Positions 1 through 64,000 are shown, numbered from the stretch's first letter. The stretch is 64,000 bases of DNA from Verrucomicrobiota bacterium (GCA_046734045.1 JBKPQL010000053.1:2903-66902); one strand, 5' to 3'. Notes: a model not told the origin generated them from the sequence alone. Translations and numbers: made by a program.

Positions 1-765
1 ATCAAGAATATCGCAGGCCCGGAATTCACGTTGCGCTACAACGAATATCGCGGGGCGCAAATCAATGGTGCCGCAGCGCCCGGCTACAGCTCGAATCAGG
101 CGATGAACGCGCTGGAGGAAGTCTTCCGGCAAACAATGCCTAAAGAGATGGGCTACGACTATCTCGGCATCTCTTTTCAGGAAAAGAAGGCACAGCAAGG
201 CGTGTCGCCGACGGTCGTGTTTGGAATGTCACTCCTTTTTGTCTTCCTCATTCTCGCCGCGTTGTATGAAAGTTGGTCGCTGCCGTTCAGCGTTTTGTTA
301 GGCACCCCGGTCGCGGTGTTCGGCGCGTTCCTCACACTCTGGCTGCGCGGAATGCAAAACAACATCTACGCGCAAATCGGGTTGATCATGCTCATCGGTC
401 TCGCGGCAAAAAACGCCATCCTTATCGTCGAATTCGCCAAAGACGAATACGAGAAAGGCAAACCACTGCTCGACGCCGCACTCGAAGGCGCACGCTTGCG
501 TCTCCGGCCGATCCTGATGACATCGTTCGCATTCATCTTCGGCTGTTTACCGCTTTGGTTCGCGACCGGCTCGGGCGCTGTAGCTCGACGCGTGCTGGGC
601 TCGACAGTTATCGGTGGAATGATCGCCGCTTCGGGAATCGCAATCTTTCTGATCCCCGTAACGTTTTATTTAATCGAGCGGCTCTTCGCGGGTCGAAAAG
701 AAAAAACGCCAGCGCCGCAAATCGCTAAACCGCAGCCCGAGCCTGAGCCTGCGATAAAGGTGTAG
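1..765 (+). CDS. RND (HAE1/AcrB-type) efflux permease, C-terminal fragment; the gene begins upstream of the window
   Basis: The open frame runs from base 1. The translation has typical AcrB C-terminal TM10-12 sequence ([13 protein letters not shown]..., [34 protein letters not shown]). Confidence 0.9.
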
Positions 766-783
766 GACAAGTGAATAAAGCGC

Positions 784-808
784 CTGTAGCCACGGCCCTG
801 TGGGCCGT
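784..808. repeat. REP-like hairpin element, family F3 (CTGTAGC + 7-nt arm + 4-nt loop + 7-nt arm)
   Basis: Sequence ctgtagccacggccctgtgggccgt. Related copies are at 24932-24956 (inverted, inside a CDS) and 60468-60492. Confidence 0.4.
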
Positions 809-914
809 CTTACTGTCGCGAAACCGTAACGAAAAGCGGAAACCGGCCGCAGGCCGGTGGCCGCAACGGTCGTGAAACTGTTTCATGTTTACAGCGCGGG
901 TGAGTCTGTTATTG

Positions 915-1100
915 CTATTTCGCTTTCTTCGCTGTGCCGACCTCTTGATTCCCATCGGCAATGCCACCAGCAACAACAACTGTCTGATCTGGCGGATACG
1001 CCTTCGGCGGGCAAGGTGATTTGAACACCGCGAATGCGTTTGACGCAACGAACAGCAACCAGAGCACGAGCGCGATAACGGCTGGTTTATTTGCTTTCAT
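915..1100 (-). CDS. small hypothetical exported protein
   Basis: The ORF has an N-terminal hydrophobic signal-like segment (MKANKPAVIALVLWLLFVASNAFA). No family was recognised. Confidence 0.25.
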   Translation of the reverse strand: MKANKPAVIALVLWLLFVASNAFAVFKSPCPPKAYPPDQTVVVAGGIADGNQEVGTAKKAK

Positions 1101-1546
1101 ACCCAAACGCTATCGACTCTACTTTTCCATTGCCACGGCGCGTACGTTGGATTTTACCGTGCCACATAGGAAAGGATTCTCATTCCCTCTTTTGGTCGAT
1201 GCCGAGCAGATAGCGGCTCTGATCTTTAACTCGAACGAGGGATTACAGACGACCTCGCGAGAGGTACTGGAGAATCTCGCGAACGCGAAATAGCGGTGCG
1301 CTCTCGGGCGCGCTTACCTTGGACCATGAAAATAAGTGAGTCTCTAAGACCATTCCCGCTCCGGACGTTGATGGTTTGTTTCACGATCTGGCTTATCGCC
1401 ACCGAGGTCCTCGTCTTCGATCAGGTCAGATTTAACGCCCGGGCCGAGCTGCTCGAGCAAGCTGCGCGGGCGCTTCGCGGACCAGAGGTTGCCGTCCCAA
1501 GCGAGCGGCCAGCCCATCTGCCGAGCAACGGAACAATGCAGAACCT

Positions 1547-1836
1547 GTGAAAATAACACGCCGCAGCGAATGGCGATCAGTCGCAGGAGATTTAGAAACA
1601 TCATCACGCGCTGCGAAGAACGCAGTTGCCGGATTGGTTTTCCCTAAAGTCCTAACCAGTCCGTTGCAACGGGCAACTCGAACCTTGAGCTGGCCAGCTT
1701 CGGTGACGTATCCGAAATTGATTGCGATCTGGTTAAACGGAACTACGGGGATTACGAAGATTTCGCAGGCGCGGAGATTGACGCGAAGCAACCCGGCTGG
1801 AAATTGTTTCGTGACGGTTGCTCAATGGAGCAATAA
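1547..1836 (+). pseudogene. histidine phosphatase (phosphoglycerate-mutase family) remnant, frameshifted and 3'-truncated
   Basis: One frame reads ...VLTSPLQRATRT. After a shift near 1680 a second frame reads LELASFGDVSEIDCDLVKRNYGDYEDFAGAEIDAKQPGWKLFRDGC. Both match conserved blocks of the family, and the second half of the domain is absent. Confidence 0.5.
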
Positions 1837-1851
1837 TAGTTTCAGTCTCGC

Positions 1852-2148
1852 ATGAAAACTCTCACTGTTATTGCCCGCGTCGTTCTTGGACTGATCTTCG
1901 TCGTCTTCGGCTCGAACTTCTTTTTAAATTTCATTCCTATGCCGCCGCCACCGCCAGGTTTGGCTGGGGATTATTTCAAGGTCTTCGCCGCCAGTGGTTA
2001 TATGTACGTCGTTGGCACCGTGCAACTGCTGAGTGGACTACTATTGTTGATCGGCCGTTTCGTACCGCTTGCCGTGACGATTCTCGCCGGGATGATCTTC
2101 AACATCTTGGTGTTTCACATTTTGATGAATCCGGAAGGTCTTCCGTGA
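1852..2148 (+). CDS. DoxX-family membrane protein
   Basis: The 98-aa product has three TM segments and a DoxX-like pattern (VVLGLIFVVFGSNFFLNF..., LLSGLLLLIGRFVPLA). Confidence 0.8.
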   Translation: MKTLTVIARVVLGLIFVVFGSNFFLNFIPMPPPPPGLAGDYFKVFAASGYMYVVGTVQLLSGLLLLIGRFVPLAVTILAGMIFNILVFHILMNPEGLP

Positions 2149-2609
2149 GCGCACAACAGAACAACAAAGCACCGGACGTTCTCGTGCGCGGCAATGCGCG
2201 CAGCTTCAGACAAGAGATCGTTGCGGATAATCATAGTCTCGTCGCAGATGAACCTGCGAGCGCAGGCGGCGGCGATGCTGGGCCCGATCCTTACGATTAT
2301 TTGCTCGCGGCGCTGGGCGTTTGTACGTCCATGACAGTCGGCTTGTACGCGCGCCGGAAACAGTTCCCTCTCGAGAACATCACGGTTTCGCTCTGGCACT
2401 CGCGTATTTATGCACAGGATTGCGAGGAATGTGAAACGAAGGAGGGCATGCTCGACAGGATCGACGTTGAAGTCGAACTGACCGGCCTATTGAGCGCAGA
2501 ACAACACGACAAACTGATGGAGATTGCCGCAAAATGTCCCGTACATCGCACGCTCACGTCCGAGATAAACATCAGGCTGCGAGCCGCTCAGAAATCATCG
2601 TCCTCGTAA
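2145..2609 (+). CDS. OsmC/Ohr-family peroxiredoxin-like protein
   Basis: A GTG start overlaps the DoxX stop (GTGA). OsmC signatures are present: GPDPYDYLLAALGVCTSMT and AAKCPVHRTL. The long upstream extension of the ORF (from 1818) overlaps DoxX and was rejected. Confidence 0.85.
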   Translation: MSAQQNNKAPDVLVRGNARSFRQEIVADNHSLVADEPASAGGGDAGPDPYDYLLAALGVCTSMTVGLYARRKQFPLENITVSLWHSRIYAQDCEECETKEGMLDRIDVEVELTGLLSAEQHDKLMEIAAKCPVHRTLTSEINIRLRAAQKSSSS

Positions 2610-2665
2610 GCGTTGCGTCTTTGAAAAACGCGCACATCCGGCATGACGCGAAGAAAACAACGTCA

Positions 2666-2986
2666 TTGCAACTCGCATGGGAGGCGCCAGCTGATGAGCC
2701 CAAAGAAAAGAAATCACGGAAAAACGCCGGGCGCGCGAAGAGCCGCCGCTGGTCGGCTGAAGTAACAAAGCACAGCGACGCACTCGATCTCCAGTCGCAC
2801 CGCATTGCGCTGTCGTTGAAACGTTCTGCCGAGCGGAGCAAAAGACGCAAAGGCACGCCATATCAATCCGCGATGTCGATGTTGAATTTTTACATCAACC
2901 GCGCTGGCAAAAACCTTCCGCAAAAACAAAAACGAGTTCTTGAGCGCGAAAAAAATGAACTTCGCGACGTCTTCGGACGAACGTGA
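2666..2986 (+). CDS. DUF3175 domain protein (start uncertain; the ORF is open from 2534)
   Basis: The segment RRWSAEVTKHSDALDL...LKRSAERSKRRKGTPYQSAMSMLNFYINRAGKNLP matches the DUF3175 consensus as I remember it. Confidence 0.75.
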   Translation: MQLAWEAPADEPKEKKSRKNAGRAKSRRWSAEVTKHSDALDLQSHRIALSLKRSAERSKRRKGTPYQSAMSMLNFYINRAGKNLPQKQKRVLEREKNELRDVFGRT

Positions 2987-3109
2987 ATGCGTCGCCGGGG
3001 AGCGCGCGCGCCTCGCGTGCAGTGTTCGCTGCCCTCGCCGGGCACACAAATACGTGCGCAGATTAAATCTCCGCGCATCGAGAAGTCGACCATCGAAATT
3101 AAATAGCCA

Positions 3110-4057
3110 ATGAACACCAGAAAACTCGGTAACTCGGATTTGATGATCACGCCCATCGGGTTCGGTGCATGGGCTGTCGGCGGGCCATGGCAATTTGGCT
3201 GGGGCGAACAGAGTGACGACGACTCGATCGCGGCGATTCATCGGGCACTGGAGCTTGGCATCAACTGGATCGATACCGCAGCCGTTTATGGGCTTGGTCA
3301 TTCCGAGCAAGTTGTAGCCAGGGCGTTACGCGATTGGGCCGGAAAACGTCCTTATGTTTTCACAAAGTGCGGGATGGTCTGGAATGAGAAGCGCGAGGTC
3401 GGCTATTCTTTGCGCGCGGAATCCATTCGACGCGAATGCGAGGCGAGTCTGCGGCGACTGAACATGGATGTCATTGATCTTTACCAAATCCACTGGCCTG
3501 CCGATGACCTCGCCGAAACTCTGGAAGGCTGGGCAACGATGGCCGAGTTGCAGAAGGAAGGCAAAGTCCGCTGGATCGGCGTTTGCAATTTTAGTGCGCA
3601 GGAATTGGAAAAAGCCAAAGAGATCGCACCGGTCACATCGTTGCAACCGCCTTATTCACTGATTCGTCGCGACATCGAGAAAGATCTCCTCCCTTTTTGC
3701 CAACGCGAAAATATCGGTGTGATCGTATATTCGCCCATGGCGTCGGGACTGCTCACTGGCGCGATGACACGCGAGCGCGTCGCAAAGTTTCCCGCTGACG
3801 ATTGGCGCAGACAAAACCCAGAATTTCAGGAGCCGAAGTTATCGCAAAATCTTGCGTTGGTTGAACGGCTCCGCGCCATTGGCGCGCGTCACGGCAAATC
3901 GCCGGGCGAAGTCGCCATCGCCTGGACGCTGCGGAATCCCGCAGTCAAAGGCGCAATCGTTGGCGCGCGAAACGCGAAGCAGGTCGATGGCATTATCGGT
4001 GGCGCAAGTTTTCGACTGTCGCCCGATGAAATCACGGAGATCCAATCTGATGGCTGA
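3110..4057 (+). CDS. aldo/keto reductase
   Basis: Motifs seen: LGNSDLMITPIGFGAWAVGG, INWIDTAAVYGLGHSEQ, IDLYQIHWP and IGVCNF. Confidence 0.95.
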   Translation: MNTRKLGNSDLMITPIGFGAWAVGGPWQFGWGEQSDDDSIAAIHRALELGINWIDTAAVYGLGHSEQVVARALRDWAGKRPYVFTKCGMVWNEKREVGYSLRAESIRRECEASLRRLNMDVIDLYQIHWPADDLAETLEGWATMAELQKEGKVRWIGVCNFSAQELEKAKEIAPVTSLQPPYSLIRRDIEKDLLPFCQRENIGVIVYSPMASGLLTGAMTRERVAKFPADDWRRQNPEFQEPKLSQNLALVERLRAIGARHGKSPGEVAIAWTLRNPAVKGAIVGARNAKQVDGIIGGASFRLSPDEITEIQSDG

Positions 4058-4067
4058 CGGGCGTCTC

Positions 4068-4775
4068 TTAATCCCATGCCTCCGTCAGTAAGGCGCGCGT
4101 TTCTTCCACGCCTGTGCGCCAGATTTTCATCATCTCTTCGTCGTCGCGGTGATATAAGCCGCCATAGTTGCCGTCCTTGAGATACTCGCGCAACGATTTT
4201 GGATCGAGCCGGCGCAATTTCTCTACATCGGTCATCGGCTTCTGCTCCCGCGGCATCTCGACCGTTGCCAAACGCGTCCAGGGAAAATTTTCCATCCAGG
4301 ATGCATGTGAGGCGACGGGATCGATCGCCTGCACCTGTCCCCAAACTTTCGGCGCGTTCCACCAGTTGTGAAACTTGATCCGCACGCCGGGATGATCGGC
4401 CATCCATTCGCCGATGAGTCCTTGTGCAGGCGTGTTGCCGCCATGGCCATTGACGATCAGGATTCGTCTGAACCCCTGCTCCGCCAACGCGTCGAGAATG
4501 TCGCGCAGGATCGACATGTACGTTTCGACACGCAACGTGATCGTCCCCGGAAACGCGCGGAAATACGGTGTGATCCCATACGCCAGCACCGGGAACACGG
4601 GCACGCGTAATGGCTCCGCTGCTTCAACAGCGAGGCGTTCCGCCAAGATGCTGTCCACGCTCAGGCTAAGATAAGCGTGTTGTTCTGTACTACCCAGTGG
4701 CAAGACTGCGCGATCGTCGCGCTTCAGATAATCTTCCACCATCATCCAATTCATTTCGGTGATCCGCATTGCCAA
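4068..4775 (-). CDS. creatininase-family amidohydrolase
   Basis: Motifs seen: AVLPLGSTEQHA, ILIVNGHGGN and a DPVASHAS-type metal-ligand pattern. Confidence 0.9.
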   Translation of the reverse strand: MAMRITEMNWMMVEDYLKRDDRAVLPLGSTEQHAYLSLSVDSILAERLAVEAAEPLRVPVFPVLAYGITPYFRAFPGTITLRVETYMSILRDILDALAEQGFRRILIVNGHGGNTPAQGLIGEWMADHPGVRIKFHNWWNAPKVWGQVQAIDPVASHASWMENFPWTRLATVEMPREQKPMTDVEKLRRLDPKSLREYLKDGNYGGLYHRDDEEMMKIWRTGVEETRALLTEAWD

Positions 4776-5083
4776 AGTTGATCCACAGATTTGAGAAGTT
4801 CACGCAGATTTGTATGACAAAGCGTTCCACCACGCGATTGGATGTTGTATTCCGCGCGCCAACGCGGGATGGACGATCGCGCTTGATCGCTTTTTCGAAG
4901 TCACGGTTGGAATCCTCGTTGCTTTGGCACTCGCCGCCGTCTGGCCGAAGGATCAACCCGACACCGCAAAAAAAGCGGCGAGTAGGCGCGCTGTTGTGGC
5001 GGGCGTGTCGCCCGCGGTTCCCGGATTTTGCAGCCAACACGGCTGCCTCTACAGGCTCAGTCACGCAGCCGACGAGATTTGTT

Positions 5084-6013
5084 TCAGCCGACGCGCACAA
5101 CGCGCGAGTCGTCAGGCCCGCGTGAAGCGAATTCGGGAAATTCTCCTGGATGGAGGATTCCAGCGAGAATCTCGAGGCTATCGACAATACGCGGCCCTGG
5201 GCGCGCAAAGTACGCGCTCGCGTCCACCAAATAAATTTCACCGCGGCGCGCCGCAGGAAATAAATTGAAATCGGAAAAGCCCCGAAGAATTTCGTAGTCG
5301 CGCCGCGCGCGATCAATGTCGTAGCCGCAAAGTGCAAGCACGATTACGTCAGGCTGCGTATCCAGTACTTTTTGCCACTCGATTTGCACGGAAGGTTGAT
5401 GTTTGCGGCCTAACGGATCGTATCCACCAGCGATCTCGACAAGTTCCGGTCCCCAATGACCGGAACAGAACGGCGGGTCCACCCATTCCATCAGGAAACA
5501 ACGCGGCCGATGCGCAATGCGATTTGCACGGCGCTGCACTGCTTTGGTTCGATCCGATAATTGGGCGATGACTTCGTGCGCACGATCGGGCACACCGCAC
5601 ACTTCGGCGACATGTCGAACATCATTGAAGATATCCGACAAGCTCGATGGCTCGAGGTTCACCACCGTTGGCGACCCAAGCAAAGTTTCGGCAAGCCGTG
5701 CGACAGTGCCGTAACCGACTGCGCATACGTCGCACAACTTCTGGGTCAGGATGACATCAGGCTGCAGCTTGCGCAGTAGAGGCTCGTCGATGCTATAAAT
5801 CGTGCCGTTTTCATCCAATGCGCGGCGCACCCATTCATCCACTTCACGACTCGTTAGGGTAGCATTATGCACCGGACAATGCGTCACACGCGGCCGCGCA
5901 TTTGCTTCATCTGGAAAATCGCACTCGTGCGAAACGCCTACCACCTGATCCATCAAGCCAAGGGCGTCTGCGATCTCAGTCCCAGCAGGCAAGAGCGAAA
6001 CGATTCGTCTCAC
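5084..6013 (-). CDS. cobalamin-binding protein / BtuF-like ABC substrate-binding-fold protein (no signal peptide)
   Basis: Motifs seen: RIVSLLPAGTEIADALGL...VVGVSHECDFP and LQPDVILTQKLCDVCA, as in annotated cobalamin-binding proteins. Confidence 0.8.
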   Translation of the reverse strand: MRRIVSLLPAGTEIADALGLMDQVVGVSHECDFPDEANARPRVTHCPVHNATLTSREVDEWVRRALDENGTIYSIDEPLLRKLQPDVILTQKLCDVCAVGYGTVARLAETLLGSPTVVNLEPSSLSDIFNDVRHVAEVCGVPDRAHEVIAQLSDRTKAVQRRANRIAHRPRCFLMEWVDPPFCSGHWGPELVEIAGGYDPLGRKHQPSVQIEWQKVLDTQPDVIVLALCGYDIDRARRDYEILRGFSDFNLFPAARRGEIYLVDASAYFARPGPRIVDSLEILAGILHPGEFPEFASRGPDDSRVVRVG

Positions 6014-6179
6014 GACCTAATCAACGGATCCGTCACCAAAAATGCAATAGCGTAGCAAGCAAAGATGGACAGCCTGCTCGCCGCCTTGAATGCCGTTAGT
6101 ACCAAGGGCGCAAACGCCAGCAGCGAAACGCTACGATATTAACGACTATCATCGGGCTTACGATCGAAAGACGCTCACG

Positions 6180-6310
6180 TTCCAACGAAGCGTAAGCCGG
6201 TCTCCGAAATTCACGATGTCGGTGTAACGAGTCGCGTTGCCGCGGTCAACGCTTCTTCCAATAACGCCCTTTAGGACTGCTACTGGCACCCGAAGTCCGC
6301 GAAGATCCCT
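6180..6310 (-). promoter_or_regulatory. candidate cobalamin (B12) riboswitch in the leader of the BtuF-like gene
   Basis: The minus-strand RNA reads GGUGCC...AAAGGGCGUUAUUGGAAGAAGCGUUGACCGCGGCAACGCGA...UUUCGGAGACCGGCU. This loosely parallels AAGGGAA..GGUG.GAA.CC..GC.G.CCCGCCACUG ... AGCC.GGAGACCUGCC of RF00174. The match is by eye only. Confidence 0.3.
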
Positions 6311-6387
6311 CGCCGAATTTGCTTTGTTTAAAGCTGCGTTTGTATAAGCGTTACCAGGTGAGTTTCATCCGCACAGGTTTTCGCGAG

Positions 6388-8235
6388 ATGGCGCTAAAGA
6401 TTAAACGCCAACGCACACGCATGGTGCTGCGTCACCAGCGACGCCTTCTCCAGAAAAGTGAGATTAATCTAGGCCGCGAAGGCACCGCTCAAGCGGCAAA
6501 CTTCCCGGAGCTGCGGAACGAAATCGTCGCTCTTAAAAAACTGGAGCAGGAACAAAAGGAACTGGCCCTTCGCATCGCGCAACTCGAGGAGGGGATCAAA
6601 AGAATCGAAGCGGAACGGCAACAAAACACCGACGATCAAAATTCGGCCATCGCCAAACTGGAATCCGAGAAAAAACCGCTCCTTCAACAGCGCAATCAAG
6701 CCAAAACTACTGCTGACGTTTGCGAGCGCGAACTAGCGGCTGTGCAACGCCGGATTCAGGAGAATGAAGCCGCCGACCGTGATCTGTTGAAACAACTCTC
6801 CGATTTACACGCACTCGATCTTGCGCCTCAGGATCTCCAAGCGCGGTCTGCCACCATCAACGCGCACCGCGCGCGTCTCCCGGAAGAACGCGCTGAACTT
6901 ATCCGGGCGCGCCTTGGCAGCGCAGACGCCGCGCGCCTGGCCAAGGAAAAATTGGTCGCGGCAGAATCGGAACTTACGGTCGTGGAAAAGAAAATCGAGC
7001 GAGTCCGGAGTGAATATGAAGCGCGCGATCGAAAGATGAACGAGAACATTCGCGTCCAAGAGGAGGCAGTACGAGACGCGCGCACTCGTCATCACAAGGT
7101 AGAAGAACGAAAGACCCCCGCATATTTGAACATCGGCCGCCACCTCGCCGCCCAGGGCATCGCGCCCCCTAACGCGCCACACCTGCTTACCGAGGCGCAT
7201 CGTCACCGCGACGCCGTAGATCAACTTTTGCAACATCGGGCGGAGCTGATGATGCTCTCGAACCAGATCGATAAGCAGGAGTTGCGAAAGTTCTACTTCA
7301 GCATTGTTTCGGCTCTGGCCTTGCTGGCGATAATTTTGCCAGTTGCTGTCAAATCCCCGCGCAAGCGCGAGTGGCTGCCGCAAGAGACCGACATGATTTT
7401 GTCGATCAACATCGAGCAATTCGAACGCGCTGATATGCTAAAACGCTGGCGCAAAGACCAACCAGAAATCTGGCCGAAAGTCTGGCTGGGATTGATTGGT
7501 GCTGCGGCTTCCACACCTGGTTTATCCTTGCCTCGTGACGCGGTGCACATCACTCGCGCAGTCAGCACTGATGAGCCGGCGGCACCTCGGGAATTCATTT
7601 TGATGGAGGCCCGGCGCGATGTCTCCGGCGCAATCCGCGCGATCGGAACCGATCCGGCTTTCCAAAGGCGCGCCATTAGTGGTTTGTCGGTTTGGGAACG
7701 ATCTTCGGACTTTGCCATGGCCCGCGTAGGACCGGCAACGCTCGCCATCGGCACTCCCGGGGCAGTAGATGAACTCGTTCTCGTCCGGCTTGGGATGAAG
7801 CCCGACCTGAAAATCACCGATCAATTTTTCAACCGGTTTCAGGCACTTGATCGCGAGAGCGCTCTCCGGCTGATTTCCCGAAATCCGCCTGATCTCTCTC
7901 GCGTTTTTCATCCAATCTTCCCTCCCGAACTGCTGAACGTCTCGCAATTACTCGGTCTTGCCGTGACCCTGCAAAATCCAGTAAAAGCCAAATTGCTCCT
8001 GAAAATGAATTCACCCAAAGATGCAGCAGAGCTGGCCCAGAAGTTACACGATGAGCCACAGCGCTGGCTGCGATTAGCGGATTCCGGATTGTTCCTTTCC
8101 TCGCAACCACCGGAAATTCACAAACAAGGCGGCTCGAACCTGGAACTGCGCTTCAGTATCCCCGAGAACAGCGCTCGCCTCCTTTTGGAACGTATCGCCA
8201 AAACCGATGCGGGCACAGCGCTCACGGCTCATTGA
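6388..8235 (+). CDS. hypothetical coiled-coil membrane protein
   Basis: A long ORF, open from 6319. The N-terminal about 270 aa are heptad-like and E/K/R/Q-rich. There is one TM helix (FYFSIVSALALLAIILPVAV), then an about 290-aa domain of unknown family. Confidence 0.7.
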   Translation: MALKIKRQRTRMVLRHQRRLLQKSEINLGREGTAQAANFPELRNEIVALKKLEQEQKELALRIAQLEEGIKRIEAERQQNTDDQNSAIAKLESEKKPLLQQRNQAKTTADVCERELAAVQRRIQENEAADRDLLKQLSDLHALDLAPQDLQARSATINAHRARLPEERAELIRARLGSADAARLAKEKLVAAESELTVVEKKIERVRSEYEARDRKMNENIRVQEEAVRDARTRHHKVEERKTPAYLNIGRHLAAQGIAPPNAPHLLTEAHRHRDAVDQLLQHRAELMMLSNQIDKQELRKFYFSIVSALALLAIILPVAVKSPRKREWLPQETDMILSINIEQFERADMLKRWRKDQPEIWPKVWLGLIGAAASTPGLSLPRDAVHITRAVSTDEPAAPREFILMEARRDVSGAIRAIGTDPAFQRRAISGLSVWERSSDFAMARVGPATLAIGTPGAVDELVLVRLGMKPDLKITDQFFNRFQALDRESALRLISRNPPDLSRVFHPIFPPELLNVSQLLGLAVTLQNPVKAKLLLKMNSPKDAAELAQKLHDEPQRWLRLADSGLFLSSQPPEIHKQGGSNLELRFSIPENSARLLLERIAKTDAGTALTAH

Positions 8236-8324
8236 TCACCCATCTGTCTGCTAAGTTAACGAAACCTAGAATCAACATGCCGACCCTTTTCCCGAAATTT
8301 AAGCTTCGTTCACACCGCCGATCC

Positions 8325-8978
8325 ATGAGCCGTGTGCTGCTTCTCCTAGCGATGTGTGTTGCTGTGCAATCGCACGCGGCAGAGGAAGCGAAATCCAATT
8401 TCGTCGATATCAAATCGGTTGATCCTTCAATTGTGATTGAGCTCCGATACGAAGGAACGCACAATCCCCTGCATCGTCGGTTATATCCGCCTTCCATGCG
8501 TGCGCTTGTCCAGCCGAGCGTCGCGAAACAGTTAGTCGGCGCTCAGAATTTCCTCCGTCATTACAAGTACGGGCTGAAAATTTGGGATGCGTATCGGCCG
8601 AAATCCGTGCAGCGGCAACTCTGGGAGTTCGTGCATGACCAGTCGTACGTTACCAACCCTGAGGATGGAGTCGGGTCGCTGCATACATGGGGCGTTGCGG
8701 TTGATGCGACGCTGGTAGATGCCCGTGGTCAATCAGTACTGATGCCTAGCGATTTTGACGAGTTCACCCCGGCGGCAATGCTTCATTATCACGGAATGGA
8801 CTCGTTGATCGGATCGCATTTGAGGCTTTTGCAAACGGCGATGGGGCGCAACAGGTTCTATGGGTTGCACACTGAATGGTGGCATTTCATCAGTTATGAT
8901 TGGAAAAATTATGTCCCATCGCGCGAGGCACAGATGACAGAACAAGCGTCAAAGACAGAGCCCAGCGGCAAGTTATGA
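8325..8978 (+). CDS. D-alanyl-D-alanine dipeptidase (VanX/DdpX, peptidase M15D), exported
   Basis: Signal peptide MSRVLLLLAMCVAVQSHA. Zn-site motifs SLHTWGVAVD (HxxGxAxD) and EWWHF (ExxH). Alternative starts lie at 8232 and 8277. Confidence 0.85.
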   Translation: MSRVLLLLAMCVAVQSHAAEEAKSNFVDIKSVDPSIVIELRYEGTHNPLHRRLYPPSMRALVQPSVAKQLVGAQNFLRHYKYGLKIWDAYRPKSVQRQLWEFVHDQSYVTNPEDGVGSLHTWGVAVDATLVDARGQSVLMPSDFDEFTPAAMLHYHGMDSLIGSHLRLLQTAMGRNRFYGLHTEWWHFISYDWKNYVPSREAQMTEQASKTEPSGKL

Positions 8979-9054
8979 TCGATCGGCTCCGCTCCAAGTC
9001 GGCAGCCGACTGGAACAATCGGCTGGATCGGCCAGCTACTTCTGTTCGCGTCCC

Positions 9055-9612
9055 GTGGTAATCGCTGCGTTGGTGCTGAAGGAGCTGTCCGCCTTTCGGG
9101 GATGGGGTGATGCCCTGCTCCGCGATTTGCGCCAGCCAGAATACATCCATGTTTTGCTCAATCCGTTGCCTGTCTATGGCCTGCTTCTCGCTTGGATTGG
9201 ACTAATCATCGCCTTCATTTTAAAGAGTCGCCGCGCTCAGCTGGCTGCCTTAGTGCTCGTCCTCATCAGCTCCGTCTCGGCGTGGCCAGTCTATGAATTT
9301 GGCCAGCAAGCGTACGATCGTGTCCTATCGATGGCGGATGAAGATGGACAACGGTGGCTGGATGAGCACAAAGATCGCGCCGAGGATCTCATCTGGATTT
9401 TCTACGCTCTCGCGGTTTTGAGCGCGATTGCTATCGCAGCGCCAGTGAAATGGCCAAAATCGTCAGCGCCGCTCGCGCTCGCAGTGATCTTGGTCGGAGC
9501 AGCGACCTTGGGAACCGGCGGCTACATCGCCTACGCCGGCGGCAGAATTCGGCACCGCGAATTTCGCAATGAACCAGCGCCGGCTAAAAGGACACACGAG
9601 GACGAACATTGA
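9055..9612 (+). CDS. hypothetical integral membrane protein
   Basis: Four or five hydrophobic helices. No family was recognised. Confidence 0.6.
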   Translation: MVIAALVLKELSAFRGWGDALLRDLRQPEYIHVLLNPLPVYGLLLAWIGLIIAFILKSRRAQLAALVLVLISSVSAWPVYEFGQQAYDRVLSMADEDGQRWLDEHKDRAEDLIWIFYALAVLSAIAIAAPVKWPKSSAPLALAVILVGAATLGTGGYIAYAGGRIRHREFRNEPAPAKRTHEDEH

Positions 9613-9795
9613 GAGTCATTGAAGCGTTGAAGCGTTAAAACGGAAACCCCATTGTCATTCTGAGCGAAGCGAAGAATCTCTGACTATTTCTTCCGACAGC
9701 GGCGCCGTCACAATCAGCGATGTTTCGCTTCGCTCAACATGACAGCACGAGACCGCTTCAACGATCCAACGCTTCAACCATTCAACGCTTGAGCG
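9613..9795. repeat. nested palindromic REP-like element, family F1 (TGTCATTCTGAGCGAAGCGAAGAATCTCTGA type) flanked by TTGAAGCGTT inverted repeats
   Basis: tgtcattctgagcgaagcgaagaatc (9653-9678) faces an inverted copy, gatgtttcgcttcgctcaacatgaca (about 9718-9743). The outer arms are ttgaagcgttgaagcgtt and aacgcttcaaccattcaacgctt. Confidence 0.7.
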
Positions 9796-11214
9796 ATGCC
9801 AACTGAACTCGAGCGCGCTGAGCAAAAGGTCGAAACGCGCAGCGAATCTCTCAAAAAGCCGCTGGGCCTTTTCGATCTCGTTTTAACGCAGATTCTTTTC
9901 GTCGTCGGCTCGAGCTGGGTCGGCGCCGCGGCGAAGCTCGGACAAGCGCACCTTTTCTTTTGGCTCCTCGCCATTTTGCTTTTCTACATTCCGCAGGCCG
10001 CGGTCGTGATTTATTTAAGCAATCGGATCCCACTCGAAGGCGGCATTTATCAATGGGCCAAGCTCGGCTTCAACGAGTTCGCCGGATTTATTGTCGCCTG
10101 GAATCTCTGGCTGCTTTCGATCACGGTTATCGCGCTTGGCGGAATGTTCACGACCACGAACGTCTCGTACGCGATCGGCCCGACTGCCGCGTGGATGCCG
10201 AACAGCAAATGGTGCGTGTCGCTGATCAGCGCAGCATTGGTCGGCGGCCTTGGCTGGACGTGCGTCCGGGGTCTGTCGTTAGGCAAGTGGGTTCACAATG
10301 TTGGCGCATTCGCGATGCTCGCCGTTTACATAGCCCTGATTTTGTTGCCGCTACTGGGCCTCGTGCGCGGGGAATTGAAGAGTTATCAGCCGCTTCAATT
10401 CGCGCTGCCCGCGATGTCGATCTTCTATTGTTTCAATATCTTCAGCAAGCTCGCCGTCGGTGCGCTCAGCGGATTTGAATACGTAGCAATTCTCGCGGGC
10501 GAAACGCGCGCGCCCGCACGTGACATCGGCCGCTCGGTTCTCATCGCTTCGCCGGTGATTGCGCTGATGTTCATTCTCGGCACGAGCTCGGTGCTCGCGT
10601 TCATCGGCGAAAATCCGATCGATCTCATTGGGCCGGTGCCGCAAACCCTGCGGCTTGGGCTACGTTCCTTTCCAATCGCAGGCGCTATCGCGTCGATTGG
10701 AATTTTGTTAATGACCACGCGCTCGATCTCTTCGACTAGTGTTCACCTAACCGGCAGCTCGCGATTGCCAATGGTTGCGGGCTGGGATCGGCTGCTGCCG
10801 AATTGGTTTTCGCGTTTGCATCCGCGATACAAAACACCGGTCAATTCCATCATCTTCGTGGGCGCGACCACACTTCTCATCGCGATCGCCAGCCAGATCG
10901 GCGCCGGAATCCAGGAAGCGTTTCAACTCGTCGATAACGCCGCGAATGTTTTCTACGGCATCGTTTACTTCACGATGTTCGCAATACCGATCTTTGGCGC
11001 CGGCGCGATTCGTTCGGGCGCTCCGATCTGGTTGCGCATTGCGGCGACCTGCGGCGCTGCTGTCTCGCTGTCCGCGATTTTTTTCACCATCTATCCGATC
11101 ATCGATGTGCCAAGCCCGTTAAGCTTCGCCGTGAAGATCATCGCCGTAACTGGAATTGCGAACGCAATCGGCGTCGCAATCTATCTCGTTGGCAAGCGAG
11201 GCCGGCGCGACTAG
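9796..11214 (+). CDS. APC-superfamily amino acid permease
   Basis: The 472-aa product has about 12 TM helices and a typical APC N-terminus (LGLFDLVLTQILFVVGSSWVG). Confidence 0.9.
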   Translation: MPTELERAEQKVETRSESLKKPLGLFDLVLTQILFVVGSSWVGAAAKLGQAHLFFWLLAILLFYIPQAAVVIYLSNRIPLEGGIYQWAKLGFNEFAGFIVAWNLWLLSITVIALGGMFTTTNVSYAIGPTAAWMPNSKWCVSLISAALVGGLGWTCVRGLSLGKWVHNVGAFAMLAVYIALILLPLLGLVRGELKSYQPLQFALPAMSIFYCFNIFSKLAVGALSGFEYVAILAGETRAPARDIGRSVLIASPVIALMFILGTSSVLAFIGENPIDLIGPVPQTLRLGLRSFPIAGAIASIGILLMTTRSISSTSVHLTGSSRLPMVAGWDRLLPNWFSRLHPRYKTPVNSIIFVGATTLLIAIASQIGAGIQEAFQLVDNAANVFYGIVYFTMFAIPIFGAGAIRSGAPIWLRIAATCGAAVSLSAIFFTIYPIIDVPSPLSFAVKIIAVTGIANAIGVAIYLVGKRGRRD

Positions 11215-11531
11215 CCGCAGTTCTCGACAACCCAGCCCAAATATTCGGGCAGCCCGCCTGAAACTGGAACGAAGATGATTTCCGGAACTTCGTAGGGATG
11301 AAGCGATCGAAGCTTATTCTGAAACGCTAATTGTCGATCTTCGCTAAGTTTGAAGAACACGAGTGTTTCATTTCCCGATTCGATTTTATCCTTCCAGCGG
11401 TAAATCGACTCCACGCCAGGCAAAATGTTCGCGCATGCGGCAAACCTCTCGCTCACCAGTTGATTGGAAATCCGTCGCGCAGTTTCGGCATCCGGAAACG
11501 CGCTGAGGGCGAGTAGGGCTTTCTGCTGCAT
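11211..11531 (-). CDS. cutA: divalent-cation tolerance protein CutA
   Basis: Motifs seen: FAACANILPGVESIYRWKDKIE...LVFFK and HPYEVPEI. The longer ORF form (to 11657) would overlap mnmA and was rejected. Confidence 0.85.
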   Translation of the reverse strand: MQQKALLALSAFPDAETARRISNQLVSERFAACANILPGVESIYRWKDKIESGNETLVFFKLSEDRQLAFQNKLRSLHPYEVPEIIFVPVSGGLPEYLGWVVENCG

Positions 11532-11626
11532 AAGAAAGAATTCAACAGAAGGTAACGAAGGTAACCAAGACTCTTTACAGAAGCAGGAACAGATTTCGTT
11601 ATCTTCGTTTTCTTCTGTGTGACTTG

Positions 11627-12901
11627 TTAGGCAGGCACCAATGCTTGTCGCCGGCAAATCCAGCCTCCACCGAGCACGATATCGCCGTTGTAAATCACCG
11701 CTGCTTGTCCAGGCGTCACCGCGCGTTGGGGCTCATGCAACTGAATACGCGCGCGATTATCCTCCAAAGGAAGGATAGTCGCAGGTGTGCCAGGATGGTT
11801 GTAGCGAATCTTCACCGTCGCTTCGAAGGACGACGATCTGGGATCATCCTCGCCAGGCGCCGGTGTTCGTCCGCCTCTCCCTTCGCAAGGGAGAGGGTAG
11901 GGTGAGGGTTGACGGCTTTCACAGTTTCGCGATGGAAAACCCCTCACCTCAGTCCTCTCCCCTTCCGCAAGGGGAGAGGCGGATGCAGTGCCGCGGGCGT
12001 GTGATCCATCGATTCCAGCTATAGGATGCCAATTCGCCCGGTCGATTTCGAATTCATCGGCGACTAAATCGTCAGCATCGCCAACGATCACGCGATTCAT
12101 CTCAGGATCGAGATCAACCACGTAACGCGGCCGCGCTGAACCGCCGGGTAATCCTTTGCGCTGGCCGATCGTGAAAAGCTCGATTCCGCCGTGTTCGGCA
12201 ACGAAGTTTCCATCGACATCATAGATCTCGCCGGGATGAAATTCATTTTCGCCGAGGTGCGAACGCAAAAACGCCTTGTAATCGTTGCCGGGAACAAAAC
12301 AGATTTCCTGGCTGTCCATCTTGTCGGCCACTTTCAGGCCTAACAAGTGCGCGATCTCACGGATTTGCGGTTTCGTCATTCTGCCGAGCGGTGTAATCGC
12401 GCGACGCAATTGGGACTGGCGCAGGCTAAACAAAAAATACGACTGATCTTTGCGTGTATCGGTACCTTTGCGAAGCACTGCGCCGTCAGCGCGGTACTCG
12501 ATGATTGCGTAATGACCGGTGGCGATGTAATCGCAGCCGAGTGCCTTCGCCTTGCTCCAGAGATTACCGAACTTGAGTTTCTCGTTGCACATCACGCACG
12601 GATTCGGTGTGCGGCCCGCATGGTATTCGCTGGAAAAATAATCGATCACCAGTCGCTCGAATTGATCGGATTCATCGACCACATAATGCGGAATGCCAAG
12701 CGTATGCGCCACGCCGCGTGCGTCGGCAACTGCTTGCGGCCCGCAGCATTTGTCCTCCGCGCGGGAGATGCAATCCTGCGGCCAGACCTTCATGGTTACC
12801 CCGACGACTTCGTAGCCCTGCTCGCGCAGCAAATACCCCGCCACGCTGGAGTCCACTCCACCGCTCATACCTAATAGGACGCGCTGTTTCGTTTCGCTCA
12901 T
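11627..12901 (-). CDS. mnmA: tRNA 2-thiouridine(34) synthase MnmA, carrying an about 60-aa in-frame insertion
   Basis: Motifs seen: LLGMSGGVDSSVAGYLL (PP-loop), NPCVMCN, and KIRYNHPG...TPGQAAVIYNGDIVLGGGWI at the C-terminus. Confidence 0.95.
   Translation of the reverse strand: MSETKQRVLLGMSGGVDSSVAGYLLREQGYEVVGVTMKVWPQDCISRAEDKCCGPQAVADARGVAHTLGIPHYVVDESDQFERLVIDYFSSEYHAGRTPNPCVMCNEKLKFGNLWSKAKALGCDYIATGHYAIIEYRADGAVLRKGTDTRKDQSYFLFSLRQSQLRRAITPLGRMTKPQIREIAHLLGLKVADKMDSQEICFVPGNDYKAFLRSHLGENEFHPGEIYDVDGNFVAEHGGIELFTIGQRKGLPGGSARPRYVVDLDPEMNRVIVGDADDLVADEFEIDRANWHPIAGIDGSHARGTASASPLAEGERTEVRGFPSRNCESRQPSPYPLPCEGRGGRTPAPGEDDPRSSSFEATVKIRYNHPGTPATILPLEDNRARIQLHEPQRAVTPGQAAVIYNGDIVLGGGWICRRQALVPA
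11873..11982. repeat. two inverted copies of REP-like element family F2 (CCCTCACC..CCTCTCCCT-N4-AGGGAGAGG) inside mnmA
   Basis: Copy 1 (11873-11909): cgcctctcccttcgcaagggagagggtagggtgagggt. Copy 2 (11940-11982): ccctcacctcagtcctctccccttccgcaaggggagaggcgg. A third copy is intergenic at 27611-27647. Confidence 0.75.
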
Positions 12902-13011
12902 TGGAACGAAGAATTTCGGTCAATGGCGAAACGAGTCAATGTAAGTGGGGGCGGTCCACCGGAACTGCCTGTGCACACCGTCATAGAGTGGGCGATCGAG
13001 GTCAATCGCCT

Positions 13012-13587
13012 CTACCTCGGGACCCGGCTTACGAACGGGCTACCGCGCAAGGTAAATCGCCAAGGCAAATGGGCGGAGCGACTGATGCCAATTCGCTTGT
13101 CCGCCACAACATCGAAAGTTCCTTCCGCGTTGCGGACAAAGCAGTGAAGCGGATCGGCGCATAAATCCATTTCGTGGTGTCGATTGGTGATGCCCAGTGC
13201 TTGCGTGAGTTTCCCTGGGCCTGAACAAAGGTGGTGTAGATCGCTAACGGCGCGGCGTTTCTTCATCAGCTCGACGCCATGCCGTGGTTCAAGCGCACGA
13301 ATCAAAACGAACCCGTCCGCCTGCCCTTTGACGAGTACATTCAACATCCAGTGCACGCCATAGTTGAAATAGACGTAGGCCGCGCCGGCTTTGTTTCGCT
13401 CGATAAAGCTGCACGCGCTGGGGCGTGTGAAAGTATGGGCTGCTTCGTCATTGATCGCCGCATACGCTTCGACCTCGACAACGATCCCGGAGCAATTGCC
13501 CCACACCAATTCCGTGCCGATGAGTTCCCGCGCGCAGAAGAGAGGGTCGTGCTGAAAAAAATGGCGTCGAACAAGTTGCCTCTTCAT
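13012..13587 (-). CDS. DNA-3-methyladenine glycosylase (Mpg/AAG family)
   Basis: Motifs seen: ARELIGTELV, IVEVEAYAAINDEAAHTF, AYVYFNYGVHWMLNV and LIRALEP. Confidence 0.9.
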   Translation of the reverse strand: MKRQLVRRHFFQHDPLFCARELIGTELVWGNCSGIVVEVEAYAAINDEAAHTFTRPSACSFIERNKAGAAYVYFNYGVHWMLNVLVKGQADGFVLIRALEPRHGVELMKKRRAVSDLHHLCSGPGKLTQALGITNRHHEMDLCADPLHCFVRNAEGTFDVVADKRIGISRSAHLPWRFTLRGSPFVSRVPR

Positions 13588-13640
13588 TGGACGCAGTCGC
13601 AGCCTCTACAAACCGCGAGAGCGTGAGTCGGTTACCGGAC

Positions 13641-14402
13641 TCAAAACCCCGCCGCTTTGTAAAACACCGGTAATGTCACGTCGCATGCCACTGGTTTACC
13701 GTCACGAAAGGCGGGAATAAATTTCGCGTTTCTAAAATCTGCCAGAGCGGCATCGCCAAAACCGAGAAAAGGCGGTTCCTCCGAAACGACGTTCATCTCC
13801 TGCAAATTACCAGTGGCATCGATCTTGATCTTGAGCTCGACCATACCATCTACCTGAACCCGCGCTGTTTCCGCCGACGGATAATGGAATCCCGTAAACC
13901 CGGAGCCATTCCCGAAAAAAGGCTGCGGCCCAATAAAGTCGTGTTCTTTCTCAAGCTCGTCGGCTTCCTGATTAGAAAAAATACGCAGCCGCGGTTTCCC
14001 ATTGACGATTCGGAAAGCGACCGTGCCGTAATAAATCGCGTCCACCGGCTGATGGTTATAAATCGCTGGGACAAATCTTGGATTAGATGCAGGCGAGATC
14101 CGTTTCTGCAATTCCTGCTTTAGAAAATCCGAATCTGGCGTGCCCCGATACGTGGCGCTCCACTCCAGCTCGCCAGTTTTTCGAACGGCGCACATGAACA
14201 TGATCAGCGCATCCTTCTGGCCTTTCCTGATCAAGTCCTGTTCGTCGATGCGATTGATCAACGCATTTGGCCCTTGCCCGAGTAACACCGGGCGAAACGT
14301 CGGCTGCGCAGGCGTGTTCCCCGAAGGGGCGACGCTCTCCTGTGACCAGGTAAAGTCGACAATGGACAGCAAAGCAATCAGAGAAAATGCGAACGCCCGC
14401 AT
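13641..14402 (-). CDS. exported protein with TonB-C-like domain(s)
   Basis: Signal peptide MRAFAFSLIALLSIVDFTWS. The C-terminus (VELKIKIDATGNLQEMNVVSEEP...FIPAFRDGKPVACDVTLPVFY) resembles the TonB C-terminal fold. The ORF is open to 14438. Confidence 0.6.
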   Translation of the reverse strand: MRAFAFSLIALLSIVDFTWSQESVAPSGNTPAQPTFRPVLLGQGPNALINRIDEQDLIRKGQKDALIMFMCAVRKTGELEWSATYRGTPDSDFLKQELQKRISPASNPRFVPAIYNHQPVDAIYYGTVAFRIVNGKPRLRIFSNQEADELEKEHDFIGPQPFFGNGSGFTGFHYPSAETARVQVDGMVELKIKIDATGNLQEMNVVSEEPPFLGFGDAALADFRNAKFIPAFRDGKPVACDVTLPVFYKAAGF

Positions 14403-14456
14403 AGGCAAATACGCAAGCGGAGCGCGACAGTTTTTCAAGGGGCAACTAGCGAGGAT

Positions 14457-16085
14457 TTACGCGGCTGCTCCCAACTCTCTGGCGGCGACAACCTTGTGCA
14501 CGATTTTGTGGTGGCGGAAATAATCGATGAGCGCATCGCGTGTTTGCACAGGATGCATTACACAATTCGCTGATGGCGTTTCGAGCAAAGCACGTAGTTT
14601 CATGAAGTGATGGCCGGCGCTGCGCGAGTCGAAACTGTTAAACGCGATCACATATTTTTTGCCGCGTTCGAGCGGACGTCCATCTCGCAATGTCATCGAC
14701 TTAATTTTTCGATCAGAACCGCGGTCTTCTGTATTCACTTTAATGCCTAAGAAATTGCGACGCTCGTGGCTGCCATACACTTCTTCCATCACAGCTTTGA
14801 TTTCATCTGGCGAGAGTTCCGCCGTCACAATGAAGTTTTCGTAGGGAATTACATTCCAAATATCGTTCACCGTTTTCGTCCCCGCGACCAAGTTGGCGTT
14901 TTGATCAAATAGGCCGTGCATGACGCCATCAACCACAACGTTTCGTTCGAGCAATGCTTCCGTGATCGCTGCGCCGATCAGTCTCTCGATGTCGCTCGGT
15001 TGGCCGAACCGGCCACGGGCGTGCAACGTCTCCGCCAACTCGCCGATTGGCTGTGCCAATGCGGCATCCGATTCCGCAAGCTGCGATTTTGCTCGGGAAA
15101 TAACTACGTGATCGAGATGGAAGCGGTTGTCCATCAGTTCGCAGGTCGCTTGACGAGCGAGCAACTTTTTCGAATTCCGATCAAATAAAAGATCAACACG
15201 GCCCGCGTGGATGCCGAAGTGATCCGCCTGCGTGAAGAGCACTCCGTTCGCGAGGCGACTCGGAACTGCCTGGTGTGTATGACCCGCAATAAAGACCGCG
15301 ACGCCTGGAAATTCCGAAGTTAGCGCCATCACACTGTTCGCAAAATCATCGCCGCCGATCCGCGGCTTCAGGCCCATATGGCCCGTCAGCACAATAGCAT
15401 CTGCGCCTTCACTCTTGGCTTGCGCAATCGCACGACGCACAGGCTCAATGGGCTGTTGAAAGCCGATGCCGCGGGTGAATTCTAGCGGAAGCCAAAACGA
15501 CATCCCCGGCGTGGTGACCCCAATGATCGCAAGCTTGATTCCAGCGATCTCCTTCAGAATGAACGGCTGGATTTTTGCCAGCGGATGTTTCGCATCGGGA
15601 AATTCGCCAGCCGGCTTGCCCTCCAACATTGTGTTCGCAGCCAGCACCGGCATCGTCGATCTTTGCAGCGCTTGATGGAATGGCTCGATTCTCCAGTCGA
15701 ATTCGTGGTTGCCGACGACCCACGCGTCGTATTCGAGATGATTGAACAAATCGATCATTAGCTCGCCCTTGTTTCGCAAACTGACCTCCGTGCCTTGATA
15801 AACGTCCCCGACGTCGATCAAAATTGAGTTGGGATTCTCTCGCCGCCAACGTCGAATCTGCGTCACACAACGCGCCAACCCGCCCCGATCGGGATTTCCA
15901 TCGTAATCGGAGGTCGGCAAAATGTGACCATGCAAATCCGTCGTGTGCAGGATCGAGATGCAAACCGCGTCGGAGGCAAGCGCCGGCGCCGCATTCGTCA
16001 GAGTTGGAACCGCGCTGATCAACCCCGCCTGGCCAACGAGCTTCAAAAAATCACGTCGCGTCCAGGATCTATCCGGATGAAACAT
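14457..16085 (-). CDS. bifunctional metallophosphatase/5'-nucleotidase (UshA-like) with Tat-type signal
   Basis: A TRRDFLK twin-arginine leader is present. Metallophosphatase motifs: HTTDLHG, DVGDVYQG, GNHEFD and GHTH. Confidence 0.9.
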   Translation of the reverse strand: MFHPDRSWTRRDFLKLVGQAGLISAVPTLTNAAPALASDAVCISILHTTDLHGHILPTSDYDGNPDRGGLARCVTQIRRWRRENPNSILIDVGDVYQGTEVSLRNKGELMIDLFNHLEYDAWVVGNHEFDWRIEPFHQALQRSTMPVLAANTMLEGKPAGEFPDAKHPLAKIQPFILKEIAGIKLAIIGVTTPGMSFWLPLEFTRGIGFQQPIEPVRRAIAQAKSEGADAIVLTGHMGLKPRIGGDDFANSVMALTSEFPGVAVFIAGHTHQAVPSRLANGVLFTQADHFGIHAGRVDLLFDRNSKKLLARQATCELMDNRFHLDHVVISRAKSQLAESDAALAQPIGELAETLHARGRFGQPSDIERLIGAAITEALLERNVVVDGVMHGLFDQNANLVAGTKTVNDIWNVIPYENFIVTAELSPDEIKAVMEEVYGSHERRNFLGIKVNTEDRGSDRKIKSMTLRDGRPLERGKKYVIAFNSFDSRSAGHHFMKLRALLETPSANCVMHPVQTRDALIDYFRHHKIVHKVVAARELGAAA

Positions 16086-16220
16086 CGTCTAACGTCGCGC
16101 CCGATCGGGATCCTAACTGGCTACCGACTCTATCTCAATGAAAATGCTCGCTCTCGTAATCTTGACCGCATGATTTTTGCAGTGATGATTGCCGCTCAGC
16201 CGAACAAAAACTGATTTGCC

Positions 16221-17606
16221 ATGCTTAATAAAAACTCTCTCGCAGAATTCAAGACAAGCCTCCGAGGCAGACTGATCGAGCCGGGCGATAAAGATTACGA
16301 TGAAGCCCGGAAGGTCTATAACGGAATGATACATAAAAAGCCGCGCCTGATAGTGCGTTGCGCCGATGTGGCAGATGTAATTCGCTCAGTCGATCTTGCG
16401 AGAGAGAATGATCTACTGCTGGCTATCCGCAGCGGCGGACATAACGCGGGAGGCCTAGGAATTTGCGATGATGGCTTGGTGATCGACCTTTCGCCCCTCA
16501 AATACACGCGTGTGGATCCCGCCACTCGTACCGTCACCGTCGGAGGCGGATGCACCTGGGGCGATGTCGATCACGCCACCCATGTGTTCGGGCTCGCTAC
16601 TCCCAGCGGAATTATTTCTACCACTGGTGTTGGTGGATTAACCCTGGGCGGAGGTGTAGGACACCTCACCCGCAAGTGCGGACTCACCATCGACAATCTC
16701 CTTTCGGCCGATGTTGTGTTGGCAAATGGGACATTTGTAAAAGCGAATGCCGAAGAGAACTCCGATCTTTTCTGGGCCATTCGCGGCGGCGGCGGCAATT
16801 TTGGTGTCGTCACTTCTTTTACATTCAAGCTGCATCCGATCGATACAGTCTATGCTGGGCCGATGCTTTATGAATTGAGCGAATCAGCTGACGTAATGAA
16901 ATGGTATCGGAGTCTGATCCCGGCAGCGCCTGATGATTTGAGTGGCTTCTTCGCGTTTCTCACCGTCCCACCTGCTCCGCCTTTCCCTGAACATCTTCAC
17001 ATGAAAAAGATGTGCGGTGTGGTCTGGGCATACGCGGGGCCTCAGGAGAAGGCAGAAGAAACATTCAAGCCAATACGCGCCTTCAAGAAGCCGGCGCTCG
17101 ATTTCGTTGGTCCAATGCCGCAGCCCGCGTTACAAAGCATGTTCGACGCGCTTTATCCTCCGGGCTTGCAGTGGTATTGGCGCGCCGATTTTATAAATGA
17201 ATTGAGCGATGACGCGATCGCGCAGCACATTCGATTTGGTGAAACGCTTCCAACGATGCATTCGACCATGCATATGTATCCAATTAATGGTGCAGCGTCA
17301 CGCGTAGGCAAAAGCGACACGGCCTGGAATTATCGTGATGCCACTTGGGCGCAGGTCATGGTCGGTGTTGATCCCGATCCAGCAAATAACGAAAGGACGA
17401 TTTCGTGGACGAAGAATTATTACGATGCGTTGCACCCCTACTCCGCCGGCGGGGCATACGTAAACTTTTTGATGGGGGATGAAGGAGAAGAGCGCGTGAA
17501 GAAAACATACGCAGACAACTACGACCGACTTGTTGCGATCAAAAATAAATACGACCCTCATAATCTCTTTCGTGTGAATCAAAATGTTAAACCGAGCCGG
17601 AAATAA
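16221..17606 (+). CDS. FAD-binding oxidoreductase (FAD_binding_4 + BBE-like C-terminus)
   Basis: Motifs seen: AIRSGGHNAGG, GGGCTWGDVD, RGGGGNFGVVTSF and YVNF...NYDRLVAIKNKYDPHNLFRVNQN. Confidence 0.9.
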   Translation: MLNKNSLAEFKTSLRGRLIEPGDKDYDEARKVYNGMIHKKPRLIVRCADVADVIRSVDLARENDLLLAIRSGGHNAGGLGICDDGLVIDLSPLKYTRVDPATRTVTVGGGCTWGDVDHATHVFGLATPSGIISTTGVGGLTLGGGVGHLTRKCGLTIDNLLSADVVLANGTFVKANAEENSDLFWAIRGGGGNFGVVTSFTFKLHPIDTVYAGPMLYELSESADVMKWYRSLIPAAPDDLSGFFAFLTVPPAPPFPEHLHMKKMCGVVWAYAGPQEKAEETFKPIRAFKKPALDFVGPMPQPALQSMFDALYPPGLQWYWRADFINELSDDAIAQHIRFGETLPTMHSTMHMYPINGAASRVGKSDTAWNYRDATWAQVMVGVDPDPANNERTISWTKNYYDALHPYSAGGAYVNFLMGDEGEERVKKTYADNYDRLVAIKNKYDPHNLFRVNQNVKPSRK

Positions 17607-17626
17607 TTGGAGACAGCTACAGCTCG

Positions 17627-18139
17627 ATGAATGCTGAAGAATTAAGGTCATTGCAGGCGCCATTAAAAGCGCAATATCGAGAGCATCCCGAGAGCGCGTT
17701 AATCACTCTTCGGGCTGAAGGGCGGGCCGGAGAAAATATCATCTGCAAAATCGAAACGGGAAAAGCACGCGTTGAAGCCGGGCTTCATCCAGCAACTGGC
17801 GGCGATGGTCGCAGCGCTTGTTCAGCGGACATGCTGCTCGAAGCACTCGTGGGATGTGCGGGTGTCACGCTGCGTGCAGTCGCCACTGCTTTGGGGATCC
17901 CCTTGCACGACGCAACAATTCGAGCCGAGGGCGATCTGGACTTTCGCGGGACGCTCGGTGTTTCCAAAGACGTGCCAGTTGGGTTCAAACAGATTCGGTT
18001 GCATTTCGACCTGGACACCGACGCCACGGAAGAACAGCTCGCTACGTTGCTTCGTCTGACCGAGAAATATTGCGTTGTTTACCAGACCCTCAGTCACCCG
18101 CCTGTGATTAGCGTGTTGCGTCATGCGGTTTCGCGGTAA
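17627..18139 (+). CDS. OsmC-family protein
   Basis: Motifs seen: ACSADMLLEALVGCAGVT and TEKYCVVYQTL. Confidence 0.85.
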   Translation: MNAEELRSLQAPLKAQYREHPESALITLRAEGRAGENIICKIETGKARVEAGLHPATGGDGRSACSADMLLEALVGCAGVTLRAVATALGIPLHDATIRAEGDLDFRGTLGVSKDVPVGFKQIRLHFDLDTDATEEQLATLLRLTEKYCVVYQTLSHPPVISVLRHAVSR

Positions 18140-18150
18140 ATTCACCCACT

Positions 18151-18981
18151 ATGCCCTTATACATGGACATTCACGAGGTTCCGGGAGGCGTCAGCGCCGA
18201 GGATGTCGCCAAAGCTCACGCCCAGGATGTTGAAATCGAGGACAAGTACGGCGTTCATTATCACAAATATTGGGTGAACGAAAAGGCTGGGAAGATTTTC
18301 TGCCTTTGCCACGCGCCCAACGCCGAAGCCGCTGTCCAGGTCCATCGCGAGGCGCACGGCATGGTCGCAGACAAGGTCATTGAAATACAGCCCGAGCTCG
18401 CGGAAGGATTTCTTGGCGGCGTCGAAGTGAATGAAGCGGGAGCGGCCTTAGTCCCTGGCGCAACCAATGAAAGAGATCCGGGAATCCGAACGATCCTATT
18501 CACCGATATTGTCGAATCGACGGCATTGACTCAAATGTTGGGCGACGAGGCAGCGATGGCACTGCTCGACTTGCACAACACCATCGTCCGAAACGCCCTC
18601 ACCGATCTCGGTGGCCGCGAAATCAAGCATACTGGCGACGGGATCATGGCGTCGTTTGTCTCGGCAGCGAGCGCGCTGAAATGCGCAACTCGTGTTCAAC
18701 GCGAGCTCGCTGAACACGAGAAAAACCGGAACCGCTCTCTTAAAGTTCGAATCGGGGCTGCGGCGGGCGAGCCGGTCGAGAATCATAACGATCTTTTTGG
18801 ATCGACCGTTCAGCTTGCAGCCAGGCTATGTGGGCATGCAGCGCCAGAGCAAATTTTGGTGTCCAACGCGATTGCCGAACTTTGTCTGGGTAAGGGGTTT
18901 TCGTTTCAAGACGTTGGCGAAGTCGCCCTGAAAGGTTTCGGTCGGCCAGTGCGCGCTCACGCTGTGGAATGGGCGACCTGA
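18151..18981 (+). CDS. DUF4242 (SCO4226-like) domain fused to a class III adenylate/guanylate cyclase domain
   Basis: The N-terminus (MPLYMDIHEVPGGVSAEDVAKAH...KIFCLCHAPNAEAAVQVHREAHG) is DUF4242-like. The C-terminus (RTILFTDIVESTALT...HTGDGIMASF...RIGAAAGEPV) is a cyclase homology domain. Confidence 0.85.
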   Translation: MPLYMDIHEVPGGVSAEDVAKAHAQDVEIEDKYGVHYHKYWVNEKAGKIFCLCHAPNAEAAVQVHREAHGMVADKVIEIQPELAEGFLGGVEVNEAGAALVPGATNERDPGIRTILFTDIVESTALTQMLGDEAAMALLDLHNTIVRNALTDLGGREIKHTGDGIMASFVSAASALKCATRVQRELAEHEKNRNRSLKVRIGAAAGEPVENHNDLFGSTVQLAARLCGHAAPEQILVSNAIAELCLGKGFSFQDVGEVALKGFGRPVRAHAVEWAT

Positions 18982-19019
18982 GCGGTGCCGACAGTAAAGT
19001 TAAGATCCGGCGCTGCCAC

Positions 19020-19400
19020 ATGCAGTTAGAAGGAATCGATCACGTAGCGCTAAGCGTGCGCGACATCGAGCGATCAGCGAAATGGTATACCGAAGTTCTC
19101 GGGTTCGAGCGGCTTTATGAAGGCGTGTGGAACGGCGTGCCGACTTTCGTTGGTAAGGGAAATACCGGGATTGCGTTGTTCTCCACGACCGCGAATCAAA
19201 AATCAGCGCCTTCGAGCCACCGCGATCTTCGAATGCTTCACCTCGCTTTTCGCGCGAACAGGGAAAATTTTCTCGTCGCGCAGCGCGAATTAGAAAAGCG
19301 CGGAATCAAATTCGAATTCCAAGATCACGAAATCTCGCATTCCGTCTATTTTCGCGATCCCGATGGCCATCAGCTCGAGATCACGACCTATGATTTGTAG
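19020..19400 (+). CDS. VOC/glyoxalase-family protein
   Basis: Motifs seen: IDHVALSVRDIERSAKWYTEVLGF and YFRDPDGHQLEI. The ATG at 19020 is preferred over the upstream extension from 18969. Confidence 0.85.
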   Translation: MQLEGIDHVALSVRDIERSAKWYTEVLGFERLYEGVWNGVPTFVGKGNTGIALFSTTANQKSAPSSHRDLRMLHLAFRANRENFLVAQRELEKRGIKFEFQDHEISHSVYFRDPDGHQLEITTYDL

Positions 19401-19438
19401 GAACAGCACGCCTAGGCGTCTAGCGATTTCAATTCTTC

Positions 19439-19540
19439 CATTGTCATGTTGAGCGGAGGGAAACATCTCTGATGATTGCTTCGCGCGCCACCTGGAAGAA
19501 ATAATCAGAGATTCCTCGACTTCGCTCGGAGTGACAGTCT
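19439..19540. repeat. REP-like element family F1, inverted pair
   Basis: ttgtcatgttgagcggagggaaacatctctgatgatt faces the inverse of ctgtcactccgagcgaagtcgaggaatctctgattatt. The pair lies between the convergent VOC and secA ends. Confidence 0.7.
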
Positions 19541-19560
19541 GACGTGACCGCGCCGTGCGA

Positions 19561-22560
19561 TTACGCGACACGACCGCAGCAGTTTTTATATTTTTTTCCG
19601 CTGCCGCAGGGGCATGGTTCGTTGCGGCCGACCTTTGGCATGGAACGCCGGATGGGAAGATCAATCGATACGTCGCCCGCGCCGTCGCCGTCCCCCGCAA
19701 CTCCAGCCATTGCGCCAACTGGTTGAGGCTGGCGTGCGCGCGACGGAGCGCCGGCTGTGGGCGCGGTCGGCGCATGTTCCCGCAGCAGGAATTGCGGCAA
19801 CGTCGCGAGAAAATTCTCGAATGCCTGCAAGTTCGATGTGCTGCGGAAGAGATTGTTCAGCACTTCGTTCTTAATGTTCGCCATCAATTCGACAAACATG
19901 TCGTACGCTTCGGTCTTGTATTCGATGAGCGGGTCCTTCTGCGCGTAGCCACGGAGATAAACACCCTCCCGCAACGCATCCATCGCATAGAGATGTTCCT
20001 GCCAGAGGCGGTCGATGGCGTTGAGAATGATGTACCGCTCAAGGCTTTTCACCGCGGTCGGCTCTTCGTAAGCTGATTTGCGCTCGTAAGCGTTCTTGAT
20101 CTTTTCAACCAGGAACTGCGCGTTTTCTTCGACACTCCGCGTTTCAAATTGGGCTTTCTCCTTAGTCAAGCCGAGCGGGAAAGTCGTGTTCACCCAATGG
20201 ATGAGCCCGTTGTAATGCGGTTCATCGACTTCGAGATATTCCTTCACCTTCGCCGGCACGGCTTCGTCGATCACTTCGTAAATCAGCGTGCGCGGCTCCT
20301 CGGAATCGATCACTTCATTGCGGTACGTGTAAACCACCTCGCGCTGCATGTTCATCACGTCATCGAAATCGAGCGTGCGTTTTCGGATTAGATAATTCCG
20401 CTGCTCCACACGTTTCTGAGCAGTCTCGACCGATTTGTTCAGCCAGCGATGCTCGAGTTCCTGGCCTTCCTCGAGCCCGAAACGCTCCATGATTTTCGTC
20501 ATGCGATCGGCTGCGCCGAAATTGCGCATCAGATCGTCCTCGAAGCTGACATAAAAGCGGGAGGCGCCGGGATCGCCCTGGCGCGCGCAGCGCCCGCGTA
20601 ACTGCCGGTCGATCCGCCGCGCCTCGTGGCGCTCAGTCCCAATTACCATCAAACCACCCATGTCCGTCACGCCCGGACCAAGCTTAATGTCGGTACCTCG
20701 TCCAGCCATGTTCGTTGAAATGGTAACCGTGCCCGGTTGCCCAGCGCGCGCCACAATTTCAGCTTCCTGCATGTGAAATTTCGCGTTCAACACGTTGTGC
20801 GGAATTTTCTCGCGCTTCAGCATTCGACTGAGCAGTTCCGAGGCTTCCACGCTCACCGTGCCCACCAGCACGGGCTGAGTTTTCGCGTGTGCTTCTTTGA
20901 TTTCCCTGATGACGGAGTTGTATTTTTCGCGCCGCGTTTTGTAGATGCGATCGTTGTAGTCCGTGCGCGCGACTGGCCGGTTCGTCGGAATCATATTGAC
21001 ATCGAGTTTGTAAATGTCGTGGAACTCCGCTGCTTCGGTTTCGGCCGTGCCGGTCATACCGGCCAGCTTCCGATAGAGCCGGAAATAATTCTGGATCGTG
21101 ATGGTCGCCAGCGTCTGTGTTTCGCGATCGATCTGCACGCCTTCTTTTGCTTCCACCGCCTGGTGCAAGCCGTCGCTCCAGCGCCGCCCCGGCATTTTGC
21201 GCCCGGTGAACTCATCGACAATCACAACCTTGTTGTCTTCGATGACGTACTGAACATCTTTCTCGAACAAGCAGTAGGCGCGGAGTAATTGCGAGATGTT
21301 GTGAATCCGCTCCGCCTGTGCGTCGCAATGCTGCTGCCGCTCGGCCTTTTTCTTGTCCTTCTCCTCCGGCGAGAGCGTCTGATCCAGATCAATCTCAGTG
21401 AATTCGTTAATCAAATCCGGCAGCACAAACGCGTTGGGATCGTCCGGATTGAGAAAGATGCGGCCCTGCTCGGAGAGATCAGCTTCGTTCGATTTTTCAT
21501 CGATGGTGAAGAAAAGCTCCTCTTTCAGTTGGAACAATTCTTCCTTGCGCGTGTCCTGGTAAAATGAAAGCTCGGCTTTGTCGATGGCGCGGCGTTTGTC
21601 CGGGTCTTCCATCATGCGCAACAGCTGTTTGTTGCGCGGTTGACCAAGTTTGACTTTGAACATGAGACGTCCGCCAGTCTCCACATCGCCCTGCTCAAAT
21701 TTCTCGATCGCTTCGCTGGCCAGCCGGTTGCAGAGCATGTTTTGCTTCCGGACCAACTGCTCGATCAACGGCTTCCATTTATCGTACTGATGGGTCGAGA
21801 TCGTGGCGGGCCCGCTAATGATTAGCGGCGTACGCGCTTCATCGATCAGAATGGAATCAACTTCATCGACAATCGCGTAATGATAGCCACGCTGGACTTG
21901 TTGCTCGCGCGTGGTGGCCATGCCGTTGTCGCGCAGATAATCGAAGCCGAACTCACTGTTCGTCCCGTACGTGATGTCCATCGCGTATTGTTCGCGACGG
22001 ACGTCCGGCTCTTGATCGTGTTGAATACAGCCAACCGTTAGCCCGAGGAAATCGTAAAGTTGCCCCATCCATTCCGCGTCACGTCGCGCCAGATAATCGT
22101 TCACCGTCACGAGATGCGCGCCGCGGCCGGTCAGCGCATTCAGGTAAAGTGGCAAAGTCGCGACCAAAGTCTTGCCTTCGCCGGTCGCCATCTCTGCGAT
22201 CCGGCCCCGGTGCAAGACGATTCCCCCTAGCAATTGCACATTGAAGTGCACCATGTCCCAGACCATCGGTTGATCGCACACTGTGAAAGTGTGCTGTCGC
22301 TCTTTCAGACGGCGCGCCGCGTTTTTAACTACCGCAAACGCCTCCGGCAAAATTTCATCCAGCCTATTCCATTGATCTTCCAGCTCCGGAATCGTGGATA
22401 CCTCTTCCTTCCAGGCAGCGGTTATCGCTCGCAACTCATCATCGGACAAGCTCTTGAACTGCTCGTCCAACTCGTTGATCCGGCGCACGATCGGCATCAG
22501 GCGCTTGAGTTCGCGCTGGTTTTTCGAGCCTAAAATCTTCTTTAAAATCCAACCAACCAT
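19561..22560 (-). CDS. secA: preprotein translocase ATPase SecA
   Basis: The 999-aa product has DEAD-motor motifs ([39 protein letters not shown]) and a C-terminal zinc finger, [14 protein letters not shown]. Confidence 0.98.
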
Positions 22561-22663
22561 TTCATTATTAATATCGACTAGATTCTCAATCTGTCATCCC
22601 GATGGTAGCTTGCGCAGAAACAGCAAGCTGGAAGCTTACGCCACCCTGGCTAGAATCGGCCGC

Positions 22664-23086
22664 ATGAAGAAAATCATTTCTACGAGCGACGCCCCCGCGG
22701 CGATTGGCCCCTACTCGCAAGCAGTTCGCAGCGGAAGGTTGCTCTTTTGCAGCGGCCAAATCCCGCTTGACCCGAAATCTGGCCAAATCGTTTCCGGCGA
22801 CATCGAAGCGCAGACTCGGCGAGTGCTGGATAACATCGCAGCCGTTTTGAGAGCTGAAGGACTCGCTTTCGATAATGTCGTCAAGACAACAATCTTCCTC
22901 ACCGATCTCGGCGATTTCCAAACCGTAAACGAAATTTACGGTTCATATTTCAAGCAAGAGCCACCGGCTCGTTCTACAGTGCAAGTCTCCGCACTACCGA
23001 AGGGAGCGAAGTTGGAAATCGAAGTGATTGCCATGGCGGATGAGCGTGGCCTGGCCGAGCAAACGGCGTATGACACCTCTGGATAA
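22664..23086 (+). CDS. ridA: RidA-family reactive-intermediate deaminase
   Basis: Motifs seen: APAAIGPYSQAV, LFCSGQIPLDP, PARSTVQVSALPKGAKLEIEVIA. Confidence 0.9.
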   Translation: MKKIISTSDAPAAIGPYSQAVRSGRLLFCSGQIPLDPKSGQIVSGDIEAQTRRVLDNIAAVLRAEGLAFDNVVKTTIFLTDLGDFQTVNEIYGSYFKQEPPARSTVQVSALPKGAKLEIEVIAMADERGLAEQTAYDTSG

Positions 23087-23161
23087 GATCGACAATGCCG
23101 AGGCGAAACTGTAGTCAGACGCCAACTCAAAAGGCGTTTCACAGAAACGCCCCACAACAAC

Positions 23162-23728
23162 ATGAGCGAAGATCTCCTCGCGCTGTTCCGCAAGACCGGC
23201 GCGCTGCTCGATGGCCACTTCGTTTTGCGCTCCGGCTTGCATACCCGCCAGTATTTTCAGTGCGCGATCCTTTTGCAACATACGGAAATCGCCGCGCAGG
23301 TGTGCGGACAACTCGCCGATAAATTGCGCAACTTCGAGTGCGACACCGTCATCTCCCCTGCGCTCGGCGGAATTATCGTCGGCCAGGAAGTCGGCCGCTC
23401 GTTACGCAAACGTCATATCTTCGTCGAAAAAGAGGACGGCAAACTTGTTCTGCGCCGAAGTTTTCAAATCTCACCTAACGAAAGATTCATCGTTGTGGAA
23501 GACGTCGTGACTCGGGGCGGCCGCGTCCAAGAAACAGTCGATATCGTCGGCACCCACGGCGGTCTCACCGCCGCTGTAGGGGTGATCGTCGATCGCAGCG
23601 GGGAAGCAAAACCGGATTTTGGCTGCCCGTTTGTGAGTCTGATCGAAATGGATGTCGAAACGTTTGCCGCGGACAATCTACCGCCCGATCTCGCCAAAAT
23701 TCCCGCCGTTAAACCCGGGAGTAAATAG
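23162..23728 (+). CDS. pyrE: orotate phosphoribosyltransferase
   Basis: Motifs seen: GHFVLRSGLHTRQYFQC and the PRPP-binding loop FIVVEDVVTRGG. Confidence 0.93.
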   Translation: MSEDLLALFRKTGALLDGHFVLRSGLHTRQYFQCAILLQHTEIAAQVCGQLADKLRNFECDTVISPALGGIIVGQEVGRSLRKRHIFVEKEDGKLVLRRSFQISPNERFIVVEDVVTRGGRVQETVDIVGTHGGLTAAVGVIVDRSGEAKPDFGCPFVSLIEMDVETFAADNLPPDLAKIPAVKPGSK

Positions 23729-23748
23729 GGCGATTGGGGCAATCGCCC
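23728..23748. terminator. bidirectional hairpin (REP family F4, GGGCGATTG-loop-CAATCGCCC) exactly between two convergent stop codons
   Basis: gggcgattg ggg caatcgccc sits between the pyrE stop (23726-28) and the minus-strand stop (23749-51). Confidence 0.6.
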
Positions 23749-26106
23749 CTACCTCGACAATAATTCGCGAAGTGTCGTCGAATCAGTCACGGGCGCTTTG
23801 CAGGTGAAATTTTCACAGACGTACGCGGCTGGTTTGCCCTCAACCGGCGACATAGCGCGGATGGCTTCGTTTTTACCGCCCAGATATTTTTGACCTTCGC
23901 TGCCATCGGCCAGAAGCAGAACGGTCTTTGCCAGAAAATGGCAATACACCTCTTTGAGCAGCGCCTTTGTTTCGGGCGCGTCTTTCTTTCCTGCAATCAC
24001 GATTTGTCGCGGTTTGCTTAACGAGTAGTCGAGAGCGACCAGCATTTGTGGCATGGCACTGGGGAAATGGGAAAGCGTGGTCGCAAAGGCATCGATCGTT
24101 TTTCTCGCACGCTCTGCTCCGGCAGCTGCCGGGGCATCGAGAATTTGCGACAACCGCAAAAGATTCAGCGCTGCGACCGAGCTCGCTGCGGGCTCCGCGC
24201 CGTCGTTGTCGTCTTTCATCTGGAGGAAGACATTCTCGTCTTTACCGCTTGTGCTGAAGTAGCCGCCGTTCTTCTCATCGAAAAACATGCGGTCCTGCAT
24301 TTCCTGTAGCTGCGTCGCAAACTTTAGCCATTCGATATCGAACGAGGCTTCGTAAAGATCGAGAAGGCTCTGGATCACGAACGCGTAATCGTCAGCAAAC
24401 GCTTCAATGTCGCTGCGACCCTCGCGATAATTGCGATACAAAACCTTGCGCGATGAATCGTATAGATTCTGACGCAAGAAATTCGCCGCGCGCGTCGCGA
24501 TTTCTAAATACCGCGGTTCGTCGAGCACCTGCGCTGCTCGTGCGAATGCAGAGATCATCAGGCCGTTCCATGCGGCGATGATCTTATCGTCCAGGTGCGG
24601 GCGCGGACGTTTACCGCGAACGGCAAGCAATTTTTCGCGACCATGCGCGAGCGCTTTCGCAATTTCCTCTTTGGTTTTCCGAAAGTGTTCTGCCGTCTCT
24701 GCAATCGTGTGCCGCTCAATTAGGATGTTTTTTCCGCGGAATTCATCCTGCGGATCGCTTCCTTCCGGCGCGTTGCCGTGCGCCTGCACGCCGTAATGGA
24801 AATCAAAAATCTCGGCGGCATCGCCCAGCGCCGCGTCGATCTCTTTCTTTGTCCAGATATAAAAGGCGCCTTCGGCGGTTTTCTCTAGTGGCGCTGTGTG
24901 AGCGCCGACATCTGGCTCAGGTGATTCGACTCGGCGGTCATAGACCGCCGCTACAGGAACCGGGCTGTCGGCATCTTCGGCGGAGAAAAAGCTGCCTTCT
25001 TTTGAAGTCATGTCGCGAGCGACATAGTTGAGAATGCCGCGCGCGACCGCCTCGAACTCGACCCTCACCGGCGCATTCGCGTCCGCCTCTCGGCGCTCCG
25101 CCCAGTCGCGATCCCGACCCGTAGGATTGAGGTGAGGGTCGCCTAAAATTTGATACGCGTCGAGATAGGCGACAGCCAGCTGCGCCTGATCGTAGAGCAT
25201 CTTTTCGAAGTGCGGCACGTGCCAGTAACGATCGACCGAGTAACGATGAAAGCCGCCACCGATATGATCGTGCATTCCACCCGCGGCCATTTTGCGTAGC
25301 GTGAACAAAGCCATTTCGAGCGCTTGTTTGCCGGATTCGCTCTTGGGATCACGTGCGTAAAATCGCGTCAAGAAATTCAGCGTCACTGGGCGCGGAAATT
25401 TTGGGGCATTGCCAAATCCGCCTTCCTTGGGATCGTAGCTGCGGTCAATCTGCTGATAAGCGGCGTCCAAAATCGCCGCGTCGATCTTCCCTTCGGGCGT
25501 CGTGTTTGCCGATTGCGATTCGCGCAGAGCAGCAACGATCTTGGTGCCTTGCTCAATGATCTTGTCGTGATTTTCCTTCCAAGCAGTCGCGATCCGCGCC
25601 AGCACTTTCTTGAACCCGGGCTGCCCGTACCGATCCTCCGGCGGAAAATAGGTCCCACCGACAAACGGCTTAAGATCGGGCGTCAACCAGACACTCATTG
25701 GCCAGCCGCCACCGCCAGTGGTCGCCTGCACGAAAGTCATGTAAACGCGATCAACATCGGGACGCTCTTCCCGGTCCACCTTGATGTTCACGAACTCGCG
25801 ATTCATGATGGCGGCCACTTCTTGGTTTTCAAAAGATTCGTGGGCCATGACGTGGCACCAGTGACAAGTGGAATAACCAACCGAGAGGAAGATCGGCTTG
25901 TTTTCGCGGCGGGCTTTGGCGAACGCTTCCTCGCCCCACGGATACCAATCGACCGGGTTATCTGCGTGCTGGAGAAGGTAAGGCGACTTCTCGTGCGCGA
26001 GCCGGTTAGTATGCTCCGGCCCCGCAGGCGTCTGCTCAGCAGAAACGTTCGTTGATGCCACTAACCACGTTAGCGCGAGAAATCCAAAGCGGAAATGCCT
26101 TCTCAT
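23749..26106 (-). CDS. thioredoxin-domain protein (DUF255 / YyaL-type, six-hairpin glycosidase-like C-domain), exported
   Basis: Motifs seen: [52 protein letters not shown]. Signal peptide [23 protein letters not shown]. The ORF is open to 26154. Confidence 0.9.
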
Positions 26107-26147
26107 GAGATAACCCGCGGACAAGCACACGTCCGTATCAACCATTC

Positions 26148-26253
26148 TTGTCATTCCGAGCGAAGTCGAGGAATCTCTGGCTGTTTTAGCGGGCGCAACG
26201 ACGGCATTCTCATTGAAGTTATGAGTTGTCTCGACTCCCCTCTACATGACAAA
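26148..26253. repeat. REP-like element family F1, inverted pair
   Basis: cttgtcattccgagcgaagtcgaggaatctctggctg faces the inverse of ctttgtcatgtagaggggagtcgagacaactc. Confidence 0.65.
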
Positions 26254-26255
26254 GC

Positions 26256-26993
26256 ATGGATACGACACATCTCGTTCTTCTCTTTCTCGCAATCGGCGTG
26301 ATCGCGTTTCTCTATTCGTCGGTCGGACACGCGGGTGCGTCCGGTTACATCGCGACGATGACTCTATTTGGTCTCGCGCCGATCATCATTCGTCCGACCG
26401 CGCTTGTACTTAACATTTTGGTTGCGTCTATTGGCACCTTCCAATTCTGGCGGGCCGGTCATTTTTCCTGGAAACTATTTTGGCCTTTTGCGTTGCTTTC
26501 CATTCCGGCCGCGTATCTCGGCGGCTATTTGCAGCCTTCCGCTTCGGTACTGAGAATTTTGATTGGGATCGTGCTGCTTTTCTCCGCTGCGCGACTTGTA
26601 TTTCGGCGCAGCGATCCGCCGAAAACATTCCCTCCGTCGCGGCCAATGGCGATTAGTGTCGGCGCAGGTCTGGGACTTCTTGCAGGACTCACGGGAACCG
26701 GAGGCGGAATATTTCTCACTCCGCTCCTGCTGTTTTGCCAGTGGGCCCACATTCGACAAGCTGCCGCCGTCTCCGCGCTGTTTATCTGGGTGAACTCGAT
26801 CGCCGGCCTGGTTGGTTACTTCACAAAGGTTCGTTCCATCCCTTCGCTGGGTTTGATTCTTGCAGCCGCTGCGATCGTGGGCGGCATCATCGGCTCGCAT
26901 CTGGGGAGCAGGCGTTTCGCCGTCCGCGTGATTTCGCTTTTTCTAGCGACGGTCCTGCTGATTGCGGGAACGAAACTGATTTTTACGAGGTAG
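26256..26993 (+). CDS. sulfite exporter TauE/SafE-family membrane protein
   Basis: The 245-aa product has about 8 TM helices with two internal repeats carrying G-rich motifs (GHAGASGY and GTGGGIFLTPLL). Confidence 0.9.
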   Translation: MDTTHLVLLFLAIGVIAFLYSSVGHAGASGYIATMTLFGLAPIIIRPTALVLNILVASIGTFQFWRAGHFSWKLFWPFALLSIPAAYLGGYLQPSASVLRILIGIVLLFSAARLVFRRSDPPKTFPPSRPMAISVGAGLGLLAGLTGTGGGIFLTPLLLFCQWAHIRQAAAVSALFIWVNSIAGLVGYFTKVRSIPSLGLILAAAAIVGGIIGSHLGSRRFAVRVISLFLATVLLIAGTKLIFTR

Positions 26994-27064
26994 GGGCGAT
27001 TGACCCGTTCGGCTTCGCTTACGGCAGACTCTCAATCGCCCCGGGCGGTTCGGGTGAACCGCCC
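26993..27064. terminator. two adjacent GC-rich hairpins (family F4-like) between convergent genes
   Basis: ggggcgattga (26993-27003) pairs with tcaatcgcccc (27032-27042). gggcggttc (27043-51) pairs with gaaccgccc (27056-64). Confidence 0.5.
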
Positions 27065-27067
27065 TAC

Positions 27068-27541
27068 CTAAACGCCCAGCTCGAGCTTCGGCGCGGTGGC
27101 GGGCGACCAGGGATTCGTTTTGTAACCGGACGCAACGATTTTGTCGGTGTATGCGCGCAAAAGCTGGCAAAGTGCCGTGACGTCCAAGCCGTGATGTCGC
27201 GGACCGAATCTCACCAGATTTCGCTCGGCCAATCGAAACAGCCGCACCGCAGGCGGCAAGCGCCTGCCATGCTTCGCATGCGACGGATGTTCGAATCGCT
27301 TCTGAAGATGAACGAACGCGCCGGCTGCCTGGATTAGCCCTTTGAAATAATCCGCGTCACGCGATTTGGTCTTGAGCCAAAGCTGCTCGAGGACGTCGTG
27401 CGCTTCATAATAGCGCTGCTCATTCCAGCACTTGAAAAACGCACGGTAAAACGGGTGATTCGCAACCTCTGTCTCGCCTGGAACGAAATCGTCGCCAGCC
27501 AGCTCGGCCACAAATTGTGAAATCCTCTCGCCTTTGGTCAT
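27068..27541 (-). CDS. DUF309 domain protein
   Basis: The segment FFKCWNEQRYYEAHDVLEQLW matches the DUF309 core. Confidence 0.8.
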   Translation of the reverse strand: MTKGERISQFVAELAGDDFVPGETEVANHPFYRAFFKCWNEQRYYEAHDVLEQLWLKTKSRDADYFKGLIQAAGAFVHLQKRFEHPSHAKHGRRLPPAVRLFRLAERNLVRFGPRHHGLDVTALCQLLRAYTDKIVASGYKTNPWSPATAPKLELGV

Positions 27542-27610
27542 GGAGAGCTTTAATTTGCTTGCAGCTCAGAGAATGAGCAAACCACCAAGTCACCGACTCA
27601 TCCGAGGAAC

Positions 27611-27647
27611 ACCCTCACCCGCCCCCTCTCCCTCGCGAGGGAGAGGC
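27611..27647. repeat. REP-like element family F2, intergenic copy
   Basis: Sequence accctcacccgccccctctccctcgcgagggagagg. Confidence 0.6.
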
Positions 27648-27679
27648 AACCCTGCGGCTACGGCACCGTCCCATACAAA

Positions 27680-28942
27680 ATGACCGCCGCTACTCTGGCC
27701 ATGTTGGTGGTCGCCATCGCGATTCTAATTTTCTGTTCCGCGCTGTTTTCCGGAGTGGAAACGGCGCTCTTCCTGCTGAAGCCACATCAATTGCGCCGCC
27801 TCGAAGCGAATCATGCCGGGCTCACGAAATTCATACAACTCTTCCGGGACAATCCGCGTCGCGTCTTGAACGTTCTATTGTTGGGGGACGGACTGATAAA
27901 TGTGGTGCTGGTCGTGTTGTGTCTTTTCTTTTTGTGGGAAGGCCCATTGGCGGGACGCCTTCCGCAGTGGGTGACTGGAATTGCGATCTTTGCAGTCCTC
28001 GTGCTGCTTTGTGATTTCATTCCAAAGCTGCTGGCGCTTTCGGCACCCTACCGGCTCTCAGCGATCAGCGCCCTCACGTTGCAGATATCGATGCCTCTTC
28101 TTGATCGCATCGGTCGTGGACTCGAGACCGTCAGCGCTTATGTGGTCGATCTTCTCACGCCTGCCCATCTGCGCACGCGCGCGCGACTGAGCGACGAGGA
28201 GCTAGAGACGCTGATCGAAATGGGTGAAGAAGAGGGCGCCTTGTATGAAGGCGAGGCCGAGATGATTCAGGAGATTATCAAGCTCGGTGATAAAACGGCA
28301 AAAGATTGCATGACACCGCGCGTCGATACTTTTGCGTTACCGGATGACTTAACTAACGAGGAAGCGATTGCGCGCTTGAAGGAGAAACGGCATCGCCGTG
28401 TTCCAGTTTATGCGGATACGCCAGACCAGATTCTCGGGATCATCGACGTGAAACTGTTCCTGCTCGACACGTCGGAACATTACACCGAAAAACTGATCGC
28501 TCCCTCCTTTGTCCCGGAGACGATGCACGCGCTGGAGTTGCTCAAGCTTTTTCTCACTCATCCCCAAGGAATGGGAGTGGTCGTGGATGAGTTTGGCGGC
28601 ACCGAAGGAATCATCACTATGAAGGACATCGTCGAAGAGATCCTCAGTGACGCGCTGCCTCGGGGCGATGTCGCCCTTTACATTGAGCCGCTCGGCAACG
28701 GTAGATTTCTCGTTAGCGGCAACGCGCGCCTGGACGATTTAAGCGAACACCTTGGTTTTCGAATCGACGCGGACGGCATAGACACCATCGGCGGACTGAT
28801 CTTTACCCGGCTGGGTTATTTGCCGCCCCCCGGCACAAAACTCGAGATCCCGCGTCTTGCCATCACTGTGCGTCGCTCCGGGCGCAAACGAATCGAGGAA
28901 GTTTTGCTGGAGAAAACAACTGCATTCGAGGCTGCGGCATGA
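27680..28942 (+). CDS. CNNM/hemolysin-family protein (DUF21 + CBS pair + CorC_HlyC)
   Basis: Four N-terminal TM helices, then CBS-like DCMTPRVD...VPVY...ILGIIDVKL and VVDEFGGTEGIITMKDIVEEI, then a CorC C-terminal domain. Confidence 0.9.
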   Translation: MTAATLAMLVVAIAILIFCSALFSGVETALFLLKPHQLRRLEANHAGLTKFIQLFRDNPRRVLNVLLLGDGLINVVLVVLCLFFLWEGPLAGRLPQWVTGIAIFAVLVLLCDFIPKLLALSAPYRLSAISALTLQISMPLLDRIGRGLETVSAYVVDLLTPAHLRTRARLSDEELETLIEMGEEEGALYEGEAEMIQEIIKLGDKTAKDCMTPRVDTFALPDDLTNEEAIARLKEKRHRRVPVYADTPDQILGIIDVKLFLLDTSEHYTEKLIAPSFVPETMHALELLKLFLTHPQGMGVVVDEFGGTEGIITMKDIVEEILSDALPRGDVALYIEPLGNGRFLVSGNARLDDLSEHLGFRIDADGIDTIGGLIFTRLGYLPPPGTKLEIPRLAITVRRSGRKRIEEVLLEKTTAFEAAA

Positions 28943-29901
28943 TCGTGGCGCTCATCATTTTTTGTTGCTGGATAGTTTCGTTTTTCTTCAACGGAATTGA
29001 GAGCGGCCTGCTCTCGATCGATCCAGTGCGGTTGCGACAGAATTCAAAGCGCGGCGTACCGGCGGCGCAGCGGTTGAATCGGCTGCTCAAACATCCAGAA
29101 CGTTTGCTGGCGACGGTTCTGCTCTTCACGAATGCGGCCGATATACTTGGTCTGCTCCTGCTGACGCGGCAACTGGTTCGATCGTGCGGCTACGCTGGCT
29201 ACTTCTTCTCCCTGGCAATTGCGTTTCCGGTCTATCTCTTCCTGCTCTCGGTACTTCCAAAATCGCTGTTCCGGCGATTTCCCTTTCATGCGTTAGCTCG
29301 CCTTGCAGGCGTACTTGAACTCGCGTCGATGTTGTGTTCGCCCCTGCTCGAACTTGGTGCACGGCTTGGCAAGCTGGTCCTGCTGGCTCGTGCGGCGAAA
29401 CGCGCCCGGCTCTTTGCCGCGCGCGAAGAGCTAAAACAGATCACTATGCAGAGTGAACGCGAGGGCTCTCTCACTCCGACCGAGCGCGCGATGATACACA
29501 GCGTAGTCGATTTTCGCGGCGTCAAAGTTTGCGACGTGATGCTGCCCTCGGCGAAAGTCGTCGCGTTGCAGCCGAGCGCGTCAACTCAAGACGCACTGAA
29601 GCTCTCTGCGTCTTCCGGCCTTGATCGCCTGCCTGTAGTTGCGCCAGAAGGCCAACCTGCTGGACTGGTCAACGTTTTCGACATTCTGCTCGACCAAAAC
29701 GGAAACAAACCGCTGGGCAATTATGTCCGGCGCATTGTAACCACTACGGAAGAGGAGCCCGCCTACCGCGTTGTGCAGCAATTGCGCGCTGCTCGCCTTG
29801 GGCTGGCTGCGGTTCTGGATGGGAAGAAGAATTTGTGCGGGATTGTTACCCTCGATGATTTGATTCGACGGCTCGTTTCTTCGAGCGAGACGCGGGTTTA
29901 A
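28939..29901 (+). CDS. CNNM-type DUF21 + CBS-pair protein lacking the CorC_HlyC domain
   Basis: A 4-nt overlap with the upstream paralogue, TM-rich N-terminus and CBS-like VMLPSAKVVAL...LPVV...GLVNVFDIL. Confidence 0.85.
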   Translation: MIVALIIFCCWIVSFFFNGIESGLLSIDPVRLRQNSKRGVPAAQRLNRLLKHPERLLATVLLFTNAADILGLLLLTRQLVRSCGYAGYFFSLAIAFPVYLFLLSVLPKSLFRRFPFHALARLAGVLELASMLCSPLLELGARLGKLVLLARAAKRARLFAAREELKQITMQSEREGSLTPTERAMIHSVVDFRGVKVCDVMLPSAKVVALQPSASTQDALKLSASSGLDRLPVVAPEGQPAGLVNVFDILLDQNGNKPLGNYVRRIVTTTEEEPAYRVVQQLRAARLGLAAVLDGKKNLCGIVTLDDLIRRLVSSSETRV

Positions 29902-31706
29902 TTCCCTCGAGCGAACAACATGTCCTCATCGCCCAGAATTCGGGCGCAGCCAACCAGTGCGACGTGCGAGAAAGCCTGAGGAAAATTTCCGAGCTGACGT
30001 TTGTTGCGTAGATCGTACTCTTCGGAGAGCAGTCCGAGATCGTTGCTCAGATTGAGCAGACGCTCGAATAATTCGCGCGCTTCTTTTTTGCGGCCGAGGA
30101 GATGCCAACAGTCGGCCAGCCAAAACGAGCAGGGCAGAAATACTCCTTCGGTCCCTGGCAATCCATCAACGCCGGTTTCCTGTGGCCGATAGCGTAGCAC
30201 CAGGCCGTCTTGCATGAGTTCGCGTTCAATCACTTCGATCGTGCCTTTGACGCGCTCATCGCTGACCGGCAGAAACCCAGCGAGCGGCATTGTGAGGAGG
30301 CTCGCGTCCAAAGCATCAGACCCATAAACCTGGGTGAAAGCCTTCTTCTTCTTGTTATAGCCGCGATCACAAACCTCTGCGTGAATTTGATCCCGAATTT
30401 TTTGCCACCGGCCAAAGTGCTCGCTTGCCGCACAGTCGCACTCCTCAACCAGCTTGATCGCGCGGTCGAACGCCTGCCACGCCATCATCTTCGAGTGCGT
30501 AAAATGCTGGCGACCGCCACGGACTTCCCAAATTCCTTCATCCGGCTCTTGCCAGTGTGACTCGAGGAATTTCATCAGCGCGACCATCAGCGCCCAATCG
30601 GGTTCGGTCATTTTGATTCCGGCATGATCAGCCTGCCAGATCGCAGCCAGCACCTCGCCATATACATCGAGCTGAAACTGCTTGGACGCTGCGTTGCCAA
30701 TGCGCACCGGCCTTGAGTTTTCATAACCGGATAGCCACGGAATCTCGTACTCATCCAGACGGCGTTCGCCACGCACGCCGTAGATCGTTTGCATTTGTGC
30801 CGGGCTCCCCGCGATGGCGCGCAGCAGCCATTGGCGCCACGATGTGGCTTCATCGCGATAGCCCGCGCGCAGCAACACGAGTAAGATCAGCGCCGCATCT
30901 CTCAGCCAGCAGTAGCGATAATCCCAGTTGCGTACGCCTCCGATTTGTTCTGGCAATGAAGTGGTAAGCGCCGCAACCAAGCCACCAGTCGGCGCGTAGG
31001 TTAATCCTTTAAGCGTGATCAATGAGCGCACTACCGCGTCGCGCCATTTCCCTTCGCTTTGAAATCGTTTCGCCCAGCTTCTCCAGAATATTTCCGTGTC
31101 GCGCAATGCGTGCTCGGCATTTACTTTTCTCGGTGCATCCAGGTGAGAGGCGAACCATGTAAGCACAAACGGGATCCGATCACCTTTCGCCACGGTGAAC
31201 TCCGCGACGGTAGTTAAATCTTTCCCGCACGTTTCAACCGGCGTACGTAAGATCAAGCCATCAGGTCCCGCGATTGCCTCGAGTCCGTCAAAACGCTTGC
31301 GTCTTCGCACCCACGGAACGATCTGGCCGTAATCGAAGCGGATGATCAGTTCCATCTGCATCGGCACTTTGCCGCGCAGACCTTCGATGATGCGGATGAT
31401 GTCCGGATTCTCGCCTCGCGGCGGCATAAAATCGATAAGGCGAACGGCGCCGCTCTTGGTTTCAATTTCCGTTTCGAGAATTAGCGTCTCTCCCCGGTAG
31501 CGCCGGCGCGTGGCTTCAACCTTCTCCTTCGGAAAAAACCGCCAGTGCCCGTTCTCGCTCTCGCCGAGTAGCGATGCAAAACACGCGGGCGAATCGAACC
31601 GAGGAAAGCAAAGCCAGTCAACACAACCATCGCGACTCACCAGCGCGCCGGTTTGCGTATCGCTGAGAAAACCGTAGTCCTCGATCTTTGTATTTGCGTT
31701 CGCCAC
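29898..31706 (-). CDS. glycoside hydrolase family 15 (glucoamylase/trehalase-like)
   Basis: Motifs seen: IEDYGFLSDTQTGALVSRDGCVDWLCFPRFDSPACFASLLG, NWDYRYCWLRDA and FSHVAL. Confidence 0.92.
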   Translation of the reverse strand: MANANTKIEDYGFLSDTQTGALVSRDGCVDWLCFPRFDSPACFASLLGESENGHWRFFPKEKVEATRRRYRGETLILETEIETKSGAVRLIDFMPPRGENPDIIRIIEGLRGKVPMQMELIIRFDYGQIVPWVRRRKRFDGLEAIAGPDGLILRTPVETCGKDLTTVAEFTVAKGDRIPFVLTWFASHLDAPRKVNAEHALRDTEIFWRSWAKRFQSEGKWRDAVVRSLITLKGLTYAPTGGLVAALTTSLPEQIGGVRNWDYRYCWLRDAALILLVLLRAGYRDEATSWRQWLLRAIAGSPAQMQTIYGVRGERRLDEYEIPWLSGYENSRPVRIGNAASKQFQLDVYGEVLAAIWQADHAGIKMTEPDWALMVALMKFLESHWQEPDEGIWEVRGGRQHFTHSKMMAWQAFDRAIKLVEECDCAASEHFGRWQKIRDQIHAEVCDRGYNKKKKAFTQVYGSDALDASLLTMPLAGFLPVSDERVKGTIEVIERELMQDGLVLRYRPQETGVDGLPGTEGVFLPCSFWLADCWHLLGRKKEARELFERLLNLSNDLGLLSEEYDLRNKRQLGNFPQAFSHVALVGCARILGDEDMLFARGN

Positions 31707-31749
31707 CTGTCCTCCCCTGTTATTCTCACTCTTACTGTTACGCTTGCTC

Positions 31750-32253
31750 TTACTCGGCCTGATCTGGATTGGCTAGCCTGGCGATCCCGTCGCGCGTTAA
31801 TCGGAAGACTGTCCATTCATCCATGGGTTGGGCGCCGAGAGAGCGATAAAATTTAATGGCCGGCTCGTTCCAATCGAGCACGGCCCATTCCATCCGCCCG
31901 CAGCCACGCTCGAGGGCGATCTTCGCAAGCTCGACCAGCAACGCGCGCCCGTAACCCTTGCCGCGCTTCTCTGGCTTCACGAACAAATCTTCGAGATACA
32001 GCCCGGGTCGCCCAAGCCACGTGGAGAAATTATAAAAGTAAACCGCAAACCCGACTGCCGATTCTCCTTCAAAGGCGAGAAGTACTTCCGCCGCCGGTTT
32101 TTCCCCGAACAAAACATCAACAAGCTGTTCTTCCGTCGCAGTGACCTCATGCGGCGCGCGCTCGTACGTTGCCAAATCGCGAATGAGTTTCAAGATGATC
32201 GGCACATCTTCCACACCCGCAGGACGAATTTGGAACTCAGGACGCATTTTCAT
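31750..32253 (-). CDS. GNAT-family N-acetyltransferase
   Basis: Acetyl-CoA motif LFVKPEKRGKGYGRALL. Confidence 0.9.
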   Translation of the reverse strand: MKMRPEFQIRPAGVEDVPIILKLIRDLATYERAPHEVTATEEQLVDVLFGEKPAAEVLLAFEGESAVGFAVYFYNFSTWLGRPGLYLEDLFVKPEKRGKGYGRALLVELAKIALERGCGRMEWAVLDWNEPAIKFYRSLGAQPMDEWTVFRLTRDGIARLANPDQAE

Positions 32254-32267
32254 TCTGGACAGGAACT

Positions 32268-33356
32268 TTACTGCTTAGGTACATTAGCATTTGCAAGCGC
32301 ACGCCCGATGCGGTTGAGCCCTTCGGCAAACATTTCTGTATTCACACCCATGCCGATGCGAAAGTGATCAGGCATTTCGAAAAATCGACCTGGGACTGCC
32401 GACGTCTCGAACTCCGCATGCAGTCGTTCAAGAAAAGTATCAGCGTTGCGATTCCGCAATCGCAAAAACGAGGTCGTGCCCCAGTTTGTCCAGACAGCGG
32501 AAATGGTTGATTGCCGTGTTAGAAAATCGCGAAGCAATTTGCGATCCGTCTCCACGATCCGGCGCGCTCGTTCACGAAGGAGATCTAAATGTTGGAACGC
32601 AACGACGCTGAGCAGCTCGCCGGGATAAACAGCGGTGGCGCTATAGAGATCATTCAGGCGGCGCATCTTCCACGCGACATCACGCTGCGCCAGAATCCAT
32701 CCACATCGCAGACCGCTGACGCCGTAAACCTTCGTCAAACTGCTGGTAACCACGAACTCCGGCCCGAGGTGGAATGAGGTTCGCGGTTTTTCCTCGTAAA
32801 CCGCATCGAGATAAACTTCATCGACCAACACGAACGCGCCAATGCTTCGTGCGATATCACCGAGTTCGCACAGAACCGATTCCGGCGTGAGGACACTCGT
32901 CGGATTGTGAAGATTTGTGATCACGATGAGGCGCGTCTTCGGCGTAACGCATCGGCGAACCTCTACCGGATTAATTGCCCAGCCGTTTTCTTCAGCGCGC
33001 CGGAAGCGTTTCACGTTTGCTTGCAGATAATGCGCGACATCGACAATGGGTCCGTACGCCGGATGCTCGATTAAAACGTCATCGCCCGGTTCAATGATCG
33101 CCGCCATGGCCAGATGATTTGCCATCGAAGTGCCGGCAGCCTCTACGATGCATTCGTGATCAACTCCGTAATGCGTGGCGATGGCTTGCTGCAAAGGCGC
33201 GTAACCATAACTGTCGTCGCCATTAATTTCGAGTTCCTCCAACTTGACCGGCAGGTCACGAAGAGAAATTGGCGCGGCCCCGCTCGTCGCGAGATTGAAG
33301 CGCGCGCCGCTTTGGGTCTTCGCCCAATGCATGTAGTCGGAATGCTTGTGTCTCAT
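32268..33356 (-). CDS. PLP-dependent aminotransferase (class I/II fold)
   Basis: The segments ITNLHNPTS, LVDEVY and SSLTKVYGVSGLRCGW contain the PLP lysine region. The ATG at 33356 overlaps the upstream stop (ATGA). Confidence 0.88.
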   Translation of the reverse strand: MRHKHSDYMHWAKTQSGARFNLATSGAAPISLRDLPVKLEELEINGDDSYGYAPLQQAIATHYGVDHECIVEAAGTSMANHLAMAAIIEPGDDVLIEHPAYGPIVDVAHYLQANVKRFRRAEENGWAINPVEVRRCVTPKTRLIVITNLHNPTSVLTPESVLCELGDIARSIGAFVLVDEVYLDAVYEEKPRTSFHLGPEFVVTSSLTKVYGVSGLRCGWILAQRDVAWKMRRLNDLYSATAVYPGELLSVVAFQHLDLLRERARRIVETDRKLLRDFLTRQSTISAVWTNWGTTSFLRLRNRNADTFLERLHAEFETSAVPGRFFEMPDHFRIGMGVNTEMFAEGLNRIGRALANANVPKQ

Positions 33357-34681
33357 GAATGGGTGTGTCTGAATCTGATCCAAAAATAATAAACCGGGAG
33401 AGCGGCCAGCATGATGCACAGCGCGATCGTGCTATTGCGAGGCGAAGCGATAACGGCGCTTACGACAATTCCAGCACATGACAAAACAAACAGCATGGTC
33501 GTGAACGGGTGCCCCGGCACGCGATAGATAATAGTCTCCGATCCAATATTGCGCCGTCGCAAAATAAAAAGGGATGTTGCCGTCATTCCGAAAAAAATGA
33601 AATCAACGGTTACTTCGAAATTGAGGATCTCTCCATACGTTCCGGAAATGGCAATGATGATCGCAGCCAAACCCTGAAGCACAATCGCAACTACTGGCGC
33701 TTCCGATTTTCCGAACAGTTTGCCGACGCTCTTAAGGAAAAGCCCGTCGCGCGCCATCGCATAATACACACGGGGAGCTGTCAGCATGCTTTGGCTGAGA
33801 AATCCGAGAGTCGAAATTGTAATCGCGACTGCGATCCAACGCCCGCCGGACTCGCCTAGGGCGATCCGCATCACATCAGAGGCGGGAGTCATTGTCGTAT
33901 CGAGCCCGTCCGCCCCGAGCACACGTAGACACGCAAGATTAACCGCAAGATAAAGAGCCACAACGCCGGCCACGCCGATCAGTAGCCCGCGCGACAAATC
34001 GTGGCGCGCATCTCGCATTTCACCGGCAACGAAAGTGGCGGTCTGCCATCCGCCGTAGGCAAAAGCAATCGGCACCATAGCCGCGCCTATGCTCTTCACG
34101 AGGTCAAATGAAGCCGGCTGTCCAAGTAATCCTCCGGATTCCAGAGAAGTGTGACCAACCCCAAGTCCAATCACTACAAGGGCCGCGATCGCGACAATTT
34201 TTAACAACATGAGAGCGCTCTGCACATTGCTGCCGGCGCGCGCTCCCAAACAGTTGATCACTGTCAATGCAAGCAGCGCGATTGCGGCGATCACGCTGGC
34301 ATTCCAATCCGCCCCGGTGAGCGCGCGAAAGTAAGACGCGAAAATCACCGCGACCGCAGCCATGCCGCCAGTCTGCGTGACGAGAAGCAGTCCCCAGCCG
34401 TACATGAATGCGACCGCAGGATGGTACGCCTCGCGCAAGTAAACATACTGCCCACCCGCGGCGGCAGGTAGGCGCGTTGCAAGCTCGGCCCAGATAAAAG
34501 CGCCACACATCGCTAAAAGACCACCGAGCGCCCACACGCCGAGTATCAAAAAGGGCGTATGCACCCGGTGCGCCACCTCGGAAGGATTGGCGAAAATTCC
34601 TGCGCCTATGATGCCGCCCATCACGAGCATGGTGGCATCGAACAATCCAAGCTGACGGCGTGGCTTTGACGTCTCCTTCAT
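33353..34681 (-). CDS. APC-superfamily amino acid permease
   Basis: The 442-aa product has 12 TM helices and the N-terminus LGLFDATMLVMGGIIGAGIF. Confidence 0.9.
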   Translation of the reverse strand: MKETSKPRRQLGLFDATMLVMGGIIGAGIFANPSEVAHRVHTPFLILGVWALGGLLAMCGAFIWAELATRLPAAAGGQYVYLREAYHPAVAFMYGWGLLLVTQTGGMAAVAVIFASYFRALTGADWNASVIAAIALLALTVINCLGARAGSNVQSALMLLKIVAIAALVVIGLGVGHTSLESGGLLGQPASFDLVKSIGAAMVPIAFAYGGWQTATFVAGEMRDARHDLSRGLLIGVAGVVALYLAVNLACLRVLGADGLDTTMTPASDVMRIALGESGGRWIAVAITISTLGFLSQSMLTAPRVYYAMARDGLFLKSVGKLFGKSEAPVVAIVLQGLAAIIIAISGTYGEILNFEVTVDFIFFGMTATSLFILRRRNIGSETIIYRVPGHPFTTMLFVLSCAGIVVSAVIASPRNSTIALCIMLAALPVYYFWIRFRHTHS

Positions 34682-36141
34682 TCAGCAACAGGGTTCAGGT
34701 TGTAGATTCTGAACTCTCTATTCGCTAGCATCAGCGCCGCGGTTTGGCGCAGATGCTCCGTGAACTCGGGATAATACTCCAGCCACCAAAACGTATTCGT
34801 GGTGAAAACAAGATGCGTGGCGCCGCGGCGACGTAGTCGCTCAAGATCGACGATTGCCTGCTGGTTGTCGCCAGGATTGCCGTTGTAAATCGCGTGTGTC
34901 TCGAGGAAATGCCAACCCTTTCGCTCCGCATAATAGAATATCGTAGGATCGCCTGTATCTGCCGCGACGATTAATGCGCCGCGCGCTGTGATTTTGTTCA
35001 ATTCCAGACCGGCATCGCGAAGTTGAGCAGCCGACGGTTCGTAAAGCCAGCGCACATAAAGAAAAGCAAGAGCCGAAAACGAACACACAAGCAGAATCGA
35101 CAATGTCGCTGTCGCAACGCGTGAGGACGAGATTTTCGATCCGACAAATGCACAAGCAGCACCGGCAAAAGCAGCCGTGATCGGCACCAGCGGGAGCTGA
35201 TACCACGGATGGCGATTGCCGTAGCCGACGACAATGATGAAAGGAATCATCCCAGCCAGCCACCAATAAAAAAAGCCCGAGTATTTCGATCGCGGAGCGA
35301 CAAACAAACCAATGAGCGTCATGATCGGAAGGATCGGCGTGAGGCTCAATGTCGCGGTTCGGCGTGCGATTCCCCAATACCATGAAAAATTCTCGATTCG
35401 GATTCCGCCTTCGCCGAAGAAATGATGCGGGTAAAATCTCTCGGCGATTTCATACGCATGCCAATACCACGCGACCGACGGCAACACCGTAATTCCGGCA
35501 AAAAGCCAAAGGTCGACTCGTTCCAGGAAATTCCAACGCCACTTTTTCCACGCAAGAAACAGGAGCGGCGCGGCGATGATGATGCTCGTGACTTTAACTA
35601 AGATGGATAGCGAAATCGCGATTGCAGCCAGAAGAAACGGCGTTGACTTGCCATCGTTGATCCAACGCAGGAAAAAATATGAGCCGATGAGCGCCAGACT
35701 AAGTGAGGGAACGTCAGGCATGAACGAACGTCCCGCGAAAACATTCAGTGGCACAAAGCTATAAAAAAACGTCGCCCAAAGCGCCGCCGTGCTTCCGAAG
35801 CTTTCCCATACCAGCAAAAAGAAAAACGGCAACGAAAGAGCGAAGAAAATCACCGACTCACTGCGTCCAATCCACTCGTGAACACCCGCAAATTTGTAGC
35901 AGACGGCTGTCAGAAACGGCAAAATGGGAAATTCTGTTCCCACGTAACCGGGCGCGCTGCCTGCCCAATCGATCTGCGGATACGTAAAGCGAAAACCATT
36001 CTCGGAGAAATTTCGGGCAATGGCGGCGACATCGCTTTGTCGCCAGCTCCAGCGATCAGTGAATGGTTGATTAATCAAAATCACCCTCACCGCCACCGCT
36101 AAGATCGATAACGTGATCGCGAGCTTGGTCGTACGCCTCAT
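34678..36141 (-). CDS. glycosyltransferase family 39 / ArnT-PMT-like membrane protein
   Basis: A polytopic protein. N-terminal loop QPFTDRWSWRQSDVAAIARNF, then many TM helices and a soluble C-terminal domain. The ORF is open to 36168. Confidence 0.8.
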   Translation of the reverse strand: MRRTTKLAITLSILAVAVRVILINQPFTDRWSWRQSDVAAIARNFSENGFRFTYPQIDWAGSAPGYVGTEFPILPFLTAVCYKFAGVHEWIGRSESVIFFALSLPFFFLLVWESFGSTAALWATFFYSFVPLNVFAGRSFMPDVPSLSLALIGSYFFLRWINDGKSTPFLLAAIAISLSILVKVTSIIIAAPLLFLAWKKWRWNFLERVDLWLFAGITVLPSVAWYWHAYEIAERFYPHHFFGEGGIRIENFSWYWGIARRTATLSLTPILPIMTLIGLFVAPRSKYSGFFYWWLAGMIPFIIVVGYGNRHPWYQLPLVPITAAFAGAACAFVGSKISSSRVATATLSILLVCSFSALAFLYVRWLYEPSAAQLRDAGLELNKITARGALIVAADTGDPTIFYYAERKGWHFLETHAIYNGNPGDNQQAIVDLERLRRRGATHLVFTTNTFWWLEYYPEFTEHLRQTAALMLANREFRIYNLNPVAE

Positions 36142-36216
36142 GCAACCGCGTCTTGACAAACAGCTCAAGTAAAGTCAATCGAGTACAGTAACCCCGAATC
36201 GCGCAGAAGTGCTCGA

Positions 36217-36777
36217 ATGAAATCAACGCCTCGCGTTTGTTCTCTGACACGTGCCGAATTCTTTGCGCTGGCACTGCTCATCAGCTTTGCAGCTGCACTC
36301 ACGTACGCGCAGAACGAGCCAATTCTTGTCCCTGACGTAGTTGATTATGAAAAGCTGCTTCCCATTCTGCCGGATGCGCCGCCGGGCTGGACCGCGGACA
36401 AAGCGGAGGGCTCAACCGAAGATGCAGGAGGATTCAGAATTACCAACGTGCATCGTGATTATCACAAAGGCGAAAGCAATAAAGCCCCGAGCGCGGCGAT
36501 CAGTATACTCGATTCCGCCGCCAATCCGGATTACGTCAGCGCCACTACCGCTGTGTGGAATAATAATAGCGAGACGATCGAAGGCTACGGCAAATCTGTG
36601 ACGATCGATGGCAACCCCGGGTTCGAGGCATTCGAAAAAGAGAGCAAGCATGCCACGCTCTGGGTAATGATTGCGAATCGCTATTTTCTTCAGATCGAGT
36701 TGCAGAACCAGGATCCAAAGGAACTGCAGGAATGGATCAAGCGCGTTGATCTGAAAAAACTCGCCGCGATCAAGTGA
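36217..36777 (+). CDS. hypothetical exported protein
   Basis: A signal-like N-terminus (FALALLISFAAALTYA). No family was recognised. Confidence 0.6.
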   Translation: MKSTPRVCSLTRAEFFALALLISFAAALTYAQNEPILVPDVVDYEKLLPILPDAPPGWTADKAEGSTEDAGGFRITNVHRDYHKGESNKAPSAAISILDSAANPDYVSATTAVWNNNSETIEGYGKSVTIDGNPGFEAFEKESKHATLWVMIANRYFLQIELQNQDPKELQEWIKRVDLKKLAAIK

Positions 36778-36787
36778 CAAGCCGCAG

Positions 36788-36838
36788 CTTGTCATCCTGA
36801 GCAGAGCGAAGCTCGCTGATCACCGATCACTAATCACC
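36788..36838. repeat. F1-like REP half-site followed by GATCACY heptamer run
   Basis: Sequence cttgtcatcctgagcagagcgaagctcgctgatcaccgatcactaatcacc. Confidence 0.4.
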
Positions 36839-37558
36839 TCACTTTGGCGTTTCGCCGACCATCGGTACAAAGCGAACCGGCAACACGGCGCTTTCTTTCA
36901 GTCGTCCGTTCTTCTTCTCAAGCAGGTAGAGCTCCTGAGCAAGTCGCTCGCCCACTGGAATGATCATGCGACCACCGTCTTTGAGTTGGTCGGTGAGCGG
37001 TTTCGGCACGCGATCCGGCGCGCATGTAACGATGATCGCGTCGAATGGCGCCGCCTCCGGCCAGCCTCTGTAGCCGTCGCCAACCTTTACGTGCACGTTT
37101 TTGTAGCCCAGACGCTGCAGCGTTGCTTCCGCGTTTTTCGCTAGCGGCTCGACTATTTCGACGGTGTAAACTTCTTTCACCAGCTCAGCCAAAATCGCGG
37201 CTTGATATCCCGAGCCCGTCCCGATTTCCAAAACGCGATCGCTCGGCTTTGGCCGGAGTTCTTGTGTCATAAACGCCACGATATACGGTTGCGAAATGGT
37301 TTGGCCGTAGCCGATGGGCAGCGGCCCGTCCGCATAGCTCGCTGCACGTGAATCTGGGGGGACGAATTCTTCCCGCGGCACTTTCGCCATCGCAGCGAGC
37401 ACCCGTCCGTCGTTGATGCCGCGTGGCATCAATTGCTGCTGCACCATCCGCTGGCGCTCGGCTGCAAGATCTGAAGCTGGCGCCGCCGTTTGGCCACATC
37501 CCGCCGCGGCAATGGCGATGAGAATTAGAAATTGCGCAATTCGGCGCACTCCGAACAA
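36839..37558 (-). CDS. pcm: protein-L-isoaspartate O-methyltransferase with an N-terminal lipoprotein-type signal
   Basis: Motifs seen: GQTISQPYIVAFMT and VLEIGTGSGYQAAILA. The N-terminus is MFGVRRIAQFLILIAIAAAGC. Confidence 0.92.
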   Translation of the reverse strand: MFGVRRIAQFLILIAIAAAGCGQTAAPASDLAAERQRMVQQQLMPRGINDGRVLAAMAKVPREEFVPPDSRAASYADGPLPIGYGQTISQPYIVAFMTQELRPKPSDRVLEIGTGSGYQAAILAELVKEVYTVEIVEPLAKNAEATLQRLGYKNVHVKVGDGYRGWPEAAPFDAIIVTCAPDRVPKPLTDQLKDGGRMIIPVGERLAQELYLLEKKNGRLKESAVLPVRFVPMVGETPK

Positions 37559-37612
37559 TAATGCCGAGCGCGCTGCTGCGAAAGCGCATCGGCTATAGCT
37601 TGTCGAGATTTC

Positions 37613-37978
37613 CTACCGCGCCGTTGCCACAGCGTTCATGTGACGCAGACGATCAGCGAGCGTCTTCATGACGTGTGTTGCGAAATGCGGGGTCTGCTGG
37701 ACGAGAAAATGAAACCGCCGTCGATCGATTTCAGCTAGCCGGCACGAGGTCTTCGCAACTGCGGTAGCCGTGCGCGGGCTATCATCGATCAATGCCATCT
37801 CACCAATTAACGAGCCTGGCCCGGCTGTCTCTAGCACGAAATCCCCAAGCAAAATCTCCATTTCTCCTTCCAATAACACGTACATCTTATCGCCGCTTTC
37901 ACCTTCCCGGAAAAGGAAATCGCCAGCCACGATTTGCAACGCTCCAGTTTCTTGACGAAAAAGCTCGGCGGGATTCAT
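37613..37978 (-). CDS. stand-alone cyclic-nucleotide-binding domain protein
   Basis: The segment FREGESGDKMYVLLEGEMEI...GSLIGEMALID..PRTATAVA matches a cNMP-binding cassette. Confidence 0.85.
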   Translation of the reverse strand: MNPAELFRQETGALQIVAGDFLFREGESGDKMYVLLEGEMEILLGDFVLETAGPGSLIGEMALIDDSPRTATAVAKTSCRLAEIDRRRFHFLVQQTPHFATHVMKTLADRLRHMNAVATAR

Positions 37979-38121
37979 GAGTGCGATGTAACTGGCGACA
38001 GAAACTACAAAAAAGGCACGATCGCTGCCAAGTTACGATTGTGTGACAACTGGTCAGTGCGCCGCGGTAGCAAATTCTTCGTGTCCTTCGTGAGCATCGT
38101 GGTTAATTTCACCGGCCTTTT

Positions 38122-40179
38122 ATGAATGACGAACGCAAAACTCCTGAGATGCGCGAGCAAATGTCCGATATCGAACGGCTCCGGCACTCAGCGTCGCACG
38201 TACTAGCCACGGCGATCTTAAAACTCTGGCCGGAAGCGCAGTTCGCCGCCGGGCCACCGGTTGACAACGGTTTTTATTACGATGTCGAGCTGCCACACCG
38301 AATTTCCCCGGATGATTTCAAAAAGATCGAGGCCGAGATGCAAAAGGAGGTCAAAGCAAACCATCCCTTCGAGCGCGTGGAAGTTTCGCGGGATGAAGCA
38401 CTCGCGCTCGGCAAGAAAGGCCGGCTCGCGGCACTAAGCGATCGACCCGAGCCCAGCAAGTACAAGCTCGACATCATCGAAAACATCCCGCCCGACGAAA
38501 AAATCTCGCTCTATCGCAGCGGCGACTTCATCGACCTTTGCGCCGGTCCGCATGTGAAGCGCACGGGCGAAATCGGCGCTTTCAAGCTCACTAATGTCGC
38601 GAGTGCTTACTACAAAGGCGACGAGAAGAATCCGCAGTTGCAACGGGTTTATGGCACGGCGTTTAAAACAAAAAAGGAGCTCGACGACTACTTCGCAATG
38701 CTCGAGGAAGCAAAGAAACGCGATCATCGCAAGCTTGGGCGCGAACTGGAACTGTTCGTCTTCGACGACGACGTCGGCCCGGGTCTGCCGATGTTCCTGC
38801 CACGTGGCGCAGTAATCGCCGAAGAACTGGAGAAATTAGCGAAAGAAACCGAGTTCGCTGCCGGTTATCAACGCGTGCGCACGCCGCACATCGCGCGCGA
38901 GAGCTTGTACAAAAGGAGCGGTCACCTCCCCTACTACGCCGAGTCAATGTTCCCGCCGATGGAATTGCAAGCTGAAGGCGAGCTTCAGCTTCGAATTACT
39001 CAAGATCGGGCAACCGGTCGTGCGCAATCTAAAGAACTTGCCGATAGAATGGGGCTAAATGCGGACAGTTTTAAAAAGCTTTCAACGCCAGAGGCGTTGC
39101 TTTCGTACTTACGCGACACAATCAAAGCGCAGTCGCCCGAAAATCAGGAACGCCTTCGGCAGATAGGGGAGAACGACGTGGTCACAAGGCTCGCGACTGC
39201 ATTTATGCCTGACCCGGATCGCTACTACCTCAAAGCGATGAACTGTCCGCATCATCACAAGTTATTTGCGGCAATTCCGCGCAGTTATCGCGACCTGCCG
39301 TTGCGGCTGGCGGAGTATGGGACGGATTATCGCTACGAAAAGAGCGGCGAGTTGTTCGGACTCATGCGGGTGCGGTCGCTGCAGATGAACGATGCTCATA
39401 TTTATTGCACGCCGGAGCAGTTCGAAGCGGAATTCAATGCCGTGAACGAGATGTATTTGAACTATTTCAAGCTCTTCGGAATCGAGAAATATCTGATGCG
39501 TTTCTCGACGCATGATCCTTCGAAGCTTGGACAGAAATTTGTGAACGAGTCGGAGCTTTGGAAACAAACCGAAGAGATGACACGCAATGTTCTAAAACGT
39601 TCCGGCATTAATTATGTCGAAGTTCCAAACGAAGCGGCTTTTTACGGGCCGAAGGTCGATGTGCAAGTCTGGAGCGTGGTCGGGCGCGAGTTTTCCATCG
39701 CGACGAACCAGGTCGATTTCGCCCAGCCGCGCCGATTGAATCTCGTTTACAAAGACCGCGATAACACTGAGAAGACGCCGATCTGCATTCACCGCGCGCC
39801 GCTCGGCACGCATGAACGGTTCATTGGATTTTTAATCGAGCATTACGCCGGCAATTTCCCGCTCTGGCTCGCACCCGAACAGGTGCGCATTCTCACAATT
39901 GGCGACGAGCCAAAGCTAATGGATTACGCACGATCGATTTTGAACGAACTGCGCGCTCATCAAGTCCGCGCAGAAATCGACGACAGCACCGACAAGATCA
40001 ACGGCAAAATCCAGCGCGCCGAACAAATGAAAGTCCACACCATGTTCGTCATCGGGAAACGCGACATGGAAGCCGAGGCGGTCAGCGTGCGCGTCCACGG
40101 GAAGGGCAATCTCGGGGCCAAACCGCGCAGCGAAGCAATTGCCCATATTTTGGAATCGATCCGCGAACGTCGCGCTTAA
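38122..40179 (+). CDS. thrS: threonine--tRNA ligase (no TGS domain; about 80-aa insertion in the catalytic domain)
   Basis: Motifs seen: RHSASHVLATAILKLWP...DNGFYYDV, DHRKLGRELELF, KAMNCPHHHKLF, RVRSLQMNDAHIY and a C-terminal anticodon-binding domain. Confidence 0.97.
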   Translation: MNDERKTPEMREQMSDIERLRHSASHVLATAILKLWPEAQFAAGPPVDNGFYYDVELPHRISPDDFKKIEAEMQKEVKANHPFERVEVSRDEALALGKKGRLAALSDRPEPSKYKLDIIENIPPDEKISLYRSGDFIDLCAGPHVKRTGEIGAFKLTNVASAYYKGDEKNPQLQRVYGTAFKTKKELDDYFAMLEEAKKRDHRKLGRELELFVFDDDVGPGLPMFLPRGAVIAEELEKLAKETEFAAGYQRVRTPHIARESLYKRSGHLPYYAESMFPPMELQAEGELQLRITQDRATGRAQSKELADRMGLNADSFKKLSTPEALLSYLRDTIKAQSPENQERLRQIGENDVVTRLATAFMPDPDRYYLKAMNCPHHHKLFAAIPRSYRDLPLRLAEYGTDYRYEKSGELFGLMRVRSLQMNDAHIYCTPEQFEAEFNAVNEMYLNYFKLFGIEKYLMRFSTHDPSKLGQKFVNESELWKQTEEMTRNVLKRSGINYVEVPNEAAFYGPKVDVQVWSVVGREFSIATNQVDFAQPRRLNLVYKDRDNTEKTPICIHRAPLGTHERFIGFLIEHYAGNFPLWLAPEQVRILTIGDEPKLMDYARSILNELRAHQVRAEIDDSTDKINGKIQRAEQMKVHTMFVIGKRDMEAEAVSVRVHGKGNLGAKPRSEAIAHILESIRERRA

Positions 40180-40739
40180 TGAGCCTTGGTACCGGTTTTC
40201 GGCTCAAGGTAGATAAAGCTCTTGAGTACTTCTTGTAGGGCAAGAGAATCCTTGCGGTAGCTCGCTTCATCTCGCGATGACAGGACGATGTAAGCGACGG
40301 CATGCGGCAGCTGTATGTAGGCCACACGCTCCCATTGAGAGTACGTCTTTGTGGCCGGATACTCATTAATGAAATAGTCATGACCGTCGCGCGTCTTGCC
40401 GGAGGCGATCTTCTCCTTCGGCTTTCCGTGCGTCTTCGCCATTCCTTTGATCGCCCATGCCACAAATGCATTTACGCCTTCAAACTCAGTGCTCGCGATC
40501 TTCGCGTACATCACGGTGCGCGCGTCCGCCCACGATTCGCCCTTTGGATAAAGAACACATGGCAATCCTTGGTCGGTCCCGGAAGTGTTGTCCAAGACCC
40601 ATCCATCCGGTGCAGCGATGCTAAAGGCGGCTTTCGGGCCATAAACGATTCCGCCGCGAAAGGTCTCCTGACCGAGCACGCCTGGAGAGAGCACACTGAC
40701 CGCGAGCAACGCGAGAATGCACGGCATTGGTCTTTTCAT
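40176..40739 (-). CDS. exported hypothetical protein, DcrB/PsbP-like (tentative); last gene of the island
   Basis: Signal peptide MKRPMPCILALLAVSVLSPGVLG, then FSIAAPDGWVLDN... The stop shares a TTAA with the thrS stop. Confidence 0.7.
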   Translation of the reverse strand: MKRPMPCILALLAVSVLSPGVLGQETFRGGIVYGPKAAFSIAAPDGWVLDNTSGTDQGLPCVLYPKGESWADARTVMYAKIASTEFEGVNAFVAWAIKGMAKTHGKPKEKIASGKTRDGHDYFINEYPATKTYSQWERVAYIQLPHAVAYIVLSSRDEASYRKDSLALQEVLKSFIYLEPKTGTKAH

Positions 40740-40774
40740 TGTAGTGGATCGTTTATTTCGTTCTCGAAAATCAT

Positions 40775-41806
40775 TCATTTGACGTTGCTCCCCAACTGTC
40801 TCTCGATGTCAGATGCGCGTGCTTCGGTGCTGTCGGCCATGTATTGCCAGTAACGCCGCCCTGCGGTCGATTTGGGGCCGGACTCAGCGTAGAACTTGGC
40901 GCCGATCTCTCGTGTGTCGACCAAGCCACCTTGCGCGCCACGAGAAGACTTAAGTTGCTCCTCATATTCTTTTACGCGTCGCTCGGCCGCTTCGTAACGC
41001 TTTTTCGACTCGGCCTCGGGTGGCAACTCACCTAGTGGTTCCGCTATCACTTCTGGGGGCAAACCCGAGTAACCCGACAAATTGGCGTAACGGTCCCATG
41101 CGCCTTTGTTGAGTCCTCTTAGGTAGTTCGTGAGCTCAAACTTTCCCGTTTTGGTATCGAAATAAACGTACCACTCATCAACTCTGCGTTCGCGTTTGGC
41201 GCGAAAGTCGCCGGCTCGAAGATCGACAAGGAGCCGTCCGGAATCAGGACTCCAGCCTCTGAACTCGATAATGCCCGCATCCCCACGCTCAGAGTGCACA
41301 GCGTCGGGCTTAAGTCGTTCCTGTCTCGCAAAAAAGCGCCATACCTGCGCGGCAAACGGTTGCGATTTATTTGCCTGTTCAAATTTCAAACCTTCGCCGC
41401 GTTTAAATAACTCACCATCCGCCATGCGACTGCCGAGATGAATCGTCGCGAAAATCCACCGCTCATCAGGCGAAATGAAATATGCTGCCGGCTGAGCGGA
41501 ACGCCGTTGGCCCAATGGTTCCCGCACTTTTGGATCGGCTGTGGAAACGACATACTGCTGCTCGTACCGGTCGGCCGTTGGATCCTCAGCCTCTCTTAAG
41601 ACCGTTTCGATCCTGAAGGTTCCCTTAGGACTGGTCTGCGCCTCGGTTTTCTCTCCTGTCTGCGCCGTTGCCGAGGGTGATGTTTGGGATGGACTCTCGG
41701 GAGCACTAGGTTTTTCGTCAGCAGCAAGAATGGAAAAAGTGTAGCTAATCCCGCACGCGACGATTGCGACAAAGACACTAATTACACGAATTGTCACGAG
41801 ATGCAT
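40775..41806 (-). CDS. island paralogue, type B module with coiled C-terminal tail; lipoprotein-like leader
   Basis: Leader MHLVTIRVISVFVAIVACGISYTFSILAADE. The segment ISPDERWIFATIHLGSRM...WSPDSGRLLVDL...WYVYFDTKTGKFELTNYLRGLNKGAW aligns with the C-half of 43498-45162. Confidence 0.8.
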   Translation of the reverse strand: MHLVTIRVISVFVAIVACGISYTFSILAADEKPSAPESPSQTSPSATAQTGEKTEAQTSPKGTFRIETVLREAEDPTADRYEQQYVVSTADPKVREPLGQRRSAQPAAYFISPDERWIFATIHLGSRMADGELFKRGEGLKFEQANKSQPFAAQVWRFFARQERLKPDAVHSERGDAGIIEFRGWSPDSGRLLVDLRAGDFRAKRERRVDEWYVYFDTKTGKFELTNYLRGLNKGAWDRYANLSGYSGLPPEVIAEPLGELPPEAESKKRYEAAERRVKEYEEQLKSSRGAQGGLVDTREIGAKFYAESGPKSTAGRRYWQYMADSTEARASDIERQLGSNVK

Positions 41807-42951
41807 AAGATTAAAGTCGGTTGTTGGATGATTCGGTGTGAATTGGTGGAATTCGTGTCTTGCGTTTTACTAGTGAGCAACGCCTTGATCTTCTCCATGT
41901 CGGGATGAGTTACGCCTGCTTCCTCGAGTTCCTTAAAGTCGTCTAGCACAGCCTGGCTGAAGGTCCGCTCGTCGTCGCGGAGCTTGGTATTTTTGCTTTC
42001 CAAATAAATAGCCTTCGCTTTGTCAAATTGGTTATCGAAAAGATACGCGTGGGCGAGGTTGCCTTTGATCAGCACTGCGTCATCCGGCGACAGCTCCAGG
42101 GCTTTTAACGAAGCGGCGATCGACTCGCGAGGCTTGCGGTTGAAGAGCTGATACCAACCAAGTTCGCTGTAGTACTCTCCATTCGTCGGATCTAGCTCAA
42201 TCGCCTTTTGTATGTCTTGGACGGCTGGCTCATACCGCTTCTCCTTCGCATCGGCATCGGCGCGGTCAGAGTAGGTTTCCGCTTCAATGGGATTATACTT
42301 CGTGTCGGATTTGAGTTTCTCCAGCCATTGTTTGAATTGCTTCGTACGCGCTTGGGTCATCTTCAATACTTCGCGATCTGCGACGGCAGTCGGGTTTTCC
42401 AACGAATTTTCCTGAGCTTTGCCGTTAGCAACCTGAGCGGCTTCGTTGCGCCGGTTAATCCAGGCGCGCTGTTGTTCCTTTAGCTGATCGCGCTGTGTTG
42501 GCGAAAGCCTGGCGCGGAGCGTGGAATACGTTTCGTTTAGCTGACGATCAGCGTCGAGAAAACGCGCGTCATAGCTAACAGCCTCTTCAGTTTTGCCTAA
42601 CTCTTTAATCGGTGCGCCTTGGATCGTAGCGGTCGGGCCATCCGGTGCGTCATCGAGCCTTAGATGCAAGACGCCTGAGTAACCGGGGCCATCTTCGGAT
42701 TTTGGAATGCTAGCTTCAAATAGAAGCCAAAGAGTAGTTGGATCGGAAAAGCCCTTGCGCTCTCCAATTTCAGGCAAGCTAAAGATCGGGTACTCGACCG
42801 TATAATTGCCAGACTTGCCGCGATCCCACTGTGTGCCGTAGTCTTTGACCGCCGAAGCGCGGCGTGCCTTGTTTTGTTGTGCTACAAATTTTTGCACAGA
42901 CTGGTCGAGGGACTTTAGCAAGCTGCGTTGCGAGACCGAGTCGCCGGTCAC
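41794..42951 (-). CDS. DUF1311/LprI-like domain + TPR protein (no signal peptide as called; possibly the continuation of 42948-43460)
   Basis: The segment ADRQLNETYSTLRARLSPTQRDQLKEQQRAWINRRNEAA matches the DUF1311 core. TPR-like KAIELDPTNGEYYSELGW...ALELSPDDA is also present. The last about 25 codons are encoded by the conserved leader motif. Confidence 0.75.
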   Translation of the reverse strand: MTGDSVSQRSLLKSLDQSVQKFVAQQNKARRASAVKDYGTQWDRGKSGNYTVEYPIFSLPEIGERKGFSDPTTLWLLFEASIPKSEDGPGYSGVLHLRLDDAPDGPTATIQGAPIKELGKTEEAVSYDARFLDADRQLNETYSTLRARLSPTQRDQLKEQQRAWINRRNEAAQVANGKAQENSLENPTAVADREVLKMTQARTKQFKQWLEKLKSDTKYNPIEAETYSDRADADAKEKRYEPAVQDIQKAIELDPTNGEYYSELGWYQLFNRKPRESIAASLKALELSPDDAVLIKGNLAHAYLFDNQFDKAKAIYLESKNTKLRDDERTFSQAVLDDFKELEEAGVTHPDMEKIKALLTSKTQDTNSTNSHRIIQQPTLILCIS

Positions 42952-43460
42952 AGAAAGAAGGATAAGATCCTGTGGACTCCATGATCGCAGTTCACAATAG
43001 CAAAGCGACGGCCATTGTTGTCTGCCGGTCCCCAGCGAGCGACCAGACTCTCATGGCCGTAACCTGGCAGCGACCATGACTTATCCAGCTTAAGTGTGGC
43101 CAGGCTTTTGTTATGGCGGTAATCAACCACGAGGAGCTCGACGAAGTAGCTTTCATCGTCGCCGTACGTTTCCTTAAATTTCTCGCGATCTTTTCCAAGC
43201 AAGTCCCAATCCACAGGCTCAGCGCCCTTCAAGCGACGCAGAGTCCACGCTAGCGCGAGCCGGCCGTCTGGCGACCCAGTTCCGGCCACGATTTCTGCTT
43301 TGCGATCGGCAAGCTCCACAACAGGCAATCCAGCCGCTGATTCTTCCGATGAGTTGTTAGCGGCCGGACTTTCTTCATCCGCGGCAAGAACACAACAATC
43401 ACAGTCGACCGCGCACGCGACGATTGCAACGAAGACACTAATTACACGAATCGTCACCAA
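42948..43460 (-). CDS. island paralogue, short type A (SPDG / W-x-x-D-x-x-x-R-F-A motifs only)
   Basis: A TTG/GTG start at 43460/43457. The leader LVTIRVISVFVAIVACAVDCDCCVLAADEE is about 90 percent identical at nucleotide level to that of 40775-41806. Motifs GSPDGRLALAW and ARWGPADNNGRRFAIV are present. Confidence 0.65.
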   Translation of the reverse strand: MVTIRVISVFVAIVACAVDCDCCVLAADEESPAANNSSEESAAGLPVVELADRKAEIVAGTGSPDGRLALAWTLRRLKGAEPVDWDLLGKDREKFKETYGDDESYFVELLVVDYRHNKSLATLKLDKSWSLPGYGHESLVARWGPADNNGRRFAIVNCDHGVHRILSFFL

Positions 43461-43497
43461 CTGAGTAAAGCTTGCATGAGTTGACGCGGCTTCACAC

Positions 43498-45162
43498 TCA
43501 CGGTTGAGAGGGGTTCTTTTCATCGGTCTTCGATTTCTCGTAAACCGGCAACTGCTCCTGGCGCACTTCGTCGATGTGATACCAAGTTCTTCTCGTACGC
43601 GCGCCGAGCTTTTTCTGTGGGTCTTTGATTTTCGCCAGATCGTCTTCCAGTTGTTCCCGCCATTGTTTCTGCTTCTGTTGAAATTCGGCCCGATCGGCGC
43701 CTTCAAGTTGCGACTCGCGTCGCTTGGTGATTGCGGCTAGCTCGCTCTTGTATCTTTTCAGCCTCTCCGCGATCGGCGCCTCCGGTCCTTCATGTCCAAT
43801 CGATTCGGCTGAAGAGGGGACAAAGCCGGATCCTTCTCCTTCTTCGTTGCCGATCTCGCGCCACCGTTTACGCGCGCCTTTATTGTTTTTTCGAAGCCGG
43901 TCGGTCAGCTCAAATTTTCTCGTTTTCGTGTTGAAGTAAGCAACCCAGCCGGAAACGCCGGGGTTCTTGTAGTCGGCCGAACGATAATATGTGTCCTTAC
44001 CGGTTAGCCCGCCATGCAGATCGATCAACAGCCGCGCCGAATCATCGGTCCAATCTAGAAAGCCGGCCTGCTCCGGGAACTCGTCCGTGCGATCCACTTT
44101 GCTAGAGGGAACGTTTTCGGCTTTGCAGAAAAATTTCCACGCTTCGTCGTCGAAGGACGCGTCTGGAAAAACGTCTTCGAACTTCACTCCTTCTTTGCGA
44201 TGAAAGAGGTAAGTTGAATTCATATGGCTGCCGTGATGTTGCCCGACGAGCATCCAGTTCTCGTCCGGTGAAATTGAGACGCTATTGAGGTGTGTAAAAC
44301 CTCTCTCGTGGAAACCGGGTAAAGGTTCACGCATAGCCGGATCCTTTGCGGAGACAATCCAGACTTCCAGATCCGTGTCCGGACGGCCTTCGTCGTCTTT
44401 TGTGGGAACCTCAAGCTCTTCGATGTAAAAATTGCCGCGAGGCGATTCGATCCCACTTGCGATCGCCTCGCGCGGCTTTTCGACTTTCGCCGTCACGTTG
44501 TTCTGTGCATCGAACGCGAGCGTGATGTTCTGCCGGCACTCGATCATTTCACCCTTGAGCATTTTCCATTCGCCGTACACCTCGACGAACAAGTCTCCGG
44601 AATCGCTCCAACCTTTCGGTGTCACTGTGTACGAAACCGTGCTGAGGTATTTCGGGTCTTCGTCTTTGATTTCATCGCACCGCGGGAATTCCGGAAGCGG
44701 GATTTCCACAAACGTATCGCCATTTCGAAAATAAACGCTGGTAGTCCGGCTTCGCTGGCTCTCCGCGGAGCTGTAAGCCCCGCGTTCTTCATTGAAGTAC
44801 GCGACGCGCTGCGAGTCGTTAGACCAAAGGAGCCGCGCGTCTTTCGCGTAGTCCTCGATTCGGAAGGTATCGACGCTGCTGGCCCAAAGGACCCGTTCCT
44901 TATCTCCAGATATCGCGACGCTTTCAAGATCGACAATCTTCTTCGTCGTCTGCGCGTCGATGATCGCCGTCTCCCAGCCTTCTTCCCCGGGCGCTAACTG
45001 CAATGCAAACTTCCCGTCCGGCGATTTGTTTTTAATCACGCCTTTGTTGGACTCTCCTGAGGATCGCTTCGCACCTGCGGGTTCCGCACCGTCAGCGGCA
45101 ACAACCGATAAGGCGCAGCTGACCGTCAAGGCGACAATTGCGAGAAAGGAGCGAATTCTCAT
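43498..45162 (-). CDS. island paralogue, chimeric: type A module + type B module + DUF1311-like tail
   Basis: The N-half (KSPDGKFALQL...LLWSNDSQRVAYF...VYFRNGDTFVEIPLPEFP) aligns with 46248-46838. The C-half (ISPDENWMLVGQHHGSHM...WVAYFNTKTRKFELTDRLRKNNKGA) aligns with 40775-41806. The tail is AEFQQKQKQWREQLEDD. Confidence 0.85.
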   Translation of the reverse strand: MRIRSFLAIVALTVSCALSVVAADGAEPAGAKRSSGESNKGVIKNKSPDGKFALQLAPGEEGWETAIIDAQTTKKIVDLESVAISGDKERVLWASSVDTFRIEDYAKDARLLWSNDSQRVAYFNEERGAYSSAESQRSRTTSVYFRNGDTFVEIPLPEFPRCDEIKDEDPKYLSTVSYTVTPKGWSDSGDLFVEVYGEWKMLKGEMIECRQNITLAFDAQNNVTAKVEKPREAIASGIESPRGNFYIEELEVPTKDDEGRPDTDLEVWIVSAKDPAMREPLPGFHERGFTHLNSVSISPDENWMLVGQHHGSHMNSTYLFHRKEGVKFEDVFPDASFDDEAWKFFCKAENVPSSKVDRTDEFPEQAGFLDWTDDSARLLIDLHGGLTGKDTYYRSADYKNPGVSGWVAYFNTKTRKFELTDRLRKNNKGARKRWREIGNEEGEGSGFVPSSAESIGHEGPEAPIAERLKRYKSELAAITKRRESQLEGADRAEFQQKQKQWREQLEDDLAKIKDPQKKLGARTRRTWYHIDEVRQEQLPVYEKSKTDEKNPSQP

Positions 45163-45225
45163 GACTGCATAACGGTCAGAGTTACTTTTTAATCATTGGT
45201 GTTATCCGTGAAATTCGTGCCTGTC

Positions 45226-45585
45226 TTAGTCCTTAAGCCTCGCCTTTAGCTGTTTGATTCGTTGTTGGGTGAGCTCTGTCGTGGTTTCGTAGCGGATTGT
45301 GGGAGCCATCGAACCGCCGCGGGTCTGATCATTCGCAAAGGCTGCCTCGGCATCGCGAAAGGCGAGCGATGCTCGCTGGCTTTGTTTCAGCTTTTCCTTA
45401 GCCTCGGCGTCCGGAATCTTTTTCAAAAGCGCGTCATAGGTCTTGTTAAGCTCCGCACGGACATTCGCGCACTCATCCGGACCATCGACCACGCCACGAT
45501 TCCCGGCGGTGGCGAAGTGGTTACAGCTTACGCTCAGCGCAGCGATCAAGCTTCGTTGAGCTAACGAAGGATTTATTCTCATCAA
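45226..45585 (-). CDS. DUF1311 / lysozyme-inhibitor LprI-like protein
   Basis: The segment ELNKTYDALLKKIP...LKQSQRASLAFRDAEAAF...GGSMAPTIRYETTTELTQQRIKQLK matches the family. The C-terminal two thirds are about 80 percent identical at nucleotide level (by eye) to 48222-48632. Confidence 0.85.
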   Translation of the reverse strand: MMRINPSLAQRSLIAALSVSCNHFATAGNRGVVDGPDECANVRAELNKTYDALLKKIPDAEAKEKLKQSQRASLAFRDAEAAFANDQTRGGSMAPTIRYETTTELTQQRIKQLKARLKD

Positions 45586-45647
45586 TCGATTTTGGCTTCT
45601 GCCGAATGGCGAGCGAGCGTCGGGTGCAAAGACTAGTTAGGCACAAA

Positions 45648-46142
45648 TTATTTGATCTCACGGGACAATATTTCTTTTAGCGAAGGCCCTTCGGGATACT
45701 TGATATCGCTGATTCGCCATCCACTTGGAGTGTTCGTGAGTCTATAGACGAGCGTTCGGGTTCCTAAGTTGGTAAACGTCACGTTGAACAAGTCAGGCTG
45801 ACCAACCACTGCAGCAATTTGAAGGTTAGTCGTTTTCTTGTCGAAATCTTGCGCGTCGTAAATTGGGTCGAAATCAAGATTGCAAACACCCTGTTCCCGT
45901 TTCTGGCATTCAGCATCCTTTAGAAACAGGGTCGTAAGTTCCTTGTCGAAGTACTTGGACAATGTTCGCTTATCGCCGAACCAGTCTGGCGTGTCTTTCC
46001 CTGGTTGATGGAAACGATAAAGCGAGCGGATGAAATCTTCTGGTGAAGATTTTTTTGTGTCGGCTCCGAAACAAGCTGCGCTGGTAAAAACGAGTGAAAT
46101 TAAAAGGGCGTGGTGAAAAGTCATGTTCTGTAAAGTAGTCAT
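45648..46142 (-). CDS. exported protein, DUF3828/YbjP-like (tentative)
   Basis: A signal peptide, then FIRSLYRFH...LTTLFLKDAECQ...CNLDFDPIYDAQDFD, which resembles DUF3828 as I remember it. Confidence 0.7.
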   Translation of the reverse strand: MTTLQNMTFHHALLISLVFTSAACFGADTKKSSPEDFIRSLYRFHQPGKDTPDWFGDKRTLSKYFDKELTTLFLKDAECQKREQGVCNLDFDPIYDAQDFDKKTTNLQIAAVVGQPDLFNVTFTNLGTRTLVYRLTNTPSGWRISDIKYPEGPSLKEILSREIK

Positions 46143-46218
46143 GCTCTTTAAAAGCCAAAGCCGCGACGGGTAGCGGCAAGCGAGCGGGGGAAGCGAGCGA
46201 GTTTCAAATTCGCGTTTT

Positions 46219-46265
46219 TCATTCTTCGAGGTGTACCGAGTGCATGTTTACTCGATGGTGATCGG
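46219..46265 (-). pseudogene. scar of the 3' end of a DcrB-like-domain gene plus its ATGA junction (…MHSVHLEE*)
   Basis: The minus strand reads gatcaccatcgagtaaacatgcactcggtacacctcgaagaATGAaaa. The intact gene end at 50225-50270 reads atcgatcgcatcatggactcggcgcacctcgaagaATGAaag. Confidence 0.6.
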
Positions 46266-46838
46266 CCGCGGAACTGTTCTTCTCGATTTCAATACAGAAG
46301 CTTTGTGATTTGGCTCGAATCCAACAGTGATCTCGAGCGCGCCGCGACCGGAATAATCCCCTTCAACTTCACTGTAGATGACTAACGCGCCGGACTTCAA
46401 CCATCGCACGGGCTCATGCAAGGCAGTTATTGTTTTGTCGTAAGCATTGGGCGGCACCCTCTTTGGTGCCTTCGGTTCTGGCAATGTAGGCAACTCGATC
46501 TCTTGAAACGAAGTGCCGTTGCGGAAGAAAACGCGCGTCAAACCTCCACGTCGACTCGGTTCGAAGAAAGCTACTCGTTGCGAGTCTGCCGACCAGACGA
46601 GCTTTGCGTCTCGTTCGTTGGGGTGACCGAGAGCTCCCAGCCCGAATACGGGTTGGTTTGTGCTCAGATCGACGATTTCGACTTTCGAATCTCCGGAATT
46701 ATCCTGTTGGCCGATGCGCAATGCGAGCTTTCCATCCGGAGACTTGTCTTTGATTGTCTCCTTGTCTGCAGCAAGAGTTGAAAAATCGTAGCTGATCGCG
46801 CACGCGAGTATTGCGACGAAGGCGAAAAACGATCTCAT
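46248..46838 (-). CDS. island paralogue, type A (SPDG/WSxDS family)
   Basis: Leader MRSFFAFVAILACAISYDFSTLAADKE. Motifs KSPDGKLALRI, LVWSADSQRVAFF, VFFRNGTSFQEIELP. Confidence 0.85.
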   Translation of the reverse strand: MRSFFAFVAILACAISYDFSTLAADKETIKDKSPDGKLALRIGQQDNSGDSKVEIVDLSTNQPVFGLGALGHPNERDAKLVWSADSQRVAFFEPSRRGGLTRVFFRNGTSFQEIELPTLPEPKAPKRVPPNAYDKTITALHEPVRWLKSGALVIYSEVEGDYSGRGALEITVGFEPNHKASVLKSRRTVPRPITIE

Positions 46839-47467
46839 AGTTTCTCGGCTTCTTTCAACGAGAGCCGTTGCGTCTTGATAATTTTCCAGTTACCTGCCTC
46901 ATCGAACTTTAGAGTGAGGAGGAAATGAGCGCCGAAGGCCTCATCCACTTCTAAACCACCATAGAGAATGGCGGTGCTAGAATCGACCCATTGATGCACT
47001 TTCACCGTCTCCCAAATCAACCGTAGATGCGTTTTCTTGGGTAACCCCCTTTTTACGGTCTTGTTTAAGATCTCGTGCACGTCGTCATTGGGTAACTTCA
47101 GCGCTTTCCACTGATCGTCGCGAACTTGGTAGAGAGAAGTCTGACGCGTCCGTCCTTGTCCCCAATTGAATGCAAACCGTTTTGAATCGGGGGCCCAAAT
47201 TACACTCGCGTAATCACCACATGAGCTTGTGTCACAGACATCTGATAAATCCAGCGCGGTTTCGTCCGTGTCGGCGTTTACCAGCTTTGGTCCTTCCTCG
47301 GTCGGCGCCTTATATTCCCATTTCCTATCTGGAGAAAGCGAACTCGGGGTCGGCGATGCTGCTGGTGCTGGTATCTCCGAGAACGCGGATCCAAAGCTGG
47401 AGAGCCAAAGCAAAATTAAAACATTAGCGATCACGGCAAATTTTGGTCTTATCGATTTTAGATTCAT
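46835..47467 (-). CDS. island paralogue, divergent type A
   Basis: Signal peptide; motifs SPDRKWEY, VIWAPDSKRFAF, LYQVRDDQWKALKLP. There is a 4-nt overlap with the downstream gene. Confidence 0.8.
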   Translation of the reverse strand: MNLKSIRPKFAVIANVLILLWLSSFGSAFSEIPAPAASPTPSSLSPDRKWEYKAPTEEGPKLVNADTDETALDLSDVCDTSSCGDYASVIWAPDSKRFAFNWGQGRTRQTSLYQVRDDQWKALKLPNDDVHEILNKTVKRGLPKKTHLRLIWETVKVHQWVDSSTAILYGGLEVDEAFGAHFLLTLKFDEAGNWKIIKTQRLSLKEAEKL

Positions 47468-47596
47468 CGGCTGTAAGACGATCTCATCGTTCTTCTTCGA
47501 TTTCTTTGTCTGTCATCCGATGCGTTTTGACGATCTTCCAGTTGCCGGCGTCGTCGAATTTTAGATTCGCAGAAAATCCGCCGCCGACATAGATCC
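47468..47596 (-). pseudogene. 3' fragment of a paralogue of 46835-47467
   Basis: The minus strand translates to ...IYVGGGFSANLKFDDAGNWKIVKTHRMTDKEIEEER*. The intact gene reads ...ILYGGLEVDEAFGAHFLLTLKFDEAGNWKIIKTQRLSLKEAEKL*. There is no start codon and no N-terminal part. Confidence 0.7.
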
Positions 47597-47598
47597 TT

Positions 47599-48225
47599 TT
47601 ATTCGACTTTGATTTTCGTTTTCCCAACCTTCTTCACCGAGGCGTGGTGCTGCGCGTCAAAGGAAATCGTAAACTGCAGCACGCCGGTATAGCTTTTGCC
47701 ATTATCTCGCAAGAGCACCATGTCCTCGCTGGACAACTCCAGTTCTCCTGACTTCAACCACTTCAGGGGCGTCACCCCGCCTCCATAGGGTTCCACGTCC
47801 TCGCCCTTTCCCTTGGGAAACTTGATCTTCGGCGCCGGCAAATTTTCCGGCAAAAACACTTTCTCGAAACCCGAGCCGTTCCAAAAACAGACAAGCGTCC
47901 CGCGTGAGACGACCTTGACTCCTGGAGGACTGTCACGAAAACCATACGCCACCGACTTTGAGTCCGCCGACCACACCAGCACCGACTCGGATGCATCGAA
48001 GAGCTCGGTATCGGAGGCGCTGTGCAGAGTGACCATGACTTTGCCCGAGTTCCTCTCGATCAACTCTACCGTCGGATGGTACTCATCGTCTTTCGGTTGA
48101 GTTATCCGCAGCGCGAAGCGCCCATTGGGTGATGGATATTTGATCTCCTCTGCCGCTAGCGATGCGCAGAGATTTGTGACACAGCAAGCAACGGCTACGA
48201 ATAGGAACGTTTTGGTGGTTGTCAT
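47599..48225 (-). CDS. island paralogue, type A
   Basis: Leader MTTTKTFLFVAVACCVTNLCASLAAEE. Motifs PSPNGRFALRI, LVWSADSKSVAY, VCFWNGSGFEKVFLP. Confidence 0.85.
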   Translation of the reverse strand: MTTTKTFLFVAVACCVTNLCASLAAEEIKYPSPNGRFALRITQPKDDEYHPTVELIERNSGKVMVTLHSASDTELFDASESVLVWSADSKSVAYGFRDSPPGVKVVSRGTLVCFWNGSGFEKVFLPENLPAPKIKFPKGKGEDVEPYGGGVTPLKWLKSGELELSSEDMVLLRDNGKSYTGVLQFTISFDAQHHASVKKVGKTKIKVE

Positions 48226-48632
48226 TCTTTGAGATGCACTTTTAGCCGTTTGATTCGTTGTTGAGTGAGCTCGGTCATGGTTTCGTAGCGGATTGTGGGA
48301 GCCACTGACCCGCCGCGCACCTGATCACCAGCAAACGCTGCCTCGGCATCGCGAAAGGCAAGCCACCTTCGCTGGCTTTGCTTGAGCTTTCCCTTGCCCT
48401 CAGTATCCGGAAGCTCTCTCAAAAGCGCTTCATAAGTCTTGTTAGGTTCCACATCAGCTTGCTCAAACTCCGCGCGCACCAGAGCATTCGTGGCTGCCTG
48501 CGTCTGCGTGTGAACCTGAACGGGAATAAGCAGCCAAGCCAGCAGAGCTGCGCACTGCGGAAGTAACCAATCAGCTGACGAAGAATTGAAGTGCCACGTA
48601 GCTGTTTGAGGTTTCTCGTCAGTCATAGCCAT
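48222..48632 (-). CDS. DUF1311 / LprI-like protein
   Basis: The segment PNKTYEALLRELP...LKQSQRRWLAFRDAEAAF...GGSVAPTIRYETMTELTQQRIKRLK matches the family. The start was chosen at the ATG 48632 (or 48626). The longer ORF form overlaps the upstream gene. Confidence 0.8.
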   Translation of the reverse strand: MAMTDEKPQTATWHFNSSSADWLLPQCAALLAWLLIPVQVHTQTQAATNALVRAEFEQADVEPNKTYEALLRELPDTEGKGKLKQSQRRWLAFRDAEAAFAGDQVRGGSVAPTIRYETMTELTQQRIKRLKVHLKE

Positions 48633-49317
48633 GTGGTAATCCTGATGTAACTCTCTTCTTTGAAATGGTTCGGAACTCGTTAGTCGTCTTATCGAATTTG
48701 GCAGTGAAGCGAATCGGCCTCTCATCACCACTGCCATGCGAAAAGGTCGCGGATTGTTCCAGGACTAAGACTCCCGGCTTCGTCCATTCGACCGGCCTGA
48801 CATACTCGTGGTTAACGTGGCCTTTGATCTCAACACTGAGCTCTTGCGGTTCATTTAGCAGGATAAACTGGTTGCCTTTTTGTCGGTAAACCGTCGTGTA
48901 GCCAATGCGCGGCGCGGCCGCATAGAAGGCGCACCATTTCGAGTCGGGCGACCAGACCAGCAGGATGTAATCGTATTCACCGCCAAGCTTCTGATCCCTT
49001 GAAAAATTGGCGACGACCGATTTCTCAGGCAACGAGACAAGCTCGATCGCCTTGAGAGTTTGCGAGAAAATTTTCGCCGGGTCAGCGTTTTCCGCCTTAA
49101 TGACCTGGTTGTTGAGCTCGGCGTCGTAAGAAATTCGCATTGCAAATTTCTTGTCCGGTGAAACGTCACGAATCTTTTCCGCAAGCGCCGGCTCCTGCGC
49201 TTTCCCGGAGCTTTCACTCGCACCGGCCTGCGGCTTGTCCTGGGCGAAGGTGCTGCTGGTTCCCGCGAGGTAGACCGACGTCAGCACCATTAGAGATCTC
49301 GTAGCGGCTAGGAGCAT
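48619..49317 (-). CDS. island paralogue, type A variant
   Basis: Signal peptide; motifs VSPDKKFAMRI, LVWSPDSKWCAFY, VYRQKGNQFILLNEP and tail RFTAKFDKTTNEFRTISKKRV. Confidence 0.85.
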   Translation of the reverse strand: MLLAATRSLMVLTSVYLAGTSSTFAQDKPQAGASESSGKAQEPALAEKIRDVSPDKKFAMRISYDAELNNQVIKAENADPAKIFSQTLKAIELVSLPEKSVVANFSRDQKLGGEYDYILLVWSPDSKWCAFYAAAPRIGYTTVYRQKGNQFILLNEPQELSVEIKGHVNHEYVRPVEWTKPGVLVLEQSATFSHGSGDERPIRFTAKFDKTTNEFRTISKKRVTSGLPHGYD

Positions 49318-49372
49318 AAGGCCCGATTCAGTTGTTGGATCATGTAGTGTAAATTCGTGAAATTCGTGTCTG
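49318..49372 (-). promoter_or_regulatory. conserved about 55-nt upstream/leader motif (AGACACGAATTTCACGAATTTACAC...GATCCAACAAC), copy 3
   Basis: Three copies lie immediately upstream of start codons at 41806, 45162 and 49317. Copies 1 and 3 match at about 40 of 54 positions by hand count. Confidence 0.55.
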
Positions 49373-49382
49373 CATCTGCCGG

Positions 49383-49490
49383 TTATTCTTCCAAGTGCAC
49401 CGAGTCGTCATGATAATGATCGATCTCTAAAAGTTGACCCTTGTTCCGCTCCTCATTGTTGGCCAGTCTCAGATAGTGCTGAAGCAGCAT
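49383..49490 (-). pseudogene. decayed 3' end of a second DcrB-like-domain gene (…KGQLLEIDHYHDDSVHLEE*)
   Basis: The minus strand translates to MLLQHYLRLANNEERNKGQLLEIDHYHDDSVHLEE*. The C-terminus of 50225-53779 reads ...YKGQLLEVTFTSNLNTSPELKAEIDRIMDSAHLEE*. Confidence 0.6.
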
Positions 49491-49517
49491 CGCAACTGCG
49501 AAAGGAAACGATATGCA

Positions 49518-50228
49518 TTAAGGTTCGGGGTTAATGTCGATCTTGCCGGGCCGAAAGCTGACCTTATCGAACTTTGCCGTGTCAAGGTTCCAAATGGCGT
49601 GCAGCTCGGCCGTCCAATGCGGACCGGCAGCAAGATTAGGTTTATTGTCGGCCGACAGATCTAGAATCAGCTGTCGCCCTTTGAATTGGAAATCCCCTCT
49701 CCCGCGTTGTTCGCCGTGCTCGGAAACGATCACAAAGCTGTCATACTCCTTCGGGTATTTTTTTAGGAAACGCCCCTTGAAATCGCGTTGGAAAATTTTT
49801 AGCGCCTCGCGCCAGACCGGTTGGACTCGCTTCACCGTGTCGTTTTCAATTTCGTAAACGCTTAAATCGACAATTCCCCACTTTCGATATTCCCAGACCG
49901 CGACTTCCGAATTGCCGTTCCACTGCGCATTCAACTCGGTCGTTACGTTTCGTGGCAAGCCGTCCTTCTCAACAGTTGCCAGCACGGAATATGGTTTCAA
50001 TCGCACCAAAAGATTTGGCGGATACTTGTCGTTTTTATCTTCCGTGCCTTGTAGCGGGTAGAGAATCGCAAAACGCCTATCAGGCGAAATGGTATCTTCG
50101 CCAATTTCGTAGCCTTTTGGAACTTCAGCGGTCGGCTGAACGCCAGTATCACCCGCCGACGGCTCCTGCGCCGGGATTGCAGAATTGCATACCCAAAACA
50201 GCGCTAGGAAAGCAATACGCCCTTTCAT
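49518..50228 (-). CDS. island paralogue, A/B hybrid
   Basis: Signal peptide MKGRIAFLALFWVCNSAIPA. Motifs ISPDRRFAILY, EVAVWEY, LILDLSADN...WNLDTAKFDKVSF. The start overlaps the upstream stop (ATGA). Confidence 0.8.
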   Translation of the reverse strand: MKGRIAFLALFWVCNSAIPAQEPSAGDTGVQPTAEVPKGYEIGEDTISPDRRFAILYPLQGTEDKNDKYPPNLLVRLKPYSVLATVEKDGLPRNVTTELNAQWNGNSEVAVWEYRKWGIVDLSVYEIENDTVKRVQPVWREALKIFQRDFKGRFLKKYPKEYDSFVIVSEHGEQRGRGDFQFKGRQLILDLSADNKPNLAAGPHWTAELHAIWNLDTAKFDKVSFRPGKIDINPEP

Positions 50229-53200
50229 TCTTCGAGGTGCGCCGAGTCCATGATGCGATCGATCTCTGCCTTTAACTCGGGAGAAGTGTTAAGGTTCGAG
50301 GTAAAGGTGACCTCTAACAACTGGCCTTTGTAAGATGTGGTTAGGAAGCGCGTGTAAACTGGATTGTGAGAATAATCCTTCTTTCCCTTTAGCACCGGGA
50401 CGTAACGCCAGTCTGCCCATTTACGGCCATCAATGGTCACGATCTCTTTCTTCAGCCATTGCAGGTGGGAATCTTTGGATAGCCACTTGAAACCTTTGCT
50501 GTATTCATCGACACGCCTTTTGAGATAGCCGGGTAGGTCCTCCGGCGTGAGTCCGTGAGTGCCACGTAAAACTTCTCCCCACGCTCCATCTGCTGGGCCA
50601 GAGAACTTAGCGATCGTTTTTGGATGTGCGGGATCATCAGGCTCACGCGAAAAATCCGGTGAGATATCGATCTTGAGTTTGCCATCGAGCAGGCTCACCC
50701 TATTCGCGGCCGCAGCGCTCTTAAAGTCTGCGTCGGCCCCGGCCTTGTCGCCCTTGGCCTTCCTGGCGATGCCGCGATTATAATAGGCGAAGGCGTAATC
50801 GGGTTTTAGTTCGATCGCGCGGGTGAGATCAGCAATCGCGCCATCCGCATCCTTGTTTCTTCCTTTCAAGGTGCCGCGTTCGAAGTAAGCCTCGGCGAAT
50901 TTCGGATCGAGTTCGATTGCTCGCGTACAGTCGGCGAGCGCACCAGCCGCGTCTTTCTTCAGCCGTTTGGCATGAGCGCGATTGGAGTACGCAATCGCAT
51001 CCTTGGGATCGAGCTCGATCGCATGGCTGAAATCGGCGATGGCTCCATCCAAGTCCCCTTTCTTCGCTTTTTCGATACCGCGATTAACAAGGTCGATTTT
51101 CTCGGCGCTCTTAAAGTCCGCCTCCGCCTCGGCTTTATCACCCTTGGCTTGCCTGGCTTCGGCGCGATTTTTGTAAGCGATGGCTAGATTAGAGTCTAAT
51201 TCAATTGCGCTGGTGAAATCTGCGATCGCGCCGTCAAGCTCGCCCTTCGCTTTCTTGACATTGCCACGGTTGTTGTATGCCTTGGCCTCCTTTGGATCCA
51301 ACTCAATGGCGTGGTTGTAATCGGCAAGGGCCCCATCAGGGTCGTTGTTCCTGGCTTTCAGGATGCCGCGGTTGTTATAAGCGTTAACGTTTTTTGGGTC
51401 TAGTTCGATAACATGCGTGTAATCCGCAATGGCACCGGCCGTATCCTTCTTTAACAATTTGGTAGCGGCACGGTTGTAATAAGCGGCTGAATTCTTAGGA
51501 TCGAGCTCGATCGCGCGATTAAGATCAGTCAAAGCTCCATCCAAGTCGCCTTGCTGACCTTTTTCGATCCCGCGCTCGACTAGGTCGACATCTGATTCGT
51601 TCTTCGAATCCGCAGCAGACTCTTCGCTTGCGAGTTTCGGATCCAGTTCTTTCGCGCGCTTGAAGTCTGCGGCAGCCCCCTTGGCATCTCCCTTGGCCTT
51701 CTTGGTGACAGCGCGATTGTAGTAGGCGCGCGCATAGTCAGGTTTGAGTTCGATTGCGCGTGTGTAATCAGCAATTGCTCCATCCGGGTCGTTGTTCTCC
51801 GATCTGGCGTTGCCGCGGTTGTTGTAAGCAGCCGGATTCGTGGAGCCGAGCTCGATGGCGTGGGTATAGTCGGCAATAGCGCCGGCCGTGTCCTTCTTCA
51901 GCCGTTTGGCTTGGGCCCGGTTATAATAAGGGGCGTCATTCTTTGGATCGGCTTTGATCGCGCTGTCGAAATCGGCTATCGCTCCATCCAAGTCACCGTC
52001 CTTCGCTTTTTTGATTCCGCGATTAACAAGGTCTCCAGCAGGCTCTTCGTCCGCTGACGAGGCTGGCGGTGCTGATTTCGCTAAGTTCTTCTGATCGGTT
52101 GCACCGTCGCGCTGCTTCTTTTCGCTTGAGGCCTTGCCTGTATCCCAGGTGTAACTGACGCTCCCGTCGGCATCGCGAACGAGTTTCGCGCCGACGGCGG
52201 CGGCTCTTGCCGCGGGCCTTTCACCGATTGGAATCACCTCCACGTAAAACGAAACTGGTTCGCCTTCGGTTCGACCCAGCGCGCCCATCTTTTCCAATTG
52301 CTCCGAGGCGTGCGTTCCGCTCACCGTCTTTTTGAGAAATCCCAACTTCACCAGCGCGTCATGGGGAAATTCAACAACGCCGTAATGATTTGGGATAGCG
52401 GTGTCTTTGAGAAACGCGCGGTAGGTGTCCTCGCCAATTTGTTCCGATTGCAAAAGTTTGGGAGTCATCTCGACGCGAACGATCTTGCCTTTCCAATCGA
52501 ACTTGTGTTGCTCAATGTCATTGAAGCCATGAACCTTATCGTCAACGGGCGGCCCAAGCGGCGGCGGCGCGATTTTTTCTTTGGCCGGCGCATAATCGAA
52601 TGAGCAGTGGACCACTTGAGAAGCGCCTTGCGAAAACATCGGCATCTCGGCGTGCCCGATGTATTGAGCTTGTCCTTGGGAATCGAGCACCAGCCAATAT
52701 TGCGGTAACTGGTTCGGATCGGCTTTTGCCTCGGCAACCTTCAGCTGAATGTGCAACCACGTCTGGCCGTCGCGTTGTTCGGAGCCCACTTTTTCAAACG
52801 GCGGCCAAAGTCGGCCGGTCATGATCGGAGTGTGCGCCCAATTATAGAGCAACCGATCGTCCGGGCTGCCGGCGTGCCACGTCTCTCCGTCGGAACAAAC
52901 CCAAGCCTTGTCTTTAATCACGATGCCGCGCATTGGCGTGTTTGGTTTCACGCGTTCATTCGTTAGATCAAAATCTTCGCCGGAGAGAAGTCCATGCAGC
53001 TTGATTGTATTCTTGAAAGTGACGGTGCCGTTCACCGACCACACACCGGTGCTCATCTTTTTCATTGCGGCCATGAGAAGCGCTTCCGGTCCAGGCGGCG
53101 GCGCCTGCGCGTGCGGATTGCCGGGCGGCGGAAGGATCGGATGCTCATCCATGTTCGGTGTGTAGTCCACTTGGTCGGTCACATAGTTATTCTCAAAACC

Positions 53201-53779
53201 CATCGGCCCGAGAAAGCGATGAATCACCGGCGACTGTCGATCTTGCAGCGCGATCCAATAATTGGCCCGGTCGCCTTCGTACGTGATTTTGTCCGGCGCG
53301 ATGAACCGAATGTGCAATAACGATTCGTTTCCCAATTTCTCTGTGCCGACCTCCGCAAACGGCGGAATCTTTTCGTTCGTCGAATATTTGATCGGCGTGT
53401 GCATGAGATAATAGAAGCGCCGATCAATCTCGTTGTTCTCTTTCCAACTCTTGCCGCCGTCATCGCTCGACCAGCTTTTGTCGCCCAGCGCGATCTGGCG
53501 CGTGGTCCTATCGACGGTTTCGATCGTGAGATCGAAATCTTTTCCGAAAATAATTCCAGAAATCTTCATATCCTTGTCCGCGTTCACGTGCGCTTGAACG
53601 CTCCAAGCCTTTGCATCGGCAATTTTTTTGGCCGCAGCCAAGATCGCTTCCGGTTTTTCCTGGCCGGATGCAGCCGACTTCTTTTGTGCTTTGGCGAAAC
53701 CAACTGACGCGCTCGCCAACAGAATGGATGCAGGAATCATCCACATCCAAGTTGAGCTGACACCGACGATCTTTTCCAT
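50225..53779 (-). CDS. 1184-aa exported multidomain protein: two tandem about 170-aa N-terminal modules, a middle domain, about 13 TPRs in three super-repeats and a DcrB/PsbP-like C-terminal domain
   Basis: The start was chosen at the ATG 53779 (MEKIVGVSSTWMWMIPASILLASASVGFA). TPRs such as AIADYTHAIELDPKN..AYNNRG are present. The ORF extension to 54148 overlaps the upstream gene and was rejected. Confidence 0.85.
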   Translation of the reverse strand: MEKIVGVSSTWMWMIPASILLASASVGFAKAQKKSAASGQEKPEAILAAAKKIADAKAWSVQAHVNADKDMKISGIIFGKDFDLTIETVDRTTRQIALGDKSWSSDDGGKSWKENNEIDRRFYYLMHTPIKYSTNEKIPPFAEVGTEKLGNESLLHIRFIAPDKITYEGDRANYWIALQDRQSPVIHRFLGPMGFENNYVTDQVDYTPNMDEHPILPPPGNPHAQAPPPGPEALLMAAMKKMSTGVWSVNGTVTFKNTIKLHGLLSGEDFDLTNERVKPNTPMRGIVIKDKAWVCSDGETWHAGSPDDRLLYNWAHTPIMTGRLWPPFEKVGSEQRDGQTWLHIQLKVAEAKADPNQLPQYWLVLDSQGQAQYIGHAEMPMFSQGASQVVHCSFDYAPAKEKIAPPPLGPPVDDKVHGFNDIEQHKFDWKGKIVRVEMTPKLLQSEQIGEDTYRAFLKDTAIPNHYGVVEFPHDALVKLGFLKKTVSGTHASEQLEKMGALGRTEGEPVSFYVEVIPIGERPAARAAAVGAKLVRDADGSVSYTWDTGKASSEKKQRDGATDQKNLAKSAPPASSADEEPAGDLVNRGIKKAKDGDLDGAIADFDSAIKADPKNDAPYYNRAQAKRLKKDTAGAIADYTHAIELGSTNPAAYNNRGNARSENNDPDGAIADYTRAIELKPDYARAYYNRAVTKKAKGDAKGAAADFKRAKELDPKLASEESAADSKNESDVDLVERGIEKGQQGDLDGALTDLNRAIELDPKNSAAYYNRAATKLLKKDTAGAIADYTHVIELDPKNVNAYNNRGILKARNNDPDGALADYNHAIELDPKEAKAYNNRGNVKKAKGELDGAIADFTSAIELDSNLAIAYKNRAEARQAKGDKAEAEADFKSAEKIDLVNRGIEKAKKGDLDGAIADFSHAIELDPKDAIAYSNRAHAKRLKKDAAGALADCTRAIELDPKFAEAYFERGTLKGRNKDADGAIADLTRAIELKPDYAFAYYNRGIARKAKGDKAGADADFKSAAAANRVSLLDGKLKIDISPDFSREPDDPAHPKTIAKFSGPADGAWGEVLRGTHGLTPEDLPGYLKRRVDEYSKGFKWLSKDSHLQWLKKEIVTIDGRKWADWRYVPVLKGKKDYSHNPVYTRFLTTSYKGQLLEVTFTSNLNTSPELKAEIDRIMDSAHLEE
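50702..52033 (-). repeat. three coding super-repeats (131-164 aa each, every one starting DLV(N/E)RGI(K/E)K) of TPR units
   Basis: Blocks lie at about 51587-52033, 51095-51586 and 50702-51094. They share long stretches such as KKDTAGAIADYTH(A/V)IEL and NNDPDGA(I/L)ADY. Confidence 0.8.
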
Positions 53780-53786
53780 ACTCTTT

Positions 53787-54914
53787 CTAATCCGCTCGGT
53801 TGCGGATCGTAATGACAGGCGGGTTTTTTTCAGGTCGATACATCGACGCACCATAACAGATTGCGGCAGTGTCTTTGCGCGCGTAACGCACTTGTGGCTC
53901 GCCTGCGCAATACGGAGGGTCGTGCTGGTCGTAACACCTCTCCTTAATATTCGCGCCCCAACGTTCGACGTAGGAGCAATTCGCAGTCTTCGAACTGCCG
54001 GGAATTTCGACGTAGCGATTTTCGGTGAGTGTGAGAAACGCCGCCTCCCCGGGAAGCGGAATCGGCGTCGCCCAGTTTGGCGATAATTGGATGAGCTTTC
54101 GCTTGTTGAAATCGAAAGCCTCGACCGTGTCGCCCTCCGTGCTGTCAAGGTGGCAGCTGAAGAATATTAACCGCAGCGGACCCTCGAACAGAAACTGTTG
54201 ATCCGTGTTCCGCCGAATTTGCAACGGCTCGAAGGACGGGAAGCCGCGCAGCTTGCCGACCTTAGCCTCTTGGCCCGAGTTGGAATCGCGGAACCACATT
54301 ACCCAGTCCAGTGGATCCTCCTTGTCTTCGTCCTTGCGCCAGAAGATTTCGCCCGCCGCGGCGGGGGCGTTGATCGTTGCTGGCGGGCGGTCTTTTGCAT
54401 CAGCCACAGCGTCCAGCGCTGTCACACTCGGATGTTCCCGCCGCTCGGCGCTCTCGCCTGTCGCGGAAGGCGGCCCGGATTCTTCCTGCCTCGCTGCTGG
54501 AGAGGCCGATGAAGATTGCTCTTCGCCTTGTTCGAGATTCGTGAAATAAGGTGAGCTTTTCGTTGCCGAGTACCAATCGGGCGCGGCATCGAACTTCTTC
54601 GGCTTCGTGCCGCGAGGATCGATGCTCCAAAATTCCCGCGTGTCATTTGGTTTCTCGCGGGTGAACGCAATCGTTTTCCCATCGGGCGCGAAAATCGGAT
54701 CGATGTCCTGCCCGGAATTGTCGTTGGTCAATTGTCGCAACAGCTTTCCGTCTTCACGATATAAGTAAAGATGTGAATGACTCGTGCCCTTGGCCTGTAG
54801 ATAGCGAATCGCAATCACAATCTCGGAGGCGCCGCGCGAGACCGTCGCCGTCAACGCAAATACTGCGGCGAGGAGAAATGTTGGAAGCATCGATCGCATC
54901 AACACCACAGCCAC
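53787..54914 (-). CDS. exported protein with PD40/TolB-like repeats and an unknown Cys-containing C-terminal domain
   Basis: Signal peptide MLPTFLLAAVFALTATVSRGA. The segment LYLYREDGKLLRQLT...DIDPIFAPDGKTIAFT is PD40-like. A low-complexity linker follows. Confidence 0.8.
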   Translation of the reverse strand: MAVVLMRSMLPTFLLAAVFALTATVSRGASEIVIAIRYLQAKGTSHSHLYLYREDGKLLRQLTNDNSGQDIDPIFAPDGKTIAFTREKPNDTREFWSIDPRGTKPKKFDAAPDWYSATKSSPYFTNLEQGEEQSSSASPAARQEESGPPSATGESAERREHPSVTALDAVADAKDRPPATINAPAAAGEIFWRKDEDKEDPLDWVMWFRDSNSGQEAKVGKLRGFPSFEPLQIRRNTDQQFLFEGPLRLIFFSCHLDSTEGDTVEAFDFNKRKLIQLSPNWATPIPLPGEAAFLTLTENRYVEIPGSSKTANCSYVERWGANIKERCYDQHDPPYCAGEPQVRYARKDTAAICYGASMYRPEKNPPVITIRNRAD

Positions 54915-55401
54915 CTACTCCTTCGACGGAACTTTCTTTTTTGAAATGATTCGGAACTTGCCGGTTTTCTCGTCGAACTTGGCAGTGAATCTGTAGGTAG
55001 CCTCTTCCCCTCGCCTCCGCGAAAGATGTCGTATTGCTCGAGCAACAGGATACCCGGTCTTATCCACCGAATTGGCGTGACATATTCGTTCCTGACATCC
55101 CCTTGGCATCGACCCGGAGCTCCGCCTCAAGTCGGGCAAAATCATTGCCTGAGCGATGATAAATATACGTATCCGTAACGCGTGGGCCACCGGTTAAAGG
55201 ATACGCAAACCAGTTCGAATCCTTGGACCAAACCAAATGAGAGGCACTGCCTTCGTTGTCTTGACCGACGTTCACCACAACCTTCTTCGATCGAAGCGAA
55301 ACGAGTTCGACTGCAGTGATCAGACTGGAATCGGTATTGTTAGGATCTTCCGGTTCCGAGCTGCACGAAATGCGCAGCGCGAATTTTCCGTCCGCCACCA
55401 C
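54915..55401 (-). pseudogene. 5'-truncated, doubly frameshifted copy of the 48619-49317 type paralogue
   Basis: Frame a reads VVADGKFALRIS...HLVWSKDSNWFAY...IYHRSGNDFARLEAELRVDAKG. Frame c reads DVRNEYVTPIRWIRPGILLLEQYDIFRGGEG. Frame b reads ATYRFTAKFDEKTGKFRIISKKKV*. There is no signal peptide. Confidence 0.75.
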
Positions 55402-55430
55402 GAGAATGATTTTCGCAAAGCGGAATCGAG

Positions 55431-55871
55431 CTACGGGCCGTAGCTTTTGGTGAATTTCTTTCTCGATTCCGTCTCGGCCTCGGCAGATGCAATCGGCGCC
55501 GATGGTTCAGGCTTGCCTGCCGATGGTTGCTCGGGGGGTTCTGGCGCGGCTGCGGCTTCCGGAGCCTCGGGTTGCGCGGCGCCTTTGGGCTGTTCGCCAG
55601 CAGCTTCGACATATGCCATTTGCAAATTAGAAAGGGTATTCCGCAACACGGTGGTCTCTTCGTTCGTCAGGTTCCCACGCGTTTTCTCCTGAATCATCTC
55701 CAATTGGTCAATGAACATCCTGGCGAAATCCAAGTTCACTTCGGGTTCGCCAGTCTTTGGATTTGGAATTTGACCGAGGAACAGCGCAGCGTTTTGCGCG
55801 TGCATCACCACAAACTCGATGAAGCGCTGCGACATCTCGCCGCTCTGTGTGGTTTTTTGGACTTCAGCCAT
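55431..55871 (-). CDS. DUF1844 domain protein
   Basis: The segment FIEFVVMHAQNAALFLGQIPNPKTGEPEVNLDFARMFIDQLEMIQEKTRGNLTNEE matches DUF1844. Confidence 0.85.
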   Translation of the reverse strand: MAEVQKTTQSGEMSQRFIEFVVMHAQNAALFLGQIPNPKTGEPEVNLDFARMFIDQLEMIQEKTRGNLTNEETTVLRNTLSNLQMAYVEAAGEQPKGAAQPEAPEAAAAPEPPEQPSAGKPEPSAPIASAEAETESRKKFTKSYGP

Positions 55872-55879
55872 AGAACTAA

Positions 55880-55954
55880 GTGATGAGTGATAGGTGACGA
55901 GTGATGAGCCATCTTAAGATAGCATGATTCTTCTCGTCACTCATCACTTGTCAC
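55880..55954. repeat. inverted arrays of GTGAYGA heptamers forming a potential long hairpin/terminator
   Basis: gtgatga gtgatag gtgacga gtgatga ... tcgtcac tcatcac ttgtcac. It lies between the M16 peptidase stop (55951) and the DUF1844 start (55871). Confidence 0.5.
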
Positions 55955-58575
55955 TTCTTCTCGGGCGGTCGTACCGTGGCCAAAACGTAGGGTTGATCCC
56001 GAAAATATTTCGCAGCGACCCGCTTAATATCGTCGAGCGTTATCGCGTTCACGTCGTGCTCGAGTCGCTTGTAATAATCGAAGCCCATCCCGTAGAGCTC
56101 GTCGAGCGCGCAATGAAAACCGAAAGTGTCGTTGCTCTGATTGGCGATCTCCTGCTGGCCGATGAGTTTCTTTTTTGCACGCGCTAATTCCTCAGGCGTA
56201 AGACCCCCGTTGGCAAGCTTGCGGATTTCATCAAGAAAGGCTGTTTTCACCGGCTCGATCTTCTGCGGGTCCGTCCCGAGATAAAATGCAAAAACACCGG
56301 GCACTAGTCCTTGCATCTGGTTTGCGCCGACGTAATAGGCCAGTCCCATTTGCTCGCGAATCCGAATAAAGAATCGCGAGCCGAGATCGCTGCTCGCCTC
56401 GTCGATCAACTCCAGCGGGTAGCGATCCGGACTCGATAAACTCGCACCGCGGAATCCGACCATGATCACGCCTTGCGCTTTGTCTTTGCGACTTTCCACG
56501 GATTCTGGTTTTGCCAGCGGCATCGCCGGTTGCACATCCTTCAAGGCGAGCTCGCCGGGCCGCATCTTCCCGAGCGCTTGCTCCAAGAGCTGCTTCACCT
56601 CCGCTGCGTTCACATCACCGAAGACAAAGACCACACCGTTTTTCGCGACGACATAACGATCACGAAATTCAAGCAAATCCTTTTGCGTCAATCTCTGAAC
56701 AGAGTCGACCGAACCATTTTGGCGCAGGGCGTACGGATGCTGCGGGAAAAGCGCCTGCCGCATGATGTTGCGCGCAACATTCGTCAGCTGCTCTTCCTCC
56801 TGCTGGATCGCGGCGATCTGGATTTCTTTTTCACGCGCGATCGCTTTTTCCGGCATGGTTGCATTGAGCAAAACGTCCGAGAGCAATTCGACGCCTAGTT
56901 TCACATCCGGTTTAGTAATACCAACCTGCACATTGAAACTGTTGTTCCCTCCTTCGCTGGCGATGGAGCCGCCAACAGCTTCGATCTGGTTTGCAATTTG
57001 TTCCGCGGTGCGCGTCTTGGTTCCTTTGAGCATCACCTTCGCCATTAGACGCGTGATGCCATTTGTCTGCGGCGTTTCCGCGAGAAGACCGCTCCGGAAA
57101 ACCGCACCCATTGCTACCAATGGCAAGCGCCGATCTTCGCGCACCAGAAGACGCAGCCCATTTGATAGCTCGAATTTCTGAACCTCGGCGGCAGCGGCGA
57201 CCTTCGGACCCTCGGCCTTGGCGCCCAGCGATCCTTTCGGATTCAACGAGATGACCGTCAGATTGTTCTCGGCCAGATAATTTGCGGCGACGCGTTTGAT
57301 ATCATCAAGTGTGACCTTCTGCACGGCATCCAGATAATCCCGGCTAAAATTGAGATTGCGCGTAAGGAACCAGTTGGAGCCAATGTCTGAGGCCTGGCCG
57401 CTCATGGTCGTAAGAGCGCTGAGATGATGACTGAGCGCAATTTTCTTTGCCTTCGCGAGTTCCTCTGGAGTAGCTCCAGTCTGTTTTACCTCATCAACGA
57501 TGCGCAAAGCCAATTGCTCGGCTTCTTCGCGTTTTTTTGGATCGAGAGTGGCATCTATGCCGAATAATCCCGGATCGCCCGGCGTGTAGGAGAATGCGCC
57601 TATGCGGAACGCCAAACCGGCCTCTTCGCGAACGCGCCGATAGAGACGCGAGCTACGCCCGTCACCGAGAATCAATGCGAGAAGATCGAGCGCAGGCACA
57701 TCGGGGTTTGTGACCTCCGGAATGTGCCAGGCCAGCGAAAGATGCGTCAGTTCTGTGGCAAACTCCTGATTCACCTCTCGCCTACCAAGTTGCGGCGGTT
57801 CCCCAGGAATGAAGACCGGCTTGAGCGATTTCTCAGGATACGGCTTGAACAGATCGGTGAGTTGTTGCCGCACTTTTTGTCCATCGACGTCTCCCACGAC
57901 GACGAACGTAAGATTGTTCGGGACATAGCGCGTTTTGTAATACTGCAGCACCTGCTCTTGCGTGAGCTGGTTGTAGATTTCGATCTCACCGATTACGGGG
58001 AAGCGATACGGATGCCGCTGGTAAGCGGTCGCAAAAAGCAGCAGCGTGGCCACGCGATCGGGGTCATCCATCCCCATGGCGAACTCGCGCCGAATCACTT
58101 CCTGCTCCTTCTGATATTCCTGCGGCGGCAAAGTCGAATTCATCATCGCGTCGGCCAAAATGTCGAGCGCGGTGGTCACGCCGTCCTTGGGAACGTCGAT
58201 CCAAAAAACCGTGCGATCAAAGGATGTATAAGCGTTGATGTAACCACCAACGTCCTGGATCTTCTGCGCGATTTCATTGGTCGATCGCGTCTTGGTTCCC
58301 TTGAAGAGCATGTGCTCAAGGATGTGGGACAAGCCTGCTCCCAGATGCTGGTCCTCGTAGATGCTTCCCGTGGCGCACCAAGCCTGCACGCTTGCCACCG
58401 GCGCGCTGTGATCTTCCTGGACGATGATCGTCAGGCCGTTTGGCAAAATCCACTTTTGCGCCGAGCTCGGCGGAAACGTAATCACGGGCAACCTGTCAGT
58501 TGCAGTGGTATTCCGATTGGTAGTGGTAAGCATAATCGCGACCACGAGCGCCATGGACGGCGCGAATCGCATCAT
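55951..58575 (-). CDS. M16-family (pitrilysin/insulinase-like) zinc peptidase, double-length (two M16 units), exported
   Basis: The HxxEH motif is in GLSHILEHMLFKGTKTRS. The 874-aa product has a second inactive repeat and a signal-like N-terminus. Confidence 0.93.
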   Translation of the reverse strand: MMRFAPSMALVVAIMLTTTNRNTTATDRLPVITFPPSSAQKWILPNGLTIIVQEDHSAPVASVQAWCATGSIYEDQHLGAGLSHILEHMLFKGTKTRSTNEIAQKIQDVGGYINAYTSFDRTVFWIDVPKDGVTTALDILADAMMNSTLPPQEYQKEQEVIRREFAMGMDDPDRVATLLLFATAYQRHPYRFPVIGEIEIYNQLTQEQVLQYYKTRYVPNNLTFVVVGDVDGQKVRQQLTDLFKPYPEKSLKPVFIPGEPPQLGRREVNQEFATELTHLSLAWHIPEVTNPDVPALDLLALILGDGRSSRLYRRVREEAGLAFRIGAFSYTPGDPGLFGIDATLDPKKREEAEQLALRIVDEVKQTGATPEELAKAKKIALSHHLSALTTMSGQASDIGSNWFLTRNLNFSRDYLDAVQKVTLDDIKRVAANYLAENNLTVISLNPKGSLGAKAEGPKVAAAAEVQKFELSNGLRLLVREDRRLPLVAMGAVFRSGLLAETPQTNGITRLMAKVMLKGTKTRTAEQIANQIEAVGGSIASEGGNNSFNVQVGITKPDVKLGVELLSDVLLNATMPEKAIAREKEIQIAAIQQEEEQLTNVARNIMRQALFPQHPYALRQNGSVDSVQRLTQKDLLEFRDRYVVAKNGVVFVFGDVNAAEVKQLLEQALGKMRPGELALKDVQPAMPLAKPESVESRKDKAQGVIMVGFRGASLSSPDRYPLELIDEASSDLGSRFFIRIREQMGLAYYVGANQMQGLVPGVFAFYLGTDPQKIEPVKTAFLDEIRKLANGGLTPEELARAKKKLIGQQEIANQSNDTFGFHCALDELYGMGFDYYKRLEHDVNAITLDDIKRVAAKYFRDQPYVLATVRPPEKK

Positions 58576-59006
58576 ACAGACTTCTGCGCCGGCACGCCCG
58601 CGGGCAGCTTCACAATCGCTGGTTTGGCCGGTGCGAACGGTTTTATAAAAGCTTCTTCGAAATCATAGACGTTCTTAAAGTCCTCGATCGAATCCTCCTC
58701 GGTCTTTCCGAATATTCCGGCGCCAATGAGGTTGAAAACCATGTTTCCAGTGTCCTCACAGGAATGAACGCCCCAGTTTTCGAAAACGGTCATGACCATT
58801 GGCCCGAATTCTTTGAGCGCGTACTGCCGCACACCCTCGAGCAATTCCGGCCCTGTCACATGACGTACAGTAGCGCCCTTGATTTTCTTCTGCTGTTTCG
58901 TGGTGAAATCGAGCGCATCGCGCAGGAAAACGTATGCATCCCGCTGGTAACGTGGATCGCTCGCCACGATGGAATCGAGTGCTTCAGCAAATCCAATTTT
59001 TTGCAT
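58572..59006 (-). CDS. Minf_1886-type (Verrucomicrobia/Planctomycetes-restricted) conserved hypothetical protein (tentative family call)
   Basis: The segment DPRYQRDAYVFLRDALDFT...RHVTGPELLEGVRQYALKEFGPM...WGVHSCEDTGNMVFNLI matches my memory of TIGR04138-like proteins. Confidence 0.7.
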   Translation of the reverse strand: MQKIGFAEALDSIVASDPRYQRDAYVFLRDALDFTTKQQKKIKGATVRHVTGPELLEGVRQYALKEFGPMVMTVFENWGVHSCEDTGNMVFNLIGAGIFGKTEEDSIEDFKNVYDFEEAFIKPFAPAKPAIVKLPAGVPAQKSV

Positions 59007-59086
59007 ACCAAGAACAAGTTACGATAAACAGCAAGGTCAGCAGGAGCAACTGCGGTAGATTTCGTGTGCGGAAATTCCGCAGCTTG

Positions 59087-60361
59087 CTAATCCTCGAATT
59101 GGCCGGCTAATGAATCGAGATAGACTGAGAGCGGGTCGCGTCGCCTTGGAGCCGAGCGCGGCGATTGGTTTGCTGCCTTAAGATAATCAGTGAAATTGCC
59201 ACTGCCGTTCTCCATTTGTGTCGCTTCGAACCAGTTCATGTAATCGTCAATGTCATTCATTCGCGCCGAGAGCTTTTCACGAGTAAGTTGCAAGGGCGCA
59301 AGCCGCTTCGCGACGCCTCGTCGTTTTCCACGCGCAAGTAGCGTCACCATCTGCTGGTATTCGCGCGCGACAGGACGCAATACTGGATTCGCTTGCCCAA
59401 TAAATAAAAGCAATGCCTGACTCAATTGCTTGAGCGCCGCTTTTTCCGCCGGGGAGGGCTTCTGCCGCACGAAGCTGCCAAGTTCCGCTGATTTATCCAT
59501 GCCTGGAACTTTAACGCGCAGCAACTCATCAAGGCGTCGTTCGCTTTCCGAAAATGTGAATAACTGGTAATTCTCGGCACCGCTCAGCCGCGCTACAGCT
59601 GCACGCCAGATTTTTTCGGGGTGATTTGCCAATACGGAAAACTGCGCCTTCAAATCGGCCAGCGGATCGTTGGATGCATTCGATAAGTTGCCGATGTACC
59701 GCAACAGCCCCGCGCGCCCGTCTGCTCCATCGATTAGCAATTGCACAAGCGCAAACGAATAAGCGCGATAAACCAGGCGACCAGCGGAATCGAGTAGCTC
59801 CGGACGTTTCATGAGAAATTCGACCAGGGGCAGCGCCTTGTCCGCGGCGGAAAGCGCTTCGACCAGCGACCTGCGGTCACGGCCGGGCGTGAACGCAAGT
59901 ATGCCGTCGAGCAACCAATCCGGCGGCTGCAAAAAGGCGGTTCCAGGAGCAACGTTCGGTTGGTTTCGGTAAATCATCTCCAGCAGAATCACGCGCAACA
60001 ATTCCCGCTCCATCAATGAAGCATCGAGATCTTGCGCGATGGTCAAATCAAGTTGCAGTTTCGGGCCAAAACCGGTCTGGCTAACATGCAACTCAGCCGG
60101 CGGAATTTCTGGGAGATTCGCCTGTCGTGGCTGCAAATTAATCAGTACCGGTATCTTCCATCCGTCACGCTGTTGCAGTAGCGCGAGCAAATTCGCCTTG
60201 GTTTGCTCCGCTAAATTCGAGACCCCGCCGCGCAACACAACATCAGCGCCGTAAATGATGAATTGATGCGAAGGACTTACGCTGCGCTCGGGTAATGCAG
60301 CGTGCAACGATTGACAGGCGAAAATCCAGCAGAGGAAAATCGCACCACGCTTCACCTTCAT
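59087..60361 (-). CDS. hypothetical exported protein
   Basis: A long ORF, open to 60382. Signal peptide MKVKRGAIFLCWIFACQSLHA. No family was recognised. Confidence 0.65.
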   Translation of the reverse strand: MKVKRGAIFLCWIFACQSLHAALPERSVSPSHQFIIYGADVVLRGGVSNLAEQTKANLLALLQQRDGWKIPVLINLQPRQANLPEIPPAELHVSQTGFGPKLQLDLTIAQDLDASLMERELLRVILLEMIYRNQPNVAPGTAFLQPPDWLLDGILAFTPGRDRRSLVEALSAADKALPLVEFLMKRPELLDSAGRLVYRAYSFALVQLLIDGADGRAGLLRYIGNLSNASNDPLADLKAQFSVLANHPEKIWRAAVARLSGAENYQLFTFSESERRLDELLRVKVPGMDKSAELGSFVRQKPSPAEKAALKQLSQALLLFIGQANPVLRPVAREYQQMVTLLARGKRRGVAKRLAPLQLTREKLSARMNDIDDYMNWFEATQMENGSGNFTDYLKAANQSPRSAPRRRDPLSVYLDSLAGQFED

Positions 60362-60584
60362 AAAGCGGCCCATGATAAGCACGAGGACAGCGTCCTCACC
60401 AGCAGAATCGGCGAAACTCTCCGGCGTCTCAGGTTTTTAATATGGAGAACGTCTCGCAGAACCTGCGTTGTAGCCACGGCGGTCTCCAGCCGAAAGCGTT
60501 TACGGTTGCGTCCGTCCGAGGAAGCCCTTGACAGGCTTCGGCGAACGCATTTGTGAGGCGGATCCTACGGAAAGGAGCAAGTAC

Positions 60585-61196
60585 ATGAGAACCAAACGTT
60601 TAGTTTTCATAAGCTGCTTGGCGGCAGCGGCGCTAGTTATGTCGCCTGCACTGGGTCAGCCGCCTCAAAAGAAAAAGGTAGTGAGGTCGTCCTCGACACC
60701 AACGCGAGTCACGTCCTCGAGACCAACGCGAATGACGTCGTCGGCGCGGACACGAATGGCGTCAGCTCAAATGACGCCGACATATCGTTACGGCGGGACT
60801 CGCTACTATGGCGGCACTCGTTATTATGGCGGCGGCACTAGCTATTATTACGGTAACTATCCGTATTACAGCTATTACTCTGGCGGATTCGGCTACCCGT
60901 ACTATGGCTATTACTCGTCCTGGCCGTACTCGAATTACGCGCCTTCGTACTATGGGGATTACTATCCGTACAGTTACTCCTACTACAGGGGACCGGCTTA
61001 CGGATATGACCGGTCCGTGGTTGCGGCGGTGCAGCGTCGCCTCGGCGAGCTCGGTTACTATCATGGCGTGATCGACGGGGCGATGGGGCCGCAAACCCGG
61101 GCCGCGATCAGCGCTTATGAAGCGACGCATCATCTGGCTGTGGACGGCACGATCAAGTCGGCCGCTGCTCGACAGAATGGGCCTCAGTTAATCTGA
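60585..61196 (+). CDS. exported Tyr/Gly-rich low-complexity protein with C-terminal peptidoglycan-binding (PG_binding_1) domain
   Basis: AAAGGAG lies 8 nt upstream of the ATG. A signal peptide is present. The low-complexity run is YGGTRYYGGTRYYGGGTSYYYGNYPYYSYYSGGFGYPYYGYY. The C-terminus is VQRRLGELGYYHGVIDGAMGPQTRAAISAYE. Confidence 0.8.
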   Translation: MRTKRLVFISCLAAAALVMSPALGQPPQKKKVVRSSSTPTRVTSSRPTRMTSSARTRMASAQMTPTYRYGGTRYYGGTRYYGGGTSYYYGNYPYYSYYSGGFGYPYYGYYSSWPYSNYAPSYYGDYYPYSYSYYRGPAYGYDRSVVAAVQRRLGELGYYHGVIDGAMGPQTRAAISAYEATHHLAVDGTIKSAAARQNGPQLI

Positions 61197-61225
61197 GACT
61201 TAACGATTGAGTATTCGGTTACTTT

Positions 61226-61268
61226 GACCGGCGGGACTCGCAGGGTGCAATGGGGCGAGCCGCCGGTC
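61226..61268 (+). terminator. hairpin GACCGGCGG-N25-CCGCCGGTC downstream of the first PG-binding gene
   Basis: It has the same arms as the hairpin at 61967-62011 but a weak T-tract. Confidence 0.4.
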
Positions 61269-61347
61269 TCATTTTATCCCGGGATGCGTAAAAAATCGAA
61301 ACTCCCGCCGCCCTTTGGTGTATAATGAGTAAAACCCCGAGTAGTTT

Positions 61348-61887
61348 ATGAATTCAAAATCTATTCTCTTCTTAACTTTGGTTGCGGTAATTGCGTTGGC
61401 TGCATCAGGAGTCAGCGCCGCTCCGCGCAGCGGCGGCAATTTCACTTCGATGGGAGGAGGGCATCCGGTCATGCGCGGCGGAGCCGGCACGTTCAGTGGC
61501 AATTTCCGGCATTTCGACCGTTTCCACCGTTTCGACCGTTTCGACCATTTCCACCACCACAACTTTAATGATGTCATCTTTATCGGTGACTTCGGCTTTC
61601 CATGGTGGTGGGGATGGGGCTGGGGCTGGGGATATCCATATGGATATTACGGCTACCCATATGGCTATGGCTATCCGTACTACGGCTATGGCGGGTACGG
61701 GTATGGTTATGGCCAGCCCGGCTATGGATACGGTGACTATAGCAATAGCAGCCACTCCAGAGTGGCCGAACTGCAACGTCGCCTCGCTCGCGCCGGCTAC
61801 TATCATGGCGCCATTGATGGAATCATGGGGCCTGGGACCCGGCGAGCAATTCGCGCTTACGAGCGCGACCACGGGAACGTAGGCTAA
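61348..61887 (+). CDS. paralogous exported His/Trp/Tyr/Gly-rich protein with C-terminal PG_binding_1 domain
   Basis: A signal peptide is present. The low-complexity runs are HFDRFHRFDRFDHFHHH and WWWGWGWGWGYPYGYYGYPYGYGYPYYGYGGYGYGYG. The C-terminus is LQRRLARAGYYHGAIDGIMGPGTRRAIRAYE. Confidence 0.8.
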   Translation: MNSKSILFLTLVAVIALAASGVSAAPRSGGNFTSMGGGHPVMRGGAGTFSGNFRHFDRFHRFDRFDHFHHHNFNDVIFIGDFGFPWWWGWGWGWGYPYGYYGYPYGYGYPYYGYGGYGYGYGQPGYGYGDYSNSSHSRVAELQRRLARAGYYHGAIDGIMGPGTRRAIRAYERDHGNVG

Positions 61888-61966
61888 TTGGCCGACGGTT
61901 TCTCACGAGTATGGCGGGTGGAGTTAACCGGAAGACGATTGTCGATTATTGATCTTTCGGTTGGTT

Positions 61967-62018
61967 GACCGGCGGAAATTCGCGAGGTGTTAAAGAGGCA
62001 AACCGCCGGTCTTTTTTT
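61967..62018 (+). terminator. intrinsic terminator (GACCGGCGG...CCGCCGGTC followed by T7)
   Basis: Arms lie at 61967-75 and 62003-11, with ttttttt at 62012-18. Confidence 0.65.
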
Positions 62019-62173
62019 ATTGTCGCCAGAATTTTTGGAGCTTAGGCGAGATTAGCAACGCGCCGCATCGTCCCGGGAACCCAATTTTCTTCCGTCATGT
62101 GGTCGCGTCCGCTGGACGGCTGAACGCACTACTTTGGCACGAGGTCGTATCCCGCCTTCGATAGCCCGCCAAA

Positions 62174-62521
62174 CTACTCTTTCTCGGGTTTTTTCTCCGG
62201 TGTTTTGGTCGGGGCAGTCAAAGATGGTTTCGCACCGGTTTCTTTTGGCGGCGCCGGTTTTTCTGCTGTTGTGGCCGTGGCAGGCGACTCCTTTTTCGCA
62301 GCTTCTCTATATGAATCGCTGCGATAATCGGTGATGTAGAACCCGGAGCCCTTGAAAATTACCCCTGCGCCAGTCCCAAGCAGGCGCTTCACCTTTCCGC
62401 GGCCCCATTTCCTCAAGCGGCAAAGATCTTTTGGACATTCGCGAAATGGTTCATCGCGCATCGACTGGAACGCTTCAAAATTCTGGTCGCACTTCTGACA
62501 ATGATACTCGTAAGTTGGCAT
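62174..62521 (-). CDS. FmdB-family putative zinc-ribbon regulatory protein
   Basis: The segment MPTYEYHCQKCDQNFE...ECPKDLC matches the family, followed by a Lys/Pro/Ala/Thr-rich tail. Confidence 0.85.
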   Translation of the reverse strand: MPTYEYHCQKCDQNFEAFQSMRDEPFRECPKDLCRLRKWGRGKVKRLLGTGAGVIFKGSGFYITDYRSDSYREAAKKESPATATTAEKPAPPKETGAKPSLTAPTKTPEKKPEKE

Positions 62522-62652
62522 GAAAATGTGGATTCACCACCTCGCGGAAACCTCGAAAGTGTGCACGATGCAAGCACAAATTCAAGCCGGCGGCTTGAGT
62601 GATAACGCCGAGTTTACTTGAATTTTGGAACCGAAAGAGCGGTCGGCGCTTC

Positions 62653-62681
62653 TTGACTTTTTGCGCTGCTTGCGCATTAAA
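62653..62681 (+). promoter_or_regulatory. sigma70-like promoter candidate for the L,D-transpeptidase gene
   Basis: TTGACT (62653-58), a 17-nt spacer, then ATTAAA (62676-81), about 20 nt upstream of the ATG at 62702. Confidence 0.35.
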
Positions 62682-62701
62682 AGTGCGACTCAAAAATAAT
62701 T

Positions 62702-63313
62702 ATGTTCCATTTATCGTTTAGCAGGTTACTAGGGGCAGTTGCCATTGCTTTTCTCTTTTTCACCGCCGGATGTGGCGAAGAAGATGCGCGCTTCTCAGCC
62801 AAGACGCAATATTTGGGAGGCGTTCACGGCGGTGCGCCTGCCGGTGCGCCCCGTGATACTGTGTCGTACTGGGACGGGGATTCGGTACAAGGGAAGCCTT
62901 CCATCATCATTCGTCTTGGGGAACAACGCGCCTATTTTTACAAAAGCGGCGTGCTGGTTGGCGTATCACAACTTTCAACCGGCCGCGAAGGACTCAACAC
63001 ACCATATGGCCATTTCTCCATCATTCAGAAGGACGTTAATCATGCTTCTAGCTTGTTCGGCGACTATGTTGATTCGGCGGGCAACATCGTCGTCCCTAAT
63101 GTCGATGTAACCAAAGACCGGAAACCGCCGGGCGCACACTTCCGAGGTACGCCAATGCCTTACTTCATGCGCATTGTCTCGGGCACCGGACTACATGCGG
63201 GTTACCTTCCCGGTTATCCTGCGTCGCATGGTTGCATCCGCATGCCTGAATTCATGGCTGAAAACTTTTTTAAATCGGTCTCACTCGGCACACCGGTTAC
63301 CATCACAAATTAG
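62702..63313 (+). CDS. L,D-transpeptidase (YkuD domain), lipoprotein-like
   Basis: The catalytic motif is GYPASHGCIRMP. The N-terminus FLFFTAGC is lipobox-like. Confidence 0.9.
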   Translation: MFHLSFSRLLGAVAIAFLFFTAGCGEEDARFSAKTQYLGGVHGGAPAGAPRDTVSYWDGDSVQGKPSIIIRLGEQRAYFYKSGVLVGVSQLSTGREGLNTPYGHFSIIQKDVNHASSLFGDYVDSAGNIVVPNVDVTKDRKPPGAHFRGTPMPYFMRIVSGTGLHAGYLPGYPASHGCIRMPEFMAENFFKSVSLGTPVTITN

Positions 63314-63427
63314 ATTCCAGCCCGCGGTCGGAGAAGGTGCCAATTTCGCTCTAAGAATTGCCGATCAGTATCTGAGCTTGCAGAAAATCTGGCGCGGCAG
63401 CATTCTGACTATTCCGCGGCTGAAAAC

Positions 63428-64000
63428 ATGATCATTATCACGAAACCCAACACTACTGAGGAGCAGATTAATCAGATCGTCACCCGTGTACGGGAGTTCG
63501 GGTTGGACGCGCAGATCAGCCGTGGCGCCTCACGCGTCATCATCGGCGTGATTGGGCCCGAAGCGCTTCTTCGCGAGAAACCGCTCGCCGCCATGGCGGG
63601 AGTGGAAGCGATCCTGCCAGTTTTGAAACCGTACAAGCTTGCTGCCCGCGATTCCCGCGGTTCCTCCTCGGTAACAATAGGCGGCGTCCCAGTGGGTGAA
63701 CACGAAGAGGTCGTTCTGATTTCCGGCCCATGTTCAGTCGAAGGCAGAGAGCAAATTTTCTCCATTGCGCGGATTGTGAAAAAATCGGGCGCAAAAGTCT
63801 TGCGCGGTGGCGCATTCAAACCGCGCACTTCGCCATACAGTTTTCAGGGGCTGCGTGAAGAGGGGCTCCGCTTCCTCGCTGAGGCGCGCGCTGAAACCGG
63901 GTTGCCCGTAATTACGGAGATCATGGACCCGCGCGATTTAACCGTGATTGAAAAATACGCGGACTGCCTTCAGGTGGGCACTCGCAACATGCATAACTTT
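63428..64000 (+). CDS. 3-deoxy-7-phosphoheptulonate (DAHP) synthase, class I-beta with N-terminal ferredoxin-like regulatory domain; 3' end outside the window
   Basis: It is not in the ORF track because there is no stop in the window. My translation reads MIIITKPNTTEEQINQIV...VVLISGPCSVEGREQIFSIARIVKKSGAKVLRGGAFKPRTSPYSFQGL...VITEIMDPRD...LQVGTRNMHNF. Confidence 0.92.
   Translation, partial: MIIITKPNTTEEQINQIVTRVREFGLDAQISRGASRVIIGVIGPEALLREKPLAAMAGVEAILPVLKPYKLAARDSRGSSSVTIGGVPVGEHEEVVLISGPCSVEGREQIFSIARIVKKSGAKVLRGGAFKPRTSPYSFQGLREEGLRFLAEARAETGLPVITEIMDPRDLTVIEKYADCLQVGTRNMHNF

What the first reader, a model, noticed from the sequence alone, without database searches (positions are those of the whole stretch)
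40176..55401. A 15-kb single-strand island of shuffled, exported paralogues with no enzyme, toxin or mobility gene, wedged between thrS and a DUF1844/M16-peptidase operon
Seen directly:
- Every ORF I accept between 40176 and 55401 is on the minus strand.
- Spacers are at most about 200 nt, and four junctions are 4-nt start/stop overlaps (42948-51, 46835-38, 48222-25, 50225-28).
- All intact products except 41794-42951 begin with a signal peptide or lipobox.
- At least nine products or fragments share a three-motif core: SPD(G/R/K/E)xxFA, then (V/L)WSxDSxxxA(F/Y), then (V/L)(Y/F)xxxGxxFxx(I/L). These are 46248-46838, 46835-47467, 47599-48225, 48619-49317, 42948-43460, the N-half of 43498-45162, 49518-50228, and the decayed copies at 47468-47596 and 54915-55401.
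- They are interleaved with three DUF1311/LprI-like proteins, a DUF3828-like protein, DcrB/PsbP-like domains, a PD40 protein and a 1184-aa TPR protein.

Established knowledge: the motifs resemble PD40/TolB beta-propeller blades, and DUF1311 includes the mycobacterial lysozyme inhibitor LprI.

Inference: this is a lineage-specific, rapidly evolving envelope-protein island. Two readings are possible. One is an array of periplasmic inhibitor or immunity-type proteins that protect the cell wall. The other is a variable surface-lipoprotein family. I recognise no ATPase, nuclease, protease, transporter, toxin, integrase or transposase, and I cannot match the island to any named system.
Basis: partly seen in the sequence, partly recalled or inferred. 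Interest (0 to 1): 0.8.

Follow-up and report, generated by a model that had tools for sequence, protein, structure and literature searches.

The report
Variable array of exported half-propeller proteins
Downstream of thrS, this soil Verrucomicrobium (Candidatus Udaeobacter-like) carries a strain-variable array of exported, enzyme-free binding proteins (three-bladed "half propellers", LprI/DUF1311 helical domains, a Tai3-type protein and TPR scaffolds), which most resembles a repertoire of periplasmic inhibitors of cell-wall-degrading enzymes, though that function is inferred, not shown.

Summary
From 40176 to 55413 every credible gene is on the minus strand. Gaps are at most 200 nt, there are several ATGA overlaps, and every product except one has a hydrophobic N-terminus.

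The paralogues are real (BLAST E down to 1e-31). They form one lineage-specific superfamily with no Pfam or NCBIfam model. AlphaFold models show a three-bladed PD40-like partial beta-propeller. It occurs alone (famX: H, I, J, L, N-half of E, pseudogene P) or followed by a C-terminal LprI/DUF1311 helical region (famY: B, C-half of E; famZ: D+C). M is a distant relative.

The one product without a signal peptide (C) is the 3' half of a frameshifted gene (D+C). G is a divergent DUF3828/Tai3-type protein.

Homologues are almost all from Chthoniobacterales and Ca. Udaeobacter. There the same modules recur in different orders and fusions, next to thrS or RecQ. Some relatives have none of them downstream of thrS. 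Base composition is native. No toxin, enzyme or secretion gene lies beside any array examined.

Best reading (about 0.4): a diversifying periplasmic inhibitor or immunity-type repertoire against cell-wall hydrolases. Rivals are envelope-homeostasis scaffolds and variable surface proteins.

The parts
38122..40179 (+). thrS, the conserved anchor of the hot spot. It is convergent with the array.
   Evidence: Pfam tRNA-synt_2b, tRNA_SAD and HGTP_anticodon. The upstream synteny PMT2-orf186-MTase-cNMP-thrS is kept in relatives with 76-89% thrS identity.
40176..40739 (-). A: an exported ~185-aa protein that is weakly PsbP/DcrB-like. It is a conserved boundary gene rather than part of the variable set.
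   Evidence: PsbP hit E 0.0065, below the cutoff. A is found directly downstream of thrS in L022, L030, L036, L039, L054, L087 and L028. dN/dS is 0.06-0.17, similar to thrS. In other genomes the same domain is fused to the N-terminus of TPR proteins (L015, L006, L098, L103).
40775..41806 (-). B: famY. Signal peptide, three-blade partial beta-propeller with a helical insert, then a C-terminal LprI-like helical region.
   Evidence: AF2 pLDDT 84. Foldseek hits are S9-peptidase, MADH and TolB propellers. Homologues carry PF07007 and are named YecT/DUF1311. B is 34% identical to the C-half of E.
41794..43523 (-). D+C: a single gene split by a frameshift near 42985-42995. Domain order is signal peptide, beta domain (famZ), LprI, then a TPR extension. 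The reported 4-nt overlap at 42948-51 is the end of the 5' reading frame.
   Evidence: D aligns to residues ~44-173 and C to ~204-384 of the same 346-385-aa proteins in L005, L009 and L015. C has LprI at 37.7 bits plus TPR. The same split is seen in two other metagenome assemblies.
43498..45162 (-). E: a fusion of famX (N-half) and famY (C-half), giving two three-blade units plus helices in one 554-aa exported protein.
   Evidence: Local HMMs: famX 2e-56 and famY 6e-185. BLAST to H, J and B.
45226..45582 (-). F: a small exported LprI/DUF1311 protein. It is a recent duplicate of K.
   Evidence: PF07007 at 58.4 bits. 61% aa identity to K, and 82% nt identity over 228 nt.
45648..46142 (-). G: an exported 164-aa protein, a divergent DUF3828/Tai3-type (NTF2-like) protein.
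   Evidence: G has no direct Pfam hit. It has 1117 representative relatives, and 33 of 51 aligned homologues hit PF12883 (best 8e-13). The profile against PDB gives 2qgu 7e-4, 3kzt 0.045 and Tai3 4hz9_B 0.42.
46217..46246 (-). A 30-nt fossil copy (90% identity) of the N-stop/M-start junction, lying in the H-G spacer. It is a footprint of recombination or duplication.
   Evidence: the repeat finder family D7.
46248..46838 (-). H: famX, an exported three-blade PD40-like partial beta-propeller.
   Evidence: AF2 pLDDT 87.8 with twelve strands in three 4-stranded sheets. Foldseek hits TolB and other propellers at E ~1e-3, TMq 0.35-0.48. No Pfam or NCBIfam hit.
46835..47467 (-). I: famX paralogue. 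Its stop overlaps the start of H (ATGA).
   Evidence: famX HMM 1.9e-51. The gene is broken to an 81-aa fragment in two other metagenome contigs.
47493..47585 (-). Remnant of the 3' end of a further I-like gene.
   Evidence: tblastn of I residues 179-209: 58% identity.
47599..48225 (-). J: famX paralogue.
   Evidence: 37% identity to H, E 1e-22.
48222..48626 (-). K: a small exported LprI/DUF1311 protein.
   Evidence: PF07007 at 70.1 bits. The start follows the gene call in L001.
48619..49317 (-). L: famX paralogue.
   Evidence: famX HMM 6e-38. BLAST hits to H, I and P.
49518..50228 (-). M: an exported 236-aa protein from its own family, distantly related to the first two blades of famX.
   Evidence: hhalign 89%, E 2e-6. 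M recurs in the cassette famX->M->famY in L005, L010/L016, L099 and L101.
50225..53779 (-). N: an exported 1184-aa protein with two unclassified ~200-aa N-terminal repeats, about 11 TPR units, and an unclassified C-terminal domain.
   Evidence: Pfam TPR_1 5.7e-68. The N-terminal module stands alone in L015, L017 and L099. PDB sequence search found nothing.
53787..54899 (-). O: an exported 370-aa PD40-repeat protein.
   Evidence: PF07676 at 26.5 bits. An orthologue is present in L100.
54915..55413 (-). P: a decayed famX gene, L-like and spread over at least two reading frames.
   Evidence: tblastn of L gives 38-48% identity in three pieces. Repeat family D5.

Best explanation
The region is a native, hypervariable array at a hot spot downstream of thrS. 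It holds exported protein-binding modules with no catalytic partner.

The core is one Chthoniobacterales-specific superfamily of three-bladed PD40-like partial beta-propellers. These occur alone (famX) or followed by a C-terminal LprI/DUF1311 helical region (famY, famZ). They are interleaved with stand-alone LprI proteins, a DUF3828/Tai3-type protein and TPR scaffold proteins.

The most likely role is in the periplasm, as stoichiometric binders and inhibitors of cell-wall-degrading enzymes: lysozyme-like or amidase toxins from competitors, and possibly the cell's own lytic enzymes. On this reading it is an 'orphan' inhibitor/immunity repertoire. Diversity is produced by tandem duplication, domain shuffling, exchange of signal-peptide cassettes, and decay.

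Shown: the anatomy, the folds, family membership of LprI, TPR and PD40, the lineage restriction, and the variability.

Inferred: periplasmic location, binding or inhibition, and the identity of the targets.
For: **Export.** All complete products have N-terminal hydrophobic signals.

**Family precedents.**
- Five genes carry LprI/DUF1311 or a degenerate form of it.
- DUF1311 proteins are reported as the cognate T6SS immunity of a cell-wall effector (Etsi4, PMC12981562), as predicted orphan immunities behind lysozyme-like effectors (PMC9796082), and as candidate immunities next to WHIX effectors, together with DUF3828/Tai3 (PMC12135965).
- G is DUF3828-type by transitive evidence.
- famX and famY fold as three antiparallel sheets forming a partial propeller. 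This is the architecture described for Tsi1, and also reported for PliI and X-Tfi, which are inhibitors of peptidoglycan hydrolases (PMC3391265, PMC10933484).

**Array behaviour typical of immunity or inhibitor repertoires.**
- Tandem paralogues at 20-40% identity, a recent duplicate (F/K, 82% nt), fragments and pseudogenes, and shared 98-nt signal-peptide cassettes.
- Strain- and species-level presence/absence at the thrS hot spot.
- Elevated dN/dS for B (0.53), against 0.06-0.11 for thrS.

**Context.** One related array abuts an alpha-2-macroglobulin-PBP1C pair, a gene pair proposed (from my own knowledge) to protect the periplasm against proteases.
Against: - No toxin, effector, secretion-system or hydrolase gene lies next to these families in any of about 12 loci inspected.
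- famX and famY are almost confined to one order, so no cognate effector partner is known anywhere.
- Recurrent cassettes (famX->M->famY), fusions (E, L007, L013, DUF5122+famX, NHL+famX, famX+YtkA) and very large proteins (1184 aa, possibly ~1900 aa) suggest co-operating parts of a complex rather than independent immunity genes.
- The inhibitor role of the LprI domain itself is doubtful. ScwA, which carries an LprI domain, gave no lysozyme protection, and in LprI the MliC domain may do the inhibiting (PMC7933661).
- Foldseek hits are generic propellers. Tsi1, PliI and X-Tfi were not among the top 50.
- G and A fail the Pfam cutoffs themselves.
Confidence: 0.4

Rival explanations
1. Envelope-homeostasis scaffolds. 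The half-propellers, LprI domains and TPR proteins bind and regulate the cell's own peptidoglycan enzymes or Tol-Pal-like envelope machinery. The analogy is to TolB (PD40 propeller), CpoB (TPR) and ScwA (LprI domain controlling MltD levels). On this reading the expansion reflects many endogenous partners.
For: - PD40-type blades and TPR are the building blocks of TolB and CpoB (own knowledge; Foldseek TolB hits).
- ScwA, an LprI-domain protein, modulates MltD and gives no lysozyme resistance (PMC7933661).
- A DUF1311 insertion mutant lowers beta-lactam tolerance in P. aeruginosa (PMC7038268).
- One related array is adjacent to PBP1C.
- Peptidoglycan-binding and YkuD genes lie at 60.5-63.3 kb in the window.
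- Conserved cassettes and fusions imply complexes.
- A is under strong purifying selection.
Against: - Housekeeping regulators should be conserved in copy number and position. Here the content differs between close relatives, and some have no array at thrS.
- Pseudogenes and fragments are frequent.
- B evolves fast (dN/dS 0.53).
- There are too many paralogues for the few peptidoglycan enzymes expected in a genome lineage described as reduced (own knowledge).
Confidence: 0.25
2. Variable surface (lipo)proteins. The products are exported to the outer surface, where they act as diversified adhesins, nutrient binders or decoys against phage and predators.
For: - Lipobox-like Cys in B, D, E, G and H.
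- Hot-spot variability, paralogue turnover and shared signal-peptide cassettes.
- IS elements sit inside a related array.
- Fusions occur to large propellers (DUF5122, NHL) and to an Ig-like YtkA domain, both typical of surface proteins.
Against: - No phase-variation machinery is present: no invertible segment, no simple-sequence tract, no recombinase.
- Most signals also have an AXA-type site after the Cys, so lipidation is uncertain (read from the N-terminal sequences).
- LprI and DUF3828 members studied so far are periplasmic (PMC7933661; Tai3, cited in PMC12135965).
- No known surface-export signal was recognised.
Confidence: 0.15
3. Combinatorial propellers. Three-blade units pair in trans (famX with famY, or famX with famX) to close six-bladed TolB-like propellers capped by LprI helices. 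The array would then encode subunits of hetero-oligomeric receptors rather than stand-alone proteins. This concerns architecture and is compatible with any of the functional readings above.
For: - Both families model as exactly three blades.
- They are fused in E, L007 and L013.
- They are adjacent, with M between them, in at least three different genomic contexts.
- Overlapping stop/start codons suggest coupled translation.
Against: - No multimer model could be run.
- Tsi1 is a stable monomeric partial propeller (PMC3391265), so closure is not required.
- Single-chain pTM values of 0.78-0.81 suggest the units fold on their own.
Confidence: 0.12
4. A decaying gene graveyard: non-functional remnants of a formerly useful family.
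For: P, the 47493-47585 fragment, the split D/C gene and the 30-nt fossil. Gene I is broken in other contigs.
Against: - Thirteen genes have intact ORFs and confident folds.
- Homologues number in the hundreds.
- dN/dS is below 1 for B and at most 0.17 for A.
Confidence: 0.05

Closest known systems
Arrays of orphan immunity genes against periplasm-acting T6SS effectors (e.g. the Pantoea agglomerans hcp island; Bacteroidales acquired interbacterial defence clusters)
   Same: Tandem, co-directional, exported small proteins with no toxin of their own. LprI/DUF1311 and DUF3828/Tai3-type members are present. Content varies between strains, with fragments and pseudogenes (PMC9796082, PMC12135965, PMC10470768).
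   Different: There is no T6SS locus and no integrase or recombinase. No homologue was found next to an effector. Few families are present, but they are heavily duplicated, shuffled and fused, and include proteins above 1000 aa. The region is compositionally native and lineage-restricted.
Tsi1 / PliI / X-Tfi(XAC2610) partial beta-propeller inhibitors of peptidoglycan hydrolases
   Same: Exported all-beta proteins built from three antiparallel sheets arranged as an incomplete propeller. Their nearest structural neighbours are the propellers of S9 and DPP-IV-type peptidases (PMC3391265, PMC10933484).
   Different: No sequence similarity was detected, and these proteins were not in the top 50 Foldseek hits. 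The inhibitory loop was not identified and no partner enzyme is known. famY and famZ add an LprI helical domain that those inhibitors lack.
LprI / DUF1311 family (PF07007; M. tuberculosis LprI, E. coli YecT, Salmonella ScwA, EHEC Etsi4)
   Same: C, F and K pass the Pfam cutoff, and famY homologues carry PF07007. Members are exported.
   Different: Here the domain is mostly appended to a half-propeller or to TPR repeats, an architecture not described for the characterised members. B itself has only a degenerate version with no Pfam hit. The biochemical role of the domain is unsettled (PMC7933661).
TolB (PD40 six-bladed propeller of the Tol-Pal system)
   Same: The SPDG and WSxDS blade motifs. 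TolB gives the best PDB sequence hit (E 0.04) and the best Foldseek hits.
   Different: Only three blades, no TolB N-terminal domain, no tol-pal neighbours, and many paralogues. The PD40 Pfam model does not score on famX.

Membership tests
LprI/DUF1311 (PF07007) | Pfam HMM score above the gathering cutoff (22 bits) | tested here: met
   C scores 37.7, F 58.4 and K 70.1 bits. B and E do not score themselves, but most famY homologues carry PF07007 and B models with C-terminal helices at residues 264-341.
LprI/DUF1311 (PF07007) | Inhibition of lysozyme or of a cell-wall toxin | not testable with these tools
   This needs biochemistry. The literature is divided: Etsi4 is an immunity protein (PMC12981562), while ScwA has no lysozyme role (PMC7933661).
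DUF3828 / Tai3 (PF12883) | Pfam HMM match for protein G | tested here: inconclusive
   G has no hit at E<=0.1. However, 33 of 51 homologues hit PF12883 (best 8e-13). The profile hits 3kzt (E 0.045) and Tai3 4hz9_B (E 0.42, near full length).
Orphan immunity gene array (T6SS-type) | Homologues encoded immediately next to a cognate effector in some genome | tested here: not met
   No toxin or effector domain was annotated beside famX, famY or LprI genes in the surveyed loci L001, L015-L017 and L098-L103. For DUF1311 and DUF3828 the feature is met only in the literature, in other phyla.
Orphan immunity gene array (T6SS-type) | Export to the compartment where the toxin acts | tested here: met
   Hydrophobic N-terminal signals are present in all products except the split fragment C. 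This is a heuristic check only, not SignalP.
Orphan immunity gene array (T6SS-type) | Variable content between strains and species | tested here: met
   Content downstream of thrS differs among 80 related loci. L021, L062, L096 and L051 have no module within 6-10 kb. Gene I is broken in two other contigs.
Orphan immunity gene array (T6SS-type) | Protection of the cell against a defined toxin | not testable with these tools
   Requires competition or co-expression assays.
PD40 / TolB beta-propeller | Closed propeller of six or more blades, with a PD40 Pfam match | tested here: not met
   famX and famY model with three four-stranded sheets only. No PF07676 hit for famX or famY. Only O matches PD40 (26.5 bits).
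Tsi1/PliI/X-Tfi partial-propeller inhibitors | Three-sheet partial propeller architecture | tested here: met
   H has strands 28-70, 79-114 and 136-188. B has strands 52-103, 107-144 and 179-224. This matches the description of Tsi1 in PMC3391265.
Tsi1/PliI/X-Tfi partial-propeller inhibitors | [quoted passage not shown] | tested here: inconclusive
   These proteins were not among the top 50 Foldseek PDB hits for either model. The loop could not be assessed without a partner.
Horizontally acquired genomic island | Integrase, tRNA or direct-repeat boundaries, and deviant composition | tested here: not met
   No integrase or transposase. GC is 53.1% against 54.9%, and GC3 is within one SD of other genes. 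No flanking direct repeats.

The most novel reading that the evidence does not exclude
Ca. Udaeobacter-type soil Verrucomicrobia carry an undescribed, combinatorial periplasmic binding repertoire. Three-blade PD40 half-propellers (famX, famY, M) would pair in cis or in trans into six-bladed TolB-like propellers capped by LprI helices. Hot-spot arrays next to thrS and RecQ would shuffle these units to diversify specificity. The result would be an innate-immunity-like shield against the lytic enzymes and bacteriocins of competitors, and it could help explain the reported benefit this lineage draws from antibiotic release in soil.
Probability: 0.12. Interest if true: 0.8.

Novelty: new variant of a known kind. 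Interest (0 to 1): 0.5.

Why it matters
Ca. Udaeobacter and other Chthoniobacterales are described as among the most abundant soil bacteria, and they remain largely uncultured (own knowledge).

A large, fast-turning family of exported half-propeller/LprI proteins with no Pfam model, concentrated in hot spots, would be a major uncharacterised part of their envelope biology. If these proteins are inhibitors of cell-wall-degrading toxins, orphan-immunity-type defence would extend to a phylum and an environment where it has not been described. It would also supply a new structural class of inhibitor: a partial propeller plus a DUF1311 domain.

If they are instead regulators or surface proteins, the family still gives the poorly understood DUF1311 domain a recurrent partner (the half-propeller). 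That pairing makes its function testable.

Tried and rejected
**Searches that found nothing**
- NCBIfam and PADLOC scans of the island proteins gave no hit.
- PDB sequence searches with G alone, with A, with the N-terminal 560 aa of N, and with the N-terminal 1170 aa of the giant L013 ORF gave nothing meaningful. One call failed because of wrong frame coordinates.
- The sigma-70 promoter and terminator scan was uninformative: 4 promoter-like sites against 7.8 expected.

**Technical dead ends**
- A genome scan with the broad famX alignment failed for lack of a conserved stretch. A narrower alignment worked.
- I wanted a structure of the fusion protein E, to see whether its two halves close a propeller. 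MAFFT placed the famY homologues on the famX half (alignment A6), and no E-like fusion existed among the admissible proteins. I therefore modelled B instead.

**Readings rejected**
- A classical horizontally acquired island: native composition and no mobility genes.
- An anti-phage defence system: no PADLOC hit, and all products are exported.
- C as an independent cytoplasmic LprI-TPR protein: it is the 3' part of a split gene.

**Literature**
Searches linking Udaeobacter to lysozyme inhibitors found nothing, and the type VI secretion search returned three papers (not read) with only passing mentions of Udaeobacter.

Full report
**1. Observation**

Between 40176 and 55413 the only ORFs with homologues or domain hits are on the minus strand. 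There are fifteen genes plus one decayed copy. Intergenic distances run from -26 to +200 nt. The four reported 4-nt overlaps are present (GTGA at 42948-51; ATGA at 46835-38, 48222-25 and 50225-28). There is also an ATGA at 40775-78 and an 8-nt overlap at 48619-26.

A crude export check (hydrophobic window plus lipobox regex) is positive for every product except C, 41794-42951. Pfam confirms:
- LprI in C, F and K
- TPR in C and N
- PD40 in O
- threonyl-tRNA synthetase (thrS) domains and DUF1844 in the flanks

It finds nothing for the paralogue family. The M16 label for the flanking ORF 55951-58575 was not tested. NCBIfam and PADLOC find nothing either. The paralogy is real, with BLAST E-values from 1e-7 down to 1e-39.

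**2. What the paralogues are**

They fall into related families.

| Family | Members in the window | Architecture |
|---|---|---|
| famX | H, I, J, L, N-half of E, pseudogene P | ~170-aa domain alone |
| famY | B, C-half of E | similar beta domain, helical insert, C-terminal region that is LprI/DUF1311 in most homologues |
| famZ | D+C | signal peptide, beta domain, LprI |
| M family | M | own family |

Profile-profile comparison ties M (89%), famY (87%) and, weakly, famZ (62%) to famX.

The AlphaFold models are confident. H has pLDDT 87.8 and twelve strands in three four-stranded antiparallel sheets. B has pLDDT 84, with three such sheets, a helical insert, and long C-terminal helices. Foldseek against the PDB returns only propellers: TolB, S9 and DPP-type peptidases, and methylamine dehydrogenase. 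E-values are 1e-4 to 1e-2 and TM scores are low, because the query covers only about half of a ring. The unit is therefore a three-bladed PD40-like partial propeller, not a closed propeller.

**3. Corrections to the gene list**

- **C has no signal peptide because it is not a gene of its own.** D aligns to residues ~44-173, and C to ~204-384, of the same 346-385-aa proteins in three other genomes. The reading frames switch near 42985-42995. The same split appears in two other metagenome assemblies; the one whose DNA could be compared is the same strain.
- **G gets no Pfam hit itself.** However, 33 of 51 aligned homologues hit DUF3828, and its profile weakly reaches the Tai3 structure.
- **A's PsbP hit is below the cutoff**.
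- **The 47468-47596 'copy' is only a C-terminal remnant**.

Footprints of rearrangement:
- F and K share 82% nucleotide identity over 228 nt.
- A 98-nt signal-peptide cassette occurs at the starts of B, D and H.
- A 30-nt fossil of the N/M junction lies in the H-G spacer.

**4. Distribution and variability**

famX and famY homologues are all unnamed or labelled 'YecT/DUF1311'. Where an organism is given, it is Ca. Udaeobacter, Chthoniobacterales or Verrucomicrobiae, apart from one famY hit (P0192) labelled Pyrinomonadaceae. One metagenome contig is the same strain at 99.995% identity.

Among 80 thrS loci from relatives (62-89% protein identity), the upstream synteny is conserved in those at about 76-89% identity. 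The downstream side varies:
- A alone
- different mixes of famX, famY, LprI and M
- arrays of ~3.5 kb (L102) to more than 12 kb (L099)
- no module at all within 6-10 kb (L021, L062, L096, L051)

A second recurrent site is next to recQ (L098, L100, L101, L103). A close relative carries a large array beside an alpha-2-macroglobulin-PBP1C pair, with IS elements inside it.

Modules are reshuffled and fused:
- LprI+famX+famY
- DUF5122 or NHL propeller + famX
- famX + YtkA
- A domain + TPR
- the N-terminal module of N standing alone

A cassette famX->M->famY recurs in at least three different contexts.

Composition is native: GC3 is 0.586 against 0.615 +/- 0.038. A evolves like a core gene, with dN/dS 0.06-0.17. 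B against its closest copy gives dN/dS 0.53.

**5. Mechanism**

No enzyme, toxin, transporter or secretion gene is present in the island or beside any related array. The products are therefore binding modules.

Three of the component types have characterised relatives that neutralise cell-wall-degrading enzymes in the periplasm:
- DUF1311: the Etsi4 immunity protein (PMC12981562), predicted orphan immunities behind lysozyme-like effectors (PMC9796082), and listing together with DUF3828/Tai3 in PMC12135965.
- DUF3828: Tai3.
- Partial beta-propellers: Tsi1, PliI and X-Tfi (PMC3391265, PMC10933484).

Combined with the array behaviour (duplication, decay, hot-spot variability, fast protein evolution), the best-supported reading is a diversifying periplasmic inhibitor or immunity-type repertoire. 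I put this at about 0.4.

The weak points are these:
- No effector partner was seen anywhere.
- The families are lineage-restricted.
- The conserved cassettes and fusions look like parts of complexes.
- The role of the LprI domain is unsettled (PMC7933661).

Rivals are regulators or scaffolds of endogenous envelope enzymes (0.25), variable surface proteins (0.15), and plain decay (0.05).

An architectural idea cuts across these readings: three-blade units may pair into six-blade rings. This is suggested by the fusion protein E and by famX/famY adjacency. It could not be tested here.

**6. Comparison and novelty**

The island works most like an orphan immunity/inhibitor array. It fails the key membership feature, an effector-adjacent homologue. 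It also differs in having few but heavily shuffled families, very large members, and no mobility genes.

The half-propeller families have no Pfam or NCBIfam model, and I found no description of the half-propeller + LprI architecture in the papers read here (no dedicated search for it was run). I rate this a new variant of a known kind, of moderate interest. The anatomy and evolutionary behaviour are solid. The function remains inferred.

Noticed in passing
L015:1-7013 (contig_15056 of ERZ25039533): In a close relative (B orthologue 86% identical) the equivalent module array starts directly after a 1968-aa bacterial alpha-2-macroglobulin gene and a PBP1C gene. The pair has been proposed (own knowledge) to protect the periplasm against proteases.
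   Followed up: partly
L098, L100, L101, L103; also L021:10723-12879 and L028:6606-8441: recQ is a second recurrent neighbour of these arrays. In some relatives recQ lies just downstream of thrS, so the thrS and recQ hot spots may once have been a single region.
   Followed up: partly
L101:8967-12910: IS110-family and IS3-family transposase genes sit inside a related array, immediately after a famX+YtkA gene. The window's island has no such genes.
   Followed up: no
L013:6428-12214: A very long ORF (1761-1929 aa) in a high-GC Chthoniobacterales MAG ends with famX, famY and LprI domains. Its N-terminal ~1170 aa match nothing in Pfam or PDB. A long antisense ORF overlaps it, so the gene call is uncertain.
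   Followed up: partly
window 60528-63313: Two small proteins with PG_binding_1 domains and a YkuD L,D-transpeptidase lie a few kb beyond the M16 peptidase. These are cell-wall genes close to the island, with no demonstrated link to it.
   Followed up: no
window 41803-41860 and 49314-49371: The stretches just upstream of the starts of B and L share a 58-nt repeat at 76% identity. This may be a shared 5' leader or a duplicated junction.
   Followed up: no
P0056, P0071, P0075, P0089, P0110 (famX hits of 340-374 aa): A subfamily fuses famX to a conserved C-terminal domain of ~150 aa with no Pfam match. The domain carries motifs such as DEKNGYM and GDGAQ.
   Followed up: no
window 40775-41806 versus L015:10001-11059: B and its closest copy differ by dS of only 0.24, while thrS comparisons among relatives (not including the L015 genome) give dS of about 1.1. 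This may point to recent exchange or gene conversion of array genes between lineages.
   Followed up: partly
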